From Deinococcales bacterium (GTDB lineage: Bacteria; Deinococcota; Deinococci; Deinococcales; JAAFIG01), in contig JANNVX010000088.1 of NCBI GenBank assembly GCA_031414595.1, positions 29,787 through 93,786 of the forward strand: 64,000 nt of DNA, written 5' to 3'. Under the pieces are notes generated by a model. The model was not told the DNA's origin, searched no databases, and saw nothing but the letters and a program-made list of their open reading frames with translations. Below are positions 1 to 64,000 of the stretch, one piece after another. The translations under genes and the position numbers were made by a program. How positions within the stretch are numbered: the first letter of the stretch is position 1; every line of letters starts with the position of its first letter.

Positions 1-365
1 TTGGCTCTGGCTCGAGCCGTGAACATGCAGTTTGGGCATTGACCGATTTTGGTTTCAAAACGATTCTTGCCCCTGCATATGCCGATATTTTTTACAACAA
101 CAGCCTAAAAAACGGCTTGCTGCCCGTGGTATTGCCCGAAGATGTTATCTCGAGTATTTGGAATCTGCTCGAACAAGCCCCTGACTCGCAAATTACTGTG
201 GATTTACCAAGTCAAACGGTAACACTGCCAGACGGCTCGAGTCATGGTTTTCAGATTGACCCATTTAGAAAAATATGTTTATTAGATGGCGTGGATGACC
301 TTGGGTATTTGCTGAATAAATCGGATGTGATTGGTGCATTTGAAGCTCAAGCAAAAGTGTACTAG
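1..365 (+). CDS. leuD: 3-isopropylmalate dehydratase small subunit, C-terminal part (5' end outside window)
   Basis: Frame is open from base 3: GSGSSREHAVWALTDFGFK..., which contains the LeuD GSSREHA motif. Stop at 363-365. Confidence 0.9.
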   Translation, partial: GSGSSREHAVWALTDFGFKTILAPAYADIFYNNSLKNGLLPVVLPEDVISSIWNLLEQAPDSQITVDLPSQTVTLPDGSSHGFQIDPFRKICLLDGVDDLGYLLNKSDVIGAFEAQAKVY

Positions 366-374
366 AATGACCAT

Positions 375-581
375 ATGAGCGAATTTGCGTTTCAAAAAAC
401 CAATCTGCAAGTGGTCTCGAGTTTTGCCGAAGCCGACGAAGCTGACCGTTTGTATTGGTGGAGTCGAAGTCCAGAGGAGCGCCTTCGTGCTTTACAACAT
501 CTTCGGGAGTTGAATTATGGTGATCTCGCTCGATCAAAACTTCAAAGAGTTTTTGAGTTTATTAGAATTTCAGAACGTTGA
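375..581 (+). CDS. small hypothetical protein, possible antitoxin-like partner of the downstream nucleotidyltransferase-fold protein
   Basis: 68-aa ORF directly upstream of and overlapping the next gene. No motif recognised. Confidence 0.4.
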   Translation: MSEFAFQKTNLQVVSSFAEADEADRLYWWSRSPEERLRALQHLRELNYGDLARSKLQRVFEFIRISER

Positions 582-963
582 ATACTTGTTGATTGGTGGT
601 TATGCCGTCAATTGGCATGGGTATCATCGTGCAACCAATGACATGGATATTTTTGTTTCTGCATCTACGGAAAATGCGGCTCGAGTTACCGCAGTCCTGC
701 ATGAATTTGGTTTTCTCGAGGTCAATTCGCAGATGATGTCAACTCCAAAAAGCATGGTTCGTATGGGTGTGCCTCCAACAAAATTAGAGGTGACGAATTT
801 TATTGATGGTGTGACTTTCGAGGAATGCTTTGAAAAACGGCTGCGGGTCACATTTGATGGCATCACTTTCAATCTGATTTCCCTGCCAGATTTGCGCCGC
901 AATAAAAAAGCCAGTGGCAGACTCAAAGACTTAGCCGACCTCGAGAATTTACCGGAAGGATAA
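517..963 (+). CDS. nucleotidyltransferase-fold protein (toxin-antitoxin-associated NTase-like)
   Basis: N-terminal VEYLLIGGYAVNWHGYHRATNDMDIFV pattern (GG...T.D.D) is typical of small minimal nucleotidyltransferases. Confidence 0.6.
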   Translation: MVISLDQNFKEFLSLLEFQNVEYLLIGGYAVNWHGYHRATNDMDIFVSASTENAARVTAVLHEFGFLEVNSQMMSTPKSMVRMGVPPTKLEVTNFIDGVTFEECFEKRLRVTFDGITFNLISLPDLRRNKKASGRLKDLADLENLPEG

Positions 964-965
964 TA

Positions 966-1730
966 ATGCCAACTTGGGACGCACAGCAATACCTGAAATT
1001 CTCCAACGAACGCACCCAACCTGCGATAGATTTGGTCTCGAGGATTGAACTCGAGCCGAAAACCATTCTTGACCTTGGTTGTGGACCCGGCAACAGCACC
1101 GAAGTTCTGTTTAACCGTTGGCAGCACGCCAGTTTAACGGGTTTGGATTCTTCTTCTGAAATGCTGCAACAAGCTAGAAAAGCCCATCCTGATTGGGATT
1201 GGCTCGAGGCAGACATGGTTTCTTTTGAATCCGACATAAAATTTGACTTGGTGTTTTCCAATGCTGCCATTCAGTGGGTTAAAAATCACGCAGTGTTGCT
1301 GCCAAAACTCAAGAATTTGGTATCAAGTGGCGGCGCTTTAGCCATTCAGATTCCAGCCCATCAGCGCTCGCATTTGCATCGTGCCATGATCACAATAGCC
1401 CAAGATTCTCAGTGGCTCAAGTACATGCAGCACGCCCAAACTGCATTATCACTCGAGACTCCGCAGTTTTATTATGATGTCCTGCTTCCAGCCAACAAAA
1501 TTGTCTTGTGGCAAACCGCTTATCAGCACGTCATGCCCAACCCAGAAGCGATTCTTGAGTGGATTCGGGGGACAGGTTTGCGTCCTTTTCTTGAGGCACT
1601 GCCCAATGCCAAGGCTCGAGCCGATTTTGAGGCGCAACTGCTCAAGCGGGTGAGGATAGATTATCCTGCTCAGTGCGATGGGAATGTGCTTTTTGAGTTT
1701 AACCGCTTGTTTATGATTGCCTATCTTTAA
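966..1730 (+). CDS. tam: trans-aconitate 2-methyltransferase
   Basis: WDAQQYLKFSNERTQPAIDL N-terminus plus the LDLGCGPGNST SAM-binding motif. 254 aa. Confidence 0.85.
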   Translation: MPTWDAQQYLKFSNERTQPAIDLVSRIELEPKTILDLGCGPGNSTEVLFNRWQHASLTGLDSSSEMLQQARKAHPDWDWLEADMVSFESDIKFDLVFSNAAIQWVKNHAVLLPKLKNLVSSGGALAIQIPAHQRSHLHRAMITIAQDSQWLKYMQHAQTALSLETPQFYYDVLLPANKIVLWQTAYQHVMPNPEAILEWIRGTGLRPFLEALPNAKARADFEAQLLKRVRIDYPAQCDGNVLFEFNRLFMIAYL

Positions 1731-1775
1731 GATTTTTGTTGGAAAATTTGCCCTTAAAAACGATATGATAGCCCC

Positions 1776-3188
1776 ATGAGTATCACACCAGATTGGGTTA
1801 AGGACGCAGTTTTTTATCAGATTTTCCCAGACCGTTTTGCCAAGTCCGAGGCGGTTGCAAAATCAAGTAATCTCGAGCCTTGGGATTCTAAACCGACACC
1901 ACACGGCTATAAAGGCGGGGATTTACTCGGTGTAGTCGAGCATTTGGATCATCTGGAATTGCTTGGGATAACCGCCATTTATTTTTGCCCAGTCTTTCAA
2001 AGTGGGGCAAATCACCGCTATCACACCCATGATTATATGGTGGTTGACCCGATGTTGGGCGGTAACGAAGCCTTAAAAACACTGCTCGAGGCAGCGCATT
2101 CGCGTGGCATAAAAGTCGTTTTGGATGGGGTTTTTAATCATGCCTCGCGTGGTTTTTTTCAGTTCCATGATGTTCTCGAGAATGGAAGCCAGAGTGCCTA
2201 TGTGGATTGGTTTTTTATTAAGGGTTTTCCGCTTCGGGCGTATGAAAGCCGTGAGCCACCCAATTACGAGGCTTGGTGGGGCTATCCAGCCTTGCCAAAA
2301 TTTAATACCGATACCTTGGCGGTGCGTCAGTACCTTTGGGGTGTGGCGGAATACTGGATGAAACAAGGGATAGACGGCTGGCGTTTGGATGTGCCGAACG
2401 AAATTGATGATGATGCTTTTTGGCAAGAATTCCGGCGGAGGGTTAAAAATGTCAACCCCGAAGGCTATATTGTTGGGGAAATTTGGGAAACCGCCCAGCG
2501 TTGGTTGCAGGGCGATCAATTCGATGCGGTGATGAATTATGTCTTCTCGAGCCTCGCCTATGATTTTCTTGCCGCCAAGCAAATCATGCCGAGCGTGACC
2601 AAGGACACGAGCTTAAAGCACTTGGGGACGCGCTCGTTAAATGCCACTGGTTTTGCTAAGGGTGTGCAGGAATTACTCTCTTTGTATCCGTGGGATATAA
2701 ACCTTGTGCAACTAAATTTGTTGTGCAGTCACGACACACCACGGCTTCATAGTGTGATTGGTCATGACTTGGCGACTTATAAACTTTTAACGCTGTTCCA
2801 AATGGCTTTTGTTGGAGCGCCGTGCATTTATTACGGTGATGAGATTGGACTGGACGGTCTAAGCGACCCCGATTGCCGACGTGGAATGCCTTGGGATGTG
2901 AGTCGGTGGAACATAGAAATTCTCGAGTTTACCAAAGCCTGTATTGCTGCCCGTAAACGAATTCCAGCTTTGCGGCGCGGTGAAATTAAGTTCTTGTACA
3001 CCGCAGGGATGACCGTGATGTTTGAACGTACCTTTGAAGGTAGCCGTGCCTTGGTTGCCTTAAACGCCTCTGAAACAGCCGTCAGTCTCGAGGTCGGCGG
3101 GGTGTATGCAGATGCACTTAATAATTCTCGGGTTGAAGGGACTTTACTTCTCGAGCCGCGCAGTGGGGTCATTCTCGAAGAAATTTGA
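1776..3188 (+). CDS. glycoside hydrolase family 13 (alpha-amylase / neopullulanase-like)
   Basis: DAVFYQIFPDRF, GVFNHAS, GWRLDVPNE, EIW and SHDTPR conserved GH13 regions. 470 aa. Confidence 0.9.
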   Translation: MSITPDWVKDAVFYQIFPDRFAKSEAVAKSSNLEPWDSKPTPHGYKGGDLLGVVEHLDHLELLGITAIYFCPVFQSGANHRYHTHDYMVVDPMLGGNEALKTLLEAAHSRGIKVVLDGVFNHASRGFFQFHDVLENGSQSAYVDWFFIKGFPLRAYESREPPNYEAWWGYPALPKFNTDTLAVRQYLWGVAEYWMKQGIDGWRLDVPNEIDDDAFWQEFRRRVKNVNPEGYIVGEIWETAQRWLQGDQFDAVMNYVFSSLAYDFLAAKQIMPSVTKDTSLKHLGTRSLNATGFAKGVQELLSLYPWDINLVQLNLLCSHDTPRLHSVIGHDLATYKLLTLFQMAFVGAPCIYYGDEIGLDGLSDPDCRRGMPWDVSRWNIEILEFTKACIAARKRIPALRRGEIKFLYTAGMTVMFERTFEGSRALVALNASETAVSLEVGGVYADALNNSRVEGTLLLEPRSGVILEEI

Positions 3189-3219
3189 CGCTTTTAACTT
3201 AAAGCCTCACAATAAAGGA

Positions 3220-3480
3220 ATGACATATTCTGAAATTCGGACTCATCATCCAGATACTTGGTTACTGCTTGAAGTCTTGCAAGGTCATTCGCAAGGAGAG
3301 TTTCGCATTCTCGAGGATTTAGCAGTTGTGGATGTGTTTAGTGAATCCTTTTCGGCACTCCTAGCTTATAAAAAGCTGCATGGTATTGCACCACACCGTG
3401 AATTGTATGTGGTTCATAGCAGTAAGCCCGAATTGATTGTTAAAGAGCGAGTTTGGCTTGGTATTCGGAGCGCTGCGTGA
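3220..3480 (+). CDS. small hypothetical protein paired with the retropepsin-like protease
   Basis: ATG at 3220 preceded by AAAGGA. The stop overlaps a candidate GTG start of the next gene (GTGA at 3477-3480). Confidence 0.5.
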   Translation: MTYSEIRTHHPDTWLLLEVLQGHSQGEFRILEDLAVVDVFSESFSALLAYKKLHGIAPHRELYVVHSSKPELIVKERVWLGIRSAA

Positions 3481-3854
3481 AATTGCGTTTTGAACGTGGC
3501 TTATTACTTTGTGAAGTCCAAATTGCTCACGCTGCACAAACGCTTTTGTTATCTCGAGTGTTGGTGGATACTGGTTCGGCAGGTACAATTTTTCAGACTG
3601 ATGAATTGCGTAAAATTGGTATTGAGTACGATTTGAATGACGAAATGCACCGAATTAGAGGGGTCGGTGGCTCTGAATTTGTATTTTCTAAAAATTTATC
3701 CTTGATTCAAGTTGGTGATTTGCGAACTGAGCATTTTATGGTTGAAGTTGGCTGGATGGATTATGGTTTTGAATTACAAGGTATTTTGGGATTGGATTTT
3801 TTGCGAATAACCAAAGCAATCATTGACCTTGATAAATTTGAATTGCGAATTTAG
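3453..3854 (+). CDS. retropepsin-like aspartic peptidase (clan AA)
   Basis: VLVDTGSAGT (D-T/S-G active-site motif) and GILGLDFL flap/dimer motif. The start may be the GTG at 3477. Confidence 0.7.
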   Translation: MAWYSERCVKLRFERGLLLCEVQIAHAAQTLLLSRVLVDTGSAGTIFQTDELRKIGIEYDLNDEMHRIRGVGGSEFVFSKNLSLIQVGDLRTEHFMVEVGWMDYGFELQGILGLDFLRITKAIIDLDKFELRI

Positions 3855-3902
3855 TCTTTTATGTCTATCACCTTGGCTCGAGACACGGTAGACTGGTAAG
3901 TT

Positions 3903-5003
3903 ATGAACGAGTCCTTAGAAATTATTCTCGCCGAGTTTGCCCAACTCGAAGCGAGCCTAGCTGACCCGGTGCTTTTAGCCGACGGCGCGGCATACGCTCG
4001 AGCGCAACGCAAATACGGCGAGATGCAGGAGTTAGCCCGATTAAGTCGGTTGTTACTCGAGACCAAGCAGCGCCTTTCCGAAGCACTGGGGTTGTTGTCT
4101 GACCCCGACCTTGGAGAATTGGCAGCCCTAGACGTGCTTGAGTGCGAAGAAAAAATCCCATTGCTCGAGTTGGAGTTTGAAGAACTGACCCTACCTAAAG
4201 ACAGCGCTGATGCTCGAGATGTGATTCTTGAAATTCGGGCGGGTACGGGCGGCGCAGAAGCGGGGTTATTTGCCGCCGATGTTTTTAGGATGTATCAGCG
4301 TTATTGTGAAACCCTGCATTTTAAGCTGGAAGTAATTGACACCAACGAATCCGACATTGGTGGGTTTGCCAAAGTCACCGCCGAGATTCGTGGGGCTGGG
4401 GCATTTGGGATTTTTAAGTTTGAATCTGGGGTGCATCGGGTGCAACGGATTCCAAGTACCGAGTCGGCTGGGCGGATTCACACCAGTACCGCCACAATTG
4501 CGGTGCTGCCCGAAGCCGAGGATGTGGATGTGCAACTCAGTCCTGCCGATTACCGCATTGATGTTTACCGCGCTGGTGGACATGGTGGGCAGGGAGTCAA
4601 CACCACCGATAGTGCGGTGCGAATTGTCTACCGCGAAGGCACACCCGACGAGATTACCGTGACTTGCCAAGATGGTCGTAGCCAGTTAAAAAATCGCGAT
4701 AAAGCCTTGACCGTGCTGCGCTCGAGACTGTTTGAGCGTGAACGCGAACGCACTGCCCGCGAACGCTCCGAAGCCCGTTCGAGCCTGATTGGTTCAGGCG
4801 AGCGTTCCGAAAAAATCCGCACTTATAATTATCCGCAAAATCGTGTCACCGACCACCGTCTTGAAGGTGAAGCCAAGAATTATCCGCTTGTCACCATCAT
4901 CGAAGGTGGCATGACCGAATTAACAACTGCCTTACGAGCTTTAGAAAAAGAAACCCTGATTGCGGAGCGAATCGAAAAGCAAATGCAGAAGGTTGCTGCG
5001 TAA
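3903..5003 (+). CDS. prfA: peptide chain release factor 1
   Basis: GGQ motif (GGHGGQGVNTTDSAVR) and RF1-type P-x-T tripeptide (RIPSTES). 366 aa. Confidence 0.95.
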   Translation: MNESLEIILAEFAQLEASLADPVLLADGAAYARAQRKYGEMQELARLSRLLLETKQRLSEALGLLSDPDLGELAALDVLECEEKIPLLELEFEELTLPKDSADARDVILEIRAGTGGAEAGLFAADVFRMYQRYCETLHFKLEVIDTNESDIGGFAKVTAEIRGAGAFGIFKFESGVHRVQRIPSTESAGRIHTSTATIAVLPEAEDVDVQLSPADYRIDVYRAGGHGGQGVNTTDSAVRIVYREGTPDEITVTCQDGRSQLKNRDKALTVLRSRLFERERERTARERSEARSSLIGSGERSEKIRTYNYPQNRVTDHRLEGEAKNYPLVTIIEGGMTELTTALRALEKETLIAERIEKQMQKVAA

Positions 5004-5485
5004 TGGCGCGACGTGAATTACTGGTCGCAGCCGCCGTGCTGCGCGATAAAATGGGTCGTGTGTTGTTGGTTGCCAACGACTGGCAAGGGCTGGGTCGGGT
5101 GCGTTATACCGTCCCGGGCGGCATGGTTGAACACGGCGAAACTGCGCTGCAAGCTGTCAAACGCGAAGTTCTCGAGGAGACAGGGCTAAAGGTCAAGCAC
5201 GTCCATCATTTGGCGTACAGTGTCCATATCGAAGATGAAATGAAGAACGAACGGATTATTGTCTTTGCTTTTGCTGCCGAATGGGATGGGTTATTAAACC
5301 CTCGAGACCCAGATGGTTTTATTGTCGAAGCCCGTTTTTTTGACCCCAAAGAAGCCGTCGAAAAACTGGGACAAGTGCCGATGCGTGAACCGCTCCTCGA
5401 TTACTTAACCACGGGGGTTCATGGGCGTTTTTATGGTTTTAATGGCTGGGATGGACGCGGTGGGGTGCGTGTTCCGGGTTTATGA
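5003..5485 (+). CDS. NUDIX hydrolase
   Basis: Nudix box GGMVEHGETALQAVKREVLEETGL. ATGG/TAA-coupled to prfA. Confidence 0.9.
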   Translation: MARRELLVAAAVLRDKMGRVLLVANDWQGLGRVRYTVPGGMVEHGETALQAVKREVLEETGLKVKHVHHLAYSVHIEDEMKNERIIVFAFAAEWDGLLNPRDPDGFIVEARFFDPKEAVEKLGQVPMREPLLDYLTTGVHGRFYGFNGWDGRGGVRVPGL

Positions 5486-5910
5486 ACTTAATTCCAGAAC
5501 TGAGTGTCAAGGATTATTTAGCCAGTCTCGAGTTTTACACCCAAGTGCTGGGTTTTGATGTGCTGTACGAACGTTCCGAAGAAGGTTTTGCTTTTTTAAC
5601 CCTTGGACAAGTCCAATTGATGATTGACCAAATTGGCTTAGGGCGGACTTGGCAAACGGCTGCTTTTGAATATCCGCTTGGACGCGGAATCAACTTTCAA
5701 ATTACAGTTGATAATCTTGAGCCTATCTTAGACAATATCAATAAGCGTCAAATTCCGCTTTTGATGGAAGTCGAAGAACGCTGGTATCGTAAGAATAATC
5801 TTGAACTTGGTAATCGGCAATTTTTGGTACAAGACCCAGATGGTTATTTGCTGAGGTTTGCACAGGATTTAGGAACAAGGGAAGTGAAAAATGACCAACG
5901 AAACAATTAA
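5482..5910 (+). CDS. VOC family protein (glyoxalase / bleomycin-resistance fold)
   Basis: 142 aa. Pattern SLEFY..VLGF...F..L and a C-terminal DPDGYLLRF are typical of the VOC fold. Confidence 0.75.
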   Translation: MNLIPELSVKDYLASLEFYTQVLGFDVLYERSEEGFAFLTLGQVQLMIDQIGLGRTWQTAAFEYPLGRGINFQITVDNLEPILDNINKRQIPLLMEVEERWYRKNNLELGNRQFLVQDPDGYLLRFAQDLGTREVKNDQRNN

Positions 5911-6442
5911 AGAATTTGTGATTGCTGGGCATGGCAACTCTGAAAAAGTCAAAACCATGCTGCTCGAGAATCCAGAAATTTTAGAAGCGGCTTTTGAATG
6001 GCGCAAAGGGGATTTTGAAACTGCCTTGCAAGCTGCTTCGCACGTCGGAAACGAGGCTATTGCTCGGTTTTTACTCGAGCAGGGCGCTAAACTCGAGATA
6101 ACCACGGCGGCAATGCTTGGGGATATGGAAGGGGTCGAAAATTTCTTATTGCAAAATCCAGAAGCAATTCAGGCAAAAGGCGCTCATGGGATTACTTTAT
6201 TAACCCATGCAGTGATGTCCGAGAAGGCTGATTTGGTGCGTAGCCTAATTCTAAAAGGCGCAATAGATGGTGCAGGTATGGCGCTCAACATTGCCACCGA
6301 TATTGGCAATCTCGAGGTCATAAAAGTGCTGCTTGAACATACCAAACCAGATGTAGCTTGGAAAAACTTTAAGGGTAAATCGGCTATGGAATTAGCGAAC
6401 CCAGAAATTCTTGCGCTGCTCGAGGCGGCTGGTCATGCGTAA
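5891..6442 (+). CDS. ankyrin-repeat protein
   Basis: Repeated ~33-aa units (ALQAASHVGNEAIARFLLEQGAKL, LLTHAVMSEKADLVRSLILKGA, NLEVIKVLLEH). Confidence 0.7.
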   Translation: MTNETIKEFVIAGHGNSEKVKTMLLENPEILEAAFEWRKGDFETALQAASHVGNEAIARFLLEQGAKLEITTAAMLGDMEGVENFLLQNPEAIQAKGAHGITLLTHAVMSEKADLVRSLILKGAIDGAGMALNIATDIGNLEVIKVLLEHTKPDVAWKNFKGKSAMELANPEILALLEAAGHA

Positions 6443-6755
6443 TATTTATTTTCAAATCACCAAGAACCTTAAACTTGGGCGCGATAAAGCTCTGATGGGC
6501 GATAAAAACGGTGCAGTTCAAGCCTTTGACAAATGTGTTGCCGAATTGCGTGAACTGCCGCCAGAACAGACTCGAGATGTGCTACTGGCGCATTCGTACT
6601 TGAATAAATACCAAACACTGGCTTTAGAAAATAAAGATAATAAACGCGCCCTAGAAAGCCTGCAACGTGGCGTGTCGTATGCCAGAAGCAGCAAAGACCC
6701 GACGGCTCGAGCCGTAGCAGAAGAGTGCTTGAGCGGCTTAGATTTAACGGCTTAA
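6435..6755 (+). CDS. hypothetical protein
   Basis: ORF with ATG at 6435 overlapping the ankyrin gene end. No recognisable motif. Confidence 0.35.
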   Translation: MRNIYFQITKNLKLGRDKALMGDKNGAVQAFDKCVAELRELPPEQTRDVLLAHSYLNKYQTLALENKDNKRALESLQRGVSYARSSKDPTARAVAEECLSGLDLTA

Positions 6756-7708
6756 GCTAATTTTCTGGGGGCTGTTTTTTGTAAATACTGGTCTATCATG
6801 ACGGCGGCGATGTTGCCACTACCAGCCGCGATGCTGACCTGCTGGGTTTGCGGTTGCACATCTCCGGCTGCCCAAACGCCTTCAAACCATTCGCCATCGG
6901 GTTTACCAAGCAGTTTGGTTTGTCCGCGCCAACCTGTTTTAATATGCCCGCGTTCAGTGGTCTCGAGTCCGAGTTGAATTGCCAAGTCGTTGCGTGGGAA
7001 TTTTGGACTGGAGACATAATAGCCATCGGCGGTGACTCGAGTGCCATCCTCTAAAACCAAAGCGCTGATTGACCCCCTCGAACCTTCGATGCTGGCAATA
7101 CTTCCGCTTATAATTTCTAAGTTGTGCTGAGCGCGTTTGGTTTCGTACTCGGCTTTAATTTCTGTACCACCGGTTAAAAGTAAGCGAATACTGGCAGCAA
7201 ACTCGAGCAGAGGCAGGCTTTCGGCAACGGCGCTGTTTGCGCCGCCAACACCAATCACAACGATGTGTTTACCGAGCAATTCTGGGCTTTCGCAGTCGGC
7301 ACAGTAATAGGTGTTGCCTTTGGCAGCGTACTTCAAAAATGGTTCGTATTGACCGCCAACCAAGGGGTGATAACGGGCTACGCCAGTCGCAAGTAGCACG
7401 GTTTTGGCTTGGTGTTGTGTGCCAGTTTCTAAAGTGATTGTAAATTCTGGGGCAGTCCCCGAAATGCTTTTGACATTGCCTCGCTCGAGTTTAGCGCCAG
7501 CACCTAGGGCTTGTTTTTCCATGCGTTTAATAATGTCAACGCCGCGTTCATGGTCAAAACCGGGGACATTGTAAAGTGGGGTTAGGGTAAACGGTAATGG
7601 TCCTGTACGGCGGTCTACAACCAACACCGAACGCCGATGAAATGCCAAGTGCAAAGCAGCACTCAGTCCAGCCGGTCCTGCACCAATAATCACAACGTCA
7701 TAAGTCAC
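6752..7708 (-). CDS. thioredoxin-reductase-like FAD-dependent pyridine nucleotide-disulfide oxidoreductase
   Basis: YDVVIIGAGPAGLSAA FAD motif, CADC redox-like pair, second GVGGANSAVAE dinucleotide motif, AAGDV near the C-terminus. Confidence 0.85.
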   Translation of the reverse strand: MTYDVVIIGAGPAGLSAALHLAFHRRSVLVVDRRTGPLPFTLTPLYNVPGFDHERGVDIIKRMEKQALGAGAKLERGNVKSISGTAPEFTITLETGTQHQAKTVLLATGVARYHPLVGGQYEPFLKYAAKGNTYYCADCESPELLGKHIVVIGVGGANSAVAESLPLLEFAASIRLLLTGGTEIKAEYETKRAQHNLEIISGSIASIEGSRGSISALVLEDGTRVTADGYYVSSPKFPRNDLAIQLGLETTERGHIKTGWRGQTKLLGKPDGEWFEGVWAAGDVQPQTQQVSIAAGSGNIAAVMIDQYLQKTAPRKLA

Positions 7709-7759
7709 ATGGCTATTTTAACAAGGTTTAGAGCTTAAAACCTGTTTTTGAGACCCGAG

Positions 7760-7777
7760 CCGATTCTCGAGAATCGG
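7760..7777. repeat. 18-bp perfect palindrome CCGATTCTCGAGAATCGG centred on CTCGAG
   Basis: Read directly. Lies in the spacer between the divergent trxB-like and merR-family genes. Confidence 0.8.
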
Positions 7778-7953
7778 ATTGAAATTTTTTTCTAAACCGC
7801 CAATAAGACTCAAAAAAACCCATACCAAAGGATGGTCACTTTTTAGGGACATCAACATAAACTCGAGCCTGTCCAGTGCAATGTGTTCAATCTCACCAGA
7901 GAACAAATTTGGGGTCTAAGACAGATGATAAATGGATTCAAAGGATAGCGTTT

Positions 7954-8316
7954 ATGAAAAAGCAGCCCATTTGGTTAATCGAAAATCACCATATTTCAAT
8001 TGGTTACTTTGCTGCCCAAACCGGACTATCCATACGGGCATTGCGTCTTTATGACGAAGTTGGACTACTCAAACCAGCCGTTGTGGTCAAGCACAATAAA
8101 TACCGTTATTACAAGTTTGAACAAATTGCCATTGCCCAACAGATTAAAACCTACCGCGAAAACGAATTACCCCTCGAGGAAATTAAACTGATTCTCAATC
8201 ATCCGCTCAGTGCTAAAGAACGCTTAGAACAGCATCTTGAGCGTCTGCGTCAGCGTTTAACTCAGCACCAGACAATGATTGGGCAACTTGAGCAAATGCT
8301 GCATCAAACCCGTTAA
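7954..8316 (+). CDS. MerR family transcriptional regulator
   Basis: ISIGYFAAQTGLSIRALRLYDEVGLLKP helix-turn-helix followed by a coiled-coil C-terminus. ATG at 7954. Confidence 0.85.
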   Translation: MKKQPIWLIENHHISIGYFAAQTGLSIRALRLYDEVGLLKPAVVVKHNKYRYYKFEQIAIAQQIKTYRENELPLEEIKLILNHPLSAKERLEQHLERLRQRLTQHQTMIGQLEQMLHQTR

Positions 8317-8326
8317 AATACTGTCT

Positions 8327-8923
8327 ATGTTCAAAATCTGCACTTACCAAACTCAGCATTGGCGTGACCTCTATAAAATTTGTTTAGAAACGGGCGACAG
8401 TGGCGCGGATGCCACGGCTTTGTACCAATATCCAGATTTACTTGGGCATTTTTATGCTGTGCCTTATGCACTGTTTGAACCAGAACTAACTTTTGTACTC
8501 GAGGATGAAGACGGCGCGTGTGGTTATATTCTTGCCACCGCCAATTCTCAAACTTTTGCCCAGCGCATGGAAAACCAGTGGTTGCCACCGTTGCGTGTAG
8601 AGTATCCCTTGCCAGATCCACAAGACCTCAGCCGTGATGCAAGTATGATTCGTACAATCCACAAAGGCTACCAAGCCGACCCCGAAATTAGTCCCCTGTA
8701 TCCAGCCCATTTACACATTGATTTACTGTTTAGAGCGCAAAAAAAAGGACAAGGCAAATTGTTAATGCAAACCCTGTTTGCTGCATTGCGTGAAAAAAGT
8801 GTGTCTGGGGTGCATCTCGGCGTGGGCAGTCGCAACGAAAACGGGATTGCTTTTTATCAGCATATTGGTTTTACGCAGATTCAAACGCATCCTTGGGGGA
8901 TGGTTTTTGGGCTTTTGTTATGA
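8327..8923 (+). CDS. GNAT family N-acetyltransferase
   Basis: C-terminal RAQKKGQGKLLM...GVHLGVGSRNENGIAFYQHIGF matches the acetyl-CoA-binding Q/RxxGxG/A motif. Confidence 0.65.
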   Translation: MFKICTYQTQHWRDLYKICLETGDSGADATALYQYPDLLGHFYAVPYALFEPELTFVLEDEDGACGYILATANSQTFAQRMENQWLPPLRVEYPLPDPQDLSRDASMIRTIHKGYQADPEISPLYPAHLHIDLLFRAQKKGQGKLLMQTLFAALREKSVSGVHLGVGSRNENGIAFYQHIGFTQIQTHPWGMVFGLLL

Positions 8924-9339
8924 CCCAAGTTTTTGTGTACGGCACACTCAAACGCCATCAAATCAATCACCGATTACTCGAGGGCGTAGGCATCAAAAGA
9001 ATTCGTTATGCCATGCTGCATGGTGTGGAACTCTTTGACATTACCGACCCTGTACGCCCATACCCATACCCTGCCTTGCTTCATGGAAAAGGGCAACTGC
9101 TGGGCGAACTGGTCGAACTCGAGACAGGACAACACCCAGATGATGCGTTGTTAGTCCTTGACCACCTTGAGATGGCTGGTTTTGAATATCGGCGTGTCAA
9201 ATGCTGGGTGCGGGTGAGAAACCGTTTAGAACGGGCATGGGTTTATGTATATGCCTCGAAAACCCATCTATACCGTTCTCAAGGTGTTCGGCGCTATGCT
9301 TTAACGTGGTCGCCACGTCGTTATCAACACCGTCAATAG
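8920..9339 (+). CDS. gamma-glutamylcyclotransferase (AIG2/GGCT-like)
   Basis: N-terminal VFVYGTLKR motif. ATGA overlap with the upstream stop. Confidence 0.8.
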   Translation: MTQVFVYGTLKRHQINHRLLEGVGIKRIRYAMLHGVELFDITDPVRPYPYPALLHGKGQLLGELVELETGQHPDDALLVLDHLEMAGFEYRRVKCWVRVRNRLERAWVYVYASKTHLYRSQGVRRYALTWSPRRYQHRQ

Positions 9340-9376
9340 ATGGTTTTTTTTGGTGCGAACGTGTAACATAGACAAC

Positions 9377-9790
9377 ATGAAGAAATTCTTTGGACTATCC
9401 GCAATTGCCATTGCACTGGCGGCTTGCGCCCCAAGCAGCAACGTCTCGAGTTTAGAAATGGACTTTGCGCCAGCCACACCACTGGGCGCACGAATTACAG
9501 GTTCTGGTACACTGGTTAGTTCGACCAGTGGTTTAACACGAATCCGTCTCGAGTTGCGTGGTTTACCAGCCAATAGCAGCCTTGGGGCTGGGGTTTTTGT
9601 CGGTTCTTGCACCAACCAAGGACACATTCGTATTGAGTTGCCAGACCTTCGCAGTGATGCAGGAGGGAACGCCACGCTGGACACCAGTTTTAAGAATGGC
9701 AGTACACCTTCTCAAGCCTACGTCAATGTTTTCCAAAAGACCCAAGCCGATGGGTACGGCACGGCTCTGGCTTGCGCTAACCTCAAATAA
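9377..9790 (+). CDS. lipoprotein, function unknown
   Basis: Signal peptide with lipobox MKKFFGLSAIAIALAAC. Beta-rich mature part. Confidence 0.6.
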   Translation: MKKFFGLSAIAIALAACAPSSNVSSLEMDFAPATPLGARITGSGTLVSSTSGLTRIRLELRGLPANSSLGAGVFVGSCTNQGHIRIELPDLRSDAGGNATLDTSFKNGSTPSQAYVNVFQKTQADGYGTALACANLK

Positions 9791-9801
9791 GTTTTTAAGT
9801 G

Positions 9802-9829
9802 GCAGCCCTCGAGATTAGAGGGCTGTTTT
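9802..9829 (+). terminator. rho-independent terminator between convergent genes
   Basis: GCAGCCCTC-gagatta-GAGGGCTG followed by TTTTATTTTTT. Confidence 0.6.
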
Positions 9830-11381
9830 ATTTTTTCAAAAATCGCTTGGTCAGGCGTTCAACTTCAGGCACTCGAAAAATCACACATAAAAGAATGTAA
9901 ACTGCCCCCCCTATCCCCCCAGCCACCACGCAATGCAGTAAACCATTGACCGCGCCCCTCGAGTACGGCAAGAGGTTTGATACAGTAACCGCCACAAAAT
10001 AAGTCGCTACGGCTGCCGTACCAACCTTTAGGGTATGCCCAACCAATTTTTTCCACGGCAACGTGATTTGTTTGTGCAGCACTGCCACATAAACCCCAAC
10101 CATCAGCCAGCCAGCAATGGCGGTTGCATAATTCATGGTCACAAAACCAAAACGTGCCAGTAACACATACAAACCTGTGTTGAGTAAAAATGCCACAGTC
10201 GAAATAATCACGGCTTCTCGAGTACGTTCCCTTGCATAAAATGCTCTGGTCAAAAGCTGCACCAAGCCCCACGGCGCAATTGCCAAGGCAAAGGTCGGCA
10301 ACAGTGCCACAGTCGGGTTAAACACCAAGTCTGGGATTTTCTTGGTTATCTCGAGCAGCAGACTGGTAATGCTTGGCGAGAGCGCCCATAAAAGCGCCGA
10401 AACACCAGCCGAAAAGAATAGCACCAGTTTTGAGTATTGCATGACTGTATCGCGGAAAAGTTGCCAATTTTGATTGCTGGCATACTCGGATAAACGCGGA
10501 TAAGCGGCGGTAGCAGGGGAGACCGCAAATAAACCTTGCATGGTTAAAAAAATAATTTCGGCATTGCGAAACCCCGTTAAAGTCCCCTCACCAAAACTGG
10601 TCAGCAAACCAATCAAAATAACACTTAGGAATTGGCGGGTACTGGTGGTAAAGGCAAAGGGTGCCATTAACCCGAGGGCTTTGGATAAACCCGAATGCCA
10701 CTTAAAACTTGGCAAACTGAGCAGTCCAGATTTTCGTAAACTCGGTAACTGCACCAATAACTGGGCAAAGCCACCAAAACTGGTAAATAAACCAAGCCAG
10801 AGCGCTTGATTGGGGAACAACACAAACCCTAAAATCGTGACCAAATTAAAAGCTAACGGCGCAAAAGCGGTTGCGCCAAATTTTTCTTCGGCATTTAGTA
10901 AACCCATCACCAGTGCCGATAAGGAAATACCCATTAAAAAAGGCATACACAACCTCGCCAAATAGACAGTTAAATCCTTATCTAGTTGATTATTTTGCGC
11001 TCCAGAAAAAATACTCGAGACCTGTAGTAAATCTACAATTTGCGGTGCAAAAATAATCCCCAAGCCAACAATCAGGGCATTGACCCCCAGCAGTACCCCC
11101 AGTAAACTCGAGGCAAAGGCTTTGCGCTCCGACGGCAAAAGCCGCTTATAGACTGGAATAATGCTGTTAGACAACGCGCCTTCGGCAAGCAGTTCTCTGA
11201 ACAAATTCGGGATGGTACTGGCGACATTATAGGCATCAAGTAACTTGGCATCGAAATTACTATTCAGTAATGCTTGACGCAACAATCCCAATACCCGACT
11301 CGAGAGTGTACCGCTCATTACGGTCAAAATATTGCGGCTCGAGCTTTTGCGAACTGGGGCGATTTCGGTTTCGGTTTCCAC
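9828..11381 (-). CDS. murJ: lipid II flippase MurJ (MviN)
   Basis: 517-aa polytopic protein. N-terminal SRVLGLLRQALLNSNFDA and overall MurJ/MviN architecture. Confidence 0.9.
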   Translation of the reverse strand: METETEIAPVRKSSSRNILTVMSGTLSSRVLGLLRQALLNSNFDAKLLDAYNVASTIPNLFRELLAEGALSNSIIPVYKRLLPSERKAFASSLLGVLLGVNALIVGLGIIFAPQIVDLLQVSSIFSGAQNNQLDKDLTVYLARLCMPFLMGISLSALVMGLLNAEEKFGATAFAPLAFNLVTILGFVLFPNQALWLGLFTSFGGFAQLLVQLPSLRKSGLLSLPSFKWHSGLSKALGLMAPFAFTTSTRQFLSVILIGLLTSFGEGTLTGFRNAEIIFLTMQGLFAVSPATAAYPRLSEYASNQNWQLFRDTVMQYSKLVLFFSAGVSALLWALSPSITSLLLEITKKIPDLVFNPTVALLPTFALAIAPWGLVQLLTRAFYARERTREAVIISTVAFLLNTGLYVLLARFGFVTMNYATAIAGWLMVGVYVAVLHKQITLPWKKLVGHTLKVGTAAVATYFVAVTVSNLLPYSRGAVNGLLHCVVAGGIGGAVYILLCVIFRVPEVERLTKRFLKK

Positions 11382-11420
11382 TAAACGCTAGGTTATCACG
11401 CAGCATGAATCAAATATGAT

Positions 11421-11780
11421 TTAAGAAGCTAAAACTTTTTCGTAATAATCAATTTTATACTCAACGTGTTCAAGATTATGTGTTAAAGCCGCTAAATTTG
11501 CCAGAACCTCGAGCCGATGGGTTTTAAGAATCGCTATCCGCTCTGGGATATTGCTCGAATCTTGCTGTACCAACGTTGCGAACCTTCGCATGGTGCGAAT
11601 CGGCATCCCAGTTTGGCGCAGACAGGTCAGAATACCAATCCATTCAAGGTCAGAACTTGAGTACCGCCGATGACCATTTGAACTGCGACCAACCTGCAAA
11701 AGCCCTTCGCGTTCATAGTAATGCAGGGTGTGAATACTGATTCCAGCTTGGTTGGCAGCGTCGCTAATGGCAAAAGTCAT
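11421..11780 (-). CDS. MerR family transcriptional regulator
   Basis: MTFAISDAANQAGISIHTLHYYEREGLL HTH. Divergent from the aldo/keto reductase gene. Confidence 0.85.
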   Translation of the reverse strand: MTFAISDAANQAGISIHTLHYYEREGLLQVGRSSNGHRRYSSSDLEWIGILTCLRQTGMPIRTMRRFATLVQQDSSNIPERIAILKTHRLEVLANLAALTHNLEHVEYKIDYYEKVLAS

Positions 11781-11822
11781 GCGCTTAGTTTAATTCCTCG
11801 AGTGGGCTATGGGTATAGGGGC

Positions 11823-11853
11823 TTGACCTTGTGTGCGCTTGGGGTTTTAGACT
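11823..11853 (+). promoter_or_regulatory. MerR-type promoter candidate with 19-bp spacer
   Basis: TTGACC (11823-11828), 19 nt spacer, TAGACT (11848-11853). Sits between the merR-family gene and its divergent target. Confidence 0.45.
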
Positions 11854-11859
11854 GCTTTT

Positions 11860-12834
11860 GTGAAAAGAAATCTTGGATGGAGCAGTATCGGTGTTAGTGC
11901 AATTGGTATGGGTTGTTGGGCAATTGGCGGAGAATGGAAATTTGACACTAACCAAGCAGGTTGGGGAAAAGTGGACAATCTCGAGTCTATTAAAGCCATC
12001 GAAGCGGCAGTTGACCTCGGCATCACTTTTTTTGATACTGCCGCAAATTATGGCGCTGGACACAGCGAAGTAATTCTTGGTAAAGCCTTGGGGACAAACC
12101 GAGCCAAAGTGGTCATTGCCACCAAATTTGGTTACGGCATCAATGAAGCCCAAAAAGTCGTCAGTGGGGTGCATTGCAGCCCCGTCGAAATACGAGCCTC
12201 ATGTATGGATAGTCTCAGGCGTTTACAATCCGATTACATAGACCTCTTTCAGTTGCACGTTGGTGACTACCCAGTGATACAAGCTGGTGAGGTACGCGAC
12301 ACCTTGGAGCAACTGGTTTCCGAAGGACTGATTCGCACATATGGTTGGAGTACCGACGACCCAACTCGAGCCAAGGAGTTTGCAGATGGTGCAAATTGTG
12401 TGGCGATTCAGCATCAACAAAATATCTTTGAGGATAACTACCCAATGCTAACTTTTCTCGAGCAGCAAGGTTTATCCAGCATTAACCGAGGTCCGCTTGG
12501 GATGGGAATTCTAACGGGTAAATTTTCTAACGGCGCGACTTTAGAAAGCACTGATATTCGTCATGTTTCACCCGAATGGATGGCGTATTTTAAGAACGGG
12601 CAGCCAAACCCAATTTGGTTAGCCAAGCTCGAGGCAATCCGAGAAATACTCTGTGCCGATGGTCGCAGCCTAACCCAAGGAGCGCTGGGTTGGTTATTGG
12701 CGCGAAGTGATAAAACCATTCCAATACCGGGATTTAGAACTGTTAAACAAGTCGAGGAGAACGCCAAAACTTTAGAACTTGGAGCATTGCGTGTAGAACA
12801 AATGCAAGAAATTGCGGGGCTACTCGCAATGTGA
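11860..12834 (+). CDS. aldo/keto reductase
   Basis: GVSAIGMGCWAIGG, FFDTAANYGAGHSE, and LQSDYIDLFQLH motifs. GTG start. Confidence 0.9.
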   Translation: MKRNLGWSSIGVSAIGMGCWAIGGEWKFDTNQAGWGKVDNLESIKAIEAAVDLGITFFDTAANYGAGHSEVILGKALGTNRAKVVIATKFGYGINEAQKVVSGVHCSPVEIRASCMDSLRRLQSDYIDLFQLHVGDYPVIQAGEVRDTLEQLVSEGLIRTYGWSTDDPTRAKEFADGANCVAIQHQQNIFEDNYPMLTFLEQQGLSSINRGPLGMGILTGKFSNGATLESTDIRHVSPEWMAYFKNGQPNPIWLAKLEAIREILCADGRSLTQGALGWLLARSDKTIPIPGFRTVKQVEENAKTLELGALRVEQMQEIAGLLAM

Positions 12835-12856
12835 CGTGAATAACGACCTACCGAGA

Positions 12857-13396
12857 CTAACTTTTCTTACGGCTCTTCTCGAGCATTCGCAGTAATTCTT
12901 TCCAATCTAATCCCTGCGCCATCTGTTTACCTTGTTCAATCATGGTTTGGCTTAGGGTCTGCTGGCTGTCAAGTGCGGGTAATTCTGGTCGTCGCGCCCG
13001 AAAGTAGCGTTCGGCAACCACGCCCAAGGTGTAGGTGCTGGCGTAAACCAACGGGGCGTTGAGGACTGCGCCAAAAAATGGGATGGCTTTCATGGCACTT
13101 CTCGTGACAAGACGGGTGGCATAATTGAGGGCGACTGTACCAGCCAACTCGAGGGCGATTTCTTTGGCACGTTCACGACCCAGCTTAAAACCATACGCCT
13201 CCCCGATGTCCAAAACCATTTTGATATGAAGCGGCAAAATAATTGCCAAGTCCAAAAAAGGCACTGGCTCGAGCGAAACGCCAGCACACCACAGAGCGCG
13301 TTCTTTAATGATGCGTGTGGTTTCTTCGTGTTCAAGATTGCCATTGGCGACAATAACCGAAGTGACGGCGGGTTGATAAAGCTCGAGTTCATTCAT
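12857..13396 (-). CDS. DUF697-like membrane-associated protein
   Basis: 179 aa. The pattern VPFLDLAIILPLHIKMVLDIGEAYG resembles the YcjF/DUF697 family. Tentative. Confidence 0.45.
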   Translation of the reverse strand: MNELELYQPAVTSVIVANGNLEHEETTRIIKERALWCAGVSLEPVPFLDLAIILPLHIKMVLDIGEAYGFKLGRERAKEIALELAGTVALNYATRLVTRSAMKAIPFFGAVLNAPLVYASTYTLGVVAERYFRARRPELPALDSQQTLSQTMIEQGKQMAQGLDWKELLRMLEKSRKKS

Positions 13397-13444
13397 AAGT
13401 CCTATTACGCGCCTAAAGCCCGATGAGTTTCAAGGGGGTAGTTT

Positions 13445-13789
13445 CTAATCATCTTTATCAATTGTTTCGGCTTGGACTGCCCCAGCTTGAATTAACATGG
13501 CAATCGCAATCATGCTTAGACCCGCCACTGCCAAGGCTGGAAAAGGGCTGCCTTGAATCATCTGAATCATAAAAAACATCGCCAGAATACCACTGACCGC
13601 AAAACCAAGCGGACGCGCCCATTTTTTTTGGTGCTGCATTCCCCACCCAGAGAGTGCCGCCAAGCTACCAAAAATTCCACCAACCACCAACGAAATCAGG
13701 CTGTTTGCCGTGACCGCACCAATAAAGCCAGCAATTAAAACCACTGTGCCGTAAAGCATCATGTATCTCGAGGGGGTCATTTTTTTCAT
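13445..13789 (-). CDS. small four-helix membrane protein (TMEM14-like)
   Basis: 114 aa with four hydrophobic, Gly-rich segments. Confidence 0.45.
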   Translation of the reverse strand: MKKMTPSRYMMLYGTVVLIAGFIGAVTANSLISLVVGGIFGSLAALSGWGMQHQKKWARPLGFAVSGILAMFFMIQMIQGSPFPALAVAGLSMIAIAMLIQAGAVQAETIDKDD

Positions 13790-15030
13790 GGCAACTCGAG
13801 TTGTTTTTGTGAGGCTTCTAAAATCGGGTCTGAGCCTTTGTTCAGGGCTTGCAGGTCATCTTTAACAAGAACATCTGGAGTTAGCTTCTCGAGTAGAGGT
13901 TCTTCACTGATGTACAAATGCCGAATTACTGCTAATCGCAACTCGCTGCCTTCGCTTAAACGAAGCGGCAAGGTTGCATACTTGGAGCGCCCAGCACTGT
14001 TTTCGCCAATAAATTTGGTGTACGATACCCGTTGCCAAGCCAAGCCCATCACTTCCGCCGCGCTCGAGGTTTGGGCATTGATCAGAACCGCTATTTTGCC
14101 AGTAAAAACACTTGGAAACTCGAGTGAAACTTTAGTGGTACTGCCAATCGCTTCCAGGACACCATTTTTTAGAGTATAGGTCAGAATTCCCAGTCTCGAG
14201 CGCATTTTTAGGACTTCACCTTGAAAAAAGGCACTTAGGGTCAGCAGGGTTTCATCCAAGTAGCCACCTGTATTAAAACGCAAATCCAGCACCAACTTGT
14301 TTGCACCCCTTGTCACCAAATTACTGAGCAGGTTATGGACTTTTTGGGCTGTGCCAATTGCCTTAAAACTTGGAATCCGAATATACGCCACGCCATTCTC
14401 GAGTAAACGCCCTTCTGGACTGAGTAAACCCATCAATAAGCCCGAAGCTGGAATAACCGTTAAATCAAAGGTTTGACCAGCCCGTGTGATTTTAAGAACC
14501 ACTGGCATAGCATCTGGAAAAGAATTTTGTGTTATTGCCCAAGGCGCACCTGCTCGGGTCATGCCGATTATTTTATCGCCTCGTTTTACACCCATATCTG
14601 CTGCACTCGAGCCAGCCAGAACGCGGTAAACAATGTTTTCACGCAATTCGATTCCCAAAGCAAAACGCAGGTCAAGGTTGGCATCGCCCATTTGCTCGAG
14701 TCTTATTCGTTCAAGGTCTGGTGAGGCGATAAAACTCGAGGAAGAATCTAAACTCTGGGTGATACGTTTTAAGTCATCATAAATTTTACCGGCTGCACAA
14801 CCAGAGTCCGAGCCGCAACGCAACACCAGCGCGGTTTGAGTACGGGTTTTGACAGCATTCAAATCCAGCGTATCGGCATCCACATGGTATTCGCTAATAA
14901 ACTCAACGTATTGCTTGACCAAATCACTGGCGGGTGAAGCAAGGGCTTGGGAAAACAAGCAAAAAAGTAACATAGTCAAAACTCGAATCATGATGCTCTG
15001 TATTGTGACGCAAAATTGCTTGGGACTCAA
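13786..15030 (-). CDS. S41 family peptidase (C-terminal processing peptidase-like)
   Basis: PDZ-like GVKRGDKIIGM segment, LDLRFNTGGY and INAQTSSAAEV (catalytic Ser region). The start may be the Met at 14991 (signal peptide MIRVLTMLLFCLFSQALA). Confidence 0.7.
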   Translation of the reverse strand: MSPKQFCVTIQSIMIRVLTMLLFCLFSQALASPASDLVKQYVEFISEYHVDADTLDLNAVKTRTQTALVLRCGSDSGCAAGKIYDDLKRITQSLDSSSSFIASPDLERIRLEQMGDANLDLRFALGIELRENIVYRVLAGSSAADMGVKRGDKIIGMTRAGAPWAITQNSFPDAMPVVLKITRAGQTFDLTVIPASGLLMGLLSPEGRLLENGVAYIRIPSFKAIGTAQKVHNLLSNLVTRGANKLVLDLRFNTGGYLDETLLTLSAFFQGEVLKMRSRLGILTYTLKNGVLEAIGSTTKVSLEFPSVFTGKIAVLINAQTSSAAEVMGLAWQRVSYTKFIGENSAGRSKYATLPLRLSEGSELRLAVIRHLYISEEPLLEKLTPDVLVKDDLQALNKGSDPILEASQKQLELP

Positions 15031-15047
15031 GGGGGTAGATTGACATT

Positions 15048-15746
15048 ATGATTCTCGAGAACACAAAAACACTGCTGCGTTTAGGATTAAGTGTATTGGT
15101 TCAACCCAAAATCCAAGTCTTAAACGCACCAAATCGTGAAATCAGTTCGCAAATGGCTTTGGGGTTGGCTCGAGAAGAAGATTTTGGGCAGCTTGAAACT
15201 GCGCTTTTTACCGTTCCAGAAAACGAATTTGAGGCTCGAGCCTTTTGGATAAACTTGTACAACACCCTGACTTTACACGCCATACAGGTTGCACAAATCA
15301 AAACCGAAATTCTCGAGGTGCTGGGGTTTTATAATCGTTTTGCGTACCAAGTTGGGGAATATATTTTTACACTAAACGAGATTGAACATGGGGTACTGCG
15401 CGGAAACAAAGCTGTTTTGGTCAGTAAGCCATTCTTGCCCCAAGACCCTCGAGCCAAATTTGTTTTACCAATTGAGCCGCGAATTCATTTTGCCTTAAAT
15501 TGTGGAGCGCTTTCTTGTCCTCCGATTCAAGCCTATACCGCCAATGCGCTTGAGCAGCAACTCGAGCTTGCCACGCACAGTTATCTTGGGGATTGTAAAC
15601 AAGTTGGGGACGTGGTTTGGTTGCCGCGATTATTTTCGTATTATCCAAATGATTTTGGGCAAGTTTTGGAATTTGTGCGCCGTTACTGCCCAGAATTACC
15701 AGCCAAAGCTCGAGTCAAATTCTTGCCGTACAATTGGAAGCGATAA
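15048..15746 (+). CDS. DUF547 domain protein
   Basis: FWINLYNTLTLHAI and HFALNCGALSCPP motifs are characteristic of DUF547. Confidence 0.7.
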   Translation: MILENTKTLLRLGLSVLVQPKIQVLNAPNREISSQMALGLAREEDFGQLETALFTVPENEFEARAFWINLYNTLTLHAIQVAQIKTEILEVLGFYNRFAYQVGEYIFTLNEIEHGVLRGNKAVLVSKPFLPQDPRAKFVLPIEPRIHFALNCGALSCPPIQAYTANALEQQLELATHSYLGDCKQVGDVVWLPRLFSYYPNDFGQVLEFVRRYCPELPAKARVKFLPYNWKR

Positions 15747-15790
15747 TTTGTCACAAAAATGCCATCTGAACTTTCACAAAAGAGAGTAGA

Positions 15791-16531
15791 TTGATGGTTG
15801 CCGTGAAAGCCATCCTAGAAACCGTTTCGCATGACAAATGCTTTGTCGTTGACGACCTCAGAGCCGCTAATTTCTTGACCGACCCGCGAACCAGCATTTT
15901 GATTGAACCGTTTGTCGAACAAGAAAGCACGATTACTGGCGCAGCCGAACGGGTGGGAGTCTCGAGTTTACGGATGTTTAGAGCCGTGCAACGTATGGAA
16001 GAACTGGGGTTAATCCGCGTTGCCAAAGCCACACCGCGCCGTGGCAGACCGCAAAAGCATTACCGCGCTGTGGCAGACCGCTTCTTTGTGCCTTATAACA
16101 CCATCGGGTCTGACACCTTAGAAGATTTTTTACTCGAGCAAGACGACCGAGTACGCCGCGTTTTATTCAGGTGCTTATCTCTGCATATGCAGGAAATTCT
16201 AGGCGATGAATCTCAACCCGGACGGGTGATTCGCCGCAGTGCTGGGACACTCGAGCAAATCGGGCGGATGGAAGCCTATTCGGTCGCCAATCTGCACGAA
16301 GCCAATTGTGAAAAACCCACACCGTTATTATCGAGCGAACACAGCCTAGGTTGGAGCGACTACGCTGCCCTGACCTTAGACCGAGAATCTGCCCTCGAGT
16401 TACGCCGCGAACTGACAGCGCTTTTTTCTAAGTACAGTAAGCCCCGTGGAAAACAGCAATTTTTGTTTCGCAGTGCGCTTGCACCGGTGCGCGAATCGCT
16501 GGCGGATTTACTCGATAAACCTAAACGGTAA
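15791..16531 (+). CDS. winged-helix (ArsR/MarR-like) DNA-binding protein
   Basis: N-terminal ILIEPFVEQESTITGAAERVGVSSLRMFRAVQRMEELGLIRV resembles a wHTH. The remainder is unassigned. Confidence 0.5.
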   Translation: MMVAVKAILETVSHDKCFVVDDLRAANFLTDPRTSILIEPFVEQESTITGAAERVGVSSLRMFRAVQRMEELGLIRVAKATPRRGRPQKHYRAVADRFFVPYNTIGSDTLEDFLLEQDDRVRRVLFRCLSLHMQEILGDESQPGRVIRRSAGTLEQIGRMEAYSVANLHEANCEKPTPLLSSEHSLGWSDYAALTLDRESALELRRELTALFSKYSKPRGKQQFLFRSALAPVRESLADLLDKPKR

Positions 16532-16540
16532 ATTTGTCAC

Positions 16541-16903
16541 TAGAGCCTCCGAAAGGTCTGAAATTCTTAGAAATTTTCGTCAAACACCTAAATAGAAAAA
16601 CAGGGCGAACACGGGGGTTCGCCCCTACCTCACGCGTTTTTCATGCCATGGTTGTAGGGACAGGCGACCATGCCCGTCAGGTGCGCGTTTATGGTCAAGA
16701 CACCCCTGTGTCTGTCCTGTAACCAACTAAAAGTGGCGAACCGTTTGACCCGAATTGGGCAGTAAAACACAAAGGGGTAGCTGTCGGGACTTGACAAATC
16801 AATACAGTTGCTACCTCACGCATTGTTATGCCATGGTTGTAGGGACAGACCCCTGTGTCTGTCCTGTAACCAACGATGAAATGGCATTCTTTCGGAGGCT
16901 CTA
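16541..16903. mobile_element. MITE-like non-autonomous element (363 bp)
   Basis: 15-bp terminal inverted repeats TAGAGCCTCCGAAAG (16541-16555) / CTTTCGGAGGCTCTA (16889-16903). Flanked by a direct ATTTGTCAC (16532-16540 and 16904-16912). Carries two internal copies of a ~65-bp hairpin module. Confidence 0.6.
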
Positions 16904-16995
16904 ATTTGTCACCTCGAGTACGTCTTCCTAATAATTATAGGAGTAAACTGTTGGGGTTGACGCTTCAAGCGTCTTGAATTTCGGAGGACACTGAA

Positions 16996-17361
16996 ATGGG
17001 AAAATATATTAACTTAACCGATGCAGACTTTGACAATCAAATCTCTAAGGGTTTAACGCTGGTGGATTTCTGGGCAGAATGGTGTCCGCCGTGTCGTGCG
17101 GTTGCCCCAACCATCGAAAAACTTGGTGATGAGTACGACGGGCAAGTAACTGTGGCAAAAGTAGATGTGGATGCCAACCAACAAACCGCCATGAAATTTC
17201 GGGTTATGAGCATTCCAACTGTGATTCTGTTTAAGGACGGCGAACCTGTTGAACTGATGGTTGGAGCAGATATGAGCGGCAATAAGTACCGTGCGATGAT
17301 TGCCAAGCACAACACCAGCACTGTCTCGGTCGGCGAAAAAGTCTTGCAACCAACGGCATAA
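16996..17361 (+). CDS. trxA: thioredoxin
   Basis: DFWAEWCPPCRAVAP active-site region (CPPC instead of the canonical CGPC), MSIPTVILFKDGE. 121 aa. Confidence 0.9.
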   Translation: MGKYINLTDADFDNQISKGLTLVDFWAEWCPPCRAVAPTIEKLGDEYDGQVTVAKVDVDANQQTAMKFRVMSIPTVILFKDGEPVELMVGADMSGNKYRAMIAKHNTSTVSVGEKVLQPTA

Positions 17362-17377
17362 ATTTTTTAGGTAGAAA

Positions 17378-17405
17378 CTGCCCTTAAAGCGAGGGCAGTT
17401 TTTTT
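17378..17405 (+). terminator. rho-independent terminator
   Basis: CTGCCCT-taaagcg-AGGGCAG followed by TTTTTTT. Confidence 0.7.
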
Positions 17406-18297
17406 ATAGCGCATCTCGAGCCAACTGCCGAATGTAGAACGCCTCGAGTGAACGCCTCGCATTTGCATTAGCTCGAGCATTCACCAGCAGCACAGCCATT
17501 CCAAACGGACGGGTTGAAATAAATGCCTGCTCGAGTTTTTCAAGTGGCACAGATTCTGCCCAAGGCTCGAGGTACGCCCTGATAAACAATGGCTCAAGTT
17601 CTCGGGTGTTAGAAAATGGACTCCAGTGGTGTGGTTTGGAATTGCCCATAATCCAGTGCAGGAAACGCTCGAGGTCAACGAAAGGATGGGTGATGAGGGC
17701 ATCCGACCAATCAATGATGGTACTGGGTGCAATCACATTCATCGGGTGAAAATCGCCATGCGCCAGCGCAAGAGGCAGTAAGTCAAGTCCCTCGAGTCGA
17801 ATCTTATTTAAGTTCTGCAAGGCTTGAAACGCGTTTTCGTCGGTGCTGGATTCAAGAATAGCCTTGGCTTTTATAACCGCTTTACTTGGCTCGAGAATTT
17901 CACAACCAGCCTCGAGAATAACTTGGTGCTGGGTTAAAGTACAAATCTGCAATTCGGACATGGCACGTAAAGCCATAAGCCAATCTTTGAGGTTTGAATC
18001 ACGTATCAAATGAGTTTCGCCAGCGCTTTTGGTCAGCAACCAACCCAAATTTGGTTCAGTCGCCAGCACCATTGGTGTATGGCTCGAGAATTGTTGCAGC
18101 CGAAGTGTGATTTTTATTTCTCGAGTCAGCACGGGTGGCACTGCCTTAAAATGCAGTTTTTGACCCTCGAGAAAGGTAATGCCCCAAAAGGCACTTGCTC
18201 CAGAATGCACCGTCTCGAGTTTACCGATTTTTGGGAACTGAGTCTCGAGCCAAGTTTGTGCAGACTCAAGCCAATCGGGTTCTAACCATGGATTCAT
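17404..18297 (-). CDS. aminoglycoside-phosphotransferase-fold kinase (APH/choline-kinase family)
   Basis: HGDFHPMNV catalytic loop and IDWSDALITHPFVDLERF motif. Confidence 0.75.
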   Translation of the reverse strand: MNPWLEPDWLESAQTWLETQFPKIGKLETVHSGASAFWGITFLEGQKLHFKAVPPVLTREIKITLRLQQFSSHTPMVLATEPNLGWLLTKSAGETHLIRDSNLKDWLMALRAMSELQICTLTQHQVILEAGCEILEPSKAVIKAKAILESSTDENAFQALQNLNKIRLEGLDLLPLALAHGDFHPMNVIAPSTIIDWSDALITHPFVDLERFLHWIMGNSKPHHWSPFSNTRELEPLFIRAYLEPWAESVPLEKLEQAFISTRPFGMAVLLVNARANANARRSLEAFYIRQLARDAL

Positions 18298-18962
18298 GCT
18301 GGACGGTTCACAATAACTTCTTTAAGTACACTATCGCGTGGCATTTCGAGCATATGGCGGATGGTTTTTGCCAAGGTTTGGGGGTGAATGTATTTTTCGG
18401 GTTCATACAAAGCCTGTTCTTGCGCTCGAACGTGTTGCTGCATTTGCGTCGCAGTCCGTCCGGGATACACCGTTTGTACTCGCAAAGTGGGTTCTTCGGC
18501 TGTTAAAGCATCGGCAAAAGCACGCAGGGCAAACTTACTGGCAGCATAAGCACTCCAATTGGCATTGGCGGAAAGTCCTGCCCCAGAATTTACAAACAAC
18601 ACTTGTCCACTCGAAACTCGAAGGCGAGGTAAACAAACTTTGGTCAGTTCAACGGCTGATAATAAATTGACCTCGAGCATTTCGCGCCACTGCACAAGCG
18701 GCATATGTTCAACACTGCCCAGATTGGCAACGCCAGCATTATGCACAAGATTATCAATTTCTGGGATGCTTTTAAGTTGCTCGGCAAAAACCTCTGGTTG
18801 TTGTAAATCTAGAGTTAAACTCAAAGCATCTGGTAAAGACTGACGCAAGGCTTTAAGTTTTTGAGCGTCGCGCCCAAGCAAAATTAGGTGGTGATGCCCA
18901 AGTTCTTGAGCCAATGCTTCCCCGATTCCTCCTGTTGCCCCAGTAATTAAAGTTGTTGGCAT
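18294..18962 (-). CDS. short-chain dehydrogenase/reductase
   Basis: TLITGATGGIGEALA cofactor motif, NAG, YAASKFAL catalytic YxxxK. Met at 18962 avoids overlap with the upstream gene. Confidence 0.85.
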   Translation of the reverse strand: MPTTLITGATGGIGEALAQELGHHHLILLGRDAQKLKALRQSLPDALSLTLDLQQPEVFAEQLKSIPEIDNLVHNAGVANLGSVEHMPLVQWREMLEVNLLSAVELTKVCLPRLRVSSGQVLFVNSGAGLSANANWSAYAASKFALRAFADALTAEEPTLRVQTVYPGRTATQMQQHVRAQEQALYEPEKYIHPQTLAKTIRHMLEMPRDSVLKEVIVNRPA

Positions 18963-18975
18963 GGCTCGGAGTGTA

Positions 18976-19710
18976 CTACAGTTTTCGTGCCACACCAATC
19001 AAATGCGGACTCGAGTCGGCTAATCGCGCCCCATCAAAGTCTCCGCTCCACTCGAGCCGAAAATCCCTTAGCCAGCGCTCGAGTTCAAAACGGGTATAGT
19101 AGCGTTGGGTCAGCGTCAGGATTTCACGTTGCAAGTTTTTATCTGGTTTTGTGGTGTCTGCGTAATACGTGGTGGTACAGATTTGCATCGTTCTATCAAT
19201 TTGTTGCTGCAAAAACACATCAAGTCTCGAGCCGTCTGGTAAGGCAAAAGTTTCACCTTCGTGCCGCATCACACCTTCTAAACCAAAACGCGGTTGGTAA
19301 AGGTCAAAAGCAAACACTCCACCATCCTCGAGATGATTCTTGATGCACCCCAGCGCTGCATCTTGGTCTGGCAAAGTATAGAGGTGCATCAGCATATTAA
19401 ACGGCGCTATAATCAGCCCAAACGTCTGCTCGAGCCGAAAATTCTTTGCGTCGCCGTGAATAAAATGGATGTTGACATTTTCCCTTGCCGCATAACTTCG
19501 GGCTTTACTGAGCATTTTGGCGCTTGGCTCGAGGGCTGTCATTTCAAAACCACGCCGAGCCAAAGGAACACTAACCCGCCCATTGCCAGCCCCTAACTCG
19601 AGAATTTGGGTTGTGCCTAGGCGTTCGGCAAGTCGGGCATAAAAGGCAATGTCATCACGGTAATTGGCGTATTGCAATTCGTATAAACCGGCGAGGTCAT
19701 CGTAATTCAA
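18976..19710 (-). CDS. class I SAM-dependent methyltransferase
   Basis: ILELGAGNGRVSVPLARRG motif I. 244 aa. Confidence 0.85.
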   Translation of the reverse strand: MNYDDLAGLYELQYANYRDDIAFYARLAERLGTTQILELGAGNGRVSVPLARRGFEMTALEPSAKMLSKARSYAARENVNIHFIHGDAKNFRLEQTFGLIIAPFNMLMHLYTLPDQDAALGCIKNHLEDGGVFAFDLYQPRFGLEGVMRHEGETFALPDGSRLDVFLQQQIDRTMQICTTTYYADTTKPDKNLQREILTLTQRYYTRFELERWLRDFRLEWSGDFDGARLADSSPHLIGVARKL

Positions 19711-20003
19711 GAATACGCCCTATCGTGGTCTGGATGAAGTTCGTGAAACCGCAACCAAGCATCTTGCCGAGATACCACGGCACGCAATTTCTGTGTTATT
19801 CGTATTGAATAGAGACGTGGGTTAGCATTTTTGGCTTGACCAAGAATCAATTCCCAATTTAGCCCAGAATCTTGGTAAACCTGATTCCACTCGAGTTGTA
19901 GAAGTTTTCGGATGGTATTGCGAAAGGCTAAAGTATTTTCATTGTCCAGCTTTACAAAATCGCGTTGAAAATGCGTATCATTAAGATCAATCAAAACCCT
20001 CAT
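19707..20003 (-). CDS. RelE/ParE-superfamily toxin-like protein
   Basis: 98 aa. YSIRITQKLRAVVSRQDAWLRFHELHPDHDRAY resembles the C-terminal core of RelE/HigB/ParE-type toxins. 4-nt overlap with the upstream small gene. Confidence 0.55.
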   Translation of the reverse strand: MRVLIDLNDTHFQRDFVKLDNENTLAFRNTIRKLLQLEWNQVYQDSGLNWELILGQAKNANPRLYSIRITQKLRAVVSRQDAWLRFHELHPDHDRAYS

Positions 20004-20314
20004 GAATGAACCGTCAACCCTAGAAGTTGATCGATTTCTTCTAAGGTTGTACTACGAGGCGGGTTTTCTCGCGCCCATTTCATTGAAAGTTTGAGGCGTT
20101 CTCGAGATTCCTTGGGTTGCAACCACATTGGTAAGTTTGGAACATTATCGTCCTCGAGCCAAGTATCGTCATAAAGTTTGGCTTGTGTTTCAGGCAGCAA
20201 AATTTCGACAGCTTCACCTTCGCTAAGACCCAATTCCTGCATGGCGGCAGCACTGAGAATAATTTCGGTCGTTTCGCCTTTTTTGGGTATGACAATCATA
20301 AGCCAATTATACAA
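20000..20314 (-). CDS. AbrB/SpoVT-like antitoxin candidate
   Basis: IVIPKKGETTEIILSAAAMQELGLSEGEAVEILL looks like a swapped-hairpin AbrB/MazE fold. The alternative Met at 20299 avoids overlap with the ABC gene. Confidence 0.5.
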   Translation of the reverse strand: MYNWLMIVIPKKGETTEIILSAAAMQELGLSEGEAVEILLPETQAKLYDDTWLEDDNVPNLPMWLQPKESRERLKLSMKWARENPPRSTTLEEIDQLLGLTVHS

Positions 20315-21914
20315 CGCGCCCCTGCTCGAGTCGAATCATCTGGTCGGCTTTTTCGATGGTGCTAAGTCGGTGGGCAATCACAATCAGGGTTTTTTTGCCA
20401 TGCAGTGCTTCTAAGGTGCTTTTGATATGGCTCTCGGAAACCGAATCAAGGCTCGAGGTTGGCTCGTCAAAAATAATCACTTCGGTTCTGCACAGTAAGG
20501 CTCGAGCAATGGCTAAGCGTTGCTGCTGCCCACCAGACAAACCAGCCCCGTTTTCGCCAAGGCTCATCTCGAGGTCTACTATTTCTGTTTTGAGGTGAGC
20601 CTGCTCCAAAGCCGCCCAGATTTCAGAATCGGTAGAATCATTTCCTAGACACAAGTTCTCGCGGATTGTTCCGATAAATAAACTTGGGCTTTGCGGCACA
20701 AAACTGTAAGCGCTGCGCCAAGCATCTCGGGTGAAATTCTGAGCATTTTGATTCATACTTAGTTCGCCATTCCGAGGCTCGAGTAAGCGCAACAAAACCC
20801 GTGTCAGGGTGGTTTTACCACTGCCTGAAGCGCCCACAATCGCGGTGAATGAACCTTTGGGAATGGTTAGATTGATATTCTCGAGGGCATTATTTTGGTC
20901 ATAGCCAGCACTGAGGTTACTTAGGATAATATCGCCAGTCGGTACAGTCTCGAGGTTGCCAGTCTCTGGTTCAATCGGTGTACTTAAAACCACTTGTAAA
21001 TTCGTAGCTGGGGCGCGAATAGCGGAGAGTTTCGAGAAACTTCTGGCAAAAATTTGGATTGGCGCAAGCCCAAGCCCGAGTTGGGTTAAATAACTGGTCA
21101 GCGCTCCTAGGCTCATTCGACCCGCTTGCACCTCGAGTACCCCCAATGCCAAAAGCGCCACAATCCCCGCGCCTGCGGTCAGTTGGGCAAGCGGGGCATT
21201 GAGCGCTCCTAGGCTTGAGCGGCGGCTCATGGCGGCGGCAGTACGGGTGTTGACCCCAGAAAAACGCTGCTCGAGTTTATCTTCGGCTCGAAAGGCTTTG
21301 ACCACCTCGAGTTTAGACAGGGCTTCGGAGAGCATTCCACTGGCTAGGGCAGCTTCGCGTTGGGCTTCGGAAAGCGCTGTCTCGAGGCGTTTGGCTAACC
21401 AGTCCGAGAAAAACACCAACGGCACAATCACCACAACAAGCCCAATTGTCAGCACTGGACTGGAAATTAGTAAAGCAATCGCCACGGCGATCACCACCAA
21501 GCCTTGCCCAATAATTGCGGTCAGTTCGGTGGCATAAAATAGCTCGAGTTCACGCACGTCCAATGCCGCTTGGCTCGAGCGTTCGGCACTGCCAGCCCCA
21601 AGGCGCACTTCGGCACGAATCAGCGCCTTAAAAACCCCTGCTCGCATTCGCGCTCCAAATTGGGCTGCACCAATTCCATAATAGGCATCCTGAAGGTATA
21701 GCGCCGCACTCGAGACCGCCAAAATCAGGGCAGTAGAAAGCAGTAATTGCGGTAAAATTTCAAATTGTTTTTGCCCGAGGACTGTTTCAAAGAGGGGTCG
21801 CACCACAAACGGCGGCAGTAGTGTTGTGGCAAGTGCCAGCAGCACCGAACCAATTGTTCCAATCGCAAAAAAACGCCTTTCGGGACGGATAAACCCCAGC
21901 ACCGAAATTTTCAT
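20307..21914 (-). CDS. ABC transporter, fused permease/ATPase (MsbA-like exporter)
   Basis: N-terminal TM domain, Walker A GASGSGKTT, signature LSGGQQQRLAIARAL, Walker B IIFDEPTS. Confidence 0.85.
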   Translation of the reverse strand: MKISVLGFIRPERRFFAIGTIGSVLLALATTLLPPFVVRPLFETVLGQKQFEILPQLLLSTALILAVSSAALYLQDAYYGIGAAQFGARMRAGVFKALIRAEVRLGAGSAERSSQAALDVRELELFYATELTAIIGQGLVVIAVAIALLISSPVLTIGLVVVIVPLVFFSDWLAKRLETALSEAQREAALASGMLSEALSKLEVVKAFRAEDKLEQRFSGVNTRTAAAMSRRSSLGALNAPLAQLTAGAGIVALLALGVLEVQAGRMSLGALTSYLTQLGLGLAPIQIFARSFSKLSAIRAPATNLQVVLSTPIEPETGNLETVPTGDIILSNLSAGYDQNNALENINLTIPKGSFTAIVGASGSGKTTLTRVLLRLLEPRNGELSMNQNAQNFTRDAWRSAYSFVPQSPSLFIGTIRENLCLGNDSTDSEIWAALEQAHLKTEIVDLEMSLGENGAGLSGGQQQRLAIARALLCRTEVIIFDEPTSSLDSVSESHIKSTLEALHGKKTLIVIAHRLSTIEKADQMIRLEQGRVV

Positions 21915-23089
21915 TTTTTTACTCGCTCGAGTATTTGCTTGGCTAAAATTCTGGCTGCCCCAGCTTTAGGCATGGTCTGCTCGAGTCGTGTGCTGATGCG
22001 TTGGCGCTCGATGGGACTTCGGATCAACTGATTTACTGCATCTGCTACATTCTGCACCGTGATGTTGCCTCGGAGTTCTGGCTGAATTAACTCATCGGTT
22101 AAGATATTTGGTAACGCCACAAACTTAAAGCGACTTAAAAAAGCCATCACCAAGGCGCGTTTAATTGGCTTACCGAAAAGTGGTAGCAACTCGAGATAGC
22201 GCAAAGGATTTTCGATAGGGACTAATTCCATTTTTTGCAAAGGCATACAAACCACACTTGGGATGCCCGCAATGCCAAGTTCAAGTGTATTTGTGCCGGG
22301 GCTGGTGATGGCAACTGCACAGCGTTTCATCAATTCGTAGCGCTGGTTTTCATGGTGAATCTCGAGCCGAGTACCATTGGGAGTGACGGCAAAATTCCCT
22401 TCGAGTTTTAATACCACACCGCCAAAATCTTGGGTTTTCGCGCCAGACAACGCCACCGCCCAAGTCGCATCATCTATTAAGCCTGAACGAGCCACATGGA
22501 ACCCTGCATTGGGAATTTTATCAGCCACAGCCGCAAAATAAGACAGCAAATGCGTGACCTGAAAACCCCGAGAACCCGGCACAAGCAAGACCGAATTATC
22601 CTCCCGATTTTGGTTTGGCTCGAGTGCCAAAGTATCGGCGACCAAATTGCCAATGTTTTCGGCTTTGGCTTGTGGGTTTTTTAGGGCTTTGGCTAAGGTT
22701 TTTTGGTCATGCACCAACAATTTCTCGAGTCCATTGTGCCAGTATGGTTCAAAACTATAGCGCCAAGCGACATAGCCAAGCCTTTGGGCAACTCGAGCAG
22801 GAAACGACACATCACCGCCCAAGCCAATCACCAAGCCCGTCTGACCAATAAAACCTTTGGGTTTACGTCCACCAGCGATAAATTCTAAGGATTCCGCCAC
22901 GCTCACCAGCGCATCTATTGGCAGGGTTTCGGCAACACCGCGCTCGTAGCCAGTCGCAAACGGACAAGGCAATAACCCCAGTACAATCCGTACATTTGGC
23001 TCGAGCAAGCGCAATTCTTTAATCAAAGGACGCGCCCAAGTGTAGAGTTCGCCGGGTCCATTGACCAGTAAAATCAGTTCAGGATTCAT
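21911..23089 (-). CDS. lipid-A-disaccharide synthase-related glycosyltransferase (LpxB-like)
   Basis: 392 aa, N-terminal LILLVNGPGELYTWARP. Position between lpxA and the MsbA-like gene. Assignment by context and weak similarity. Confidence 0.55.
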   Translation of the reverse strand: MNPELILLVNGPGELYTWARPLIKELRLLEPNVRIVLGLLPCPFATGYERGVAETLPIDALVSVAESLEFIAGGRKPKGFIGQTGLVIGLGGDVSFPARVAQRLGYVAWRYSFEPYWHNGLEKLLVHDQKTLAKALKNPQAKAENIGNLVADTLALEPNQNREDNSVLLVPGSRGFQVTHLLSYFAAVADKIPNAGFHVARSGLIDDATWAVALSGAKTQDFGGVVLKLEGNFAVTPNGTRLEIHHENQRYELMKRCAVAITSPGTNTLELGIAGIPSVVCMPLQKMELVPIENPLRYLELLPLFGKPIKRALVMAFLSRFKFVALPNILTDELIQPELRGNITVQNVADAVNQLIRSPIERQRISTRLEQTMPKAGAARILAKQILERVKK

Positions 23090-23108
23090 GGAAATCTCAG
23101 TTCGGTCT

Positions 23109-23528
23109 TCATGGAAGCAACTTCAAATTTGGGAAAGCACTGCGAAAACCTTTTGGGTCAAAAGTACAGAGCGTATAGTCACGAACCAAAGCATGAGCGC
23201 CAATCACAAAATCAGCAATCATCCGTTTGGGGCTAGTTGAGACTGCACGATGCTGAAAAAATATTGCTCGAGCCAAGCCTGCTTCTTTCCAAACTTGTTC
23301 GGGCATAAGCCAATCTACTTCAATCCCAAAGTCTTCTAAGCCAACATCAAGTTCAGTTAATGTCATTTGGGGAATACAAAGCGCCTCACTAAAAACCATT
23401 GGGCAAACAAAGATTTGTGTATCTGCATACATCACCAAAATATCAATTGCTTGTGCGTGGTGCATATGATCAGAATCAAATAGGGCTTGCAGGAAATTTG
23501 TATCAAGTGCCAACGTGAACTCACTCAT
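23109..23528 (-). CDS. vapC: PIN-domain toxin VapC
   Basis: FTLALDTNFL (first acidic PIN residue) and later D/E positions. The start overlaps the vapB stop. Confidence 0.75.
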   Translation of the reverse strand: MSEFTLALDTNFLQALFDSDHMHHAQAIDILVMYADTQIFVCPMVFSEALCIPQMTLTELDVGLEDFGIEVDWLMPEQVWKEAGLARAIFFQHRAVSTSPKRMIADFVIGAHALVRDYTLCTFDPKGFRSAFPNLKLLP

Positions 23529-23809
23529 TGACGACTTTTCTCCCAACGTTCAAAAGCCAAGACATCTTCTTCATCCCAGCCTCGGTCTGCTCGGCTTTGT
23601 TCAAGAAACTCCGCCTCTGTTTTAGCAGTCGAACCTCGGCTACGAGCATGTTTAGCCACCAAAGCATGAATATCTCGAGTTTTTCGCTTGACCACAATTT
23701 GATCGCCTTCCTGCTTAAATTCAAGTGAATCACCAGAGACAACACCAAGATTAGTCATCACCCAATCTGGAAGCTGCATTGTGCCGTCTTGATTTAATTG
23801 CTTATTCAT
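23525..23809 (-). CDS. vapB: AbrB/MazE-type antitoxin VapB
   Basis: MQLPDWVMTNLGVVSGDSLEFKQEGDQIVVKR SpoVT/AbrB-like N-terminus. Directly upstream of the PIN gene. Confidence 0.7.
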   Translation of the reverse strand: MNKQLNQDGTMQLPDWVMTNLGVVSGDSLEFKQEGDQIVVKRKTRDIHALVAKHARSRGSTAKTEAEFLEQSRADRGWDEEDVLAFERWEKSRQ

Positions 23810-23848
23810 ATTCAGTAGTTTAGAGAAATTTTTAAGAATTGCAAGGTT

Positions 23849-24613
23849 TTACGCAAAACTCGAGATGCCGCGTTTGGATTCAGCCCTTGCAAATTCAAAT
23901 AAACGCTGTGCTAATGGTTCTGCTTCGAGTGCTGACATGGCGGCTGTGTCTTTTTTTCGCAAAGCCCGAAAAGCCCTCGAGATTATCTGTTGGTCTTCGG
24001 GGCTGTAGCCATCCCTTGCCAAGCCGACTTTATTGATGGTGTAGTGCTTAGCTGGGTGTCCATCTGCCATGCTAAACGGCAAAATATCTCGGGTGATTTT
24101 ACTCATCATGCCAATAATACTGTGCGCCCCAACACGGCAATACTGGTGAATCGCCACTGTTACACCAACCCGCACATAATCTTCAATCACCACATGCCCC
24201 GCGATTTGCACCGTATTGGCAATAATGTTGTGACTGCCAACCACACAATCATGGGTGATATGCACATACGCCGTCACCAAATTATGATTACCAACTTTGG
24301 TTAGACCACCGCCAACCGCCGTCCCACGGTGAATGGTGCTGAATTCGCGAATGTCATTGTCCGAACCAATCTCGAGATACGTGACTTCGCCTTGAAATTT
24401 TAAGTCCATTGGCGTTCCACCCAACAGCGTGTACTTGCCAATGCGGTTGCGTTCGCCTAGGCTAGTAAAACGCAGCACTTGCGCCCCAGACTCGAGAACA
24501 CAACCTGCTCCGATGCGCGTGTCGGCTTCAACAATACAAAACGCACCAATCTGGACATCATCAGCAATTTCGGCACTCGAGTCTACAAGTGCGCTTGGAT
24601 GAATCTGAGGCAT
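23849..24613 (-). CDS. lpxA: acyl-ACP--UDP-N-acetylglucosamine O-acyltransferase
   Basis: MPQIHPSALVDSSAEI start, hexapeptide repeats, GNHNLVTAYVHITHDCVVGSHNIIAN. The start overlaps the fabZ stop (TGATG). Confidence 0.9.
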   Translation of the reverse strand: MPQIHPSALVDSSAEIADDVQIGAFCIVEADTRIGAGCVLESGAQVLRFTSLGERNRIGKYTLLGGTPMDLKFQGEVTYLEIGSDNDIREFSTIHRGTAVGGGLTKVGNHNLVTAYVHITHDCVVGSHNIIANTVQIAGHVVIEDYVRVGVTVAIHQYCRVGAHSIIGMMSKITRDILPFSMADGHPAKHYTINKVGLARDGYSPEDQQIISRAFRALRKKDTAAMSALEAEPLAQRLFEFARAESKRGISSFA

Positions 24614-25044
24614 CAACCCACCGCGAACAGAATATCGGCTTGAGAAACCAGCACACCATCCACTGTAATTTTGCAATTGGTACGCCCAAGACTGCGCCTA
24701 AAATACTCGAGACGGGCTTCGATGATTAACTGATCGCCCGGTGTGACGGGTTTTTTGAAGCGCGAATTTTCGACCCCCGTTAAAAACGCTAATTTACCCG
24801 GTTCTAAAGCATCCTCAAGCAGAAAAACCCCAGCTTGCGCCATTGCCTCGAGTTGCAACACGCCCGGCATGATTGGTCGCCCCGGAAAATGCCCAGCGCA
24901 CCACGGTTCATTCACGGTCACATTTTTGAGGCAACGCACAAAGGTCACGCCATTCTCCTCACCGCGTTCAAGTACACGGTCAATCATTAAAAACGGGTAA
25001 CGGTGCGGTAACTTCTCGAGAATTGTTTGAATATCATGAATCAT
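24613..25044 (-). CDS. fabZ: 3-hydroxyacyl-ACP dehydratase
   Basis: LPHRYPFLMIDRV, HFPGRPIMPGVLQLEAMAQ motifs. 143 aa. Confidence 0.92.
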   Translation of the reverse strand: MIHDIQTILEKLPHRYPFLMIDRVLERGEENGVTFVRCLKNVTVNEPWCAGHFPGRPIMPGVLQLEAMAQAGVFLLEDALEPGKLAFLTGVENSRFKKPVTPGDQLIIEARLEYFRRSLGRTNCKITVDGVLVSQADILFAVG

Positions 25045-25059
25045 GGGGCTTAGTTTAAC

Positions 25060-25821
25060 CTAGATGGCAGTCCAGCCGCCATCCACAGCCAGCGTATGCC
25101 CAGTCACAAAACCAGAAGCACTCGAGGCAAGAAAAACACACGCGCCAAGCATATCGTCCACTGTGGCAATTCGACCCAAGGGAATTCGGCTTTCTAAATC
25201 GGCTTTAATCTCGGGTTGGGCAAAAGTCTGTTCGGTCAATGGCGTGACCACAAAAGTAGGCGCAATCGCATTGACGGTAATCCCGTGCTTAGCCCACTCG
25301 AGCGCTAAAACCCGAGTTTGGTTAATCAAACCCGCTTTGGCACTGCAATACGCCGCCCGTTGGTAATAGCCAATTAAACCATTTTGCGAAGCAATGTTGA
25401 TGATTCGCCCACCCAGTCCTCGGGCAATCATGCCTTTGCCAATGGCTTGGGTTACAAAAAATGCGCCTTTGAGGTTGGTGTTTAAGACCAAATCCCAATT
25501 TTCTTCGGTCACGTCTTCCGCCCACTGCACCCGATTGACCCCAGCGTTGTTGACCAAAATATCCACATGCCCAGCGTTGACCGCCATTTCACGGCACTGG
25601 GCAACATCTTGCACATCGAGTGCTAAAGCTGTGGCTCTACGCCCGTGGGAACGGATTAACTCGAGTGTTGTGGCAGTTGTCTCGAGCCTGTTAGGTAGTT
25701 CGGTAATAATCACATCCGCGCCGTGAGCCGCTAAAGCCACCGCGAAGCCCTGACCAAGACCGCCAGAAGCACCCGTCACCAATGCGGTTTTACCAACAAG
25801 CGAAAAACTAGGAATGTTCAT
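25060..25821 (-). CDS. short-chain dehydrogenase/reductase (FabG/KduD-like)
   Basis: KTALVTGASGGLGQG, NNAG, YCSAKAGL catalytic motif. Met at 25821. Confidence 0.85.
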   Translation of the reverse strand: MNIPSFSLVGKTALVTGASGGLGQGFAVALAAHGADVIITELPNRLETTATTLELIRSHGRRATALALDVQDVAQCREMAVNAGHVDILVNNAGVNRVQWAEDVTEENWDLVLNTNLKGAFFVTQAIGKGMIARGLGGRIINIASQNGLIGYYQRAAYCSAKAGLINQTRVLALEWAKHGITVNAIAPTFVVTPLTEQTFAQPEIKADLESRIPLGRIATVDDMLGACVFLASSASGFVTGHTLAVDGGWTAI

Positions 25822-25948
25822 TTTTAATCCTCTCGAGATAAGTCGTACTAAAAGAATAGCAAATTCTTTAGAGGTGCATACTTGACAGTCGTGCGCTTTG
25901 CTCGTAACATTCTCGAGCATCCATGCCGATGCAGCAGGCTCGAGCCAT

Positions 25949-26023
<75 letters not shown>

Positions 26024-26093
26024 AAAGAAAGCCCCGTGATGAACGGGGTTATTTTATTTACCACTTTAGTTTTGTGTTGTGGGGTTTCTCGAG

Positions 26094-26115
26094 CGTGTGC
26101 AACGTCGTGTGCAAC
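26094..26115 (+). repeat. two copies of CGTGTGCAAC near attL (candidate integrase arm-type sites)
   Basis: CGTGTGCAAC at 26094-26103 and 26106-26115. The same word occurs in tandem at 38036-38057. Confidence 0.5.
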
Positions 26116-26120
26116 GCGCC

Positions 26121-27470
26121 TCAATTAAGGGGCGAAACTCCAACGGCTAGAGGCTTAACAGGATTCGGAAAGAAGTCAATCACAAATTCTCGCTTCTCGG
26201 ACTCAAGGACATGGCGATACACTTTGTAAGTGATTGCAATGTCTGCATGTCCAAGTATTTTACTGACCACCTCAACCGGTACGCCTTTACGAAGCATCAG
26301 AGTACCCGCCGTGTGGCGTAAATCATGGGGTGTGATATGCGGTAGAGACTGTCCTTCTTTTATTAGGGCTTCAATCCCTAAGCGTTGTATTGCTTTGAAT
26401 ATCCTATGACCTCGAGAAACACCACGCTTGTCAACTTCGGTGTAATACTCCCAACTACTCCAATGTGTTAATTCTTTTAGAGTGCGTTGTAGATTATCAG
26501 GATGAGTCCATTGACCTGTTTGAGTGGCAAAGACTGCACCTGTATTTGTCCAAGCATCTTCGGCTGTTCTGCGTTCCTCGAGTTGCTGCTTTTGGTGCTG
26601 CTCGAGTGCTGCCCTAAGACTGGCTGGTATCAGAATGTCACGGCTCGAGTGGCTGGTCTTGGTCAGTTCGTCACGGGTTGGTTTACCTTTGGTCACAGTT
26701 GCTGTGTGCCGTATTCGGATTAGGCTTTTCTCGAGGTCAATATCCTGCCAGCGTAAACCCATGACTTCGGAGCGCCTAAGCCCAATTGAAAACGCTGTGA
26801 AGACCGCAACCCATAAACGACAAATGCCAGCTTGGTACAAGGCAGTACCCAACTCGTGAAACCTTGCCACTTGGTCAAAGTCCAGAGCAATGTGAGGCTG
26901 TTCTGTGCGTACTTTTTTAATCGTCTTGACCGCTTCGGCTGGTGACACATAAAGAATCTGGTCAGTCACAGCTTCACGCAGTACGGTCTTTAATCGAGTT
27001 CGGACATGGGCAACGGTACGACTTGCACGGAGCTTACCTGTGTTCTCGAGCTTGCCATTCTTGCGCCGCTTGGTGCTGGTATTTGCCAGCTTGGTCAAAG
27101 CCTCTTTGATGTCGAGCGGCTTTAAGTCTTTAAGACGCTTCTTACCAATAAAAGGCAGTATTAAGCCTAGCTCGTGCTGGTAGGTATCTCGAGTGATTTC
27201 ACGAACATCTATTTGCTCGAGCCACCGTTTAACGTACTCGGATAAGGTCACTTGGTCAGAGCTTGCCAGTACGCCGCGTATGTGGTCACTCTTGGCTTGC
27301 GTGAGGGCTTCTTCGGCTTGGGTTTTTGTCTCGGTGATACCACTGGCTAAGGTCTTGCTGTCCGCGTCCCTGAGTTGCCATCTGTACCGGTTGTCTTTGT
27401 ATTTGCTGATTGACCCGCGTCCGTTACCGCGCTTGCCAGTAGTCACAATTTGTTTCTTAGGTCGTGCCAT
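26121..27470 (-). CDS. int: tyrosine-type site-specific integrase
   Basis: C-terminal catalytic region HDLRHTAGTLMLRKGVPVEVVSKILGHADIAITYKVYRHV (R..HxxR..Y). Likely start is the Met at 27470 (MARPKKQ...). Confidence 0.9.
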   Translation of the reverse strand: MARPKKQIVTTGKRGNGRGSISKYKDNRYRWQLRDADSKTLASGITETKTQAEEALTQAKSDHIRGVLASSDQVTLSEYVKRWLEQIDVREITRDTYQHELGLILPFIGKKRLKDLKPLDIKEALTKLANTSTKRRKNGKLENTGKLRASRTVAHVRTRLKTVLREAVTDQILYVSPAEAVKTIKKVRTEQPHIALDFDQVARFHELGTALYQAGICRLWVAVFTAFSIGLRRSEVMGLRWQDIDLEKSLIRIRHTATVTKGKPTRDELTKTSHSSRDILIPASLRAALEQHQKQQLEERRTAEDAWTNTGAVFATQTGQWTHPDNLQRTLKELTHWSSWEYYTEVDKRGVSRGHRIFKAIQRLGIEALIKEGQSLPHITPHDLRHTAGTLMLRKGVPVEVVSKILGHADIAITYKVYRHVLESEKREFVIDFFPNPVKPLAVGVSPLN

Positions 27471-27474
27471 AAGT

Positions 27475-27831
27475 TCAGACTCCCGTCTCGAGGGCTTTAT
27501 CAAAGATGTTTTTTAGGGCTGCTCGAGACCGTTCTAAAACATCACCCTCGAGCTTCCCGTACTGCCCGTGTATTCGGCTTGCATCTACTACGCGAAGCTG
27601 GTCAAGTAAGAGCGTACCGTTTAGTTTTAGACCACCGTCTCCCGCCGCTAGTGGGATGTGAAGCGCTGCCTTTTTCATGACTCGCTTGGTAATGGGGGCG
27701 ATTAGTACCTTTGGAAAAGTAAGGCGTTGCAAACTGCCAAGGTCAAGAATCAGTAGGCATGGTCTACGTCCTTCTTGCTCATGCCCTTGTGGGTCATGCC
27801 TTGGGATGTCTATATCAAGAATCAAGCTCAT
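27475..27831 (-). CDS. MazF/PemK-like endoribonuclease toxin
   Basis: RRPCLLILD, VLIAPITKR, LLLDQLRVVDASRI match conserved MazF/PemK blocks. 4-nt overlap with the upstream HTH gene. Confidence 0.75.
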   Translation of the reverse strand: MSLILDIDIPRHDPQGHEQEGRRPCLLILDLGSLQRLTFPKVLIAPITKRVMKKAALHIPLAAGDGGLKLNGTLLLDQLRVVDASRIHGQYGKLEGDVLERSRAALKNIFDKALETGV

Positions 27832-28238
27832 GCGGTAGCCTCGAGTAATACAATGCCCTGACCTACAATGTACTTGGCTGGTTTAGCGGCTTTGCGGTTT
27901 GCCTCGAGCCATGCGTTTAGTTCTGCCTTGGGGATGTCTTTCTCGAGTTCATCTAAAGCTCTGCCCATATCGGTCATGCTTGCATTGAGAAGGTCACGTT
28001 CTTCGTTATCTTCAAGTGGTTCTTCTATCACCTCGAGAAGGTCATTAGGTGTGACTGGCTGCCCAGTGATGGTCTCGAGCGTAGACATGACTTTATGGAA
28101 AACATCAAACTTCACTCCTTTCGCTCTATTACTCGCCATGTCGTAAACAGTGGGACGCGCTAGTCCTGATTCTTTCCAAAGTTTGTAGGGCGTAATGCCG
28201 TGACTGTCTAAATAGTGCTGTAGTTTCCATTGCAACAT
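27828..28238 (-). CDS. XRE-type HTH protein, candidate antitoxin / island regulator
   Basis: Met at 28238 preceded by GGAGG. LDSHGITPYKLWKESGLARPTVYDMASN helix-turn-helix, acidic C-terminal half. Confidence 0.65.
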   Translation of the reverse strand: MLQWKLQHYLDSHGITPYKLWKESGLARPTVYDMASNRAKGVKFDVFHKVMSTLETITGQPVTPNDLLEVIEEPLEDNEERDLLNASMTDMGRALDELEKDIPKAELNAWLEANRKAAKPAKYIVGQGIVLLEATA

Positions 28239-28333
28239 ATTAAAAACCTCCGTTAGAACTATAGTCCATTTTAGGCAACATGGCAACCAAGAGTTACTTA
28301 CGTTATTTCTAGGTAACATTAGTATGCCTAGAA

Positions 28334-28362
28334 TTGACATATGTAACCTTTAGCGGTATACT
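28334..28362 (+). promoter_or_regulatory. sigma-70-type promoter for the rightward small-ORF operon
   Basis: TTGACA (28334-28339), 17 nt spacer, TATACT (28357-28362). Lies in the divergent region between the HTH/MazF/int genes and orf87. Confidence 0.6.
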
Positions 28363-28437
28363 AATATCACTCAAGACCGCACACCCTGAACAAGTCACGG
28401 TCTCGAGAATCCCAAAAAGTTGTAAGGAGTCCAAACC

Positions 28438-28701
28438 ATGATACACCAAGCCACCCCAAGCACTCGAGTAGAACGCATCACTCACAGAATGCTCGAGAAG
28501 AACGCCCAAGCCTTAGAAGTCGTTTACTCAGACAGCCCATACAATGATGCTCGAGTAGAACGCCGTTTAACCCTCACCCTCAACAATGGAATGCTCACAG
28601 CTACACGCGGCACTGGTCGCACAATAGATAACCTTGAGGAAGTTTTAGAAACCGCGTACCAGAACATCATCTCAGTAACACCAAGGACGGTGAGGGCATG
28701 A
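28438..28701 (+). CDS. hypothetical protein (island)
   Basis: 87-aa ORF with AAGGAG 8 nt upstream. First gene of a translationally coupled set. Confidence 0.45.
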   Translation: MIHQATPSTRVERITHRMLEKNAQALEVVYSDSPYNDARVERRLTLTLNNGMLTATRGTGRTIDNLEEVLETAYQNIISVTPRTVRA

Positions 28702-29033
28702 CCGCCCTCACTTCCCCAAGGACAGTACAAACCCGTCCTCTGGGTCGCACTGTTCTAACTGGTTGCCTCTCGCTATTCATTCCAACTACTGGCACAAAAC
28801 CAGAAGCTCAAGCCAAACTCAAGACCGTACTCAAAACCATCCGCCCAATTCTCAAGCAGTACAGCAACATCAAAGCCCCACGCTTAACCACGCTCGAGGG
28901 ACACCGCATCATCAAAGTAGAATTCTTTGCCATGCCGTGGCGTTTGGTTTGTCGGCTCGAGGATGCACTGATTGCCGTCAGTGGTTGTCAACTTGGCAAG
29001 GTGTACCAACTGCAAAGGATGGTTACAGCATGA
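28698..29033 (+). CDS. hypothetical protein (island)
   Basis: 111-aa ORF. ATGA overlap with the previous gene. Confidence 0.45.
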   Translation: MTALTSPRTVQTRPLGRTVLTGCLSLFIPTTGTKPEAQAKLKTVLKTIRPILKQYSNIKAPRLTTLEGHRIIKVEFFAMPWRLVCRLEDALIAVSGCQLGKVYQLQRMVTA

Positions 29034-29332
29034 ATACCCTTACTTTTAATTGTGATTGCTGTGGTGCAGTCACCCCTGCTATGCCAGTTTTAGGTTTGTC
29101 TTCATTAAATAAGCGCTCAGATTGTCCAAAATGCCTTGCCCATGAATTACTTTACGATGCCGCCTTAAACCATCTCGAAGAAGCCCAAGACCGTTTAATT
29201 CGGGAATGGGTAGCTTACTGGGTTGCTGCTGGTGTCAAAAGAGAATCCCTTCTTGACTCTGACCCACATCTACACAGTTGTGAAGCCGCAGAACGCACCA
29301 TTGAAGCCATTAGAAAAGAGGTAGGGGCATGA
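29030..29332 (+). CDS. hypothetical protein with two Cys pairs (zinc-ribbon-like)
   Basis: ATGA-coupled start at 29030. MNTLTFNCDCCG...CPKC arrangement. Confidence 0.45.
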   Translation: MNTLTFNCDCCGAVTPAMPVLGLSSLNKRSDCPKCLAHELLYDAALNHLEEAQDRLIREWVAYWVAAGVKRESLLDSDPHLHSCEAAERTIEAIRKEVGA

Positions 29333-29595
29333 CCATAAACACCGCCGATCTACCTTTTATTCGTCTTTACATCCTGACCAAAGCCTTTGAAGATATTCCC
29401 GCCTCGAGTGAACTACTGGTAGACACTCGCCTGACTGGATTAGAAGTCGGTTCGGTGTACATCCTCGAGCTTGTCACTGGTTGCACCTTGTACCGCGTCC
29501 CTCCGGAGGGTCTGGACTTACCAATTCTCGAGCATCCTGTACGGGTCGTCGGTAAAGTCGTCAGGGTCGCAAATAAAAGAGAGATTCGACTATAG
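29329..29595 (+). CDS. hypothetical protein (island)
   Basis: 88-aa ORF, ATGA-coupled. The C-terminal VRVVGKVVRV is faintly reminiscent of S24/LexA-like beta-barrels. Not assigned. Confidence 0.4.
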   Translation: MTINTADLPFIRLYILTKAFEDIPASSELLVDTRLTGLEVGSVYILELVTGCTLYRVPPEGLDLPILEHPVRVVGKVVRVANKREIRL

Positions 29596-29617
29596 AACTA
29601 CTAAAGAGGATGCAAAC

Positions 29618-29779
29618 ATGAAACACAAACCCGTTCGTATTATCCGCTTATACCGTACTAACCTACTTGTATCCAAAGACGATAACCGCATTATTTTGTT
29701 CATCGGTAATCGTGATTACGCCCTGACCATCCAGAACGCTAAAGCCCTCGCTAATCAACTCCTCGAGGTCACGAAATGA
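29618..29779 (+). CDS. small hypothetical protein (island)
   Basis: 53-aa ORF, ATG at 29618 preceded by AAAGAGGA. Confidence 0.4.
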   Translation: MKHKPVRIIRLYRTNLLVSKDDNRIILFIGNRDYALTIQNAKALANQLLEVTK

Positions 29780-29816
29780 ATTGAATCCTAACCACTGATG
29801 CCAGCCAGTAAAACGA

Positions 29817-29852
29817 AAAAAGCTCCTCGGGCGCGAACTCGAGGAGCTTTTG
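29817..29852. terminator. bidirectional rho-independent terminator
   Basis: AAAAAGCTCCTCG-ggcgcgaact-CGAGGAGCTTTT between convergent genes. Confidence 0.7.
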
Positions 29853-29866
29853 GTATTTATAAGAGA

Positions 29867-30103
29867 CTAAACTGGTTGCTCTTGTTCTTCTAAATCAGAT
29901 TCATTCCAAGCAGGGTCATCCAAGTAGTTTGCACCAAGTTGCAACACTGGTATCGTGGTGTAGCTGTCATTACGTGGTGATTCTAAGTCTGGCACACCGC
30001 GTTCGAGTTGTGGAATGTAACCTTTGAGTATCATTTTGCCACCATCCAAGAATTCTGACTTACCTAAGACTCCAATGGCAAACGCACATTTTGGGCTATC
30101 CAT
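29867..30103 (-). CDS. hypothetical protein, possibly the 3' half of a frameshifted gene
   Basis: 78-aa ORF overlapping the upstream 69-aa ORF by 40 nt in another frame. Confidence 0.35.
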   Translation of the reverse strand: MDSPKCAFAIGVLGKSEFLDGGKMILKGYIPQLERGVPDLESPRNDSYTTIPVLQLGANYLDDPAWNESDLEEQEQPV

Positions 30104-30273
30104 TCGGGCGGCGCAAACTTGATAAAGCCCTCGACAAAACGCCCTGCGTTGGCTTCGTTTATGGCGCGGGTCAGCATGGTGTCAAAGGCAGCAACGTCAA
30201 GTAAACCATCGGCTTTTAACTGCCGTGTTTCCTGCTGTAGCTCCTTCATTTTTTCCCAATTAACCATAAGCAC
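30064..30273 (-). CDS. hypothetical protein, possibly the 5' half of a frameshifted gene
   Basis: 69-aa ORF. Its start lies 25 nt from a 13-bp perfect inverted repeat. Confidence 0.35.
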   Translation of the reverse strand: MLMVNWEKMKELQQETRQLKADGLLDVAAFDTMLTRAINEANAGRFVEGFIKFAPPEWIAQNVRLPLES

Positions 30274-30297
30274 CCTCGAGTAATTTTAGCACTTCGA

Positions 30298-30332
30298 CGA
30301 TTAAAGTATATCTCACTGCTATACTTTAATCG
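30298..30332. promoter_or_regulatory. 13-bp perfect inverted repeat (operator-like)
   Basis: CGATTAAAGTATA-tctcactgc-TATACTTTAATCG. Immediately upstream of the leftward ORF at 30273. Confidence 0.5.
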
Positions 30333-30339
30333 TTTGCCC

Positions 30340-30710
30340 TAAACACAAGTTAATCGCTACGCTCCATGCTTCGCATAAAAAAACGTGTGTTCCGCTTCGC
30401 GGTGAAAAGACTCGAAAAGCTACCAGCACGGGCTGGAGCATCCCTTCAAGGCTGAAGCCAAAGCAGCTCTGGTACTACCCACAAGAGGCTTCTTAGGGGC
30501 GAACTCGCACGGAATCACACAGCAAAAAGCGGCTGTGTGTTCCTAAGCTCGAGGCAACCCAGTAACCAGCTTAAAAACCAAGTCTCGAGTACAACCAACC
30601 CCTAAAGCTGTAAAAATCTGCTCTCGAGCTAACTGCCCCAACCCTATGCTTTAGCTTATTCTTTAAGCCTTTAGCCCCACCCAAAACACTTCAATAAATG
30701 CGTTTTATTG
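30340..30710. other. ORF-free, hairpin-dense region (candidate ncRNA or replication/packaging site)
   Basis: No ORF of 60 aa or more. Contains a CCGC-UUCG-GCGG tetraloop hairpin (30392-30403), GGAAtCACACAGC-aaaaagcg-GCTGTGTGTTCC (30501-30543), and the word GTGTGTTCC twice. Confidence 0.4.
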
Positions 30711-30732
30711 CGTCCAGTACGATATAAACTGC

Positions 30733-30761
30733 TTGACAATTCCACTATAAAATAGTAAACT
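30733..30761 (+). promoter_or_regulatory. promoter P1 for the SLOG/DprA-like gene (apparently leaderless)
   Basis: TTGACA (30733-30738), 17 nt spacer, TAAACT (30756-30761). ATG at 30767 with no Shine-Dalgarno. Confidence 0.5.
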
Positions 30762-30766
30762 ATTAT

Positions 30767-31213
30767 ATGTTTAACAGTCTTATTGTTGCTGTTGTCGGAA
30801 GCCGTCACGGTTCAAACTTACCTGTAGCCCAAGTCTGTTATCACCTTCTTGGGCAGCATTGCCAAATCGTTACGGGTTGCGCGGCTGGTGTAGATCATCA
30901 AGTGCGCCAAGCCATCCCAAACGCCAAGGTTATCAGTGCCATGTCTTTTGTTCGTCGTGGCTTGCCTGTTTCGGCTGCGCTTGCTGCTCGTACCAAAGCA
31001 GTTATCTCGAATAGTCAAGCGGTTTGTATTTTCCCGCCGGCTAATGGCAATCTTGGTCCAGGTTCGTTACTGGCTTTGCAATCAGCACTTAAACAAAACA
31101 TTCCTGTTTGGGTGGCTGGTTCTAAACCACCTACTCAACTGGGTTGGCAACCGTTCGTACTTTCGGGTGTTTCAGGTTGGTTCTTTAATTGTGGTTTAAA
31201 TTCGCTTTTTTAG
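30767..31213 (+). CDS. SLOG-fold / DprA(Smf)-like Rossmann protein (DUF2493-like)
   Basis: 148 aa. VAVVGSRHG ... VTGCAAGVDHQV ... AVCIFPP...GPGSLLALQSALKQNIPVWV mirrors the GxR ... GGAxGxD ... GT layout of DprA/SLOG domains. Confidence 0.6.
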   Translation: MFNSLIVAVVGSRHGSNLPVAQVCYHLLGQHCQIVTGCAAGVDHQVRQAIPNAKVISAMSFVRRGLPVSAALAARTKAVISNSQAVCIFPPANGNLGPGSLLALQSALKQNIPVWVAGSKPPTQLGWQPFVLSGVSGWFFNCGLNSLF

Positions 31214-31235
31214 TGTTCAGTACAATATAAATTAC

Positions 31236-31265
31236 TTGACAAACACACCTATACTGTGTTACTAT
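31236..31265 (+). promoter_or_regulatory. promoter P2, paralogous to P1
   Basis: CAGTACAATATAAATTACTTGACAA matches P1 CAGTACGATATAAACTGCTTGACAA at 22/25. TTGACA (31236-31241) then TACTAT at 18 nt. Confidence 0.5.
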
Positions 31266-31360
31266 TTAAGTCAGAAAGGAGTTTATAGACCGCCAAAAAA
31301 AGAACCCAGTGCGCTAACACTGGGTAAGCAATCCCCCTAAGCAATAGAAAGGAATACACC

Positions 31361-31570
31361 ATGAACAATAGCATTAACCGCTCACTTTTCGCTCGAGCCA
31401 AAACCCTTACTAACGGCGAATGGTCAGACCTGTACCGCGCTTACCTTGGTGGCACACCAAACCCAGTCTATACAGACTCCCGCAGTGGCAAAACCAAAGG
31501 CTTTAGCCGCGCCGAGGTTTCCCTGCTCGAACAACGCCTAGGCACACCACGTCAGCAGGTGGGGGCATGA
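31361..31570 (+). CDS. hypothetical protein (island)
   Basis: 69-aa ORF preceded by AAAGGAA. Confidence 0.4.
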   Translation: MNNSINRSLFARAKTLTNGEWSDLYRAYLGGTPNPVYTDSRSGKTKGFSRAEVSLLEQRLGTPRQQVGA

Positions 31571-31740
31571 CCGCCCCCTTTTCCCTTCCTGCTTACACGC
31601 CCCCAGAAATCTATGGGGACGACTGGGAAGAACTCAAAGCATGGAAACTCGAGGACGAATTAGAAATGGAAACCCAAGCACTCGAATTAGCTGCCAGTCC
31701 GTTCGGAAATGTTCCAGATTCAAGTCCTTTACCGTTCTAA
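31567..31740 (+). CDS. small acidic hypothetical protein (57 aa, below the ORF-track cutoff)
   Basis: Translated by hand: MTAPFSLPAYTPPEIYGDDWEELKAWKLEDELEMETQALELAASPFGNVPDSSPLPF. ATGA-coupled to the previous ORF. Confidence 0.35.
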   Translation: MTAPFSLPAYTPPEIYGDDWEELKAWKLEDELEMETQALELAASPFGNVPDSSPLPF

Positions 31741-31750
31741 AATCGTTCAA

Positions 31751-31776
31751 GCCCTCGAGTTCTTAAGCTCGAGGGC
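31751..31776 (+). other. hairpin built from two CTCGAG copies
   Basis: GCCCTCGAG-ttcttaag-CTCGAGGGC, downstream of the 57-aa ORF. No U-run. Confidence 0.5.
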
Positions 31777-31829
31777 TAAACACTCGCTCCAGCCCGTGCT
31801 GATAGCAAATATCAAAGGAGTTTGACCGC

Positions 31830-32123
31830 ATGACAAAAATCACTAAATACCTAACTGTCACACCATTACGCGAAATGAAAGAACACGCCAAAATCATTTG
31901 GTTATGGTTAATGGACAATCAAAACGTTGCTATCACCATCCGCGACCTTGGCGAACTGCTAAACATGACTCCTTTAACGGTCAGTCGAAGCATCATTGCA
32001 CTTGAACAAAACAAATTACTGACTCGAATCTCCATCAAAGGGATACGCGGTCAATCGTTTTCGTACCAAGCAACAATTCCAAGTACCGTACCGCTCGAGC
32101 CAAAAAAAAGGCATAAATCCTGA
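31830..32123 (+). CDS. winged-helix DNA-binding protein (MarR/DeoR-like)
   Basis: ITIRDLGELLNMTPLTVSRSIIALEQNKLLTRI helix-turn-helix plus wing. 97 aa. Confidence 0.6.
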   Translation: MTKITKYLTVTPLREMKEHAKIIWLWLMDNQNVAITIRDLGELLNMTPLTVSRSIIALEQNKLLTRISIKGIRGQSFSYQATIPSTVPLEPKKRHKS

Positions 32124-32137
32124 TCAGGATTTATGCC
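32110..32137. terminator. bidirectional terminator (28-bp perfect palindrome)
   Basis: GGCATAAATCCTGA|TCAGGATTTATGCC flanked by an A-run on the left, which is a T-run on the minus strand. Confidence 0.7.
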
Positions 32138-32154
32138 AAAAACCAATGGGTTAA

Positions 32155-32499
32155 TTACAGTTTTTGCTCAGGTTCTAAATCATCTGCTTTACGCGGTGCA
32201 GTACCACCGGGTAACAACTCATCACCATTGGGAAGGCTTGGCAAACCAATCCGCGCTCGAGCTTCGTTTAAGGTCAACAAACCATACTGCACATGATATG
32301 CCCGCAGTCCAATACTATCTTCAATACCAAGAGATTTAAGTTTGAACTGAACTAACAAAGGGGCAATGTCAATGTTTAAGTCAGTTAATTTTGTCATTGC
32401 GTCAGCTAGGACAGCGTAGGTTTCGGCTTTCTTCTGCACAAGTTCAGCCTGACCCATATCTAACTCGAGTTGCATTTTTAATTCGGACAAAGTGGACAT
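32155..32499 (-). CDS. hypothetical protein (short, portal-C-terminus-like tail motif)
   Basis: 114 aa. LLTLNEARARIGLPSLPNGDELLPGG resembles the conserved C-terminal segment of many phage portal proteins, but the ORF is far too short to be a portal. Confidence 0.4.
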   Translation of the reverse strand: MSTLSELKMQLELDMGQAELVQKKAETYAVLADAMTKLTDLNIDIAPLLVQFKLKSLGIEDSIGLRAYHVQYGLLTLNEARARIGLPSLPNGDELLPGGTAPRKADDLEPEQKL

Positions 32500-32510
32500 T
32501 TCATTTCTCC

Positions 32511-33131
32511 TTAGCGTTTTGGTCCCTGGCTTGGTTTAGGTGGCGTGTTAGTTGCTTTAGAATCACCAGTGCTTGGTACTGTCGCAGAGGTTAAAGGCTT
32601 AATAGAACCATCGGGATTAAGCCGACTAACAGGAACTCCTAAGCGCTTGGCGGTATCAGCAAGCGTTTCACTACCCGGTGCGGCTACGGTTTTGCCTTTC
32701 TCGAGTTTTGGACGGTTGTTGGTTAGTTTAATGGTGTACCTGATAAAGTTCTTAACCTGATTTGTCCAGTCAAGCTCCACACCTTCGACCACCATGCTCG
32801 AGATTTGCCACAACCTTAACAATGGATGCTCGACCAGTACAGGTACAACCTTATCACCAGTCCCCGGATTCTTATAGGCTTGACGCAAACGCTGTACAGC
32901 TTGTAAATCCTCAGCACTCGAAATAAGCATTTCAAATTCCATCGTTTCTTCTGACCAGCGTGGATCTGGGTAAATCGCACCATTCTTGCCAGGTATCCCC
33001 TCGCGGGTCATCAGTAATTTTGCCCCGAGGCGAACCCGTTGGATTACACCTGGCATTTTGACCCCAGCTATGATTAAGGTTTCCCAAGTTTTCGGGTCTT
33101 CCAATGGTGTAGGTACTTCAATTGCCATCAT
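32511..33131 (-). CDS. hypothetical protein with C-terminal LysM-like segment
   Basis: 206 aa. ETLADTAKRLGVPVSRLNPDG fits the LysM helix-loop-helix pattern. Low-complexity basic tail. Confidence 0.45.
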   Translation of the reverse strand: MMAIEVPTPLEDPKTWETLIIAGVKMPGVIQRVRLGAKLLMTREGIPGKNGAIYPDPRWSEETMEFEMLISSAEDLQAVQRLRQAYKNPGTGDKVVPVLVEHPLLRLWQISSMVVEGVELDWTNQVKNFIRYTIKLTNNRPKLEKGKTVAAPGSETLADTAKRLGVPVSRLNPDGSIKPLTSATVPSTGDSKATNTPPKPSQGPKR

Positions 33132-33679
33132 GCACCCCCAGCAGTTTGGAACGGTTCAACACCATTCCAAACAATGCCATTTTGAACCAGAAAATCTAGT
33201 TTCATGGTTACTAACTTGCTGCTTGTGGACGAACTAAGCGGACGTTTGATAAGACGGCACTCTCGGAGCGTATCCTTAATCACTGGACTAGATACATCAA
33301 CGGATTTACCATTAGGTGAACGAATGCTTTGCGGTGCAGAATAAATCACGGTAAACGTAAAGGGCGGATGAAGGATTCCCGCTTGAAAAAACGGTGCAAA
33401 AACACGTTCGTAATCTTCACGCAGTACCTCGAGACTGGCTTGGGCTTTGTAATTCCCAATGCCAATATCTTTAGGGGCAATTCCAGCCCCATAGGATTCT
33501 TCTAAAGCCAGTTCGTCAGAGTAATCAATACTGGTAAAGGCAATAGCTCGAGCATTCTTTTGTTCTTCGGGTTTCCTTGGGTTAGACCGATGCACGTACA
33601 ATTCAAGTCGAGTGAAACTATAGAAAACACGATTAACAAATTCACCACTAAAACTATTTTGAGCTTGTTGCATGGTCAA
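33128..33679 (-). CDS. hypothetical protein (beta-rich, possibly tail-tube-like)
   Basis: 183 aa, coupled to the LysM-like gene. The tube-like idea rests only on size, context and composition. Confidence 0.4.
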   Translation of the reverse strand: MTMQQAQNSFSGEFVNRVFYSFTRLELYVHRSNPRKPEEQKNARAIAFTSIDYSDELALEESYGAGIAPKDIGIGNYKAQASLEVLREDYERVFAPFFQAGILHPPFTFTVIYSAPQSIRSPNGKSVDVSSPVIKDTLRECRLIKRPLSSSTSSKLVTMKLDFLVQNGIVWNGVEPFQTAGGA

Positions 33680-33718
33680 TCCTCCTTTTTGTCACCCTTT
33701 TGTAGAGGGTCTTTGGGT

Positions 33719-34195
33719 TTAGTCGTCTTCAAACCTAAGGTCGTCGTCTAGGTCGTCGTCAAGGTCGTCGCCAGCGTCCCCTATCAGTGCTTTGTATTCA
33801 TCCATAGACAGGTACTCAACATCTGGCTTTTGTGCTTTCGCTCTTGGTGGCTTGGGTACTGCCTCGAGTCTCGCGTACATTGCACAGGCTTGGACTACAG
33901 CATGGGCTGCTGCGATTCGGTCAGATGCGGATTGCTTGGCATCTTCGGCAATAACTCGAGCGCATTCTGTGGCACTAGACAGCGCTTTTAATGCCTGTTC
34001 GCGGTTCATTGGTTTTCGTCTCGAGTGTCTTGCTGTGCGAGTGCTTGCCATAATTGTTAGTGTCTCACCCCCTGTGGTGTCGCATATGGTGTTTTGTTGC
34101 CCCTGTTTTGCCGCTCTTTTGTTGCTCGGTTTTAGTGGGTCATGCTTTCGCCTTGCCTTTGATGTACTCGAGGTATGAATGCTCGAGTACATCAT
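33719..34195 (-). CDS. hypothetical protein with acidic DDLDDDLDDDLRFEDD tail
   Basis: Maximal ORF of 158 aa. A more likely start is the Met at 34051 (MASTRTARH...). The 3' end is a 12-bp tandem repeat. Confidence 0.4.
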   Translation of the reverse strand: MMYSSIHTSSTSKARRKHDPLKPSNKRAAKQGQQNTICDTTGGETLTIMASTRTARHSRRKPMNREQALKALSSATECARVIAEDAKQSASDRIAAAHAVVQACAMYARLEAVPKPPRAKAQKPDVEYLSMDEYKALIGDAGDDLDDDLDDDLRFEDD

Positions 34196-34379
34196 TTGAA
34201 TAATTGCTTAGGTACTGGTTTAAGGCTTTGAGTTGGTCTGGTGTGAGGTCGTCAAGGCTTTTGAGTTTGCCAGTATGCCCAATCAAATAAGCGACGAATA
34301 GCCTTGTGGTTGTTTGCTTTGCTGCCCGTATCACTGGGATGCTGTTCAGGCGCACCCATGCCAAGCTCGAGGCTTTCAT
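34140..34379 (-). CDS. hypothetical protein (island)
   Basis: 79-aa ORF, 4-nt overlap with the helicase-like gene stop. Confidence 0.35.
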   Translation of the reverse strand: MKASSLAWVRLNSIPVIRAAKQTTTRLFVAYLIGHTGKLKSLDDLTPDQLKALNQYLSNYSNDVLEHSYLEYIKGKAKA

Positions 34380-36025
34380 GCTTTAACCTTCATTGTCGCT
34401 GCCTCGAGTTCGTACAACCGCTCGAGGGCTGCCGTGTCGCCACCCTTAGCGGCTTTTACCAGACTGGACAATATCAGCCGGTCAGCTTGGCTCGAGGGTC
34501 GCATTGCTAAGAACCGCGTCTCGAGTTCAGGGGTCAGAGTTGCACCTACTCGTTTTGCTGTGGGTTTCGACACTGGCAAAACATAATTATGTCCATCTTT
34601 GATAATTGCACCTTGCTGCTCGAGCAGTTCAAGGGCTGTTTGAATTTCGGTTTGAAATGCACCATGTTCAAAACTCAGTTCACGGTATAAGTTCACTGGG
34701 GTTATCCGGCGCTTTGCTTTGATAACCTCGAGTGCCAAAACCGTCAAATCATTTGATGCAGTTGAATCATTTGATGCAGTGGCTTGTGCATGAAATGATT
34801 CGCTGTCTATAACGCTGTTCTTGGCATTTGATGTAGTGGATTGCATAGCAAGCGTATCCCCTGTACCCCTTGCTCTAACTTCTGACTGCATGAAATCGGC
34901 TTTATGCGTGATTGACGCAGTAACATTTGATGTAGTGCCGACTGCATGAAATGGGAGTGACTGCATCAAATCATCTTGGCTCGAGTCATCGCTTTTTGTG
35001 GGTAAGGCTTTAAGTCTGTACGAAAGTGGCGCACCCTTTCCAATCCCTTTGATGGTCTCGAGCCGATCACCAAAGCCACCAAAAGCACGGCGCATAGCTT
35101 CATCTGCCCATCGCTCTTTGATGTTACCGCCTGATATTGCCACTTCAAGCAATTCTTTACGGCTAAAGGTCTCACCCGCTCGAGCCTCGAGAAAGCGTGT
35201 CACGGCTTTTTCCGCTCTGTCCTGCCCGTTGTTCTCGGAGTTGGGAAGGTCACACCGTTCAACTCTGACCAAGTAAGCAGGGTCTATGTCATCGCCCTCG
35301 AGAACCAAGCGCACACCAAAAGGCTCGAGTCTTTGGGCAAAACTTTGTTTATGGACTTCCCAGCGAAGTGTATTTTGACCATCACATTCTTTTGGGTCAA
35401 CTCGAGACAGGATATGTACCGCTCGAGCCTGTGCGCTCTTGGCAACACTTCCCATAATGCCCCTGTCGCCGTCTTTCTCCCCTGCCATGCGTTTAGGAAT
35501 GTGGTCAGTGATAATCACGGCTGCTTTGGTCTTGGCTGCCAAGTTACGAAGTCCAGCCATCGGTTTCATGGTTTGCTCGAGTCGGTTTATATCGAGTCCG
35601 GGGAACGCACCCATGTACGAATCAATCACGATGACTTGGGTCCCACTCTCCAAGGCGTGTAAGGTCAGGTTCTCGAGGTCGTCAGGGGTCAAACCACCAT
35701 CAGACGGCTCGAGAACCGCAATCTTTGAGATGTCGCCATCTGGGTAAGCGGCTTTGTGTTTCTCGAGCCAGTGGCGTACCGTTCGGGATTCGCCATCAGG
35801 TGCATCAGTATTTACATAGATACTTGAGCCATGCGGCACACGCCAGCCAAGGAACTCACCACCGCGAGGGCGTGACATCTGCCAAAGAAGCCCTGCGAGG
35901 ATCGTAGTTTTGCCAACGCCCTCACGCGCTCCAAAGAATGAAGTAAAGCCAAGCGGGAACACATCAGGTACAACAAAGCGGATGACCTCGAGAGGTGCAG
36001 TTAAATTGACCATCTTCAAAGCCAC
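34376..36025 (-). CDS. RecA/DnaB-like replicative ATPase (AAA_25 / RepA-like) with C-terminal wHTH-like region
   Basis: Walker A GAREGVGKTT, Walker B VIVIDSYM, DnaB-C/RepA-like core. 549 aa. Confidence 0.75.
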   Translation of the reverse strand: MALKMVNLTAPLEVIRFVVPDVFPLGFTSFFGAREGVGKTTILAGLLWQMSRPRGGEFLGWRVPHGSSIYVNTDAPDGESRTVRHWLEKHKAAYPDGDISKIAVLEPSDGGLTPDDLENLTLHALESGTQVIVIDSYMGAFPGLDINRLEQTMKPMAGLRNLAAKTKAAVIITDHIPKRMAGEKDGDRGIMGSVAKSAQARAVHILSRVDPKECDGQNTLRWEVHKQSFAQRLEPFGVRLVLEGDDIDPAYLVRVERCDLPNSENNGQDRAEKAVTRFLEARAGETFSRKELLEVAISGGNIKERWADEAMRRAFGGFGDRLETIKGIGKGAPLSYRLKALPTKSDDSSQDDLMQSLPFHAVGTTSNVTASITHKADFMQSEVRARGTGDTLAMQSTTSNAKNSVIDSESFHAQATASNDSTASNDLTVLALEVIKAKRRITPVNLYRELSFEHGAFQTEIQTALELLEQQGAIIKDGHNYVLPVSKPTAKRVGATLTPELETRFLAMRPSSQADRLILSSLVKAAKGGDTAALERLYELEAATMKVKA

Positions 36026-36028
36026 AAC

Positions 36029-36685
36029 TCACCACCCACCCTTAGAGGCTTTCCAACTTTTACCGCTCGAGCGTTCGGGCTTACTGGGTGCTGGTCTGTC
36101 CTCAAGTTGCCACGGGTTACGAACACCAGAACGCAAACTACTTTGCACCGTGGCGCGTACTCGGTGAGGCTCGAGACCAGAGGATAGTCCAGCGTCCTCG
36201 AGTTGGCTTCTAAAGGCTTCGGGGTCAACATCGTGACCAGATGCCAAGCCACCGACTTTGTACGCGGCTTTGGCAAGTTCGGCTTGTCGTAAACCCTGCC
36301 CACTTGGGAGGCTCGAGACACTAAGGCAGACCTTAGAAACCCAAGACTCGAGACGTGACCGAATATCACGGGCTTGGTACGGTTTAGGACTACTCTCGAG
36401 GTCGCCAGCCCAAAGGTATACCGCTCCGTAATGGCAGATATGCCCAAGTTCAGGAAAGGCAATCACTGCGCCGTAGTCATCACTCGAGCGATACGCGGTT
36501 AGGGCTATGCCATCGGCTAATAAGTCAGGGGTTGCACTCGAGACAGAAAAGCCAGCGCGTTCAAGCTCACAAATTGCGCCGCGTAGTACATCACGGTCAA
36601 AGGTGTGGTGTCGCACGTTGCACCGCCTTTGCAAACTCGAGTGGTGCGTCCTTGACGGCTTCATTTGGCAGTGTGGGTAGGTCAT
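36029..36685 (-). CDS. hypothetical replication-associated protein (primase/Prim-Pol-like position)
   Basis: 218-aa ORF directly upstream of the ATPase, as in P4-like and PICI-like elements. No catalytic motif confidently recognised. Confidence 0.35.
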   Translation of the reverse strand: MTYPHCQMKPSRTHHSSLQRRCNVRHHTFDRDVLRGAICELERAGFSVSSATPDLLADGIALTAYRSSDDYGAVIAFPELGHICHYGAVYLWAGDLESSPKPYQARDIRSRLESWVSKVCLSVSSLPSGQGLRQAELAKAAYKVGGLASGHDVDPEAFRSQLEDAGLSSGLEPHRVRATVQSSLRSGVRNPWQLEDRPAPSKPERSSGKSWKASKGGW

Positions 36686-36793
36686 CCCAGTTTGTAGCCT
36701 GAGTAATTGGCTTTAAGTTTTTGACTCGAGGTGCTACAATTCTGGTATCAGTTTGTGCAGTTCTCGAGTGTCCCGTGTTGCCAGCACGGGACA

Positions 36794-37015
36794 TTATTTT
36801 GCACCTTGCTCGAGGATATTCTTAACAAAAGTTTCAAGTTCTGCTCGAGGAATATACGCACGGTTTCCGATTCGTATTGCTTTAAGTTTTCCTTCTCGCA
36901 CAAGTTTATAGGTGCTATCCCGCCCAATTCCTAAGAACTTTGCTGCTTGGTGGGTGTTCACCATCAATGGTGAATCAATAGGGGTAAGTGTCGCCGCCGT
37001 TTCTGGTAACGTCAT
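36794..37015 (-). CDS. xis: AlpA/excisionase-family HTH DNA-binding protein
   Basis: LMVNTHQAAKFLGIGRDSTYKLVREGKLKAIRIGNRAYIPRAELETF is the typical HTH_17/excisionase pattern. Confidence 0.8.
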   Translation of the reverse strand: MTLPETAATLTPIDSPLMVNTHQAAKFLGIGRDSTYKLVREGKLKAIRIGNRAYIPRAELETFVKNILEQGAK

Positions 37016-37264
37016 AAAGCATCTCCTGATGCCCTCGAGTGCTGCTTTGGTAGGTACGCTCGAGGTATTTTATTTTTCAAGCAAAGCAGAAATCTCTTCT
37101 CTTTGCTTCGCTCAGTACATTACAGGGCATTAGCGAACGAGTCAAGGAATACCATGCTATACAAGCATAGAATCATACTTTCTTGTTCGGAGTTATAGCC
37201 AACGCAACAGAACGCAGCACGATTAACCCGTTACAAGTACCATCATGTAGTACCACACTGTGTG

Positions 37265-37405
37265 ACCAATAACTCAGAAGATAACCCCAGCGCTTTCATT
37301 GTCTAAGACAGTAAATGAACTACATTTTGTGTTCTTTTTGTTCTGAGTTATTGCTAATTGAGTAAAGTGAACTTCGTGTTATCTGGTATGCCAATAACTC
37401 AGAAC
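37265..37405. promoter_or_regulatory. three copies of CAATAACTCAGAA (two direct, one inverted), candidate operators
   Basis: Copies at 37266-37278 (+), 37341-37353 (inverted) and 37392-37404 (+). They lie upstream of the xis-replication operon. Confidence 0.5.
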
Positions 37406-37408
37406 AAG

Positions 37409-37978
37409 TCATACGCTAAAGTCTATAGTTCGGGCTGTCTCAGTTAGTCTTAAGTGGGTAGTACGAGGTTTAACGTTACCTATCCGCTGCCGCTCAAGTA
37501 ATTTGCGAGATTCTAAACGTCTCACAGCATCAGAAATTGCATTAGGGGCATGGTCATCTAGCCCTCGAGCTTTCAAGAATTCTTTACTACTCCAGGGGAT
37601 TCCAAAGCCTTGCAACTCATGACGTTTTCTTGCTGTGCGAGCTTTTTTTTCGATGCTAAGTAAGTATTTCAAGATTTCAAGTTGTAATTTAGAAAGCTGT
37701 GCGTCAGCATATCGAATCCCTCTGCGTACCCGGCACAATCCCCATAATGGTGATGACCCATCATCTGGTATGTACCAGATGTATTTTAGCCCTTCTTCGA
37801 CAGCGTATTCGGCATTGAATGGTCTTGTTTCACCAATAAATCCCCCTAGTTCTTTTGGTACTCCATCGGGGTCATACATTGGGCTTCTCTTGCCTATAGG
37901 GGCTGCTTCTAATACTGGTCGTAACCGTAAAGGAAATATCCCTTTAGAACCATATCCTCGAGACGCACGACCATTCAT
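37409..37978 (-). CDS. hypothetical protein with C-terminal winged-helix (MarR-like) region
   Basis: LSKLQLEILKYLL ... ISDAVRRLESRKLLERQR. Sits at the right end of the island in a CTCGAG-poor, AT-richer stretch. Confidence 0.45.
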   Translation of the reverse strand: MNGRASRGYGSKGIFPLRLRPVLEAAPIGKRSPMYDPDGVPKELGGFIGETRPFNAEYAVEEGLKYIWYIPDDGSSPLWGLCRVRRGIRYADAQLSKLQLEILKYLLSIEKKARTARKRHELQGFGIPWSSKEFLKARGLDDHAPNAISDAVRRLESRKLLERQRIGNVKPRTTHLRLTETARTIDFSV

Positions 37979-38035
37979 ACTATATCTTACTATATGCTCC
38001 TAACAAAATGATGTAGGACGATTCGGAAGGTTTGA

Positions 38036-38057
38036 CCGTGTGCAACCCGTGTGCAAC
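38036..38057 (+). repeat. tandem CCGTGTGCAAC x2 near attR (candidate integrase arm-type sites)
   Basis: Same word as 26094-26115, same orientation. Confidence 0.5.
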
Positions 38058-38170
38058 GGGCAAAGTTTTTTATAGGAAGACTCAGGATGTTGTAGTAGAA
38101 CAGCTTAGAAAAAACACGCCCTAGACAGCACATACAAAACATTGAAGTAAGATGTAGTATAGAGTTTTCG

Positions 38171-38218
38171 TGATTCGTAATCAGTAGGTCGTCGGTTCAA
38201 CTCCGACCATCGGCTCCA
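38171..38218 (+). repeat. attR core (displaced 3' 48 nt of tRNA-Thr)
   Basis: Identical to 25976-26023. Followed by about 59 bp of 88% similar flank. Confidence 0.85.
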
Positions 38219-38373
38219 GAAGAAAACCCCGTGATGAACGGGGTTTTTAGATTTGCCACTTTAGTTTTATGTTGTGGATTTTTGTGTTGTGATGCAGAAT
38301 TTGGTGCTTATGAATCATGGTTTTGGAAACAAAATTTATGCCAATCAATACCGAATTTTTTTAATCAAGTATT

Positions 38374-38952
38374 TTAGGGCATTTTTACCTTGAGTACGCC
38401 GATTGAATCACGTCCAGACTGACCAACCCGCAGCAGGGCTGTGCTGCGAACAGGCTGCTTAAAACAGACCTTGATGGTTTTACTGCACACACAAAAATCT
38501 GCCTCAATCTCGAGCGGATACTCACCTCGAGCCGCATTCTTGGGGATTTGCAGAGGAATCTCGAGGATATTGACCTTTTCCCAGTATTCGCTTGGCAACT
38601 CTGACCAAGGTGTCCCTGAAAATGCACTGCTGCTAAACGGCTTGGTACGATTAAAAGAGTTGGAAACTCGCACTACATTTGGGGCTGTGCGGCTGAGGGC
38701 AATATCAGCCTCGAGCGCTACCCTGAAACGCAAAATGGCTGGTTTGTCTGGTATGGCATAGACAAGCGACTGTTCAGCTTGGCTGCTGCTGACCAAAAGT
38801 AGACCAATCCATTTATGATTGTTTAACCACATAGACCACACCACCAGAATGCTCAATCCAAGCCCGTTCAAACATACAGTTTTTTCACTGCCCACTCCAT
38901 GTCTGACCAGCGTCAAAACTGGCATAAACCTGTCCAACATCAGAAACACCAT
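38374..38952 (-). CDS. hypothetical secreted protein (DsbD-N/DsbC-like thiol-disulfide domain, tentative)
   Basis: C-terminal IPLQIPKNAARGEYPLEIEADFCVCSKTIKVC resembles the DsbD N-terminal domain. The true start is probably internal (about 38832-38871), because the maximal ORF overlaps the upstream gene. Confidence 0.4.
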   Translation of the reverse strand: MVFLMLDRFMPVLTLVRHGVGSEKTVCLNGLGLSILVVWSMWLNNHKWIGLLLVSSSQAEQSLVYAIPDKPAILRFRVALEADIALSRTAPNVVRVSNSFNRTKPFSSSAFSGTPWSELPSEYWEKVNILEIPLQIPKNAARGEYPLEIEADFCVCSKTIKVCFKQPVRSTALLRVGQSGRDSIGVLKVKMP

Positions 38953-39787
38953 AGATATTTTTGTTGTTTTTTGGATTGACCGCTAAAAGAATAAAAGCCT
39001 CTGGTGCTTTTAATTCTGCCCAACTTGTGCCATTGTCACTCGAGCGCAAAATACTGCTGTTCGATAAGCTAATCAAAATTGCCCCAGAGGTTTCGACCGC
39101 AATGGTCAATGGCTGACCATCAACTTTAATTTGCTTCCAAGTTGTTCCACCATTGCTCGAGCTAATTAAACCTTGGTCTTGAGTTACGGCGTAAAGAACA
39201 GGTGGCACACCTGTGGCAGCCACAATTTTGTAGGCTTGAGTTGTAGCTTTAGTCACAAAATTCCAGTTTTTTCCACCATCGGTTGAACGGTACAATCCAC
39301 CCCCTGCCAGATTCGCGTATAACCAACCATTACTAGCCACTGTAAAACCATGAATATCTGTACCAGGTAGATTTCCCACACCGGGCTTTTGCCATGTCTG
39401 ACCGGCATCTGGACTGACTGCAAAAAAATCATGTCCCGCCAAAAACACCTTACCCGAATTCACGCCCATACCCATGGCATCACCGCCACCAGCCGCCTCG
39501 CTCCATGTCCGACCGGCATCTTTAGAAACTTGCACACCTGCGTGTTGCCCGTAATAAAGGCTGCCATCTTCACCAACTACTAGGGCGTGTAAATCACCCT
39601 CGAGTTGTGCCAATCGGCTACCGGATGCTTGCCCAGATGGGTTACTCGTACTTGTGGAAGGCAATCTGGACGAAAAAAAACTCCAAGCAAAAACACCAAT
39701 GCCAGCCATTACCAATACAAAAAATACAGCCGTAAAAATCAATGGGCGTTTTTCCGAAGGTTGGGTTTGTTGTTCTGGGTTTTTCAT
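38885..39787 (-). CDS. BNR-repeat beta-propeller protein (Ycf48-like / sortilin-Vps10-like)
   Basis: Six SxDxGxTW-type repeats (SKDAGRTW, SPDAGQTW, STDGGKNW, SSNGGTTW, SSDNGTSW, SFDAGQTW). N-terminal TM anchor. Confidence 0.8.
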   Translation of the reverse strand: MKNPEQQTQPSEKRPLIFTAVFFVLVMAGIGVFAWSFFSSRLPSTSTSNPSGQASGSRLAQLEGDLHALVVGEDGSLYYGQHAGVQVSKDAGRTWSEAAGGGDAMGMGVNSGKVFLAGHDFFAVSPDAGQTWQKPGVGNLPGTDIHGFTVASNGWLYANLAGGGLYRSTDGGKNWNFVTKATTQAYKIVAATGVPPVLYAVTQDQGLISSSNGGTTWKQIKVDGQPLTIAVETSGAILISLSNSSILRSSDNGTSWAELKAPEAFILLAVNPKNNKNIYGVSDVGQVYASFDAGQTWSGQ

Positions 39788-39833
39788 ACTTATTCCTTAC
39801 TTCTGCGGCTATTTTGATTGGTCTATGGCTCGG

Positions 39834-40826
39834 TCAGCGCTTTTCTATTTTTTGCGTTAGCCTTTGAATTGCCACTTGCACCTGACTCGAGCGAGGGTCT
39901 TCTTTAGCGGCAGCTTGCCATGCGGTCAAGGCTTTTTTGTACTGCCCAAGCTGCTCGAGCGCCGTTGCATAATAGGCATTGATTTCACGGCTGTTGGGAT
40001 AGCCTTTAAGCGCAGTCGCCGCGACCCGAATCGTCTGTTGGTACAAGCCAGCTTTATTCCAAGCCTCAAAAGCATCTTGTTGATACCAGTATTGTCTGGC
40101 GGTTAATCCCAAGCTATGGGATTGACTGAAAGCCTTGGCAGACGATTTTGTCAACCCTTGATAGAGGTATGCCTGTCCAAGACCCCACCACGCCGCCGAA
40201 TCGCTGGGGGTATTTTTAAGGCGTAGTCTCGAGTTCTGCTCGAGTCGTTCTAAATTAAGTTGTCTGTTCCAATTCTTACCAAGGATTTTTTGCAGGGCGG
40301 CACGTTGCTTTGGGCGGTAGGCAATCAAATACTCGCCGTTGTAAGGCTTAGAAACAATCGCAAATTCACGGTTGGTTAAACGAAACCTTGCCCCAAACAT
40401 CGAATCGCCAGAAATAATCGAGTTTTGATCAAAACCATAAGCCACCCGAAAATGCCCAATATCGCTGTTGGTTTTTTGTTGCTGATGCAAAATAACGGCA
40501 AAATCAGCTTTGACCAAACTTCGTACCAAATCTGGGGTTATCAACCAACGGCGAATGGTTTGTAGTCCATTGGCTTGCAGATAATTGGCTAATTCTGGGG
40601 TGGTCACATTGCGGTCTGGATAGCTACCTTTCAGCGCTGCCGCAGCCTCGGCTTGAGAAACCCTGATGCCAGCCAGCGACAACGCCATTTTAGCGGTCAT
40701 CGGTCCGCAATTATTTAAGCGCTGAAATTCAAAACCAAGCCCTGATGAAAGGGCATCATTTGATTGCGCGGCAGCCAGACCAAAACCAATCCCTAAAATT
40801 AAAATACTACATTTGAATGCTGTCAT
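39834..40826 (-). CDS. C39-like papain-fold peptidase domain fused to TPR repeats
   Basis: Signal peptide, LNNCGPMTAKMAL (catalytic Cys context), GHFRVAYGF (His). TPR-like C-terminal half. Confidence 0.65.
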   Translation of the reverse strand: MTAFKCSILILGIGFGLAAAQSNDALSSGLGFEFQRLNNCGPMTAKMALSLAGIRVSQAEAAAALKGSYPDRNVTTPELANYLQANGLQTIRRWLITPDLVRSLVKADFAVILHQQQKTNSDIGHFRVAYGFDQNSIISGDSMFGARFRLTNREFAIVSKPYNGEYLIAYRPKQRAALQKILGKNWNRQLNLERLEQNSRLRLKNTPSDSAAWWGLGQAYLYQGLTKSSAKAFSQSHSLGLTARQYWYQQDAFEAWNKAGLYQQTIRVAATALKGYPNSREINAYYATALEQLGQYKKALTAWQAAAKEDPRSSQVQVAIQRLTQKIEKR

Positions 40827-40866
40827 GCTAAACCTCTGGTGATAAGAAAAGGCTTTTAGTGTCAGC

Positions 40867-41472
40867 TTAAATCTTCTTGGTTTTTAACCAACCTTCGTAC
40901 TGCTTAATTTCTTTGCTTTGGTCACTCACCACGGCTTGACCAAATTTCTTGAGTTCCGGGCGCAAGGCGCGTTTCATGGCATCTTTACCCATTGCCACGG
41001 CGTGCTGATGGTGTGGAATCATGCCCTCGAGAAAGGCTTTATCTGGTGCTTGCATCGAATTTTTACTTGTGACATCCATCATTGGTTTCATATCAGCTTT
41101 CATCAGTGCCATTTGCTTAGGGTCTGGTGTGGCTTTGTACCAAGTTTTAAGCCAAGTATTCATTTGTGAGATTTCTTTTGCTTGGGCATTGATAATTTTT
41201 TGTGCCGCAGCTTTAACATCTTTATCTAAGCAGTTCTTAACGCACATTTTTGACATCTCGACTGCACTACGGTGATGTTCAATCATCTGTGACATCCAAG
41301 CTATATCGTAGGCTTTGCCACTCAGAGCCGCCAGTGCTTTGGTACTCGAGTCTCCCATGGTCATCTTGCCCATACCGCCCATATCATGATCCATTTGTGC
41401 TACGGCTGGAACACTAAGGGCTACTAAACCAAGTGTGCCAATAAAACCCAATGCCAATAAAATCTTTTTCAT
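40867..41472 (-). CDS. DUF305 family protein (four-helix, metal-related)
   Basis: Two MIxHHxxAVxM repeats (MIEHHRSAVEMSK, MIPHHQHAVAMGK). Signal peptide from the Met at 41472. Confidence 0.8.
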   Translation of the reverse strand: MKKILLALGFIGTLGLVALSVPAVAQMDHDMGGMGKMTMGDSSTKALAALSGKAYDIAWMSQMIEHHRSAVEMSKMCVKNCLDKDVKAAAQKIINAQAKEISQMNTWLKTWYKATPDPKQMALMKADMKPMMDVTSKNSMQAPDKAFLEGMIPHHQHAVAMGKDAMKRALRPELKKFGQAVVSDQSKEIKQYEGWLKTKKI

Positions 41473-41605
41473 ATGTTTAACCTCGAGCAGTAGCATACAA
41501 AGCCAGTGTTCAGCTCTGATAAAGCTAATTTGTTACTTGTGGAACAGATTTTTTTGACTTATGTTAAGTTTGTGTAAAGTACACTTTTGTGGTTTACAAT
41601 GCGGT

Positions 41606-42289
41606 GTGACCAGAATTTTGGTGGTTGATGACGAACCCAGTGTGCGTGATATTGCCCGTGGCTATCTTGAGCGCGAAGGGTTTGTGGTCTCGAGCGCCGA
41701 AACTGGTTCACAAGGCTTACAACAAATCCTAGAAACAGCCCCACATTTGGTGATTCTCGATCTGATGTTGCCAGAAATGGATGGGCTTGAAATTCTAAAA
41801 CGCCTTCGTCCACATAATAAAACACCTGTGCTGTTACTGACGGCTCGAGGTGAAGAATTTGATCGGGTGCTTGGCTTAGAACTAGGCGCAGATGATTACC
41901 TGACCAAACCTTTTAGCCCCCGTGAATTGGTGGCTCGAGTCAAAGCAATTTTGCGTCGAACCGAGACCCAAAGTAGCAGTCAAGCCTTGCAGCACGGCGA
42001 TTTACGCTTAGACCCACAACGGCACGAAGTGTATTTAGCAGATAAACTGGTACACTTGAGCGCCCTCGAGTTTGAATTGCTTTATACTTTACTGGCTCAA
42101 CCGATGCGGGTTTTTAGCCGCAACCAACTGATTGAGGCTGTTTGGGGCGATGATTTCCCCGGTGTAGACCGTGTAGTGGATGTGCATATCTCGAGTCTAC
42201 GGCGCAAACTAGGCGATGACCCTGAACGTCCACGCTACCTTGCGACGGTGCGTGGGGTTGGCTACCGAATGCTCGAGGCTCGAGGATGA
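41606..42289 (+). CDS. OmpR-family response regulator
   Basis: GTG start giving MTRILVVDDEPSVR. Receiver LDLMLPEMDG, KPF. Winged-helix output VHISSLRRKL...VRGVGYR. Confidence 0.9.
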   Translation: MTRILVVDDEPSVRDIARGYLEREGFVVSSAETGSQGLQQILETAPHLVILDLMLPEMDGLEILKRLRPHNKTPVLLLTARGEEFDRVLGLELGADDYLTKPFSPRELVARVKAILRRTETQSSSQALQHGDLRLDPQRHEVYLADKLVHLSALEFELLYTLLAQPMRVFSRNQLIEAVWGDDFPGVDRVVDVHISSLRRKLGDDPERPRYLATVRGVGYRMLEARG

Positions 42290-43407
42290 ATAACTTGGGC
42301 TTACGCAGTAAAATTCTGGCGGCTTTTCTGGCAGTGATTGCCTCGGCTGGTGTGATTTTGGTCATCACCTTGGAGCTAACTGCGCCAAATTTTTATCGGT
42401 CCCATGCTGAGGAGATGACCCGCACCATGGGCAAAGATGCCATGACCCCAGTCGAAATTCACGCGCTGCAACACGACCTTGAACGCGGTTTTAATCAGGC
42501 TTTAACCCAGTCGCTGTTATTGGCAGCTTTGGTCACGATTCCGTTGGCTATTTTGGTCAGTGCTTTTGTGAGTCGGCGGATTGTTGCGCCCATTTCAAGT
42601 GTTTCAAAAGCCTCGGCTCGAATTGCCGCAGGAGGCTATCAAGAACGGCTACCGACCACCAGCCAAGACGAGCTTGGACAATTAACCGAAAACTTTAACC
42701 GCATGGCAGAGGTTTTAGAGCAAACTGAAACTCGTCGGATTGAACTGCTTGGCACAGTTGCCCATGAACTCCGCACCCCGCTTTCTGGGTTGCTTGGCTA
42801 CAGCCAAGGAATGCTCGATGGAGTCTTTAGTGTTGAACACGCCGCGCCGCGCATCGGTTTGGAAGTCAAACGACTCGAGCGCTTGCTGGACGATTTAAGC
42901 GACCTGAGCCGTGTGGAGGCTGGGGCAGTCCAAATAATAATGCAGCCCGTACAACTCGAGCAGCTTGCTCTTGATTTACACCATCAACTCGAACAGTTGT
43001 TTATGAAAAAAAATCTAAGCCTACAACTCGAGACCGTTCCAGTCTGTGTTCTAGCCGATGCTGACCGATTGCTGCAAATTGGGCATAACCTGTTATCAAA
43101 CGCTTTGCGCCACACCATCTCTGGAACAGTGACAATCCGTGTTTCAAAAGAAGCCGAGTACGGAATTTTTAGTGTGATTGACACGGGACAAGGGATTGCT
43201 GCCACCGATTTACCGCATATTTTTGAGCGTTTCTACCGCGCCAATAAAGCCCGTTCTCGAGACGATGACAGTGTAGGGGCTGGGGTTGGATTAACGATTG
43301 CCAAACACTTGGTCAAAGCGATGCAGGGGAGTATTGAAGTCAAAAGCCAGTTAAGCCAAGGCTCAACGTTTAGTTTGAAGTTTCAAACGTTCAATGGCTT
43401 AACCTAA
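42286..43407 (+). CDS. sensor histidine kinase (HAMP-HisKA-HATPase)
   Basis: H-box VAHELRTPL, N-box LLSNALRHT, G-boxes DTGQGI and GAGVGLTIAK. ATGA overlap with the regulator gene. Confidence 0.9.
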   Translation: MNNLGLRSKILAAFLAVIASAGVILVITLELTAPNFYRSHAEEMTRTMGKDAMTPVEIHALQHDLERGFNQALTQSLLLAALVTIPLAILVSAFVSRRIVAPISSVSKASARIAAGGYQERLPTTSQDELGQLTENFNRMAEVLEQTETRRIELLGTVAHELRTPLSGLLGYSQGMLDGVFSVEHAAPRIGLEVKRLERLLDDLSDLSRVEAGAVQIIMQPVQLEQLALDLHHQLEQLFMKKNLSLQLETVPVCVLADADRLLQIGHNLLSNALRHTISGTVTIRVSKEAEYGIFSVIDTGQGIAATDLPHIFERFYRANKARSRDDDSVGAGVGLTIAKHLVKAMQGSIEVKSQLSQGSTFSLKFQTFNGLT

Positions 43408-43414
43408 CAGCAGA

Positions 43415-44167
43415 TTATAAGCCTGACGGTAAATGCAAGAACTGCCAAGGTAAGTTAAAAGTATCCTCGAGTTTAATGCTTAGGGCTTTGACCCCAAAGA
43501 CCTCGGATTCGTAATGTCCACAAAAAATGGTGTTAATCCCGTATTCAAAAGCATCGGGAAAATTGGCATGGCTCGGTTCGCCTGTAATAAAGCAGTCCAA
43601 GCCCGCTTTAGCCGCTTGGTCTACAAAGCCTGCCGCGCCGCCACTAATAATCCCAATGCTCGAGACCATCGCGTTTCCGCCAGCGTGAACCAAGCAGATT
43701 TCTCCTGTAATTTTTTGAATCGTATCAGCGAGGTCTTGTAAGCTGAGGGGTACGGGTAACTGCCCCATAAAGCCAAGGCTGAGGTTTTTATCCGCGCCAA
43801 AAGGTTCGATATTTTTCAAGGACAATAATTTTGCCAATTGAATGTTGTTGCCAACTTCGGGGTGAGCGTCCAAAGGTAAATGCGAGACGTACAAATTGAG
43901 GTTTCCAGCCACCGCCGCTTTGACCCGTTTAGCCAGAGGTCCGACAATCGGCTGCACATTTTTCCAGAACCAACCGTGATGGACAATTAGAAAATCTGCC
44001 CCAGATTCAACCGCCGCTTCTATCGTGGCGAGGCTCGAGTCTACTGCACAAGCAATTCGAGTCACAGTCTCAGAACCCTCAAATTGCAAACCATTGAGGC
44101 TGCCATCAGGGATTTTTGCAATCTCGAGGTACGAATCAAGCCATTTCACCAATTCAGAACGCTGCAT
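43415..44167 (-). CDS. Nif3-like dinuclear metal center protein (YbgI/GTP cyclohydrolase 1 type 2 homolog)
   Basis: N-terminal DGSLNGLQFEG, ADFLIVHHG, C-terminal GHYESE motif. Confidence 0.9.
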   Translation of the reverse strand: MQRSELVKWLDSYLEIAKIPDGSLNGLQFEGSETVTRIACAVDSSLATIEAAVESGADFLIVHHGWFWKNVQPIVGPLAKRVKAAVAGNLNLYVSHLPLDAHPEVGNNIQLAKLLSLKNIEPFGADKNLSLGFMGQLPVPLSLQDLADTIQKITGEICLVHAGGNAMVSSIGIISGGAAGFVDQAAKAGLDCFITGEPSHANFPDAFEYGINTIFCGHYESEVFGVKALSIKLEDTFNLPWQFLHLPSGL

Positions 44168-44202
44168 GAAGGTATTCTAGGGGAAAAGGTGAAAAGGTTA
44201 AA

Positions 44203-44265
44203 GGGCGAAGGGCGAAAGGCGAAAGGCGAAAGGCGAAAGGCGAAAGGCAAAAGGCGAAAGGTCAA
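44203..44265. repeat. tandem heptanucleotide repeat (R)GGCGAA, about 9 units
   Basis: GGGCGAA x2, AGGCGAA x5, AGGCAAA, AGGCGAA, AGGTCAA, with degenerate AAGGTGA/AAGGTTA units from 44180. Fills the spacer between the yvcK-like stop and the nif3 start. Confidence 0.9.
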
Positions 44266-45581
44266 TCAAAGTAGAAACTCAAAGGATTACGAATTCGGGA
44301 TTTGGCGGCATAGGTCATGATGGCTCGAGCCAAGCGGGTGGCATTGTGTTGGGCTTGACCACCTTTGGAGAGGTTAGTTTGAATCACTTGCACACCGCGC
44401 ATTCGCACCGCGTCTATGTCTTGTTTGACAGGTTTAGCACCAACTTTGGCGTATTGGGCTAAGGTGCTGGGGTGAAGACTGGCATTGTTGGTTAAAACGG
44501 CATCGGGGGTGCGTTGTAAGTGCTGAATAATCACATGCAGATGCTCGAGCAGGCTCATGGTATCGGTTTCGCCGGGTTCGGTCATGATATTAGAAATGTA
44601 AAGCAGCTTTGCCCTAGATTTCTTAATCGCAGTTTTTAAGTCTGGTACAAGCAACGTTGGCACTAAACTGGTGTATAAACTGCCCGGTCCAATTAAAATC
44701 ACTTCGGCATTTTGAATCGCTTCGATTGCCGCTTTCGGGGCGGTTAAATGATTTGGCTCGAGCAGCATTCGGTCTATTTTTCGGTTCTTTCGCTCCAACC
44801 CGAGGGTGCTTTCACCGCGTATGGTTGTGCCATCTTCTAAAAGTGCCACCAGCACGGCTGGCTCGAGACTGGCGGGTAGGACTGTGCCACGCACATCAAG
44901 GATTTCATTGACCGCTTGGGTGGCTTGGGCAAAATCTTGACGATGTTCTGCGAGCGTGGCAATCAGTAAATTACCAAAGGTATGACCGCTAATGTCCCCA
45001 CGGGTAAAACGGTGGGTCAAGAGTTCTTTTAAGAGCGGGCTGTCAGACAGTGCCGCGTAACAATCGGTTAAATCACCCGGGGCAGGCATCTCGAGACCCA
45101 CCCGTAAGCGTCCACTCGAGCCGCCATCATCGGTGACTGCCACAATTGCCGTGATGTTGCTGGTAAATCCCTTTAAGCCCGTCAGTAAATTGCTTAAGCC
45201 CGTGCCACCACCTAAAGCCACGATTCGTGGACCTCTGGTTAATGCCCTGCGCCGAAAAATAATATCCACGGTTTCTCTTGGACTCGAGCCAACTGCCAAG
45301 AGCAAACTGCGGTTTAAGCCAAGAATACCAATCACTCCAAGCAGCAAGCCACCAAAAAAACCAAGCGCCATAAGACCCCAACGTCCCAAACCAAGATTTT
45401 CGGAAATCTCAATTAAGCGTGCCGTCCAATTGATAAAATTATTGCGTTCAGGACCAACCCGCGCCCAAGCCACAAAAGCCAAGACCAGCGTAATTAGCCC
45501 CAGTAAAATCAGCACCACAAAGCGTTTGACCCGTAAGCCCGGAATCAGCCAGCGCCAGATGCCAAAAAAATAGCTTTTCAT
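44262..45581 (-). CDS. YvcK/CofD-family gluconeogenesis-morphology factor with N-terminal membrane anchor
   Basis: RIVALGGGTGLSNLLTGLK and VTDDGGSSGRLR motifs. Two N-terminal TM helices. Confidence 0.85.
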   Translation of the reverse strand: MKSYFFGIWRWLIPGLRVKRFVVLILLGLITLVLAFVAWARVGPERNNFINWTARLIEISENLGLGRWGLMALGFFGGLLLGVIGILGLNRSLLLAVGSSPRETVDIIFRRRALTRGPRIVALGGGTGLSNLLTGLKGFTSNITAIVAVTDDGGSSGRLRVGLEMPAPGDLTDCYAALSDSPLLKELLTHRFTRGDISGHTFGNLLIATLAEHRQDFAQATQAVNEILDVRGTVLPASLEPAVLVALLEDGTTIRGESTLGLERKNRKIDRMLLEPNHLTAPKAAIEAIQNAEVILIGPGSLYTSLVPTLLVPDLKTAIKKSRAKLLYISNIMTEPGETDTMSLLEHLHVIIQHLQRTPDAVLTNNASLHPSTLAQYAKVGAKPVKQDIDAVRMRGVQVIQTNLSKGGQAQHNATRLARAIMTYAAKSRIRNPLSFYFD

Positions 45582-46423
45582 GCCTCGCCCTCAGCCCGTT
45601 CAATATCGCGGTGTTCGGTTTGTAGGGCGTACTGACTCGAGAAATCCCGTGCTAGACTTTCGATGACGGCGACACTGCGATGGTAGCCTCCGGTGCAACC
45701 CACCGCCACACTGTAATTGGAACGCCCACTGGCTTTGGCACGTTCAAGATTGAGTTTCACAAATTCACGCAATTCATTAAAAAAAGCGGTGCCATCAGCT
45801 GTAAAAATATGCTTTGCAACATCCGGCTCGAGACCACTGCGGTGTTTTAAGCTGGCATCCCAATACGGATTGGGCAAACTGCGGGCATCCACCACCAAAT
45901 CGGCATCGGTCGGCGCACCATGCTTAAAACCAAAACTAAAGAGCGTGACCATAAATTTCTGGCTAGGGTCGCCGTACAAATTCCTAAGGCGCTCAATCAA
46001 ATCTCTGGCTTTTAAGTTAGAAGTGTCAATCACGGTGTCGGCTCGTTCACGTAAGCCCTCGAGAACCCGTCGTTCCTCACGAAAATCACCCAATAACGTT
46101 GGCTCACCAAGCGGATGAGCGCGTCGCGTCAAACCATAGCGCCGCACCAGCACATCATCATCAGCATCTAAAAATACCAATTCTGGTTGTACCGAAGTTT
46201 GGGTGATTGCAAACGCCATCTCGAGGTCAGACAAAAAATGGCGCGTTCGGGCATCTGTGACTACTGCCACTCGCTCTAAACCTCGAGCCGAACAACCCGT
46301 AATCAATGCTGTCCAGAGCATTGGTGGCAAATTATCGGTGATAAAATAACCAAATTCCTCGAGGGCTTGCAGTGCCGTGGTTTTACCCGCCCCACTTCGC
46401 CCGGAAACAATCACAAAACGCAT
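45578..46423 (-). CDS. rapZ: RNase adapter protein RapZ (YvcJ)
   Basis: MRFVIVSGRSGAGKTTALQALEEFGYFITDNLP P-loop N-terminus. C-terminal GCTGGYHRSV motif. Confidence 0.9.
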   Translation of the reverse strand: MRFVIVSGRSGAGKTTALQALEEFGYFITDNLPPMLWTALITGCSARGLERVAVVTDARTRHFLSDLEMAFAITQTSVQPELVFLDADDDVLVRRYGLTRRAHPLGEPTLLGDFREERRVLEGLRERADTVIDTSNLKARDLIERLRNLYGDPSQKFMVTLFSFGFKHGAPTDADLVVDARSLPNPYWDASLKHRSGLEPDVAKHIFTADGTAFFNELREFVKLNLERAKASGRSNYSVAVGCTGGYHRSVAVIESLARDFSSQYALQTEHRDIERAEGEA

Positions 46424-46464
46424 GGAATTAGTGTACTAGGCTTGAATGAAGAAAGTGAACTCGG

Positions 46465-46665
46465 TCAAGCAAAGAGTAATTCATCTATGCGTTCAGATAA
46501 ATCCCCAATACCGGATGCTCCAAGCCCAACCCAAGAGCGTTGTGGCTTTGTGATGGTTAATGCTTGTGCCAAAAGCTCCTCGAGCATTTTCTGTTCGGTT
46601 TTGCCATGCACCAATGAGGCATCTTTAAGTTTTTGTTCGAGGTGTGTTGGTACGTGCAAAGCCAT
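46465..46665 (-). CDS. small ribbon-helix-helix-like protein (orphan antitoxin-like)
   Basis: 66 aa. MALHVPTHLEQKLKDASLVHGKTEQKMLEELLAQAL resembles an RHH fold. No adjacent toxin. Confidence 0.4.
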   Translation of the reverse strand: MALHVPTHLEQKLKDASLVHGKTEQKMLEELLAQALTITKPQRSWVGLGASGIGDLSERIDELLFA

Positions 46666-46742
46666 ACTTGGGAATGTACATCAAAAAATATGGATTCTCG
46701 AGCAATCTAATCTGGCATTATATCTGGTATTTCGGCAATAGT

Positions 46743-46967
46743 TTAAGCAGCTTTTGCAGTTGATCGAGCTTTGGCTTTGAACCATAGCTCAACTCGAGGC
46801 AGACTGAAGGCAAGTGCTTCGTCAATGAGTTTATCGAGGTAAATTGTTGTTGCCATCGAAAAACCCATTGAGCCATCGGATAAAACTCTTTCAACAGGCA
46901 CATCATGCACTACTACAACTCGTTTAGAACGCTTTTGTACATATTCAAATTTTGTTTTCATGCTCAC
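46743..46967 (-). CDS. small protein, candidate antitoxin of the DUF4258-like gene
   Basis: 74-aa ORF, 4-nt overlap with the upstream gene. Confidence 0.4.
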   Translation of the reverse strand: MSMKTKFEYVQKRSKRVVVVHDVPVERVLSDGSMGFSMATTIYLDKLIDEALAFSLPRVELWFKAKARSTAKAA

Positions 46968-47341
46968 CTCGAGTTGCGCTTGATTTTTGTAACGGCATGA
47001 ACTGTGACCACATAGTACCCGCTATCCCATGAAACTTTCACGCGAATTTTACGCGAACCACCTGCACGACCCTCAAAATTTACACCGATCTGACGTGTTT
47101 GTAAAATAGATAAGTCTTTACTGATTGGCACACCATTTTCGATAGCCGAAAAAATTTGCAAAGCAGTGATGGCATCGTCTTTTGCGGCGGCTAAAGCGTG
47201 TTCTGATACGATGAGTTTGCCATGTTGAAGCGCATCACGAATATGAAAAATTTCAGCAGGGGTGACATATTCAACGGTTAAATCGAAGGCTTGCTCGAGC
47301 GATGAAGGTGGCATTTTGAGTTGTTTGATGTTGTCTGTCAT
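46964..47341 (-). CDS. DUF4258-like protein (putative toxin)
   Basis: 125 aa. ISEHALAAAKDDAITALQIFSAIENG ... VKVSWDSGYYVVTVH resembles the DUF4258 family. Tentative. Confidence 0.45.
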   Translation of the reverse strand: MTDNIKQLKMPPSSLEQAFDLTVEYVTPAEIFHIRDALQHGKLIVSEHALAAAKDDAITALQIFSAIENGVPISKDLSILQTRQIGVNFEGRAGGSRKIRVKVSWDSGYYVVTVHAVTKIKRNSR

Positions 47342-47356
47342 ATTTTTGACTCGAGG

Positions 47357-48241
47357 CTAACGTTCGCCGCGTAAGTATGGTCTTCCCAAACTTTCGGGTG
47401 CAGCCCCTTGTTGTCCTCTTGCGCCAGCCAATGCCAGCACCACAACCACCAGCAAATACGGCATCGCTGCAAAAACCTCGGAAGGAATTGGTACTTTGCC
47501 TTGTAGCGCAAATTGCAGGTAGTACAACAGCCCAAAGAAAAACGAACCAGCAATGGCGCGTAACGGACTCCAACCCACAAAAATCACCAGTGCCACCGCC
47601 ACCCAACCTAAGCCAACCGTCATGCCATCAGTCCAAGATGGTCTCGAGGCAATGCTTAAAAATGCCCCTGCTGCCCCTGCCATTGCCCCGCCAAATGCCA
47701 CGGCAGCGTAGCGCACCAAGGCGACGTTCATGCCCAGCACATCGGCGGCAGCAGGGTTCTCGCCAATTGAGCGAAGCATTAGCCCAAGGTGTGTGGCATA
47801 CAGTAAAAACGCCAGCAGCAACGCCAATACAACAGCCGCAATGGTAAATACCCATTCAGGAGCTTGATTAAAAAGTGGCATTCCTTCAAAGCGTTTACCG
47901 AGTAAACCACTAATACCAAGCCCAAGCATCGTTAATGCCAAACCAGAAACAAATTGATTGGCGCGTAAGGTAATCGTCACAAAGGCATGAACCATGGAGG
48001 CAAACGCCCCAACGCTCATGGCTGCCAGCACCGCCAGAATCAGACTGCCGTTGCCAGTACCGTCACCGAATACAGTAGCAAAACCCGCCAATGCCCCAAG
48101 AATCATCATCCCTTCAACCCCAAGGTTGACTACCCCAGCCCGTTCGTTGATAATTGCGCCTAAACTTGCCAGTAAAAGCGGTGTGCCGAACGATAATGCC
48201 CGTAAAACCGCCCCCAGAATCTCATCCATTATTTCCCCCAT
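47357..48241 (-). CDS. ABC transporter permease (BMP/nucleoside-type, YufQ-like)
   Basis: 294-aa polytopic protein. Branched-chain/ribose-type permease pattern GVVNLGVEGMM. Confidence 0.85.
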   Translation of the reverse strand: MGEIMDEILGAVLRALSFGTPLLLASLGAIINERAGVVNLGVEGMMILGALAGFATVFGDGTGNGSLILAVLAAMSVGAFASMVHAFVTITLRANQFVSGLALTMLGLGISGLLGKRFEGMPLFNQAPEWVFTIAAVVLALLLAFLLYATHLGLMLRSIGENPAAADVLGMNVALVRYAAVAFGGAMAGAAGAFLSIASRPSWTDGMTVGLGWVAVALVIFVGWSPLRAIAGSFFFGLLYYLQFALQGKVPIPSEVFAAMPYLLVVVVLALAGARGQQGAAPESLGRPYLRGER

Positions 48242-49284
48242 TTGATGCGGTTACTGACAAAAATTTCTGAGGCGATGAGGGATAAAAGCATCACCCCGCT
48301 AAAGACATCCACCACCCGAAAAGGCATGTTCAAGACAATTTTTAGTAAATCTCCACCCGCCAAAATAATCCCCATAAACGGCGCAGTCACCAGCACCAAA
48401 ATCGGATGCCCTCGAGCTAACCACGCCACAATAATCGCTGTAAAACCATAACCCAAAGAAATCTGGGCTGGCTCGAGCAGGCGGTGATGAATCGCACTGA
48501 CTTCGCCAGCCCCAGCGATTCCCGCTAAACCACCGGTAATCATTGCCATAATCGTCACGATTCTTGGCACAGAAATACCTGTGTATCTGGCAGCCCCAGC
48601 GTTTTCGCCAACCACCCGCAATTCAAACCCAAGGGTGGTTTTTGAGAGCAGAATTTGTAAGGCAACAGCCGCAATAATTCCAAGAATTAAAGTTGGATAA
48701 TGCACCAATGTGCCGCCGATTAAGGGCATCTGGGCAAAATTCGGGAATTCATCGGTGTAAATAAATCCACGGACATTTTTGCCTTTCCACGGTCCTGCAA
48801 TTAAGTACAGCACCAAGTAATACGCCACATAATTGAGCATTAAGGTGGATAAAATTTCATTGACCGAAAAGCGTTGTCGTAACCACGCTGCCAAAAGCGC
48901 TCCTAGTCCGCCACCAATTGCGCCCATGACCAACATGACTGGAATACTCAGCACCCCAAGTGGAAAAAAAAGTGGGATGATGGCTGCAAAAATCGCCCCA
49001 AGCAGCATTTGTCCTTCTGCCCCGATATTAAAAAACTGCGCTCTGAATGCCAAGGTCAAACCCACACCAATCAACAGCAAAGGAATGGTTCGTCGAGCCA
49101 CCTCAGCCAGTCCTTGGGCTTCAAACAGTGTCCCCGAAATCATAATTCGGTAGACTTCTAGTGGATTACTGCCATAAGCTGCAAAAAGAAAAGCGGTAAC
49201 GATGGCTGCAAATAAGATTGCGCCAAGTGAAACCCAAGCAGCCCGAAACCGATTTGGATTTAGAATTGGAATAAAACGAATCAT
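48229..49284 (-). CDS. ABC transporter permease (BMP/nucleoside-type, YufP-like)
   Basis: 351-aa polytopic protein, FNIGAEGQM motif. Overlaps neighbouring operon genes. Confidence 0.85.
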   Translation of the reverse strand: MIRFIPILNPNRFRAAWVSLGAILFAAIVTAFLFAAYGSNPLEVYRIMISGTLFEAQGLAEVARRTIPLLLIGVGLTLAFRAQFFNIGAEGQMLLGAIFAAIIPLFFPLGVLSIPVMLVMGAIGGGLGALLAAWLRQRFSVNEILSTLMLNYVAYYLVLYLIAGPWKGKNVRGFIYTDEFPNFAQMPLIGGTLVHYPTLILGIIAAVALQILLSKTTLGFELRVVGENAGAARYTGISVPRIVTIMAMITGGLAGIAGAGEVSAIHHRLLEPAQISLGYGFTAIIVAWLARGHPILVLVTAPFMGIILAGGDLLKIVLNMPFRVVDVFSGVMLLSLIASEIFVSNRIKWGK

Positions 49285-50780
49285 GCCTCACCACCTGTCA
49301 TGTACAAACCAATTTGTTCCCTCGAGATTTGGCTCACTTCAAAAGGACCCTTAAGTTCATCGTGGTACAAAATAGCAATTTTATCGGATAAGGAGAGCAG
49401 TTCTTCCAGGTCTTCGGAAACCAACAACACACACGCCCCAGCCTTGGTGCGCTCGAGTAAAACCTGATGCACTTGGTCGGTTGCGCCAATGTCTAAACCA
49501 TATGTTGGATGCACCGCCAGAATCAGCTTGGCGTTTTTGCCCAGTTCACGCGCCAGAATCACTTTTTGGATATTCCCACCAGATAGTAATCTCGAGGGTG
49601 TACTGCTGCTTGGGGTGGCTACGGCGTACTCGAGAATTTTGTTTTGGGCATTTTCTTCTAAGGCATTAAAATCGCGCATTAAACCGTTTGCCAGTGGTTT
49701 AGCCGCGTATTCACGCAACGCCAGATTATCCGAAACGGTCATGCTCGGGATTGTTCCCATACGAATTCGGTCTTCGGGAATATGCGCCACCCCAGCCGCA
49801 AAGAGCTTGGCGGGGTTTGGCTCGAGTTCTTGCCCAGCCAGTAAAATTGACCCCGAAGTTTTAGGATGTAAGCCCGCCAGAATTTCAATCAGTTCCGATT
49901 GCCCGTTGCCAGCCACACCAGCCACACCAATCACTTCGCCTTGATGCAGGGTCAACGAAACGTTTTTAAGTCCCTCAAAACCACGGCTATTTTTGGCGCA
50001 GAGGTTTTTGACCACCAGCATCGGTTCGCCAAGGGTGGCTGTTTGGCGTTTGCGGGTAAAGTCCACATTGCGCCCAACCATTAACTCGGCAAGTTTGGCT
50101 TTGCTGGCATCTGAAGTTTTTAAGCCTCCCACGACCTTGCCGCGCCGCAGTACCGTTACCCTGTCAGTAATCGCTAAGACCTCCTCGAGTTTATGCGAAA
50201 TAAAAATCAGCGATTTCCCAGCTTCGCGTAAGCCGCGCATCACCCGAAAAAGTGCCTCGGCTTCTTGAGGGGTAAGAACACTGGTTGGTTCATCGAGAAT
50301 CAGCACTCGAGCGCCGCCAAGTAATGCCCGCAAAATCTCGACCCGTTGTTTTTCGCCGGGCGATAACTGATTGATTTTGGCGTTCGGATCAATTGTTAGC
50401 CCGTACTGGGCTGCCAATTCTTTAATCCGTGGTGTGATGCGACCTGCTGGAAAAAAACCGCCCAAACCCAAAGCCAAATTCTCGCTCACCGAATGGCGAT
50501 TGACCAGCACTGGATGTTGCGGCACAAGTCCTATTCCCAGTTTAAGCGCATGACTTGGCGAGGCAATCTGGACAGGTTTACCCTCGAGTAAAATCTGCCC
50601 TTCGTCGGGACGGTACAAGCCGTACAAAATACTGATTAAGGTACTTTTGCCAGCGCCATTTTCACCGAGCAGTGCCAGAACTTCGCCGCTATGAACCTCT
50701 AAGCTCACTTGGTCATTGGCAACCACTCCGGGGAAACGCTTGGTAATGCCACGCAACTCGAGAAACGGCGCATTAGACAT
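49281..50780 (-). CDS. ABC transporter ATP-binding protein with duplicated NBDs
   Basis: Walker A GENGAGKST, signature LSPGEKQRVEI, second-domain LSGGNIQKVILAREL. 499 aa. Confidence 0.9.
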   Translation of the reverse strand: MSNAPFLELRGITKRFPGVVANDQVSLEVHSGEVLALLGENGAGKSTLISILYGLYRPDEGQILLEGKPVQIASPSHALKLGIGLVPQHPVLVNRHSVSENLALGLGGFFPAGRITPRIKELAAQYGLTIDPNAKINQLSPGEKQRVEILRALLGGARVLILDEPTSVLTPQEAEALFRVMRGLREAGKSLIFISHKLEEVLAITDRVTVLRRGKVVGGLKTSDASKAKLAELMVGRNVDFTRKRQTATLGEPMLVVKNLCAKNSRGFEGLKNVSLTLHQGEVIGVAGVAGNGQSELIEILAGLHPKTSGSILLAGQELEPNPAKLFAAGVAHIPEDRIRMGTIPSMTVSDNLALREYAAKPLANGLMRDFNALEENAQNKILEYAVATPSSSTPSRLLSGGNIQKVILARELGKNAKLILAVHPTYGLDIGATDQVHQVLLERTKAGACVLLVSEDLEELLSLSDKIAILYHDELKGPFEVSQISREQIGLYMTGGEA

Positions 50781-51594
50781 AATTCACCACCTTGGCAGAC
50801 TTGGGCTTTTCTAGGTAAGTCATTAATTGCGCTGCCACAGCAAGGGCAATTGCTTCGGGGGTCTTACTTTGAATTTGCGGTAAGCCAATCGGGGTTGTCA
50901 CCCGTTCTACATTGTTAAACCCAGACTCGAGTAATTTTTTCTTAAAACGTTGCCATTTGGTTGCCGAGCCAATCAAGCCAAGAAAACCAAGGTCATCTCG
51001 AGCCAAAGCAGCTTTTAGCACATACAAATCCTCGGCATGGTCATGGGTCATGATGACCAGATGACAACCTGTTGGTAAATCCTGCACCACCCCATCTAAG
51101 ACTGGCATCGAATGCACACTCACTCGAGCCACGCTTGAATTTAGGGGCATTAAGCGCGTCGGACTTAACATCTCGGCTCGAGAATCCACCAACCACAAAT
51201 CTATTGCTAAAATACTCAGCACCTTTGCCAGTGCAAAACCAACATGCCCGACACCAAAAATCGACACACTGGCTCGAGACATCGGCACAGGTTCAAACAA
51301 TAACTCAACTTCGCCACCACAGCACTGTACCCCAAATAAACTCTGTTCATGGGTCAGGCGCAGAGTTTGGCGCAGTAAGCCTGATGCACCATTTTTCAAC
51401 ATCCCTCGAGCCATTTCTATTGCCACTGCCTCGAGATTCCCACCGCCGATGGTTTCAAAAGTCTTTTCGGCAGTCACCAACATCTTTGTACCCATCTCAC
51501 GTGGCGCATGACCCCGCACCGCCAACAATGTCACCAGCACCACGGGGGTTTTGGTGCTTTTAAGTTCTAGCAGATGCTCGAGCCACAAATTCAT
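50773..51594 (-). CDS. xdhC: XdhC/CoxI-family molybdenum-cofactor insertion chaperone
   Basis: N-terminal XdhC_CoxI region (VLVTLLAVRGHAPRE) and Rossmann part (VSIFGVGHVGFALAKVL). Confidence 0.8.
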   Translation of the reverse strand: MNLWLEHLLELKSTKTPVVLVTLLAVRGHAPREMGTKMLVTAEKTFETIGGGNLEAVAIEMARGMLKNGASGLLRQTLRLTHEQSLFGVQCCGGEVELLFEPVPMSRASVSIFGVGHVGFALAKVLSILAIDLWLVDSRAEMLSPTRLMPLNSSVARVSVHSMPVLDGVVQDLPTGCHLVIMTHDHAEDLYVLKAALARDDLGFLGLIGSATKWQRFKKKLLESGFNNVERVTTPIGLPQIQSKTPEAIALAVAAQLMTYLEKPKSAKVVNYV

Positions 51595-51726
51595 TGGGCT
51601 TAAAGTATCAAATTGCGACTTGTAAAGGCAACAATTTTTGAATTCACATCAATCGTGCGATTTTCATTAAGGGCGGTCAATGACACCAAAACGTTTTCTC
51701 GAGAACACAACCGAGTACAATTAACC

Positions 51727-52233
51727 ATGACCATAGAAGAAATCAATCAGTTATCCTTAAGCCAATTCCAAGCCTATTTTCAAGGGGTTCTCGAGCATTC
51801 ACCAGATTATGCGACTCGAGTTGCCCAGCAGCGCCCATTCACAGATTTTACTGCCCTTTTCACAGCCTTCAAATCGGCGATTCTCCAAGATGACCAAGAT
51901 GCACAACTTAGACTGATTCGCGCTCATCCGGACTTAGCGGGTAAAGCCGCGATTGCTGGTGAACTGACCCAAGAATCGGCAAATGAACAAAAAAGTGCTG
52001 GACTTGACCGCTTAACTCGCGAAGAATTTGCTGAATTTACCAGAATCAACACCGCGTACCACAAAAAGTTTTTGATACCCTATATTGTTTGTGTCCGCGA
52101 ACACAGCAAAGAAAGCATCTTAGCAAGTGCAGTCCAACGCTTAGATCATACACCAGCCGAAGAAATACAAAAAGCACTCGAGGAAATCAGTAAAATTGTG
52201 CGCTTACGTTTACTGGACTTGGTGTTGGATTAA
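51727..52233 (+). CDS. uraD: 2-oxo-4-hydroxy-4-carboxy-5-ureidoimidazoline (OHCU) decarboxylase
   Basis: IRAHPDLAGK and YHKKFLIPYIVCV motifs. Met at 51727. Confidence 0.8.
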   Translation: MTIEEINQLSLSQFQAYFQGVLEHSPDYATRVAQQRPFTDFTALFTAFKSAILQDDQDAQLRLIRAHPDLAGKAAIAGELTQESANEQKSAGLDRLTREEFAEFTRINTAYHKKFLIPYIVCVREHSKESILASAVQRLDHTPAEEIQKALEEISKIVRLRLLDLVLD

Positions 52234-52347
52234 AGACTTTGGAACTTTGCAACTCAAAAGCACGTATTTCCTAGCATCTGCGACTTTGGACGCATGACAG
52301 ATTTTGCGCCACAAATTAGACTTTGTTCAGTCTTACTAGGAGGACAT

Positions 52348-53022
52348 ATGAAAACCTTGGAAAATCGCAATCAACAACTTGGCTGGGTACTGCTTGGCAT
52401 TGCTGGCTTGGTACTGCTCAGCACGATCAACGGGGCAGTCGAAGGATTCTTTTGGGTGGGTGCGGTTGCCCTCGGATTCATTTATGCTTACCGCCAAACG
52501 GGTCAGCATGGATTGGTTGTACCGGCGGGCATTCTAGCTGGCGTTTCGACTGGCATTCTGCTCGAGGGCATCACTCCATTTGATGGAATTTTTCTGGTCG
52601 GACTGGCTTCTGGTTTTTGGGCAGTGCGTTTACTCGAGCCGCACCGTCACGCTTGGGCGCAATACCCGGCTTGGGTTTTAACGGCTATCGCTGGAATGGT
52701 TTTTGTTTCCGAAAATGCTTGGCTGGTTGCCCTTTCGTTGGTTGCGATTGGGGTCTACTTACTGGGTAAGAAACCAAATGTAATTGTTAATACCACTATA
52801 CAAGCCCCCAGTGTTTCACAGCCCAGCAAGTTTGAGCGCTTAACCCAATGGCGAGCCGAAACTGCCGCAAAAGCCAAGCTCCCAGAATCCGAGATTCTGC
52901 GTGGTGAACAACTCGAGCGTTTAGCTAAAATGACCCCAGAAAATGTGGATGCAATGTTTGGAGTCTTGGATGCCGCCCAAATCGAACGCTATGGAAAAAC
53001 CTTGCTGGCTGTTTTAAGCTAA
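52348..53022 (+). CDS. hypothetical membrane protein
   Basis: ATG at 52348 preceded by TAGGAGGA. About five hydrophobic helices, then a soluble C-terminal tail. Confidence 0.5.
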   Translation: MKTLENRNQQLGWVLLGIAGLVLLSTINGAVEGFFWVGAVALGFIYAYRQTGQHGLVVPAGILAGVSTGILLEGITPFDGIFLVGLASGFWAVRLLEPHRHAWAQYPAWVLTAIAGMVFVSENAWLVALSLVAIGVYLLGKKPNVIVNTTIQAPSVSQPSKFERLTQWRAETAAKAKLPESEILRGEQLERLAKMTPENVDAMFGVLDAAQIERYGKTLLAVLS

Positions 53023-53133
53023 GGATTTGAAAAAAAAGAGGTGAGGGTAGAAATTCCTTTTCCTCTTTTTCCATTCCTTGCGATTCACAGATGTTATTCA
53101 ACTGGAACTTCAAGCGCCTTGCTCTCGTAAGCT

Positions 53134-53883
53134 GTGGATGTGACCACATTGGCTTTACAATTACAGGGATTAACCAAACGCTTCGGCAACAAAAATGCCG
53201 TCCATAACCTATCGCTCGAGGTACAAAACGGCGAGTTATTTGCTTTTCTGGGGGCAAACGGCGCAGGAAAAACCACAACCCTGCGAATGATCGCGGGTTT
53301 ACTCGAGCCAGACGGCGGCGACGCACTGGTGCTGGGGCAAAGTATTCGCCATGCACCCCAAGCCGCCAAAACTGGGTTGGCGTACCTGCCCGACGACCCG
53401 CTTTTATACGGCAAATTACGACCAATGGAACACCTAGAATTTGTGGCTGGGCTTTGGAATATGCCACCACTCGAAGCCCAACAACGGGCTGAGGATTGGT
53501 TGCAAAAACTGGGTTTATGGGAAAATCGCGGCGAGTTAATCGAAGGCTTCTCGAGGGGCATGAAACAAAAAATGGCATTGGCGGCAGCCCTAATTCACCA
53601 ACCAAAACTGATGATTTTAGATGAACCCTTGACAGGCTTAGATGCCAGTGCTGCTAGACAAGTCAAGGATTTACTGCAAAATTATGTGCAGCAAGGCAAC
53701 ACCGTGATTTTAACGACCCATATTCTTGAGGTCGCAGAACGTTTAGCCACACGGATTGGGATTATCAGTGCTGGACAATTGCGGGCGCTTGGGACACTCG
53801 AGGAGTTACGGGCTTTAAGCGGTGAGCAGGGCAGTTTAGAAGATGTCTTCCTCGAGTTGACCCGCGAGGTGGGTGAAAAATGA
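53134..53883 (+). CDS. ABC transporter ATP-binding protein
   Basis: Walker A GANGAGKTT, signature FSRGMKQKMALAAAL, Walker B LMILDEPLTGLD. GTG start. Confidence 0.9.
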   Translation: MDVTTLALQLQGLTKRFGNKNAVHNLSLEVQNGELFAFLGANGAGKTTTLRMIAGLLEPDGGDALVLGQSIRHAPQAAKTGLAYLPDDPLLYGKLRPMEHLEFVAGLWNMPPLEAQQRAEDWLQKLGLWENRGELIEGFSRGMKQKMALAAALIHQPKLMILDEPLTGLDASAARQVKDLLQNYVQQGNTVILTTHILEVAERLATRIGIISAGQLRALGTLEELRALSGEQGSLEDVFLELTREVGEK

Positions 53884-55415
53884 GGCTGTACGCTCAGATG
53901 CTGTTGTTGTTGCGTCACGAATGGCGTTTAGTGCTTCGCAGTTCACCCAATACCCGTTGGCTGTGGTGGCTTGGTTTGGTTATTTTGGCGGTCACGGTGG
54001 TCGGCGGATTTATATTTAGACAAGCGACTTTGAATCTGCCTACCATTCCAGATGTGTTACCAACCGGTGTTCTTATTTTTTTTAGTTTAGGTTTAATCTT
54101 TATTTTTAGCATCATGGTTTCAACCGCGATTCATTCTGCGGTGCAAATGCTGTTTGAACGCACCGATATGGATTTACTGCTCTCGAGTCCTTTGGATACC
54201 CGTTTGGTACTGGCTTCGAGGGGTATTTGGTTAGCCATCACTTGTTTTTTTACCGTTGCCATTTTTATGATTCCACTCACTTTAGCCGCAATGATTTTTG
54301 TGGATTTGCGGCTCTTCGGAGCGATTCCAGCCCTGATTGCTTTGGCATTTTTGGCAGCAGGACTTGGTTTAATCACTACCCTTGGTTTGGTGCGTTTAAT
54401 TGGGGCAAAACGCACTCGGACAGTGGCACAAGTTATTGGGGCGCTGTTTGGTGCTTCTATTTATCTGTTGACCCAGTTCTCGAGATTTATTAACTTGGAG
54501 AATTTTCCTTGGCTGAGCAGTATTTTTATGCAGGTCAGCCGACTCGAGGGCAGCAATCCGCTTTTTATTCCCGCCCGAGCCATCTGGTTAAACCCGTTAA
54601 GCACGGTTATTTTATTGGCTTTTGGGTTAATTTTCTTTTTTGGCAGTGTGCAACTCACACATCGCGCTTTTTTGCGTGGTGCAACCGCCAGTATTTTGGG
54701 CGGTAAAATCAAACCGCCAAGTAAAATCACGGCTTTTGCCAGTAGCTTAGAACTCAATGTGTTTCGTAAAGAATGGCGTTTGGTACTGCGTGACCCAATG
54801 CTGATTTCGCAAACCCTGCTGCAATTTATTTACCTGATTCCAATGTTTCTGGCGTTTTTTGGTGGCTCGAGCCGTTCTAGTCCTTCGGGTTTTAACTTAC
54901 AAGCCATTGGTACATATCCTTTATTGGTGGTTGCAGCAATTCTGGCGGGTGGTTCACTCGCCCAAAGCATCACCCAGATTATGGTGGCTGCCGAAGATGC
55001 CGCCGAACTGATTCGCATGTCACCGAACGCAGGAAACCGCATTCGTAACGCTAAGTTATTGGCAGCACTACTGCCAATTTGGGGATTATTTATTCCGCTT
55101 ATTATCTGGCGTGGTCTGCTCGATCCAAAGCACTTTTTTATTCTGCTTGGTTTTGCTGCCGTGACCATTTTTGGTGGCTTGATGATTCTTTGGACAGCCA
55201 AACCGTTTGTGCGTTCCGATTTTAAGCAACATGCTCGGAAGCAACACTGGCTGGTTGGGCTTGCCTTATTCTTTTTGAGTGTCGCGTGGAGCGCCGCTTT
55301 GTTACTGCCCTTATGGTTGCCATTTTGGTGGAGCATACCCGCCGTTATTTTTGGGCTTGGTATCCCCGCCATGACCTACTGGTTGACCAAAGGTAACTCG
55401 AGCTTGGGTTATTAA
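53880..55415 (+). CDS. multi-pass ABC exporter permease (ABC-2/putative-exporter type)
   Basis: 511 aa with 10 or more hydrophobic helices. ATGA-coupled to the ATPase gene. Confidence 0.65.
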   Translation: MRLYAQMLLLLRHEWRLVLRSSPNTRWLWWLGLVILAVTVVGGFIFRQATLNLPTIPDVLPTGVLIFFSLGLIFIFSIMVSTAIHSAVQMLFERTDMDLLLSSPLDTRLVLASRGIWLAITCFFTVAIFMIPLTLAAMIFVDLRLFGAIPALIALAFLAAGLGLITTLGLVRLIGAKRTRTVAQVIGALFGASIYLLTQFSRFINLENFPWLSSIFMQVSRLEGSNPLFIPARAIWLNPLSTVILLAFGLIFFFGSVQLTHRAFLRGATASILGGKIKPPSKITAFASSLELNVFRKEWRLVLRDPMLISQTLLQFIYLIPMFLAFFGGSSRSSPSGFNLQAIGTYPLLVVAAILAGGSLAQSITQIMVAAEDAAELIRMSPNAGNRIRNAKLLAALLPIWGLFIPLIIWRGLLDPKHFFILLGFAAVTIFGGLMILWTAKPFVRSDFKQHARKQHWLVGLALFFLSVAWSAALLLPLWLPFWWSIPAVIFGLGIPAMTYWLTKGNSSLGY

Positions 55416-55428
55416 ACATGCCATGGAT

Positions 55429-56301
55429 TTAGGCAGACCTTAAAAACTTGATGAAGGCTTCAACTACCACCGATTTTAGTTTGGGCTGTACTGCCACGAT
55501 AATTTTTCTTTCTAATTGCTCGGGCAGTAATCGCACTGCCACACCATCTGGCAAAGGCAAGGTTGCCAAACGAGCCAGAATACTGACTCCAAAACCATGC
55601 GCCACCATGCTTAAAATCACGCTGTCATCTTCGACTTGAGCGGCTGGAATTAAGGTTTTTTGATGCCGTGCAAAGTAATCTCGTAGGGTTGGAGCGCCTG
55701 CTTCGTTACAGAGCAAGAACGGTTGCTCGAGAATTTCTTGCCAAGTGGCAGTTTCTTGTTTTGGTGCATTGGTGTTTGAAAACAAAGCCACCCATTCGTC
55801 CTTAAAAAATTCAAAATGTTCCAAGTCAGAAGTCAGTGGGGCAGCCAAAAAACCAAGGTCGGCTCGGGCGGTTCGCACGGCATTTTCTACGCCATTTGCT
55901 ATACCTTCGCCACTTTGAATTTCAAATTGAACTTGCGGATATTTGACCCGAAAAGCCTGTATAAAATCGGGCAGCACATGGGTGGCGACACTTCGCAGAC
56001 AAGCAATCCGAATTAAACCTTTTAACTGCCCTTGACTGGCAGCCAGTACCTCGAGCATCGCGGCTTCGGCTCTGAGCATGATTCTGGCTTGCAGTGCAAT
56101 TTGCTCGCCCAGCACGGTTGCCCTCGCGCCAAAACGCCCACGCTCGAGTAATCGCGCTCCTAGATTGCGCTCGAGTTCGGACAAGGCATGACTGACCGCA
56201 CTTTGTGACATCTCGAGGTCGGCAGCAGCATTGGTTAAGTGACCAAGCTCAACGGCAGCTAAAAATACCCGCAGTTGCGATAAGGTGACTCGAGAATTCA
56301 T
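55429..56301 (-). CDS. LysR family transcriptional regulator
   Basis: N-terminal LSQLRVFLAAVELGHLTNAAADLEMSQSAVSHALSELE HTH. 290 aa. Confidence 0.9.
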   Translation of the reverse strand: MNSRVTLSQLRVFLAAVELGHLTNAAADLEMSQSAVSHALSELERNLGARLLERGRFGARATVLGEQIALQARIMLRAEAAMLEVLAASQGQLKGLIRIACLRSVATHVLPDFIQAFRVKYPQVQFEIQSGEGIANGVENAVRTARADLGFLAAPLTSDLEHFEFFKDEWVALFSNTNAPKQETATWQEILEQPFLLCNEAGAPTLRDYFARHQKTLIPAAQVEDDSVILSMVAHGFGVSILARLATLPLPDGVAVRLLPEQLERKIIVAVQPKLKSVVVEAFIKFLRSA

Positions 56302-56309
56302 GATTTATC

Positions 56310-56319
56310 ATAACGTTAT
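56310..56319. promoter_or_regulatory. ATAACGTTAT palindrome in the 33-bp divergent spacer (LysR-box candidate)
   Basis: Perfect 10-bp palindrome between the lysR start (56301) and the DUF1287 gene start (56335). Confidence 0.4.
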
Positions 56320-56334
56320 GCCAAGATTCTTAGC

Positions 56335-56913
56335 ATGAAACAATTTCTGGCAATTCTGCTTTTGGGTTCGGTGGTCTTGGCGCAAACTTCACTTTCGCCT
56401 CGAGTCGAAAAAGTTGTGGCGGCAGCCAATGCCCAAATTGGTGTGACCCTAAGTTATGACCCCGCTTATACTGCCCTCAAATACCCAATGGGAGATGTTC
56501 CGCTCGAGCGCGGCGTTTGCACCGATGTAATTATCAGAGCATTTCGAGCCGTCGGTACAGATTTACAGCCATTGGTGCATCGGGATATGTTACGCGCTTG
56601 GTCTGCCTACCCGAAACTCTGGGGTTTAACCCGCCCAGACCGCAATATAGACCACCGCCGCGTGCCAAATCTCGAGGTTTTTATGCAGCGCCAAGGCAAA
56701 CAAATAAAGTTATCCAACAACGGCTTAGAGTACAAGGCTGGCGATGTCGTGACGTGGACACTCCCCAGTGGGCGTTTACACATTGGGCTGGTCAGTAAGC
56801 AACTCGATGCCACTAAACAAAGACCACTGATTGTGCATAACATTGGTTTTGGGGCGCAACTCGAGGATATACTTTTTGCTTGGAAATTACGAATGCGGTT
56901 TCGTTATTTCTAA
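56335..56913 (+). CDS. DUF1287 domain protein
   Basis: Signal peptide. GVTLSYDPAYTALKYPMGDVPLERGVCTDVIIRAFR is the characteristic DUF1287 N-terminal block. Confidence 0.75.
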   Translation: MKQFLAILLLGSVVLAQTSLSPRVEKVVAAANAQIGVTLSYDPAYTALKYPMGDVPLERGVCTDVIIRAFRAVGTDLQPLVHRDMLRAWSAYPKLWGLTRPDRNIDHRRVPNLEVFMQRQGKQIKLSNNGLEYKAGDVVTWTLPSGRLHIGLVSKQLDATKQRPLIVHNIGFGAQLEDILFAWKLRMRFRYF

Positions 56914-57005
56914 CGAACAATTCCGCCGCGTCTCGAGGAAAATAGTTTTATACCGACTACTGTAATTGGGCAGCCTGATTTGATTGCCACACGGGTGTGT
57001 GAGGC

Positions 57006-57740
57006 TTAGTAATAGCCTCTAGCCAGAAACTCGAGGATGGTGGTGCTGGTCACATCCACAGGTCGTCCAACCAAAGTGTAAATGTCTGAGAATGAACCGC
57101 GATACTGTAAGGCAGAATTTTCCCAGTTCTGCACATAATTATTTTTTAATTCTAGCGGTAAGTTCTTGATTGTTTCGGCATCTACATTTTTAGTAGCACC
57201 CAAGGATTTTTGTTTGACTTCCGCCTCGAGACTGCCGAGGGCTTTGGCATGACGCGCTTTGAGGCTGTTCGAGGTGATTGCCCCAGATTTAGACAACGCC
57301 AAGCCAATAATTTGTCCAAGGTGACGCTCTAAGTAGGGTTCAAAAAAATCTTGTTTTTCTTGTATTACACTGCCCGCCTGATTGGTACTACTCGAGTAAC
57401 CACCATTGATTAAGGAAAAAGTAAATTGGGCATCAAAAAAAGTTGTTTCAAATATCCTTAAACTGGTCATTCGCGCCCTAAGTTGAGGGTTGTTTTTTAG
57501 CTTGGTGTCGTTAGCAGTTTGCTGACATTTTGTCCAAATGGCGATAATTTCGGATTCTGGTCGAATATCACTGCGGTAAATGTTTCTTTGGATATACAGC
57601 AACACAAATGCCTTTGGCTCGAGTTTGAGGATGTCCGAACATTTGGGCAGCCAGCCCTGAGCAAAAATTTGCGCCGAAAAAAACAAACTGGTCATTAACA
57701 ACAATCCAAGCCATTTTTTGGCAGTCATCAATTTTTTCAT
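57006..57740 (-). CDS. hypothetical secreted protein
   Basis: 244 aa with an N-terminal signal peptide (MKKLMTAKKWLGLLLMTSLFFSAQIFA). No motif recognised. Confidence 0.4.
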   Translation of the reverse strand: MKKLMTAKKWLGLLLMTSLFFSAQIFAQGWLPKCSDILKLEPKAFVLLYIQRNIYRSDIRPESEIIAIWTKCQQTANDTKLKNNPQLRARMTSLRIFETTFFDAQFTFSLINGGYSSSTNQAGSVIQEKQDFFEPYLERHLGQIIGLALSKSGAITSNSLKARHAKALGSLEAEVKQKSLGATKNVDAETIKNLPLELKNNYVQNWENSALQYRGSFSDIYTLVGRPVDVTSTTILEFLARGYY

Positions 57741-57844
57741 AGCTCATCATACACAAGAAAATCAGAATAACTCGAGAAGAACACTAAAAATAAAGTGATA
57801 AGCTGCTGCTGGAACGTTTCAAAGGCTGTACTCGTATTAGATTC

Positions 57845-57858
57845 TTGGAGCGCTCCAA
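57845..57858. promoter_or_regulatory. 14-bp perfect palindrome TTGGAGCGCTCCAA just upstream of the NfeD-like gene
   Basis: Ends 15 nt before the ATG at 57874, next to the AAGGGGGA ribosome-binding site. Confidence 0.35.
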
Positions 57859-57873
57859 ACGCAAGGGGGAAAC

Positions 57874-58506
57874 ATGGCTTGGCTCGAGTGGCAAAATTTC
57901 TTGTTCTTAGCGCCGTTATTGGCAGGGGTTGTTTTGGCTATTTTGGTGATTGCAACTGGCAGTATTGGGCATTCGGCGGATGGGCATTCGGACTTTGCCG
58001 ATGGTCATAGTGATACACACGGACATGACACTGGTGAGGCTGATGATGCAACAGGTTTTGATATTCTGGGTTGGTTTGGTATTGGCAAAGGTGTCAGCTT
58101 AAGCCTAATGCTTCCGGTCTTGTTGTGTTCTTTTGGTTTTGTGGGACTGGTTTTTGATGTCTTGCTCGAGCCAATGCTGAGATTACCTGTGATTTATGCG
58201 CCCATCGCGGCGCTAGGAGCGCTTTTTGCCTCGAGTCTTATTGGTAGAGGTTTTGCGAAGGCATTTGTTAAATTTGCTGATGTAAGTCGTAAAACATCCA
58301 TTCGTGATGGTCAGGACTTGGTGGGTTGTAGTGGTACAACCGTTTTTGAAGTTGACTCGAGCCAAGGCGCAGCCAATATAAAGGATTCGTTTGGTAATAT
58401 CCATCGTGTGGTTGTCCGTTCTACTGGCTTAAGTTTTGGAGCAAATGTGGCAGTTCGGGTTGTGGCGCAAGAAAGTGGAATTTATTTAGTGGAGGAGCAA
58501 AAATGA
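57874..58506 (+). CDS. NfeD/YqiJ-like membrane protein with His/Asp-rich loop
   Basis: N-terminal TM, GHSADGHSDFADGHSDTHGHDTGEADD loop, more TM helices, C-terminal beta domain. Coupled to the flotillin gene. Confidence 0.7.
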   Translation: MAWLEWQNFLFLAPLLAGVVLAILVIATGSIGHSADGHSDFADGHSDTHGHDTGEADDATGFDILGWFGIGKGVSLSLMLPVLLCSFGFVGLVFDVLLEPMLRLPVIYAPIAALGALFASSLIGRGFAKAFVKFADVSRKTSIRDGQDLVGCSGTTVFEVDSSQGAANIKDSFGNIHRVVVRSTGLSFGANVAVRVVAQESGIYLVEEQK

Positions 58507-60311
58507 TTAGTTTTGTATTTGCAATTATTGGTGCAGCTTTGGTCGGTTTTGGAGTGATGGGTGCTTCAATCATTACAAAATTTGACCCTAGCACAGGTCT
58601 GATTTCTATTGGTCTAGGTCTGGTTTTCTTATTTCTGGGCTTAATCACTTGGTTGTTTTCTAAGTTCTACATTAAACCCAGTGCTAATCTTGCGTATGTC
58701 ATGACAGGCTGGGGCGGACGTAAAGTGCTGATTGATAAGGGTGGTTTTTTTATTCCAGTCTTGCAAAAAATTGTGGCAGTCAATCTCGAGACGCTTAAAC
58801 TCGAGGTTGAACGAAAAGGCACAGACGCACTGATTACCAAGGATAACTTGCGGGTGGATGTCAAAGCCGAGTTCTACATTAAGGTGCATCCAGAAGAAGA
58901 TGCAGTCATGAACGCCAGCCGTAGTTTGGGTGAAAAAAGTGTCACTGCTCAAGAAGTAGCCCATTTGGTTTTTGAAAAACTGGTTTCGGCGCTTCGTTCG
59001 GTGGCTGCCACTAAAGACCTTGTGGAGATTCACTCACAGCGCAATGCTTTTGCTGGTGGCGTGCAGGATTTGGTTCGGGCTGACCTCGAGCCAAACGGTT
59101 TGAGTTTAGAAAGCGTGACAATTTCTAAACTCGACCAGACCAATCAGGATTTATTGTCTGACACCAATATTTTTGATGCCCAAGGCAAGCGTAAAATCAC
59201 CGAAATCACCCAAGCAGCCTTGGTCGAACGCAACCGCATCGAACAAGATTCGCGCCAGCAATTAACCAAGAAAAACGTCGAAATTTCGATGGAAGTGCTG
59301 GCTTTAGAACGTTCTAAAGCCGAAGCCGAAGCTGGACAACGCACCGAAGTCGCAAAAGTTCAAGCCGAAAAAGCCCGTGAAGCAGAAACGTATCGGCTCG
59401 AGCAAGACAGGCAAATCCAAGAAGCTGAGATTTCTCAACAGCAATCGGTGCAGACAGCCGCGATTGAGCGTGACCGCTTGGTGATTCTCAAAGAACAAGA
59501 ACGTCAAAAAACCGATATTGAACGTGAACAAGTGATTGAAGTGGCACAACGCGAACGTGAAATTGCAGTCATTGATGCTGAACGTCGCCGTGCCGATGCC
59601 GATAAACTATCCTTAGAAGCCCAAGCTGAACGTGAAAAAGCCAGTCAGAGTATTGTCACAGTGTCGCAACTGGCTCAAGCCGAACGCGAAGCCCAAACCA
59701 AGTTGATTGCCGCCAAGCAATCCATCGAACAAGATCGTTTTCAACAACAAACCAATGCCGAGGTACTGGCATTCTCGGAAGTCAAAAAAGCCGAAGCTCA
59801 AAAGCAAAGCGCCGAACTCGATGCCACTGCCACCTTGCGCCGTGCCGAAGCCGACAGCCAAGCCAAAGAACAATTGGCTCGTGGTGACACCGCCATTAAG
59901 CGGGTGGATGTGGATATTGCCCGAGAAACCGTAGAGGTTGAACGCGCCAGAGTCGAAGTCGAACGCCAAGCACTCGAGAACAAGCAAACCTTTAGTGCCG
60001 CCGCGCTCGAGTTTGAATTGCAGAAATTAAAGGTCGAAGCGGCTCGAGATGTGCAAAAACAAATGGCAACCGCGCTTGGGCAAATGCTGTCTAAGGGCAA
60101 CATGAACATTTACGGCGACCCAGAAACGCTTGCCAAAATGAACCAGCAGTTTATGAATGGTATGGGCATTGGCAGCACCATAGATGGGACACTCAACAGC
60201 CTTGGCTTAGACAGCAAAGATGTCCTGCCACAATTGGCGGCGTTGCTGGCTCAACTTGGCGTTGCCATGACCAAACCAGTCGAGAAAACAGCCGATAAAG
60301 ACGAGGTTTAA
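58503..60311 (+). CDS. flotillin-like SPFH/Band-7 protein (YqiK-like)
   Basis: N-terminal membrane hairpin, SPFH core, then a long Ala/Glu/Arg-rich coiled coil (AEAEAGQRTEVAKVQAEKAREAE...). 602 aa. Confidence 0.85.
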   Translation: MISFVFAIIGAALVGFGVMGASIITKFDPSTGLISIGLGLVFLFLGLITWLFSKFYIKPSANLAYVMTGWGGRKVLIDKGGFFIPVLQKIVAVNLETLKLEVERKGTDALITKDNLRVDVKAEFYIKVHPEEDAVMNASRSLGEKSVTAQEVAHLVFEKLVSALRSVAATKDLVEIHSQRNAFAGGVQDLVRADLEPNGLSLESVTISKLDQTNQDLLSDTNIFDAQGKRKITEITQAALVERNRIEQDSRQQLTKKNVEISMEVLALERSKAEAEAGQRTEVAKVQAEKAREAETYRLEQDRQIQEAEISQQQSVQTAAIERDRLVILKEQERQKTDIEREQVIEVAQREREIAVIDAERRRADADKLSLEAQAEREKASQSIVTVSQLAQAEREAQTKLIAAKQSIEQDRFQQQTNAEVLAFSEVKKAEAQKQSAELDATATLRRAEADSQAKEQLARGDTAIKRVDVDIARETVEVERARVEVERQALENKQTFSAAALEFELQKLKVEAARDVQKQMATALGQMLSKGNMNIYGDPETLAKMNQQFMNGMGIGSTIDGTLNSLGLDSKDVLPQLAALLAQLGVAMTKPVEKTADKDEV

Positions 60312-60324
60312 GCCTCATAAAGCT

Positions 60325-60349
60325 AAATAGGGGCGCTATGCCCCTATTT
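60325..60349 (+). terminator. rho-independent terminator
   Basis: AAATAGGGGC-gctat-GCCCCTATTT followed by GGCTTTT. Confidence 0.7.
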
Positions 60350-60416
60350 GGCTTTTATAATACTTCTTGGCTTTCCCCTCACCAGACTCTCGAGAAGACC
60401 TGCTGTAATACAACCT

Positions 60417-61055
60417 ATGAAACGATTCTTTTTGTTGTTTGTCTCGAGTCTTGGTTTTGCCCTTGCCGCCCAAGCTGGTTTCGTGGCTCAGCCTTATGGC
60501 GACCAAATTGTGGCAGACGATGGCAGTGTGACCTTACCACAGGGCGGCTTAATCAAGGACAATAAACACGGTATTTCAATAGATGCCAAATACATCGAGT
60601 ACAAAGACAATGTGTATTTACGCGCCAGAACCGCTAAACTCAAGAATGCCTCAGGGCAGACCTTATTTAGTCCAAATATCGATTATGTGATTGCGGCTGA
60701 CCGCATGGATATTGCTGGGGCTTTGACCTATTCCGATGAGAACGTGACTGGCTTAAATGCGGCTCGAGCCGTGGCGTACCCAGATGCCAAACGGATTGTG
60801 GCTTGGAATATCTCGGCGGGTAATCCGAGTATTAAAGCCGATGCTGCCGTCTTTGATGACAGTAACAATCAGGTTTTTTTGTATGGCAATTATTTCTATA
60901 AATCAACCGATGGTAAAACCAGTAAGCAACGCAGTGGGGCAACCGCCATGCTCCTTGTTAATTTTAGCAACCAGAATCGGATCACCTACCAAGAAGGTAC
61001 TCAGATTCCAGTTACCATTGCCAAGTTCTACACAGATTTAATTGCTAAAAAATAA
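60417..61055 (+). CDS. secreted protein, OstA/LptA-like beta-jellyroll (tentative)
   Basis: Signal peptide MKRFFLLFVSSLGFALAAQA. Repeated strand patterns (ISIDAKYIEYKDNVYL, IKADAAVFDDSNNQVFLYGN) are reminiscent of OstA-like domains. Confidence 0.4.
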   Translation: MKRFFLLFVSSLGFALAAQAGFVAQPYGDQIVADDGSVTLPQGGLIKDNKHGISIDAKYIEYKDNVYLRARTAKLKNASGQTLFSPNIDYVIAADRMDIAGALTYSDENVTGLNAARAVAYPDAKRIVAWNISAGNPSIKADAAVFDDSNNQVFLYGNYFYKSTDGKTSKQRSGATAMLLVNFSNQNRITYQEGTQIPVTIAKFYTDLIAKK

Positions 61056-61109
61056 ATAATTCATCTTTGCTGTGCCATAATGCGCTCGAGTTTTTTTGGA
61101 GGTTCGTGA

Positions 61110-62957
61110 ATGCGAAAATTATGGCTAGTTTTATTGTTACTTTTAACACCTGTTGCTTATGCGGCTAAATGCAGCGAAGAAGATGTCAGCATCACCACCG
61201 TTGAAGGCATTGGTACGGTCTATTCCTCGAGTGATTCTTCTAATGAACTCGAGGTGCGGTTTATAGATGCCTGTTTTGAACGCAGTGGTTGGACGCTTCG
61301 AGCGCCGCTTTTGGTTGTCCGTGAAGACCCAGCCGGAGCGCTGGTCAGTGCCGACAACGCCAAAATCGAATCTGAAGGGGCAAATGGCACGGTCAAACGC
61401 TTAACTGCTCGAGGTGAAACCACCAACTTAGAGGGTTTAAGGTTGCGGCTCGAGCAGTCCTATAAAATAGATGGCTTTGCCAGTTCTCGCTACGATGTGG
61501 TGGCAGAACGTGGGCAATTGGTCGGTAAACGCCTAACCTTACAAAACGCGGTTTTTAATAAATTATCAGATGCCGATTTAACCACCGAGCGTTACCAAGC
61601 TGCCAGTGCAGTTTTAGAAGACAACCGTGCCACCTTAAATAAATTAATATTTGGCAGTCCTCAATTTGGTTTATCGGCGCAACTTGGCTCGAGTAATGCA
61701 AACGGGGTGCAACTCAGTGGCGTAAATGGCTTGGTTGGACGCAATAGCGCGGGTTCTGAAATTGGCTTTAGTGCTGACAGTGCCTTAAGGCTCGAGAATG
61801 GGGTTTACCGTCTCGAGAATACAACCCTGAATTTGTTTGGTTTGCCGCTTTTTATTGGGCGGATGGATTACGACCCGCGTTGCCCGTTTGAAGTGCCTTT
61901 TGTATTTGGCATTGCTAGGGGTTTAACCTTTGGCTTAGAAAATCTGCTTTTAACTTGTGATGGCAAAACCCGTGGCACTTTTGCGGTTTATGATTTATTT
62001 GGCAAAGCCAGCACTGCACCCTTTAATAGTGTCACGGCGCTTGGCTTGTCGGTAACGTACACAGATGGTACAAGTTCATACTTTATTGGACAACCTCGAG
62101 CCGCTTCTTTTCGCGCAACTGTACAACACGAGCCTTTAACTGGCTTAACCAGTGCCTTTTCGCTGGATACTGGCGCAAGAATCGAATCGCCATTGGTCAG
62201 TCTTCGCAGTGCCGAAGGACGAATTGGCATGGCATATAATTTTAATCTTCAACCTTTCACCATCCGCCCAAAACTCGAGCTTGGTATAGTCGGCGAAAGC
62301 CTAGGCTTGGTAACTCGAGACTTTCATGGCTTTGTGCGCGGTAATCTAAGCATTAACTTGGCGTATAACCTGGCGGGTTTTACCTTTTCGGGGGCTTGGG
62401 CTGGACGTTTGACCAATTACTTTGGTGACACTTGGAACGGCTTTAATGTTGACTACACCAGCACTTTGGGCATCAGTTATAACTTGCCAAGTCTTGGTAG
62501 TGCTGGTTTAACCTTTACCAACACCGAGCAACCGATCATTCCACCTTTTGCCAGCCATACCTTGACCCCAATCACCACAATGGGGGCAAACCTAAGAATT
62601 GCGCCAGTCATTCAACCGATTGTTTTGGGTTACGCAGGAATTGCTTTTGAAAATCCAACCTTCAATTTTACTTGGCTGTACAACTTACGTCGTTGGACAT
62701 GGGTCAATCAAAGGGTGGATATTGGGTTTACAGTCTCGTTTTATGATGGTTCAACCCCAACCGATCATCTTGGTAATCTGTTCCAAACCCCACTGCTCAG
62801 TCTTTCCCCACGTATCAACCTTGACTCAATCACCAACAAAGGCGGGGCTGGCGCAAACCTGACTTATTTTGGTCTAAGTTTAGCCTACACCCTAGGGTTT
62901 GATGTTGAAATTCCGACAGGTGCGTTTAAGTTTAATTTTGGTTTGCGTTTGCGGTAA
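61110..62957 (+). CDS. outer-membrane beta-barrel protein, LptD-like (tentative)
   Basis: Signal peptide, OstA-like N-terminal region, long alternating beta-strand C-terminal part ending FKFNFGLRLR. Confidence 0.45.
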   Translation: MRKLWLVLLLLLTPVAYAAKCSEEDVSITTVEGIGTVYSSSDSSNELEVRFIDACFERSGWTLRAPLLVVREDPAGALVSADNAKIESEGANGTVKRLTARGETTNLEGLRLRLEQSYKIDGFASSRYDVVAERGQLVGKRLTLQNAVFNKLSDADLTTERYQAASAVLEDNRATLNKLIFGSPQFGLSAQLGSSNANGVQLSGVNGLVGRNSAGSEIGFSADSALRLENGVYRLENTTLNLFGLPLFIGRMDYDPRCPFEVPFVFGIARGLTFGLENLLLTCDGKTRGTFAVYDLFGKASTAPFNSVTALGLSVTYTDGTSSYFIGQPRAASFRATVQHEPLTGLTSAFSLDTGARIESPLVSLRSAEGRIGMAYNFNLQPFTIRPKLELGIVGESLGLVTRDFHGFVRGNLSINLAYNLAGFTFSGAWAGRLTNYFGDTWNGFNVDYTSTLGISYNLPSLGSAGLTFTNTEQPIIPPFASHTLTPITTMGANLRIAPVIQPIVLGYAGIAFENPTFNFTWLYNLRRWTWVNQRVDIGFTVSFYDGSTPTDHLGNLFQTPLLSLSPRINLDSITNKGGAGANLTYFGLSLAYTLGFDVEIPTGAFKFNFGLRLR

Positions 62958-63105
62958 ATCATACCAAGTTGTGTTAATCAGTCGCGTATTTTGACTGATT
63001 AACCGACTAAAAGGAGTGACAAAAGAACCAAATTAACGCATGAACGACAGTTTGACCGTCTTTCTGGTCAAACGAGAGTGATTAAGTTAATTTGGTATCA
63101 GCTAT

Positions 63106-63138
63106 GGGCTATGAACTTTGAGACTCATAGCCCTTTTT
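63106..63138 (+). terminator. rho-independent terminator
   Basis: GGGCTATGA-actttgagac-TCATAGCCC followed by TTTTT. Confidence 0.6.
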
Positions 63139-64000
63139 ACCGCCAAATGTTTAGTGGTGAAGCCGCAATTTTAACCAAGAACCGATACGCTACGTCCAGT
63201 GCAGCCCGAACATCACCAATTTGTACGGCTTCGCTTGGATGATGCGAAATACCACCAGGGGAACGAATAAAAAGCATAGCGGTACGGGTGATTCCAGCCA
63301 GAATCATGGCATCGTGACCCGCGCCAGATGGTAATTCAAAGCGCTTGCGCCCAGAATCCTCTAAAGCATCGCCTAAAAAACCAAGCAGCATTTCATCGCA
63401 GTGGCTTGAGGCTTGCTCGAGTAAAACGGTGTGACTAAATCCAAGGTCGCGTTTTCGGGCGGTGTGCCAAGCAAAATCGAGCAGTTCTGCCACAGCCCGT
63501 TTGCGGGTTGTGTCCTCGAGATGCCGCACATCTAAACTAAAAGTTACCTGTTCTGGAATGACATTTCCCGCGCCGGGTTGAACTTCTAATATGCCCACCG
63601 TAGCCACCAGTCCGGGCGTGAGTTTGGCAAAACGTTCGACCTCGAGAACCACCTGAGCGGCGGCTACCAGCGCATCCTTACGAAGATTCATCGGGGTTGT
63701 TCCAGCATGACCAGCCTTGCCAGTTAGGGTCAGGCTGGCACGGGTCTGCCCAGCAATACCTTGTACCGCGCCAAGGGCTAGACCTTTGGCTTCTAAGACA
63801 GGACCTTGTTCAATGTGCAGTTCTAAATAGCCCAAAAGCGCTCCTGCTCGAGCCGAAGCCATATCAAAGGGGTTTAAGCCAAAGTCAGAAATGGCTTTGG
63901 CAATACTGACTCCGTTTGCGTCTTGTTTCTCCAGAATATCTGGGGTAAGCGTCCCAACCACCGCCCGAGAACCAATAAATGGTAGGGCAAACCGCACCCC
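63137..64000 (-). CDS. allC: allantoate amidohydrolase / N-carbamoyl-L-amino-acid hydrolase (M20 family), C-terminal part; 5' end outside window
   Basis: GKAGHAGTTPMNLRKDA, LPSGAGHDAM and SPGGISHHPSE motifs of the AllC/AmaB family. The ORF is open to the window edge. Confidence 0.8.
   Translation of the reverse strand, partial: GVRFALPFIGSRAVVGTLTPDILEKQDANGVSIAKAISDFGLNPFDMASARAGALLGYLELHIEQGPVLEAKGLALGAVQGIAGQTRASLTLTGKAGHAGTTPMNLRKDALVAAAQVVLEVERFAKLTPGLVATVGILEVQPGAGNVIPEQVTFSLDVRHLEDTTRKRAVAELLDFAWHTARKRDLGFSHTVLLEQASSHCDEMLLGFLGDALEDSGRKRFELPSGAGHDAMILAGITRTAMLFIRSPGGISHHPSEAVQIGDVRAALDVAYRFLVKIAASPLNIWR

Follow-up and report, generated by a model that had tools for sequence, protein, structure and literature searches.

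Analysis of the 64,000-nt stretch of DNA studied here (the window; GC content, 47.6%) revealed CTCGAG as a HIP-type element that is new both in its motif and in its phylum, the Deinococcota. A direct count yielded 369 copies, corresponding to a density of 5.8 per kb and a mean spacing of 173 bp over positions 1 to 64000. CTCGAG is the most common hexamer of the window and leads by about 3-fold, with 86 copies for the runner-up non-overlapping word. Markov models of order 0, 1, and 2 predict 14.1, 7.9, and 19.6 copies, giving observed/expected ratios (O/E) of 26, 47, and 19, respectively; the order-3 model predicts 104, with the motif itself already absorbed in models of order 3 and 4. Shuffling of synonymous codons inside genes yielded 34.0 ± 5.4 expected copies in coding sequences, compared to 327 observed. 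The original prediction had described a hyper-iterated CTCGAG in genes, spacers, and a mobile island and had proposed a hexamer count against codon-shuffled and Markov nulls; the O/E is well above 1, and the enrichment holds. Its hand counts were exact for three intervals (14 copies in 17404-18297, 7 in 58503-60311, and 4 in 42286-43407) and one short for positions 1 to 3200 (18 claimed, 19 actual). The cited sequences are also in place: frame 3 reads GSGSSREH at the start of the window, DWLEAD is encoded at 1203, and GGCTCGAGCC lies at 9-18 and 1613-1622.

The sites are evenly distributed across the window (per-kb variance/mean = 1.0), and 88% of them lie within genes, with similar densities in coding (5.8/kb) and noncoding DNA (5.5/kb; O/E 29). 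All three codon phases are used, as had been claimed, with 192 sites read as CTC-GAG, 59 as xCT-CGA-Gxx, and 74 as xxC-TCG-AGx. The 59% share of the CTC-GAG phase among coding sites, together with a mild codon-usage excess in Thermus and high-GC phage contigs, might suggest that CTCGAG is abundant as a by-product, whether of codon usage, of preferred codon pairs, of selection for Leu-Glu peptides, or of general palindrome avoidance. The codon or peptide by-product was rejected on the basis of the noncoding O/E and the codon shuffle. The other two phases are enriched as well, CTC and GAG are minority codons in window genes unless adjacent to each other, and neither GAGCTC (0 copies in the window) nor the dipeptide Glu-Leu is enriched. 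Palindrome avoidance is contradicted by two related loci (L284 and L290) that carry the CTCGAG excess without avoiding GGCC, and we regard this whole group of explanations as very improbable.

Coordinates of features in the window that bear on the CTCGAG analysis
Feature	Position	Strand	Details
Release factor 1 (RF1) gene	3903..5003	+	5 CTCGAG sites; PCRF and RF-1 domains
Sole long noncoding palindrome centred on CTCGAG	7760..7777	.	CCGATTCTCGAGAATCGG; 18 bp
MurJ gene	9828..11381	-	7 CTCGAG sites; marker for the series of relatives
APH-like phosphotransferase gene	17404..18297	-	Gene with the densest sites; 14 in 894 bp
tRNA-Thr (CGT) gene	25949..26023	+	3' 45 nt (25979-26023) form attL of the island
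12.2-kb integrative element	26024..38218	.	Tyrosine integrase, MazF-like toxin, HTH protein, AAA_25/RepA-like ATPase
Intergenic hairpin	31751..31776	.	One CTCGAG per arm (AGCCCTCGAG...CTCGAGGGCT); DNA fold dG -12.7 kcal/mol, z -5.4
attR	38174..38218	+	Exact 45-bp direct repeat of the tRNA-Thr 3' end
Closest CTCGAG pair of the window	42272..42284	+	7 nt apart; response-regulator/kinase junction

The integrative island next to the tRNA-Thr gene, which itself has no CTCGAG inside, contains 85 sites (O/E 31.9; flanks, 26.9 and 22.9) and is as CTCGAG saturated as the chromosome. Its GC content of 47.5% equals that of the host, and it holds 0 copies of GGCC. A low-GC foreign segment in L284, acquired recently, carries only 2 sites in 2 kb. 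CTCGAG saturation is residence dependent, in that this low-GC foreign segment is poor and the GC-matched island of the window is full.

Furthermore, we analyzed about 190 kb of DNA from relatives in addition to the 64-kb window, at the level of loci, using assemblies made independently and drawn from four sources (Logan, JGI, ENA, and NCBI). CTCGAG is the top hexamer, with O/E of 18 to 35, in about 10 related loci (L001-L004, L282-L286, L288, and L290), and the motif-rich members include GCA_013298595.1, GCA_965188805.1, and GCA_965191865.1. Relatives with MurJ identities from 91% down to 52% and GC contents of 45 to 65% all carry 4 to 7 sites/kb. The sister lineage L287 has 0 copies in 21.6 kb (4.8 expected). 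The excess is also absent from cultured Deinococcus (0.18/kb) and from the Thermaceae, with Thermus and Oceanithermus replicons at most 2.6 times the order-2 expectation. These data show that a CTCGAG excess characterizes a deep clade of uncultured Deinococcales and that the density is held at about 6 sites/kb irrespective of GC content (45 to 65%). As a separate observation, Thermus and high-GC phage contigs display a mild excess derived from codon usage. An assembly, linker, or chimera artefact, raised earlier as a formal possibility, has nothing in its favor and was rejected: the excess is shared by independent assemblies from all four sources, often at orthologous positions and in frame in conserved genes, leaving this possibility a negligible one. 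Avoidance of an XhoI/PaeR7I-type restriction site was rejected too, as the window and the clade show the opposite and under-representation is found in L287 only.

Individual sites were compared in orthologous DNA, where 65 of 93 window sites are conserved, compared to fractions of 0.12 to 0.67 for generic hexamers; conservation is 2 to 5 times that of generic hexamers. In MurJ, 25 distinct CTCGAG columns were found across 8 motif-rich taxa, of which 3 are common to 6 taxa and 11 are singletons. Sites that are not shared differ at ≥2 positions in 76% of cases, compared to 44% for control hexamers. Individual CTCGAG sites persist better than ordinary hexamers do, although their loss and re-creation go on continually.

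The motif also affects proteins. Leu-Glu dipeptides occur 315 times in the window, with 137 expected (2.3-fold), whereas the reverse dipeptide Glu-Leu is at expectation (134 versus 137; 1.0). The Leu-Glu excess amounts to 2.1- to 2.8-fold in 9 motif-rich sequences, and the ratio is 0.92 to 0.95 in two lineages without CTCGAG excess. In RF1, comparison with the consensus of 134 outgroup sequences revealed clade-specific residues at at least six site positions, where outgroup RR, AE, FE/VE, IN, RTR, and RKS correspond to LE, LE, LE, LE, RSR, and RSS in the clade; the clade peptide equals the outgroup majority at only 1 of 15 RF1 site positions. Thus, the claim that the word is written with synonymous codons is not the whole story, and the underlying force is strong enough for amino acid replacement in conserved proteins. 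Taken together, the data show that a directional force on the DNA itself, not on codons, peptides, or RNA structure, maintains CTCGAG and that this force acts with equal strength across the three reading phases, noncoding DNA, and the resident mobile element.

No longer consensus was found around the sites, with the best 8-mer covering 51 of 369 copies and the best 10-mer only 15, and at 81% of sites the palindrome does not extend beyond the hexamer. REP/MITE-type repeats (unit of >20 nt, mainly intergenic) were rejected in view of the lacking extended consensus and the genic location of 88% of sites. The original prediction was correct about the hairpin, the 18-bp palindrome, and the close pair at 42272 and 42279 (Table), but hairpins and longer palindromes are incidental rather than something that CTCGAG builds. 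The hairpin is an isolated case and no rule: it is the sole one with two sites, and neither terminator hairpins nor intergenic DNA concentrates the motif. A preference for G...C flanks, likewise suggested earlier, does exist but is weak, and a shortage of CCTCGAGG (3 copies versus about 14 expected) stands out more clearly.

Spacings under 12 bp are rare (9 versus 75.5 expected, pooled over 8 loci), gaps of 384 to 768 bp are mildly depleted, and spacing is slightly more even than random (coefficient of variation [CV], 0.79 to 0.94). The exclusion of close pairs is consistent with a protein footprint, and CTCGAG might be the binding site of an abundant dimeric nucleoid-organizing, segregation, or regulatory protein, kept by ordinary selection. 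The palindromic site, the even spacing, and the roughly constant density across GC contents fit this explanation as well. However, sites show no preference for promoters or intergenic DNA, the complete avoidance in L287 would be left unexplained, and no DNA-binding protein is known to us that depends on some 17,000 exact 6-bp sites in each genome, let alone at a cost in protein sequence. Accordingly, we consider a binding protein distinctly improbable.

One-mismatch variants of CTCGAG that arise by transversion are at baseline or lower, and those that arise by transition, the most abundant one-mismatch class, reach about 1.75-fold baseline levels and no more. Depletion was seen for none of the individual transition variants, and a predicted depletion of near-cognate hexamers (conversion sink) failed against the empirical baseline. 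The force favors the perfect hexamer alone. This bears on a pure DNA-uptake signal of the Haemophilus USS/Neisseria DUS type, in which a competence receptor would prefer CTCGAG-containing DNA and the motif would spread without methylation by molecular drive, through biased uptake and recombination. Natural transformability occurs among genera of the phylum, the effect is genome-wide and clade specific and reshapes the proteome, foreign low-GC DNA is poor in CTCGAG, and HIP1 itself is now proposed as an uptake sequence. On the other hand, the USS and DUS signals are non-palindromic, 9 to 12 nt long, and present at about 1 per kb, often paired in terminators and with many partly functional one-mismatch copies. 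CTCGAG is a palindromic 6-mer at 6 per kb with all-or-none recognition and just a slight transition halo, it is not enriched in terminator hairpins, and a 6-mer, density aside, discriminates self DNA poorly. We judge such a signal unlikely, albeit worth weighing.

A second possibility is methylation-coupled biased mismatch repair alone, as in Elhai's HIP model or very-short-patch repair, in which a nickase would read (hemi)methylated CTCGAG and a repair ratchet would create or restore sites independently of transformation. That model was devised for exactly such a pattern, and it would suit the palindromic, type II-like specificity, the fact that related lineages flip from an excess to no copies at all, the short-lived intermediates, and the prevalence of transitions among one-mismatch variants. 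Nevertheless, very-short-patch repair handles a T:G mismatch at one position only, and alone it cannot drive multistep replacements such as RR to LE. The undepleted transition variants also speak against it. Strand discrimination would need about 1 site per kb, not 6, and no Vsr or MutH homolog was seen in the window or the relatives' DNA examined. We consider repair alone rather unlikely.

All-or-none recognition of a palindrome with a classic type II specificity (XhoI/PaeR7I/BsuMI) and the flip of related lineages between approximately 26-fold over-representation and no copies at all point to a resident dimeric CTCGAG-specific enzyme. We would give an even chance to the likeliest driver, in which a methyltransferase specific for CTCGAG would act together with biased transformation, recombination, or repair. 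The enzyme, most probably a DNA methyltransferase, would modify the sites, and by analogy to current evidence on HIP1, methylated copies of CTCGAG might be preferred when conspecific DNA enters by natural transformation, undergoes homologous recombination, or is repaired. Alleles with a site would spread in this way, through molecular drive or weak per-site selection, up to the point at which mutational decay offsets the gain. The ratio of perfect to one-mismatch sites, set against that of generic genomes, leads to an estimated scaled advantage of about 4 for each site. A methyltransferase-coupled driver has to contend with the density of 1 site per 170 bp, which is 5 to 10 times what strand discrimination or the known uptake signals seem to need, and with the failed prediction of near-cognate depletion. 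When all window genes were scanned with Pfam, no DNA methyltransferase, restriction enzyme, or Vsr was identified, bearing out the earlier statement that no driver is visible in the window. The window and about 190 kb of flanking sequence from relatives likewise yielded no competence gene and no methyltransferase or nuclease of CTCGAG specificity.

CTCGAG parallels the puzzle of cyanobacterial HIP1 (GCGATCGC) in another phylum, and the initial reading as a HIP1-like signature was supported on every feature tested. Both are short GC-rich palindromes (CTCGAG is its own reverse complement), over-represented tens of times and present in every frame and in noncoding DNA; for CTCGAG, codon usage does not explain the excess. 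The O/E of CTCGAG is far above 10 under composition and low-order Markov nulls in the 64 kb plus about 190 kb sampled. Both are conserved between related genomes beyond chance (65 of 93 sites for CTCGAG) and lineage-wide with exceptional lineages devoid of the motif, and the mechanism behind HIP1 has long lacked an explanation. In contrast to the 8-bp HIP1, CTCGAG has 6 bp of a different sequence without a GATC core, its one-mismatch variants show no bias toward the outer positions, and no cognate methyltransferase was found in the DNA sampled. It is also several times denser, at about 1 per 170 bp, compared to 300 to 2,700 HIP1 copies per Mb, i.e., about 1 per 400 to 3,000 bp (Elhai's Table 2). 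Methylated HIP1 raised transformation more than 100-fold in experiments, which have shown such an effect for HIP1 only, and HIP1 abundance correlates with DNA-uptake machinery. The alternate HIPs (Elhai 2015), namely GGGATCCC, TCGATCGA, and motifs built on GrCGyC, rCCGGy, or GCsGC, co-occur with cognate methyltransferases. They show that palindrome identity can vary by lineage and that it tracks the specificity of the resident methyltransferase, but all are cyanobacterial, and CTCGAG is not in the set. Full-text literature searches found no prior report of CTCGAG hyper-abundance, consistent with the original prediction. An orphan CTCGAG methyltransferase is known from Nocardia (Blow et al. 2016, PMC4752239), where motif enrichment clusters in the noncoding region near dnaA at the replication origin; restriction-free CTCGAG methylation thus exists and can accompany local enrichment, but there it is confined to the origin and not whole-genome.

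Tentatively, and at slightly less than an even chance, we propose that the HIP phenomenon arose independently outside cyanobacteria, with CTCGAG, probably in methylated form, serving as a dense mark of self DNA that would bias transformation, recombination, or repair and would have rewritten about 1 to 2% of the proteome in this Deinococcales clade. If true, hyper-iterated palindromes would be a general convergent outcome of a type II-like methyltransferase coupled to DNA exchange, and the motif-rich clade with its CTCGAG-free sister would provide a second system for identifying the machinery. Very-short-patch repair at CCWGG in E. coli also shows methyltransferase-tied repair shifting oligonucleotide abundance genome-wide, but only about 2-fold, compared to 26-fold here, for one mismatch type at one position and with no known effect on the proteome. 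USS and DUS share with CTCGAG the genome-wide accumulation by weak per-site drive, effects on proteins, clade specificity, and an equilibrium density, and differ from it in their graded recognition of longer, non-palindromic motifs, CTCGAG being a perfect-match-only palindrome.

The window (GC 47.6%) holds 369 copies of CTCGAG, which is its commonest hexamer and lies about 3-fold above the next independent word. Base composition (order 0) predicts only 14.1 copies, and order-1 and order-2 Markov models predict 7.9 and 19.6; within coding sequences, 327 copies are found against 34.0 ± 5.4 after synonymous-codon shuffling. Order-3 and order-4 models give 104 and 319 because both already contain sub-words of CTCGAG itself. 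The hyper-iteration claimed in the original prediction is therefore real. All coordinates quoted there were verified, and its hand counts agree except for positions 1 to 3200, which contain 19 copies instead of 18.

Using 73 genes from a crude ORF-based caller (87.6% of the window), we found nearly the same density in coding (5.8/kb) and noncoding DNA (5.5/kb); the latter has an observed/expected ratio (O/E) of 29, since its GC content is lower (44.7%). Coding sites occupy all three codon phases, as predicted (192 CTC-GAG, 59 xCT-CGA-Gxx, 74 xxC-TCG-AGx), and sites are evenly spread (per-kb variance/mean, 1.0). Pooling eight loci (1,180 sites) revealed a strong depletion of spacings below 12 bp (9 versus 75.5 expected), a mild depletion of 384- to 768-bp gaps (81 versus 105 expected), and a weak 3-nt periodicity with nothing beyond it. 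No consensus longer than CTCGAG was found in the window, where the best 8-mer, GGCTCGAG, has 51 copies. The motif was also considered as the core of hairpins or longer palindromes, but palindromic extension is absent at 81% of the sites and only two longer palindromes surround any of them; the predicted hairpin exists but is an isolated case. Of the predicted G...C flank preference, a weak bias to an immediately preceding G and an immediately following C was recovered, the clearest effect being instead a deficit of CCTCGAGG (3 copies versus about 14 expected from single-flank frequencies), compared with 38 copies of GCTCGAGC, 15 of TCTCGAGA, and 14 of ACTCGAGT. The same ranking, with CCTCGAGG disfavored, recurs in two related loci (L285 and L286). 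This deficit might stem from a second specificity (AbsI-type CCTCGAGG) or from avoidance of GAGG, which resembles a Shine-Dalgarno sequence.

The excess extends to the encoded proteins. Leu-Glu dipeptides number 315 versus 137 expected from amino acid frequencies (2.3-fold), while the reverse dipeptide, Glu-Leu, is at expectation (134 versus 137); Ser-Ser is also in excess (127 versus 76). CTCGAG encodes 193 of the 315 Leu-Glu pairs, and CTC and GAG are minority codons outside this context. As the Leu-Glu surplus (about 178) nearly equals the number of phase-0 sites, most of these probably arose by amino acid replacement and not by recoding of preexisting Leu-Glu. In release factor 1 (RF1), the peptide at the 15 site positions of the motif-rich clade of uncultured Deinococcales was compared with 134 outgroup RF1s and equals the outgroup majority at only one; LE replaces RR, AE, FE/VE, and IN, and RSR and RSS replace RTR and RKS, respectively. 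The proposal that the motif is written with synonymous codons and not selected as a peptide holds in its second half, but the writing is not only synonymous. Few cases known to us show so clearly how a signal in the DNA can take precedence over protein sequence.

By RF1, the window belongs among uncultured Deinococcales metagenome-assembled genomes (99%, 92%, and 66% identity), whose contigs show a CTCGAG O/E of 22 to 32. A metagenome search for the RF1 locus yielded no clade member, the best match being 50% identical. Relatives were sampled as 13- to 22-kb loci, chosen through a series of MurJ homologs followed by contig look-up. Motif-rich assemblies include GCA_013298595.1, GCA_965188805.1, GCA_965191865.1, JANNEE01, JAAFJQ01, and the JGI 3300035014 bin.

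CTCGAG, Leu-Glu, and GGCC in the window and in loci of relatives, ordered by MurJ identity
Locus	MurJ identity	GC	CTCGAG	CTCGAG O/E (order 0)	Leu-Glu O/E	GGCC copies
Window	100%	47.6%	5.8/kb	26	2.30	0
L282	91%	46.6%	4.1/kb	20	2.14	0
L283	84%	51.4%	6.1/kb	24	2.24	1
L284	75%	51.8%	6.1/kb	23	2.34	38
L285	72%	44.8%	6.6/kb	35	2.84	1
L286	63%	50.7%	7.0/kb	28	2.26	0
L287	54%	48.2%	0 (4.8 copies expected)	0	0.95	149
L288	52%	64.8%	6.0/kb	18	2.61	16
L290	52%	59.7%	6.4/kb	20	2.74	117
L289 (Deinococcus)	45%	63.5%	0.18/kb	0.5	0.92	256

Plasmids of Thermus thermophilus (pTT27) and Oceanithermus reach at most 2.6 times the order-2 expectation, versus 19 times in the window. Together with the gradient across relatives, this identifies the CTCGAG excess as a trait of a deep clade, with a density nearly independent of GC content, and the Leu-Glu excess follows it exactly across the sequences compared. 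The clade's GC range of 45 to 65%, plus one related lineage without any CTCGAG, provides a natural control. In that lineage (L287; GCA_965191025.1, CBCZNU010000060.1, 1-21575), the absence of the motif over 21.6 kb rests on few expected copies, and it is the contrast with the 130 to 150 copies in equal-sized loci that carries the weight. No replacement palindrome was found in L287. Bootstraps of the MurJ tree are split (81/72/47 of 200) over whether it forms the sister group of the motif-rich genomes or falls inside them. At a GC content close to that of the window, L287 has a normal Leu-Glu frequency, an excess of GGCC (149 versus 72), and a 6-fold overrepresentation of TGGCCA, the reverse of the window for both CTCGAG and GGCC. 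In the first 50,000 nt of pTT27 (strain HB8), TCGA is rare (49 copies) and persists almost only in the context of CTCGAG, a Leu-Glu codon pair (45 of the 49).

Other short palindromes are extremely avoided in the window. Thirty-one of the 64 palindromic hexamers are missing (14 to 21 copies expected each), all 6-bp palindromes other than CTCGAG have a pooled O/E of 0.31, GGCC is absent against 206 expected copies, GATC occurs 35 times against 249, and CCWGG-, GGWCC-, and GRGCYC-type words do not occur, which suggests a very heavy restriction-system load, past or present. This avoidance is patchy among relatives. A tie between the CTCGAG excess and avoidance of GGCC or of palindromes in general was rejected, since L284 and L290 are motif rich with normal GGCC; GGCC avoidance is a separate, patchier trait.

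Of 93 window sites compared with orthologous DNA, 65 are kept, and CTCGAG is conserved 2 to 5 times better than generic hexamers at every divergence level. The MurJ genes of eight motif-rich taxa contain 25 site columns, of which 3 are common to six taxa, across the deepest split, and 11 are singletons; several sites recur displaced by 1 to 3 nt. Individual sites therefore turn over while density stays constant. Between genomes at a nucleotide identity of about 81%, a CTCGAG site lacking in one of the two is opposed there by a hexamer with at least two changes in 76% of cases (44% for differing control hexamers), so one-mismatch intermediates are short-lived. Generic mid-GC genomes served as an empirical baseline. 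One-mismatch words made by a transversion do not exceed it, those made by a transition reach about 1.75 times its level, as expected of a halo of decaying sites, and two-mismatch words are unchanged. The favored word is the perfect hexamer only. A conversion sink, in the form of one-mismatch depletion, appeared against the composition null and vanished against the empirical baseline, where O/E is already about 0.6. The ratio of perfect to one-mismatch words (369:162 versus 24:501 in the baseline) would correspond, very roughly, to a scaled advantage on the order of 4 per site.

Mobile DNA carries the motif as well. The 12.2-kb integrative island of the window, in which CTCGAG had been predicted, matches the host in GC content, lacks GGCC, and has CTCGAG at an O/E of 32; it is therefore native to the clade or long resident there. 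Most of its remaining ORFs had no Pfam match, and its AAA_25 ATPase had no relative among IMG/VR viral contigs. In contrast to this saturated island, a 2-kb segment of L284 (about 6000-8000) has 37 to 40% GC between flanks of 51 to 58%, only 2 CTCGAG copies, and no ORF with a Pfam match. It looks like DNA recently acquired by a motif-rich genome, a possible amelioration clock, and shows that acquisition does not require CTCGAG. The motif either accumulates with residence or marks DNA circulating inside the clade. A close relative's contig (91 to 95% nucleotide identity) lacks about 1.4 kb that the window carries between leuD and an alpha-amylase gene, a stretch already at normal CTCGAG density.

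Positions of features in the window
Feature	Position	Remarks
Extra stretch relative to close relative	367-1739	between leuD and alpha-amylase gene
ORF	517-963	extra stretch; no Pfam match
Tam-like SAM methyltransferase	966-1730	extra stretch
Longer palindrome	6702-6715	around a CTCGAG site
Longer palindrome	7760-7777	around a CTCGAG site
12.2-kb island	25949-38218	cleanly bounded at tRNA-Thr(CGT); exact 45-bp att repeats of tRNA-Thr 3' end
att repeats	25979-26023 and 38174-38218	island; exact 45-bp match
Tyrosine integrase	26121-27503	island
MazF/PemK-like toxin	27475-27831	island
Hairpin	31751-31776	
AAA_25/RepA-like ATPase	34376-36025	island
HTH_26 regulator		island

A search of viral contigs for triple CTCGAG clusters returned 120 loci, mainly on high-GC contigs. 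In these, GAGCTC is as frequent as CTCGAG, and about half of the CTCGAG count follows from an order-3 Markov model; most clusters thus reflect codon usage plus ascertainment and were rejected as instances of the clade's phenomenon. None of the 120 loci was recognized as coming from a phage of the 47%-GC clade. Two high-GC IMG/VR contigs, L265 (45 copies in 8.2 kb versus 1.6 under an order-2 Markov model, with GTCGAC and CCCGGG absent) and L251 (44 versus 5.4 under the same model), may represent true CTCGAG enrichment in another host lineage.

The null models, the anatomy of the sites, the protein replacements, and the spread across relatives exclude peptide-level, translational, RNA-structural, repeat-element, and artifact explanations. 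This leaves a force that acts on the DNA itself and recognizes the 6-bp palindrome in an all-or-none manner. CTCGAG is a classic type II specificity, and among related lineages it switches between an excess of about 26-fold and complete absence. The simplest account would be a drive based on a resident dimeric enzyme of CTCGAG specificity, most likely a methyltransferase. Sites marked by such an enzyme would be favored when conspecific DNA takes part in transformation, recombination, or repair, and the resulting molecular drive would be countered by mutational decay. Work on HIP1, the highly iterated palindrome (HIP) of cyanobacteria, supports the analogy: cognate methyltransferases co-occur with alternate HIPs (PMC4390886), transformation of Synechococcus PCC 7002 is >100-fold higher with methylated HIP1, and DNA-uptake genes covary with HIP1 abundance. 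Nocardia has orphan CTCGAG methyltransferases, with the motif clustering only near the origin (PMC4752239). Against a marking enzyme, the density of CTCGAG is far above the need of known functions, and no CTCGAG-specific enzyme was found in the window, as the original prediction had stated, or in the roughly 190 kb sampled from relatives. Alternatively, the DNA-level force could act through uptake only, through repair only, or through a protein that binds the motif.

HIP1 has been a puzzle for three decades and was regarded as peculiar to cyanobacteria. Full-text searches of the literature found no HIP outside that group and, in line with the original prediction, no description of CTCGAG as a palindrome of this kind. 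The only genome-scale enrichment among the literature matches concerns the honey bee, where CTCGAG is enriched in unmethylated intergenic regions (PMC3903499). We class CTCGAG as a HIP, as its likening to HIP1 had implied. With a second, independent, and denser case in another phylum and with another motif, the phenomenon becomes comparative, and gene families tracking CTCGAG abundance in Deinococcota could be intersected with those tracking HIP1. The motif is also a near-perfect barcode for assigning metagenomic sequences to these organisms, or to mobile elements of theirs, during binning, and XhoI-type sites would matter in any attempt to transform members of the clade. Compared with known HIPs, the CTCGAG case has a new motif in a new phylum, a shorter word, and a higher density, and its imprint on the proteome is unusually strong.

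Follow-up and report, generated by a model that had tools for sequence, protein, structure and literature searches.

The segment at positions 16541-16903 of the window, the whole 64,000-nucleotide (64-kb) stretch of DNA analysed here, is with a probability of about 0.88 a copy of a non-autonomous transposable element (MITE), and belongs to a family that was confined, within the search, to an uncultured, CTCGAG-saturated Deinococcales lineage. This reading stands because the corresponding site is empty in relatives and because the element is present in multiple, dispersed copies. A MITE had been proposed in an earlier note on this DNA, and the terminal inverted repeats (TIRs), the target duplications, the small non-coding size, the dispersal and the empty and filled sites expected of one were all found; every feature of a MITE that could be tested is present, except for a cognate insertion sequence (IS). 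No paper on this MITE family was found in the literature. The family is previously undescribed and in itself an ordinary kind of element, with an interior that is unusually modular and rich in hairpins. With its TIRs, duplications, empty sites and recent burst, it provides a documented MITE family for a phylum in which few have been described.

The window copy is 363 bp long. Its two TIRs are complementary to each other at 15 of 15 positions, and outside both of them lies a 9-bp direct repeat that is identical at 9 of 9 positions, so that the ends and the target duplication previously reported for this element proved exact. A 10-nt direct repeat reported by a tool overlaps the last A of the right repeat. 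The element follows the stop codon of the regulator gene upstream of it at a distance of 9 bp and ends 92 bp before the ATG of trxA, the latter distance being given earlier as 90 bp. The features of the locus are as follows.

15791-16531, plus strand: upstream gene, a putative transcriptional regulator of 246 aa, with weak MarR_2/HTH matches
16532-16540, no strand: left target-site duplication ATTTGTCAC, the same as 16904-16912
16541-16555, plus strand: left TIR TAGAGCCTCCGAAAG, a sequence that ends nearly all copies of the family
16556-16601, plus strand: left arm, variable, with low column conservation in the family alignment
16602-16628, minus strand: hairpin unit A, GTAGGGGCGAACCCCCGTGTTCGCCCT, a REP-like GTAG hairpin found by the GTAG-hairpin scan and nearly invariant in the family
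16629-16653, plus strand: copy 1 of the spacer that separates the GTAG ends, variable among copies
16654-16718, plus strand: hairpin unit B in its long form, GTAGGGACAG + 38-nt module + ACCCCTGTGTCTGTCCT, identical in independent copies of other genomes
16664-16701, plus strand: 38-nt inner hairpin module, GCGACCATGCCCGTCAGGTGCGCGTTTATGGTCAAGAC, scored at 63 bits by covariance model R1
16719-16727, plus strand: tail of module copy 1, GTAACCAAC
16728-16810, no strand: segment X, 83 bp, found only in the window copy, with no match in other copies, in other loci or in the rest of the window
16811-16874, plus strand: second module, made up of CTAC and spacer (16811-16838), unit B in its short form (16839-16865) and the tail GTAACCAAC (16866-16874)
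16875-16888, plus strand: right arm, from the family alignment
16889-16903, minus strand: right TIR (CTTTCGGAGGCTCTA on the plus strand), with GGAGG inside it, facing outward
16904-16912, no strand: right target-site duplication ATTTGTCAC, with TTGTCA, a -35-like hexamer, inside it
16996-17361, plus strand: downstream gene trxA, thioredoxin (Pfam Thioredoxin, E = 9e-29)

The active-site motif of this thioredoxin is WCPPC, whereas the canonical one is WCGPC. The ORFs inside the element gave no Pfam match, in agreement with the earlier statement that no transposase is encoded there. A 62-aa ORF within the element had been dismissed as spurious, and this also holds: besides the missing Pfam match, its relatives in a protein search are three short ORFs, all located within other copies of the element and with different starts. 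These three are found in metagenome contigs and one NCBI MAG, beside unrelated genes.

A check of copy number by BLASTN and genome comparison, which had been put forward as a test of the MITE reading, returned a multi-copy family that is dispersed over unrelated intergenic sites with the same TIRs and with duplications of 8-9 bp. An exact 20-mer from the invariant part of unit B is present at 35 loci in three MAGs named 'Deinococcales bacterium', namely JAAFJQ01 (at least 17 loci), JAYWHB01 (at least 15) and JANNEE01 (at least 3), and BLASTN found the whole element at most of them. The TIR scan identified the same TIR at both ends in at least 20 copies; together with BLASTN it gave 22 complete copies besides that of the window, ranging from 168 to 217 bp. 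These include a short form of 177-180 bp and a long form of 214-217 bp, the latter having the 38-nt module in either unit B or unit A. Perfect 9-bp target duplications flank 12 of the 22 complete copies and perfect 8-bp duplications another 4, their sequences being unrelated between sites, while 6 have no clean duplication. All of the 24 copies examined are intergenic, several of them just 3-16 bp past a stop codon, and the neighbouring genes (glnA, a LysR gene and many others) are unrelated to each other. The 11 short copies in JAAFJQ01 share a mean identity of 99.3%, which indicates a recent burst. The G+C content of the family is 49%, with G+C-rich GTAG hairpins. Truncated or solo fragments of the family are found at L011/L029, L019, L023, L027 and L043, and nothing else in the rest of the 64-kb window resembles the element.

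Two Logan assemblies, built from public sequencing runs, encode an identical TrxA, and both begin exactly at window position 16875, the start of the 29-nt right end of the element. Breaks at this point are as expected from the behaviour of de Bruijn assemblers at a repeat, with the right end repeated in that genome, and the family accounts for the breaking of contigs in MAGs from this lineage. The k-mers ATGCCATGGTTGTAGGGACAG and CCCCTGTGTCTGTCCTGTAACC gave no match in the genome_contigs and metagenome_contigs collections, respectively, each of them spanning positions found in the window copy alone; a second k-mer scan of the metagenome contigs again gave none. The core of unit B has no match in viral contigs. 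Ten viral matches to the module motif were rejected as coding, ARQV-type chance matches without stems, a single viral match to the TIR plus 3 nt as coding and due to chance, and the BLASTN matches in the plasmid collection as chance matches of 27-33 nt.

Empty and filled sites were located through orthologues of the regulator with 79-98% identity. At L062, whose regulator is 88% identical to that of the window, the site is empty: 92 bp separate the two genes, and a single orthologous 9-mer TTGGTTAGC stands where the window has ATTTGTCAC twice. The site is likewise empty at L063-L065 (regulator 82% identical), so that the comparison with relatives proposed earlier yielded sites without the element between flanks that are 82-88% identical. 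At L060 (regulator 88% identical) the orthologous spot is filled by a copy in the opposite orientation with its own 8-bp duplication TGGTTGGC, while L057/L058 (regulator 98% identical) possess a single-module long form at the site and in the orientation of the window copy. At least two independent insertions thus occurred at the same spot between the regulator and trxA. Single-copy status together with conservation of the locus in distant relatives had been named as the outcome that would speak against a mobile element, and neither part of it was observed.

That outcome would have pointed to a structured RNA gene rather than to a mobile element. An RNA gene of this kind, or a leader regulating trxA in cis, would account for the strong fold of the whole window element (z about -5 on either strand), the compensatory changes in the stem of the 38-nt module described below, the conservation of the hairpin units in situ and the location in the upstream region of trxA, but either is extremely improbable in view of the empty locus in relatives whose flanking genes are 82-88% identical, the copies beside genes as unrelated as glnA and a LysR gene, the two orientations at the trxA site and the target duplications. 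Nor does Rfam offer a match: the 64-kb window contains one tRNA and nothing else at the gathering threshold, and a search of 16300-17100 at E up to 10 gave two chance-level matches only (E > 1).

Two junctions at the regulator show further changes. In the 98%-identical relative L057, about 50 extra bp (L057:2018-2073) separate the element from the stop codon of the regulator, and resemble a partial duplicate of the 3' end of the gene together with the ancestral, target-like sequence TTGGTT(C)AGC; rearrangement has occurred at this junction more than once. In one metagenome assembly (L059:1370-1561) the element at the regulator runs past unit B into a different locus, without right arm and without trxA, the cause being either rearrangement mediated by the MITE or a chimera assembled across the repeat.

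The interior of the MITE follows a canonical order: TIR TAGAGCCTCCGAAAG, variable left arm, unit A, a spacer of about 25 nt, unit B, short right arm and right TIR. Unit A has the structure GTAGGGGCGAAC-CCCCGT-GTTCGCCCT on the minus strand and unit B the structure GTAGGGACAGAC-CCCTGT-GTCTGTCCT on the plus strand, so that their GTAG ends face each other across the spacer. The GTAG-hairpin scan found a GTAGGG start with a stem of 8-9 bp in units A and B and in five solo hairpins with other stems, located outside the element at L015:1653, L019:975, L019:1087, L004:2487 and L022:2158. This REP-like nature of the hairpins is absent from the earlier note, which had instead recognized a repeated module, CTACCTCACGC...ATGCCATGGTTGTAGGGACAG...ACCCCTGTGTCTGTCCTGTAACCAAC, and a long hairpin formed by it. 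Both are borne out. The module occurs at 16625-16727 and at 16811-16874, and the two occurrences have exact blocks of 21 nt and 26 nt in common, of which none are expected in shuffles; the short module folds with a core stem of 9 bp, to which GGTT/AACC and ATGCCA/TGGCAT are added (DNA MFE -14.2 kcal/mol, z = -3.2). Unit A by itself folds as DNA at -9.1 kcal/mol (z = -3.0) and is followed on the minus strand by a T-run with a terminator-like match, so that it looks like a predicted intrinsic terminator. The idea that this terminator is placed behind gene ends was rejected, as about 8 of 23 copies are so placed, no more than by chance, and no orientation bias was found.

A survey of the window plus roughly 320 kb from related loci identified no autonomous element, no further TIR pair and no transposase gene. 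CTCGAG-free islands of at least 800 bp, taken as flags of foreign DNA, were considered as a source of the transposase and rejected, since the products of their ORFs (a protease, a GGDEF protein, an ABC-type binding protein and the like) are not transposases. Target duplications of 8-9 bp are typical of several DDE families, the IS families that make them including IS1, IS256, IS4/IS10/IS50 and IS5/IS903, and those of the present family are compatible with a transposase of the IS4/IS1/IS256 type. The terminal TAGAG... of the family presumably does not fit the typical ends of IS1, IS4, IS256 and IS903. The GTAG hairpins raise the possibility of a Y1 tyrosine transposase that acts on part of the element.

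It is very improbable that the whole element is a REP doublet of the REPIN/BIME type, in which a Y1/HUH transposase acts on the GTAGGG hairpins and the TIRs are incidental. Target duplications are not known from the Y1 transposition of REPs. Spread without target duplication is not what is seen here: the complete element is flanked by duplications of 8-9 bp, which are clean in 16-17 copies and lie exactly outside the 15-bp TIR, and the TIRs are as conserved as the hairpins, although the hairpin units are the best-conserved part of the element, as a REP doublet would have it. Both hairpins start with GTAGGG and have their GTAG ends inward, the arrangement that Di Nocera et al. 2013 (PMC3733652) call a 'TT dimer', and the spacer of about 25 nt falls inside the 20-100 bp range of that study. 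Solo GTAGGG hairpins with other stems outside the element, as well as the occurrence of spacer and unit B without arms at L023 and as the second module of the window, are also in its favour. No Y1/RAYT-like ORF was detected by a motif scan and by tblastn with approximate Y1 probes in about 380 kb, a small part of these genomes.

Within the MITE, the 38-nt module distinguishes the forms of the family. It was noted previously as about 38 extra bp interrupting the first copy of the repeated module; the length is exact (38 nt at 16664-16701), but the interruption is not a one-off, since the same module recurs and defines the long form. Its general form is GC-stem-GCCCGNCAGGTGC-N5-6-stem-AAGA(A/C). 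Three pairs of the 6-bp stem have compensatory changes, and the stem is 91.7% paired, versus 17-46% with the partners slid. The module is found after GTAGGGACAG in unit B, where it gives rise to the long form, after GTAGGGG in unit A (L016, L017 and L060), and in the apical loop of solo hairpins (L004:2502 and L022:2173), always in the same orientation relative to GTAG. On otherwise identical backbones in JAAFJQ01, copies occur without the module, with the module in B (L031) and with the module in A (L016/L017), a variation in presence and position which shows that the module is gained or lost quickly. The module of L060 carries a further insert of 41 nt at its own loop apex. Movement of the module by template switching between similar hairpins, or by some enzyme, is possible.

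The three positions of the module, its fixed orientation, its presence or absence on identical backbones in one MAG and the 41-nt insert of L060 are the grounds for a more elaborate and rather doubtful reading, according to which the family is a hybrid that joins a cut-and-paste chassis to a payload, under constraint, of a GTAG REP heterodimer, the 38-nt module being a very small insertional unit able to move from hairpin to hairpin. If true, it would imply a process of hairpin-targeted insertion or template switching that has not yet been described, or a HUH enzyme acting on the module. The REP-dimer interior and the movable module are unusual, but establish no new mechanism.

Two further loci, L013:1577 and L034:3225, share the loop motif GCCCGA.AGGTGC with the module and were rejected as copies of it, as they belong to a different conserved sequence. 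This is a 26-nt motif, GAGGCGCGARYAGCCCGAMAGGTGCT, at two intergenic sites (L013:1577-1602, minus strand, and L034:3225-3250, plus strand). It has a compensated 5-bp stem, ACAGC/GCTGT versus GTAGC/GCTAT, which in L013 is situated within a long outer helix. The motif has no match in Rfam and no copy in the window, and may represent an undescribed structured RNA.

Conservation within the element was assessed by comparing the window copy with that of L057, which has the same site and orientation and flanking genes with 93-95% DNA identity, so that the two copies are probably the same ancestral insertion. The hairpin units are identical at 92 of 92 positions and the TIRs at 29 of 30, whereas the arms and spacer are identical at 56 of 94, with 38 differences (Fisher p = 7e-14). 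The same pattern is found across the family alignment, in which the TIRs are as conserved as the hairpins and the arms are variable. Because the pattern holds both for this pair and family-wide, the hairpin units are a constrained payload and no mere filler, kept by either purifying selection or gene conversion. The conservation of hairpins against fast-evolving arms, together with a 38-nt module that comes and goes, provides a lead on REP-like hairpins as functional payloads.

Compared with the canonical long form, the window copy contains 147 extra bp (16728-16874), which consist of segment X (83 bp) and a second CTAC-spacer-unit B in the short form; canonical copies have one module. The GGTT...AACCAAC variants are found in both modules of the window and in no other member of the family, and for this reason an internal duplication in the window lineage is the best reading of the second module. 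The alternative is a fusion of two members, in which a long form that lost its right arm is followed by a short form whose left 83 nt, now segment X, have diverged. The lengths are suggestive, since X, the second module and the right end add up to 176 nt, near the 177-180 nt of the short form, and X, at 83 nt, is just 1 nt shorter than the left part of the canonical element (84 nt); the family also includes truncated and solo fragments. The candidate derivation of X from a diverged or inverted piece of the canonical element was rejected, however, as 99 of 300 shuffles score as well on either strand, so that no significant similarity links X to the left part of the canonical element, and unit A, which that part should contain, is nearly invariant in all other copies. 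A fusion would also have to explain the variants that the two modules share with no other copy and the one perfect 9-bp duplication around the whole structure, and is the weaker and an unlikely alternative to internal duplication.

With internal duplication as the preferred reading, the history of the copy may be reconstructed from the comparison as follows. A transposase supplied in trans would bind the TIRs and cut the target with a stagger of 8-9 bp, and repair of the gaps would give the duplication. A long form would have inserted in this way 9 bp past the stop codon of the MarR-like regulator and 92 bp before trxA, probably in the common ancestor of the window and L057 genomes. In the window lineage, spacer and unit B would then have been duplicated internally, along with 83 bp of DNA. 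Finally, one of the two module copies would have gained or lost the 38-nt module.

The insertion was most likely near-neutral for trxA, a view suggested by the duplicated target, which holds the -35-like hexamer and would thereby leave the promoter-proximal copy intact; if TTGTCA is the -35 of trxA, the duplication preserved it. A promoter-like match, TTGTCA-18-AATAAT at 16906-16935, was rejected as the trxA promoter, as one such match against 1.2 expected is at chance level and the same tool gives no such match for the empty site of L062. The spot between regulator and trxA, with a -35-like hexamer just past the upstream stop codon, was hit independently at least twice, and a change in thioredoxin expression can be tested there. 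In the window, the ribosome-binding site of trxA is closely preceded by a small hairpin, GACGC-loop-GCGTC followed by TTGAA (16959-16973), which recurs with the same stem and other loops in L062 (TAGATA) and L060 (AAAA), and may be a leader or attenuator structure. The 9-mer TTTCGGAGG is common to the right TIR (16890-16898) and the trxA ribosome-binding region (16979-16987). Both TIRs carry GGAGG facing outward, and an insertion near a start codon could on this account donate a Shine-Dalgarno sequence.

The palindrome CTCGAG is found 369 times in the 64-kb window (for example at 16394, 16913 and 17415), or once per 173 bp, about 26-fold in excess of the roughly 14 occurrences expected from composition. 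As noted earlier, the element contains none in this saturated genome. The resulting gap of 519 bp is by itself mildly unusual, but CTCGAG is also absent from 23 copies of the family (4,491 bp), while host DNA has 4-9 per kb. The same density of 4-9 per kb is found in every related Deinococcales contig (L012-L066), including the three MAGs. CTCGAG is far denser here than the cyanobacterial HIP1 palindrome, and no paper linking CTCGAG with 'highly iterated palindrome' was found in the literature. A CTCGAG-free family in hosts that have one such site per 110-250 bp is a potential internal clock or probe for the accumulation of palindromes. Two other features of related contigs may be recorded here. 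L060:3750-5523 encodes an IMP dehydrogenase of 863 aa with a Hom_end_hint (intein) match, its orthologue in L062 having 486 aa, and L004:1117-1177 matches the Rfam DUF3800-IX RNA (39 bits; gathering threshold 36.8) beside a DUF3800 gene.

In format, the closest of the known systems are the Chunjie and Nezha MITEs. Chunjie, from Geobacter uraniireducens (Chen et al. 2008), is according to its summary in Delihas 2011 (PMC3184786) 178-235 bp long, with TIRs of about 20 bp and 9-bp direct repeats, and is strongly folding, intergenic, non-coding and A+T-rich. The Deinococcales family resembles it in size, TIRs, 9-bp repeats, folding and intergenic, non-coding sites, but has a G+C content of 49% and a host of a different phylum; the two are likened by description, and no sequence relationship is expected. 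The Nezha MITE of Anabaena/Nostoc (Zhou et al. 2008), as summarized in the same review, is one whose mobility was likewise inferred from empty and filled orthologous sites, with TIRs, direct repeats and a stable predicted fold. Its TIRs are shared with a known IS, ISNpu3, whereas the window and some 320 kb from related loci yielded no such partner for the Deinococcales family. The interior is similar to the GTAG REP dimers, REPINs and BIMEs (PMC3733652), which also combine GTAG with an imperfect palindrome, form inverted pairs with GTAG inward (TT dimer), include heterodimers with differing loop length and are accompanied by solo units in the genome. Those dimers possess neither a separate 15-bp TIR nor duplications of 8-9 bp, and the Deinococcales element has both. 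Finally, the Correia (CREE/NEMIS) and ERIC elements (PMC3184786) are MITEs likewise found beside genes in long and short forms that differ by an internal block, and can carry terminator- or promoter-like signals, as does the element described here. They are flanked by TA instead of a duplication of 8-9 bp, and their internal variation is a simple indel, whereas in the Deinococcales family it consists of a hairpin module that is located in either of two hairpins.

Follow-up and report, generated by a model that had tools for sequence, protein, structure and literature searches.

A conserved noncoding element upstream of a minimal DprA-like gene in a mobile island of a Deinococcales bacterium

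We describe here a conserved noncoding element of about 340 nt, outside Rfam, which is tied to the gene of a DprA-like protein in an integrated mobile element of a Deinococcales bacterium. The element evolves more slowly than the synonymous sites of the adjacent gene and is under purifying selection. It is most likely a control region or a regulatory RNA of the adjoining operon, for which a mechanism can be proposed from the sequence. Our tentative preference, with a probability of about 0.3, goes to a plus-strand noncoding transcript or leader whose core box would pair with a hairpin close to a ribosome-binding site; DNA operator sites and a single-stranded-DNA element would be its close rivals. 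In what follows, the window is the whole 64,000-nucleotide stretch analysed, and handles of the type L001 denote related loci.

The element and the operon that it precedes

The main features, in window coordinates, are the following (a strand is given where the feature has one):

30297 to 30333: perfect palindrome with 14-bp arms and a 9-nt spacer, in a divergent promoter region
30317 to 30325, plus strand: extended −10-like motif TGCTATACT, a possible rightward promoter (P0) suggested by the sequence
30349 to 30690, plus strand: conserved noncoding element (about 340 nt), from alignments, an nhmmer profile and identity comparison
30366 to 30376: mini-hairpin ATGCTTCGCAT (GCGAAGC on the minus strand), also in L013, with variants in L002 and L014
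30392 to 30402: mini-hairpin CCGCTTCGCGG (GCGAAGC on the minus strand)
30419 to 30439, plus strand: upstream 21-mer (U box), with the conserved core CCAGCACGGGC at 30423 to 30433
30511 to 30543: main conserved hairpin, 12 bp and one bulge, arms GGAATCACACAGC and GCTGTGTGTTCC
30544 to 30690, plus strand: C-rich, G-poor tract, from GC skew, invariant columns and G-runs
30712 to 30761, plus strand: upstream box GTCCAGTACG and promoter P1 (TTGACA-17-TAAACT); the same box stands before P2 (direct repeat D2)
30767 to 31213, plus strand: 148-aa minimal DprA-type Rossmann (SLOG) protein, from profile, motif and structure matches
31213 to 31265, plus strand: upstream box GTGTTCAGTAC and promoter P2 (TTGACA-18-TACTAT), kept in L002, L013, L014 and L079
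31304 to 31325: hairpin in the P2 leader with an A-run before it, an intrinsic terminator when read on the minus strand
31361 to 31740, plus strand: two small ORFs of 69 and 57 aa, overlapping at ATGA, both kept in L001
31750 to 31777: 10-bp hairpin on two CTCGAG sites, directly 3′ of the 57-aa ORF
31786 to 31806, plus strand: downstream 21-mer, reverse complement of the U box, ending 7 nt before the Shine-Dalgarno sequence (31814 to 31820) of the winged-helix gene
31830 to 32123, plus strand: 97-aa winged-helix (MarR/Crp-like) protein (wHTH), 60% identical to its L002 homologue

The initial annotation had called the stretch before the SLOG gene ORF-free and had linked the two. Both points hold: positions 30274 to 30766 contain no ORF of 60 aa or more (the longest there have 32 to 45 aa), and the stretch is a real, selected noncoding element whose linkage and repeat core are kept in relatives. 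The element is present in six metagenomic or MAG loci, each time 5′ of the same SLOG gene and P1 and in constant orientation, and the nhmmer profile built from it matches solely at this position. Between divergent loci, its pairwise identity (0.56 to 0.73, from comparisons resting on six sequences) exceeds that at the third codon positions of the SLOG gene (0.39 to 0.46), which argues for purifying selection; being conserved in six related elements, it is therefore functional. A small protein gene hidden inside the element was ruled out by indels of 1 to 2 nt within the conserved blocks.

Rfam had been suggested as a place to look for relatives, and the element matches no family in it: against Rfam 15, tRNA-Thr is the sole match at the gathering threshold in the whole window, and all matches within 30200 to 31900 at E up to 10 score far under their gathering scores. 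A blastn search of plasmids and phages with the element gave no match, and an exact-pattern scan of viral contigs found nothing. Similar scans of genome contigs (CCCCAACCCTNNGC...GCCCCANCC) and metagenome contigs (CCAGCACGGGC-N195-225-GCCCCAACCCT) returned chance matches, none accompanied by the other conserved boxes. Clear purifying selection acts on an element that neither Rfam nor the searched phage and plasmid collections contain.

The neighbouring 148-aa protein matches Pfam DNA_processg_A (PF02481) with E = 2.7e-5 and 23.9 bits, against a cut-off of 29.6 bits, and TIGR00732 with 20.3 bits, against a cut-off of 191. A profile made from it and 14 homologues finds Helicobacter pylori DprA (4ljk/5mll) with E = 8e-5 over positions 7 to 119, and its AF2 model (pLDDT 90) has DprA structures as top PDB matches in Foldseek, with a TM of about 0.6. 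The earlier assignment to SLOG-fold, DprA-like proteins is thus right as to a DprA-type Rossmann core, whereas the "DUF2493-like" part of it appeared in no scan. The protein shares with DprA/Smf the Rossmann-fold core and the motif GSR...G-x-A-x-G-(V/I)-D, but it has about half the length and a single domain, lacks the N-terminal SAM and C-terminal winged-helix domains of many DprA, and is encoded on mobile elements behind its own leaderless promoter. In a scan of viral proteins, only relatives at about 30% identity were found.

The SLOG mRNA is leaderless, as had been proposed, because the −10 of P1 ends 5 nt before the ATG, and a −10 hexamer stands 5 to 11 nt before the ATG in seven related loci. 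A GTYYAGYAC box precedes both P1 and P2, and the hairpin in the P2 leader is kept in six loci with one compensatory change from A-T to C-G. The two tiny ORFs of the initial annotation are those of 69 and 57 aa listed above; a 53-aa ORF occupies the corresponding position in L002 and, by eye, looks similar to the 57-aa one. Searching proteins with the wHTH sequence returned the L001 copy and nothing else. Between the SLOG operon and the downstream 21-mer the cargo varies: none, DUF932, or ArdC with DUF8359. Whichever reading of the element is right, two near-consensus promoters and the leaderless start of its first gene make the SLOG-to-wHTH operon a recognisable portable module.

Hairpins, strand asymmetry and the repeated core box

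The main hairpin exists as described except for its start, which is at 30511 and not at 30501 (its end is at 30543). Over the six loci 97.6% of its cells are paired, three of the seven core pairs show compensatory changes, and its covariation score was reached by none of 500 shuffles. A U-rich tail follows it on the plus strand in four of the six loci (UUUUCC(U)UU-type, in L002, L013, L014 and L079), which makes it a candidate intrinsic terminator, and in L013 the hairpin itself is terminator-like on this strand. At least one hairpin thus covaries. A richly structured RNA finds no support, as RNAalifold on the six sequences gives no covarying multi-helix fold on either strand: the consensus folds of both have a covariation term near zero or unfavourable and rest on CTCGAG palindromes. 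In the shuffle test of region 30334 to 30766, the two strands fold with z = −2.8 and −3.2, both better than their shuffles.

Several smaller structures needed revision. What had been read as a CCGC-UUCG-GCGG tetraloop hairpin is CCGCTTCGCGG, which contains no C(UUCG)G tetraloop; its stem and loop measure either 4 bp and 3 nt or 3 bp and 5 nt, and its closing C-G pair is G-C in L002. A second GTGTGTTCC does lie at 30385 to 30393, and the window and L001 allow its alternative pairing, which the other loci do not keep. The palindrome has arms of 14 bp (30297 to 30310 and 30320 to 30333) and not 13; it is identical in L001 and replaced by a different palindrome at the equivalent place in L013. It probably serves as operator of the leftward small genes and of the possible rightward promoter P0, which is absent from the consensus scan because of its poor −35.

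The tract that follows the main hairpin is strongly asymmetric between the strands. In all six loci its GC skew lies between −0.35 and −0.58, with 31 to 42% C and 11 to 16% G on the plus strand. It contains the invariant boxes GCCCCAACCCT (30635 to 30645) and GCCCCACCC (30674 to 30682), which read GGGTTGGGG and GGGTGGGG on the minus strand, and a direct repeat GCCCCA(A)CCC, with copies spaced 39 bp, is among the conserved boxes.

The 21-nt inverted repeat of the initial annotation (30419 to 30439 and 31786 to 31806, 20/21 complementary) is far beyond chance: allowing up to three mismatches, the 64-kb window holds these two copies only, and 100 shuffles gave none. Its second copy does stand just upstream of the wHTH gene. 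The two copies do not, however, enclose a unit, nor are they the boundaries of the conserved block, since some 70 nt of further conserved sequence lie left of the upstream one. Across loci, conservation is limited to an 11-nt core (CAGCACGGGCT), and between the window and L001, 3 of the 21 positions of the downstream copy have changed without compensation, so that only about 11 nt are constrained. The core CCAGCACGGGC is invariant in five of the six loci; L079 has CCAGCATGAGC, with two substitutions, and an L079-type partner site of GCTCATGC would amount to a compensatory double change in the core.

The box is complementary to its downstream site over 20/21 positions in the window and over 12/12 of the core in L002, and in L001 over 19/21 if G-U is taken as a match (18 Watson-Crick pairs, one G-U and two mismatches). 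Its complement lies on the mRNA-sense strand, 7 to 30 nt before a Shine-Dalgarno sequence, in the window, L001, L002, L075 and L077, and hairpins containing GCCCGTGC precede the ribosome-binding site in the last four. This core complement is always within a hairpin directly 5′ of the ribosome site of a gene block with a wHTH regulator. The flanks of the core covary between types, the window type having CTGGAGC with GCTCCAG downstream and the L002 type AAAC with GTTT. The downstream hairpin of L002 has a 5′ arm that fits the U box at 12/12 positions and pairs with the hairpin's own 3′ arm through two G-U. On the plus strand, G-U pairs can be read from the sequences of the downstream hairpins of L001, L002, L075 and L077. 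L013 has a third, U-type copy at the end of a leftward gene, so the complementary sense is present in that leftward mRNA as well. Within the window 21-mer, the inner 14 nt form the palindrome CCAGC-N4-GCTGG. The downstream site of L002 is a 12-bp palindrome, and another GGGCAGACCC half-site, in inverted orientation, stands roughly 50 nt away from the box.

No special accessibility is predicted for the box, its probability of being unpaired being 0.11 to 0.61, and shuffled elements reach a crude duplex energy as good as that of the L002 pairing; an RNAduplex scan was uninformative, long bulged duplexes dominating it. A third target at 36781 to 36790 (a hairpin where a 66-aa ORF of the rep operon begins) was rejected as probably a chance match, because L001 keeps the hairpin but has its complementarity to the box broken. 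A match to GCCCGTGCTG within DUF932 genes was left uncounted since it is conserved as coding sequence. A Chi-like reading of GCTGGYRG in the box found no convincing enrichment or skew in the window, and the core sites of the downstream hairpins do not, by eye, fit an integron attC-like reading.

Possible modes of action

Starting from the observed conservation, hairpin covariation, strand asymmetry, promoter and leaderless layout and positioned complementary core, we propose for the ORF-free stretch the role of a conserved noncoding control region in the portable SLOG-to-wHTH operon. Rightward transcription would begin at an operator-controlled promoter at about 30320, and the 5′ half of the transcript would bear the small hairpins and the box CCAGCACGGGC. 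Hairpin 30511 to 30543 with its U-rich tail, followed by the C-rich, rut-like tract, would stop most transcripts before P1. The box, carried either by the free small RNA or by a long read-through transcript, could then base-pair with the arm complementary to it in the downstream hairpin, which immediately precedes the ribosome-binding site of the distal, wHTH-encoding cistrons; translation or processing of these cistrons would change as a result. All of these steps, from transcription and its strand to the pairing and its regulatory effect, are conjectural. The reading would be favoured by the 150-nt strand asymmetry, unexpected for a double-stranded protein-binding site, by the palindromic operator and rightward extended −10 just 5′ of the element, by the covarying flanks of the core, by the sense of the extra L013 copy, and by the two G-U pairs of the L002 hairpin 3′ arm, which are as a competitor would require. 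Against it, the upstream side of the element lacks a conserved promoter of convincing strength, and the leftward gene of L002 starts only about 60 nt before the box; the unsupported global fold, the box accessibility, the L002 duplex energy, the uncompensated differences between window and L001, the L079 core changes and the small set of six sequences also count on this side.

The proposed logic is likened to that of the P4 CI and P1 c4 immunity RNAs. The CI RNA of P4 and the c4 RNA of P1/P7 are noncoding RNAs from the untranslated upstream part of an integrated-element operon, and their short box, whose complement recurs at later sites of the operon close to a ribosome-binding site or in the leader, controls key regulators. 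The element studied here similarly has, in an upstream noncoding region, a box complementary to a downstream site of the operon mRNA. It differs in showing no sequence or Rfam similarity to these RNAs, in a target distance of 1.3 to 2.4 kb instead of a few hundred nt, and in having about 11 conserved nt and no RNase P-type processing signal that we could see. Transcription and processing are proposals here. Were the RNA reading true, P4/P1-type RNA immunity or regulation would extend to the mobile elements of an uncultured lineage, with a defined 11-nt box and target.

The same core may instead act as DNA, a possibility that we hold as doubtful but serious: the conserved boxes (CCAGCACGGGC, the direct repeat GCCCCA(A)CCC and GTYYAGYAC before P1/P2) would be binding sites of DNA-binding proteins of the element or the host, e.g., wHTH. 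The KorA and KorB operators are scattered over IncP plasmids, and by analogy the two 21-mer copies could be two operators of one regulator. Such binding sites would fit a core kept as sequence and not as a covarying pair in five of six loci, box copies in both orientations with the third in L013, the palindromes of the window copy and of the L002 downstream site, the second half-site of L002, an upstream box common to P1 and P2, the C-rich repeats at the same place on Thermus plasmids, and the failure to find a convincing promoter for an RNA. They would leave unexplained the compensatory changes of the main hairpin, the C over G asymmetry of 150 nt, the 20/21 identity over the non-palindromic flanks of the window copies and the complementary sense always being on the mRNA strand before a ribosome-binding site. 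If a minus-strand noncoding RNA were made, starting near P1 and running leftward with a G-rich 5′ domain before the main hairpin, its 3′ end would be at the U-box hairpin and the T-runs after it. Minus-strand promoter-like sites do overlap P1 in the window, L014 and L079, but their positions are not homologous and they depend on codons for the SLOG N-terminus; the terminator-like U box of the window (CCAGCCCGTGCTGG then TAGCTTTTCG) has its tail kept only there and in L001; and, while the minus strand folds more stably and some mismatches of long-range pairing become G-U on it, higher stability is expected of any G/U-rich strand. We regard such an RNA as very unlikely. About as weakly placed, and in our view the least probable, are recombination sites, either crossovers for an inversion of 1.35 kb or short linker homologies for module exchange. 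The varying cargo before the downstream copy, the near-identical window flanks, which suggest recent homogenisation, and the tyrosine recombinase of the island would suit them. Of the features of an inverton, however, the window shows the flanking inverted repeats, but all seven loci have the segment in one orientation and no invertase is nearby (L002 has no recombinase close by), so that there is no sign of inversion; the conserved sequence left of the upstream copy also speaks against such sites, and the rest of the element would be left unexplained.

DprA proteins bind single-stranded DNA. One can imagine that, during entry or replication of the mobile element as single-stranded DNA, the hairpins offer a site for priming or for single-strand initiation, or else an origin of transfer used in trans, and that the DprA-like protein handles the same DNA; we consider this rather unlikely. 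The ssDNA binding known for the DprA family would agree with it, as would the leading-region or establishment genes among the neighbours in relatives (ArdC, DUF932, Rad52-like, ParB-type methylase, thermonuclease) and the hairpin-dense ORF-free regions found 5′ of the gene in distant relatives. GCGAAGC and GCGCAGC are very stable DNA mini-hairpin motifs known from phage G4, RSF1010 ssiA and N4 promoters (PMC13037366); as GCTTCGC/GCTGCGC on the plus strand they occur twice in each of the window, L001, L013 and L079, and the motif is also in the upstream regions of L002, L007 and L010, but Thermus plasmids have it on the other strand and L003 on both. As with the Frpo/ssi single-stranded-DNA promoters of plasmid leading regions (PMC11541004), hairpin-rich noncoding DNA directly precedes establishment or anti-restriction-type genes such as ArdC, with all genes on one strand; unlike there, P1 and P2 are ordinary duplex promoters. 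An Frpo-type single-stranded promoter was rejected, no hairpin rebuilding the −35 and −10 at P1 or P2; P1 has no conserved complementary partner that would do so, and the spacer from the element to it varies by 30 to 40 nt among loci. A nick on the plus strand would moreover put the operon on the non-template strand, opposite to leading-region genes (PMC11541004). The window palindrome has arms TAAAGTATA and TATACTTTA that equal the IR2 arms of the pMV158 oriT (MOBV), and the main hairpin, CACAC...GTGTG followed by TT, resembles its nick region GTGTG/TT (PMC5863519). However, this palindrome is not kept in L002, L013 and L014, the loop differs, no MOBV relaxase is present here and the host lineage is unrelated, so the match may be a coincidence. 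Neither the island nor any fetched locus has a relaxase, a rolling-circle Rep or T4SS genes, and no oriT is in view. If the reading were true, a priming or establishment signal would be coupled to a DprA-like ssDNA-binding protein.

Mobile setting and partner protein

The host element is a 12-kb integrated mobile element, a tRNA-Thr island. The noncoding element also travels with plasmid-like gene sets (ArdC, DUF932, ParA) devoid of the island rep gene. The portable SLOG-to-wHTH operon is carried by several kinds of mobile elements: the tRNA-Thr island, ArdC/DUF932/ParA plasmid-like sets and, distantly, Thermus plasmids. An origin had been considered among the possible functions. This is disfavoured because the iterons, seven 13-nt copies at 34750 to 34972 of the window and likewise in L001, lie within the AAA_25 rep gene, and because the element travels with sets without rep. 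Region 30274 to 30766 has no direct-repeat family. The iteron cluster inside the rep gene is more likely the island origin, and a packaging site is disfavoured on the same ground. The suggested anti-phage role has no support: in PADLOC the SLOG protein weakly resembles ShosA and PsyrA at the N-terminus (about 45 residues, E = 3e-4), but, unlike in the defence systems ShosTA and PsyrTA with their DprA-like antitoxin, no phosphoribosyltransferase toxin gene is adjacent, and the proteins neighbouring it matched no PADLOC model.

A more far-reaching idea, which we consider quite improbable, is that element and DprA-like protein work together as a functional pair when mobile elements of this lineage become established. 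The minimal DprA would recognise or protect a strand-specific structured nucleic acid (mini-hairpins, G-rich minus strand, C-rich plus strand), and the box would be wired to the RBS-proximal hairpin of the winged-helix regulator. If so, this would be an undescribed module of a noncoding nucleic acid and a SLOG protein, and not merely another antisense regulator.

The Thermus plasmids, typed as non-mobilizable, have an analogous hairpin-dense region with C-rich repeats at the same place; a paper on Thermus shuttle vectors treats other plasmids of the same strains, not the element region (PMC12724237). Hairpin-dense ORF-free regions precede the gene in distant relatives as well.

Conservation and anatomy of the noncoding element

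Every feature listed in the initial annotation exists, some with other limits or of another nature. The 148-aa SLOG/DprA-like gene (ATG at 30767) is indeed preceded by an ORF-free region, the longest ORF between the start of a leftward ORF (30267) and this ATG having 45 aa. The palindrome is present, but its arms have 14 bp (30297-30310 and 30320-30333) rather than 13; the main hairpin lies at 30511-30543 and does not start at 30501. A second GTGTGTTCC was found at 30385-30393, and the supposed UUCG tetraloop is really CCGCTTCGCGG, in which a triloop caps a 4-bp stem. Compared with shuffles, the folding of either strand is better by about 3 SD, and the suggested Rfam scan gave no match of the element to any Rfam family.

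The protein search gave 16 homologue clusters. The closest relative, the metagenome-assembled genome L001, encodes a 96% identical protein in a syntenic island, while four loci (L002, L013, L014 and L079) encode proteins 65-69% identical, with the SLOG gene in other contexts. Neighboring genes include a type I R-M system, DUF932, a MarR-type wHTH and ParA in the loci L002 and L075, and ArdC with DUF8359 in L014 and L077. Distant homologues (41-52%) come from hot-spring metagenome contigs and ten Thermus plasmids of 19-25 kb, and keep the gene order SLOG, small ORFs, HTH. All relatives have 260-770 bp of ORF-free, hairpin-rich DNA upstream of the SLOG gene, and similarity to the ORF-free sequence of the window is confined to six close loci.

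Alignment of six copies delimits the conserved block at 30349-30690. Its pairwise identity between divergent loci (0.56-0.73) exceeds that of the third codon positions of the adjacent SLOG gene (0.39-0.46, for an overall nucleotide identity of 0.61-0.71), so purifying selection acts on the element about as strongly as on the coding sequence. A hidden coding sequence was excluded by 1-2-nt indels within conserved blocks, and the plasmid and phage collections searched gave no match. The element represents a new sequence family, tied to a recognizable portable operon; the candidate mechanisms are all of known kinds.

Parts of the conserved element, from left to right
Part 1: one or two mini-hairpins of the GC-TTC-GC or GC-TGC-GC type
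Part 2: box CCAGCACGGGC
Part 3: block AAGC..CT..GG
Part 4: box CTCGCACG
Part 5: main hairpin, 30511-30543
Part 6: tract of 150 nt holding the invariant boxes GCCCCAACCCT and GCCCCA(C/G)CC
Part 7: box GTYYAGYAC, found again before P2 (box plus promoter, 31213-31265), then P1 (promoter of the SLOG gene)

In the main hairpin, 97.6% of cells are paired across the six loci, double changes affect three of the seven core pairs (C-G to A-U, A-U to G-C and G-C to C-G), and the covariation score was reached by no shuffle. The small CCGC...GCGG hairpin has a changed closing pair in L002. Beyond these conserved hairpins, RNAalifold on either strand (n=6) gave consensus folds with a near-zero or unfavorable covariation term, whose long-range helices are mostly paired CTCGAG palindromes. 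Together, these results describe a mosaic of conserved sequence boxes and two or three hairpins; on the alignment, the element is not demonstrably a complex RNA.

CTCGAG itself is found 369 times in the 64-kb window, both in genes and in spacers, which is about 24-fold the expected number, and the observation extends to L002, L007, L010, L013, L014 and L079. The palindrome appears to be highly iterated in the host lineage, much as HIP1 is in cyanobacteria, and these sites account for many spurious helices in RNA fold predictions. The palindrome arms at 30300-30330, TAAAGTATA/TATACTTTA, have the same sequence as the IR2 arms in the origin of transfer of pMV158 (PMC5863519), but since L002, L013 and L014 have not kept the palindrome and a MOBV relaxase is missing, the match may be a coincidence.

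The 21-mer and its downstream complement

The inverted repeat reported at 30419-30439 and 31786-31806 was confirmed: the copies are complementary at 20/21 positions, with no further matches in the window and zero expected by chance. Its conservation is limited to a core, whose flanks vary across element types and agree within one element, which is why 21 nt had been noticed. In the window the box runs on as CTGGAGC and the downstream copy starts GCTCCAG; in L002 these are AAAC and GTTT. Five loci share an identical upstream box, from which L079 departs by two substitutions.

Downstream, a GCCCGTGC-containing hairpin occupies an intergenic gap, 7-30 nt 5' of the Shine-Dalgarno of the last gene block, which consists of the wHTH gene (window, L001), of this gene and two small ORFs (L002, L075) or of a gene of unknown kind (L077). 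In the downstream copy, three positions distinguish L001 from the window, without compensation, and each of the two retains a 16-nt perfect run, not the same one. The downstream site of L002 and L075 is a 12-bp hairpin, the 3' arm of which is a direct copy of the box (17/19, the figure for L002 also). In L002 the 5' arm matches the box at 12/12, and the local 3' arm pairs with it by only 10 Watson-Crick and two G-U pairs; to judge from these matches, box and local arm stand in a competitor-strand geometry. The G-U pairs of the downstream hairpins fall on the + (mRNA) strand. An extra box copy in L013 lies at the 3' end of a leftward gene, which places the complement again on the local mRNA.

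A candidate third site at 36781, in the rep operon of the window, did not hold up in L001. At this place in the window, a hairpin GTCCCGTG-CTGGCAA-CACGGGAC (36770-36800, - strand; 12040-12075 in L001) sits right on the start of a 66-aa ORF overlapping the stop of an HTH_17 gene (TAATG), and is preserved in L001 via compensatory changes. The distant locus L003 has two nested long-range inverted repeats of unrelated sequence around its SLOG gene (5308-5327/6953-6972, 19/20; 5485-5504/6621-6640, 18/20) and, upstream of that gene, an imperfect palindrome of about 150 nt (5403-5556); long-range complementarity around the SLOG gene may be a family trait. The Thermus plasmids pTthSNM1-1c and pPS18 (L072/L073, 5700-5800) present long C-runs where the window has C-rich boxes, on the same strand, with canonical G-quadruplex potential on the opposite one, and a perfect 15-bp hairpin enclosing the mini-hairpin CCCCGAAGGGG.

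Readings of the element

On the + strand, the sequence 3' of the main hairpin contains 31-42% C and 11-16% G (skew -0.35 to -0.58) in 6/6 loci and ranks among the most skewed 150-nt windows of the whole 64 kb; a U-rich tail follows the hairpin in L002, L013, L014 and L079. A hairpin, a U-tail and then a C-rich, G-poor, poorly structured tract is the look of an intrinsic terminator with a Rho-utilization region. This terminator-like hairpin and C-rich tract would be the best, though indirect, sign of a + strand RNA. We tentatively favor, with a probability of about 0.3, such an RNA whose box would pair with the RBS-proximal hairpin of the wHTH block, an extended -10 just upstream of the element, putatively operator-controlled, being part of the same picture. 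That pairing would explain where the complement lies and how it is oriented, besides the flank covariation and the competitor geometry; a + strand RNA would explain the terminator-like hairpin, the C-rich tract and the extended -10. Against it, the loci scanned revealed no conserved strong promoter upstream, box accessibility is predicted to be poor, the duplex energy in L002 is unremarkable and the sample is small (n=6 sequences).

If the boxes were DNA operators, their conservation at the sequence level and their several copies would be accounted for; this reading comes close behind the first in probability and leaves the hairpin covariation and the strand skew unexplained. Seen from the - strand, the same region is G-rich, with conserved runs GGGTGGGG-N27/28-GGGTTGGGG and GNA-type mini-hairpins (PMC13037366), and this mirror image, a possible one, is the basis of two further proposals. 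A single-stranded DNA element would suit the mini-hairpins, the DprA-like protein and such neighbors as ArdC, DUF932, a Rad52-like protein, a ParB-type methylase and a nuclease; it is unlikely, given that no relaxase or rolling-circle Rep was seen in the island or the related loci examined, that no hairpin rebuilds an Frpo-type promoter and that the mini-hairpin strand is inconsistent among distant relatives. An RNA from the - strand carries little weight, as does recombination or inversion via the 21-mer copies.

Host island, SLOG-like protein and promoters

The element lies in a 12.2-kb island integrated at tRNA-Thr (25949-26023), whose attL and attR are defined by a 112-nt direct repeat of 92% identity (25976-26087 and 38171-38282) starting in the 3' half of the tRNA gene. 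The island holds a 460-aa tyrosine integrase, a MazF/HTH pair beside attL, small ORFs, the region described here, an AAA_25 RepA-like helicase gene and a leftward block that matches a PHROG 'tail protein'; no relaxase was seen in it. Its flanks are ordinary chromosomal genes (LpxA/LpxB-like, ABC transporter, response regulator). Inside the AAA_25 gene (34376-36025, - strand), the 13-nt iteron CATTTGATGCAGT occurs in seven copies, four direct and three inverted, within 230 bp (34750-34972), and is kept in L001 (10019-10241). This cluster is the best candidate for the replication origin of the island, which disfavors the ori or pac function initially considered for the element. A junction motif, AGGTGGGGGCATGACCGCCCCC, recurs at translationally coupled gene boundaries (28688-28716, 29319-29334 and 31557-31585) and combines a Shine-Dalgarno, an overlapping ATGA stop/start and a G5/C5 hairpin.

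The SLOG gene encodes a 148-aa protein that consists of one Rossmann domain. Weak matches to DprA-type proteins (Pfam, TIGRFAM, PADLOC), the match of a profile built with 14 homologues to H. pylori DprA, and a confident AF2 model whose best PDB matches are DprA structures indicate a DprA-like fold; the assignment first proposed holds for the fold, but the protein stays below the DprA family cut-offs and has no accessory domains. Its gene starts leaderless, P1 (TTGACA-17-TAAACT) ending 5 nt 5' of the ATG, and all related loci have a TACAAT-type -10 at 5-11 nt 5' of it.

Upstream of the -35, P1 and P2 have a direct repeat in common, with the box GTYYAGYAC (30703-30739 and 31206-31242), and their -10 regions are mutual inverted repeats in five loci (30750-30770 and 31247-31267 in the window); the layout recurs in L002, L007, L008 and L010. 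These repeats are probably, to judge from their arrangement, shared and partly palindromic operators for one regulator. The P2 leader contains a hairpin with an A-run always 5' (window 31296-31325, L002 6548-6569, L013 2511-2532, L014 1092-1114, L079 994-1016), the stem of which covaries (A-T to C-G) while the loop varies freely. On the - strand it is a strong predicted intrinsic terminator, which may stop antisense transcription short of the SLOG gene or terminate an RNA antisense to the first small ORF.
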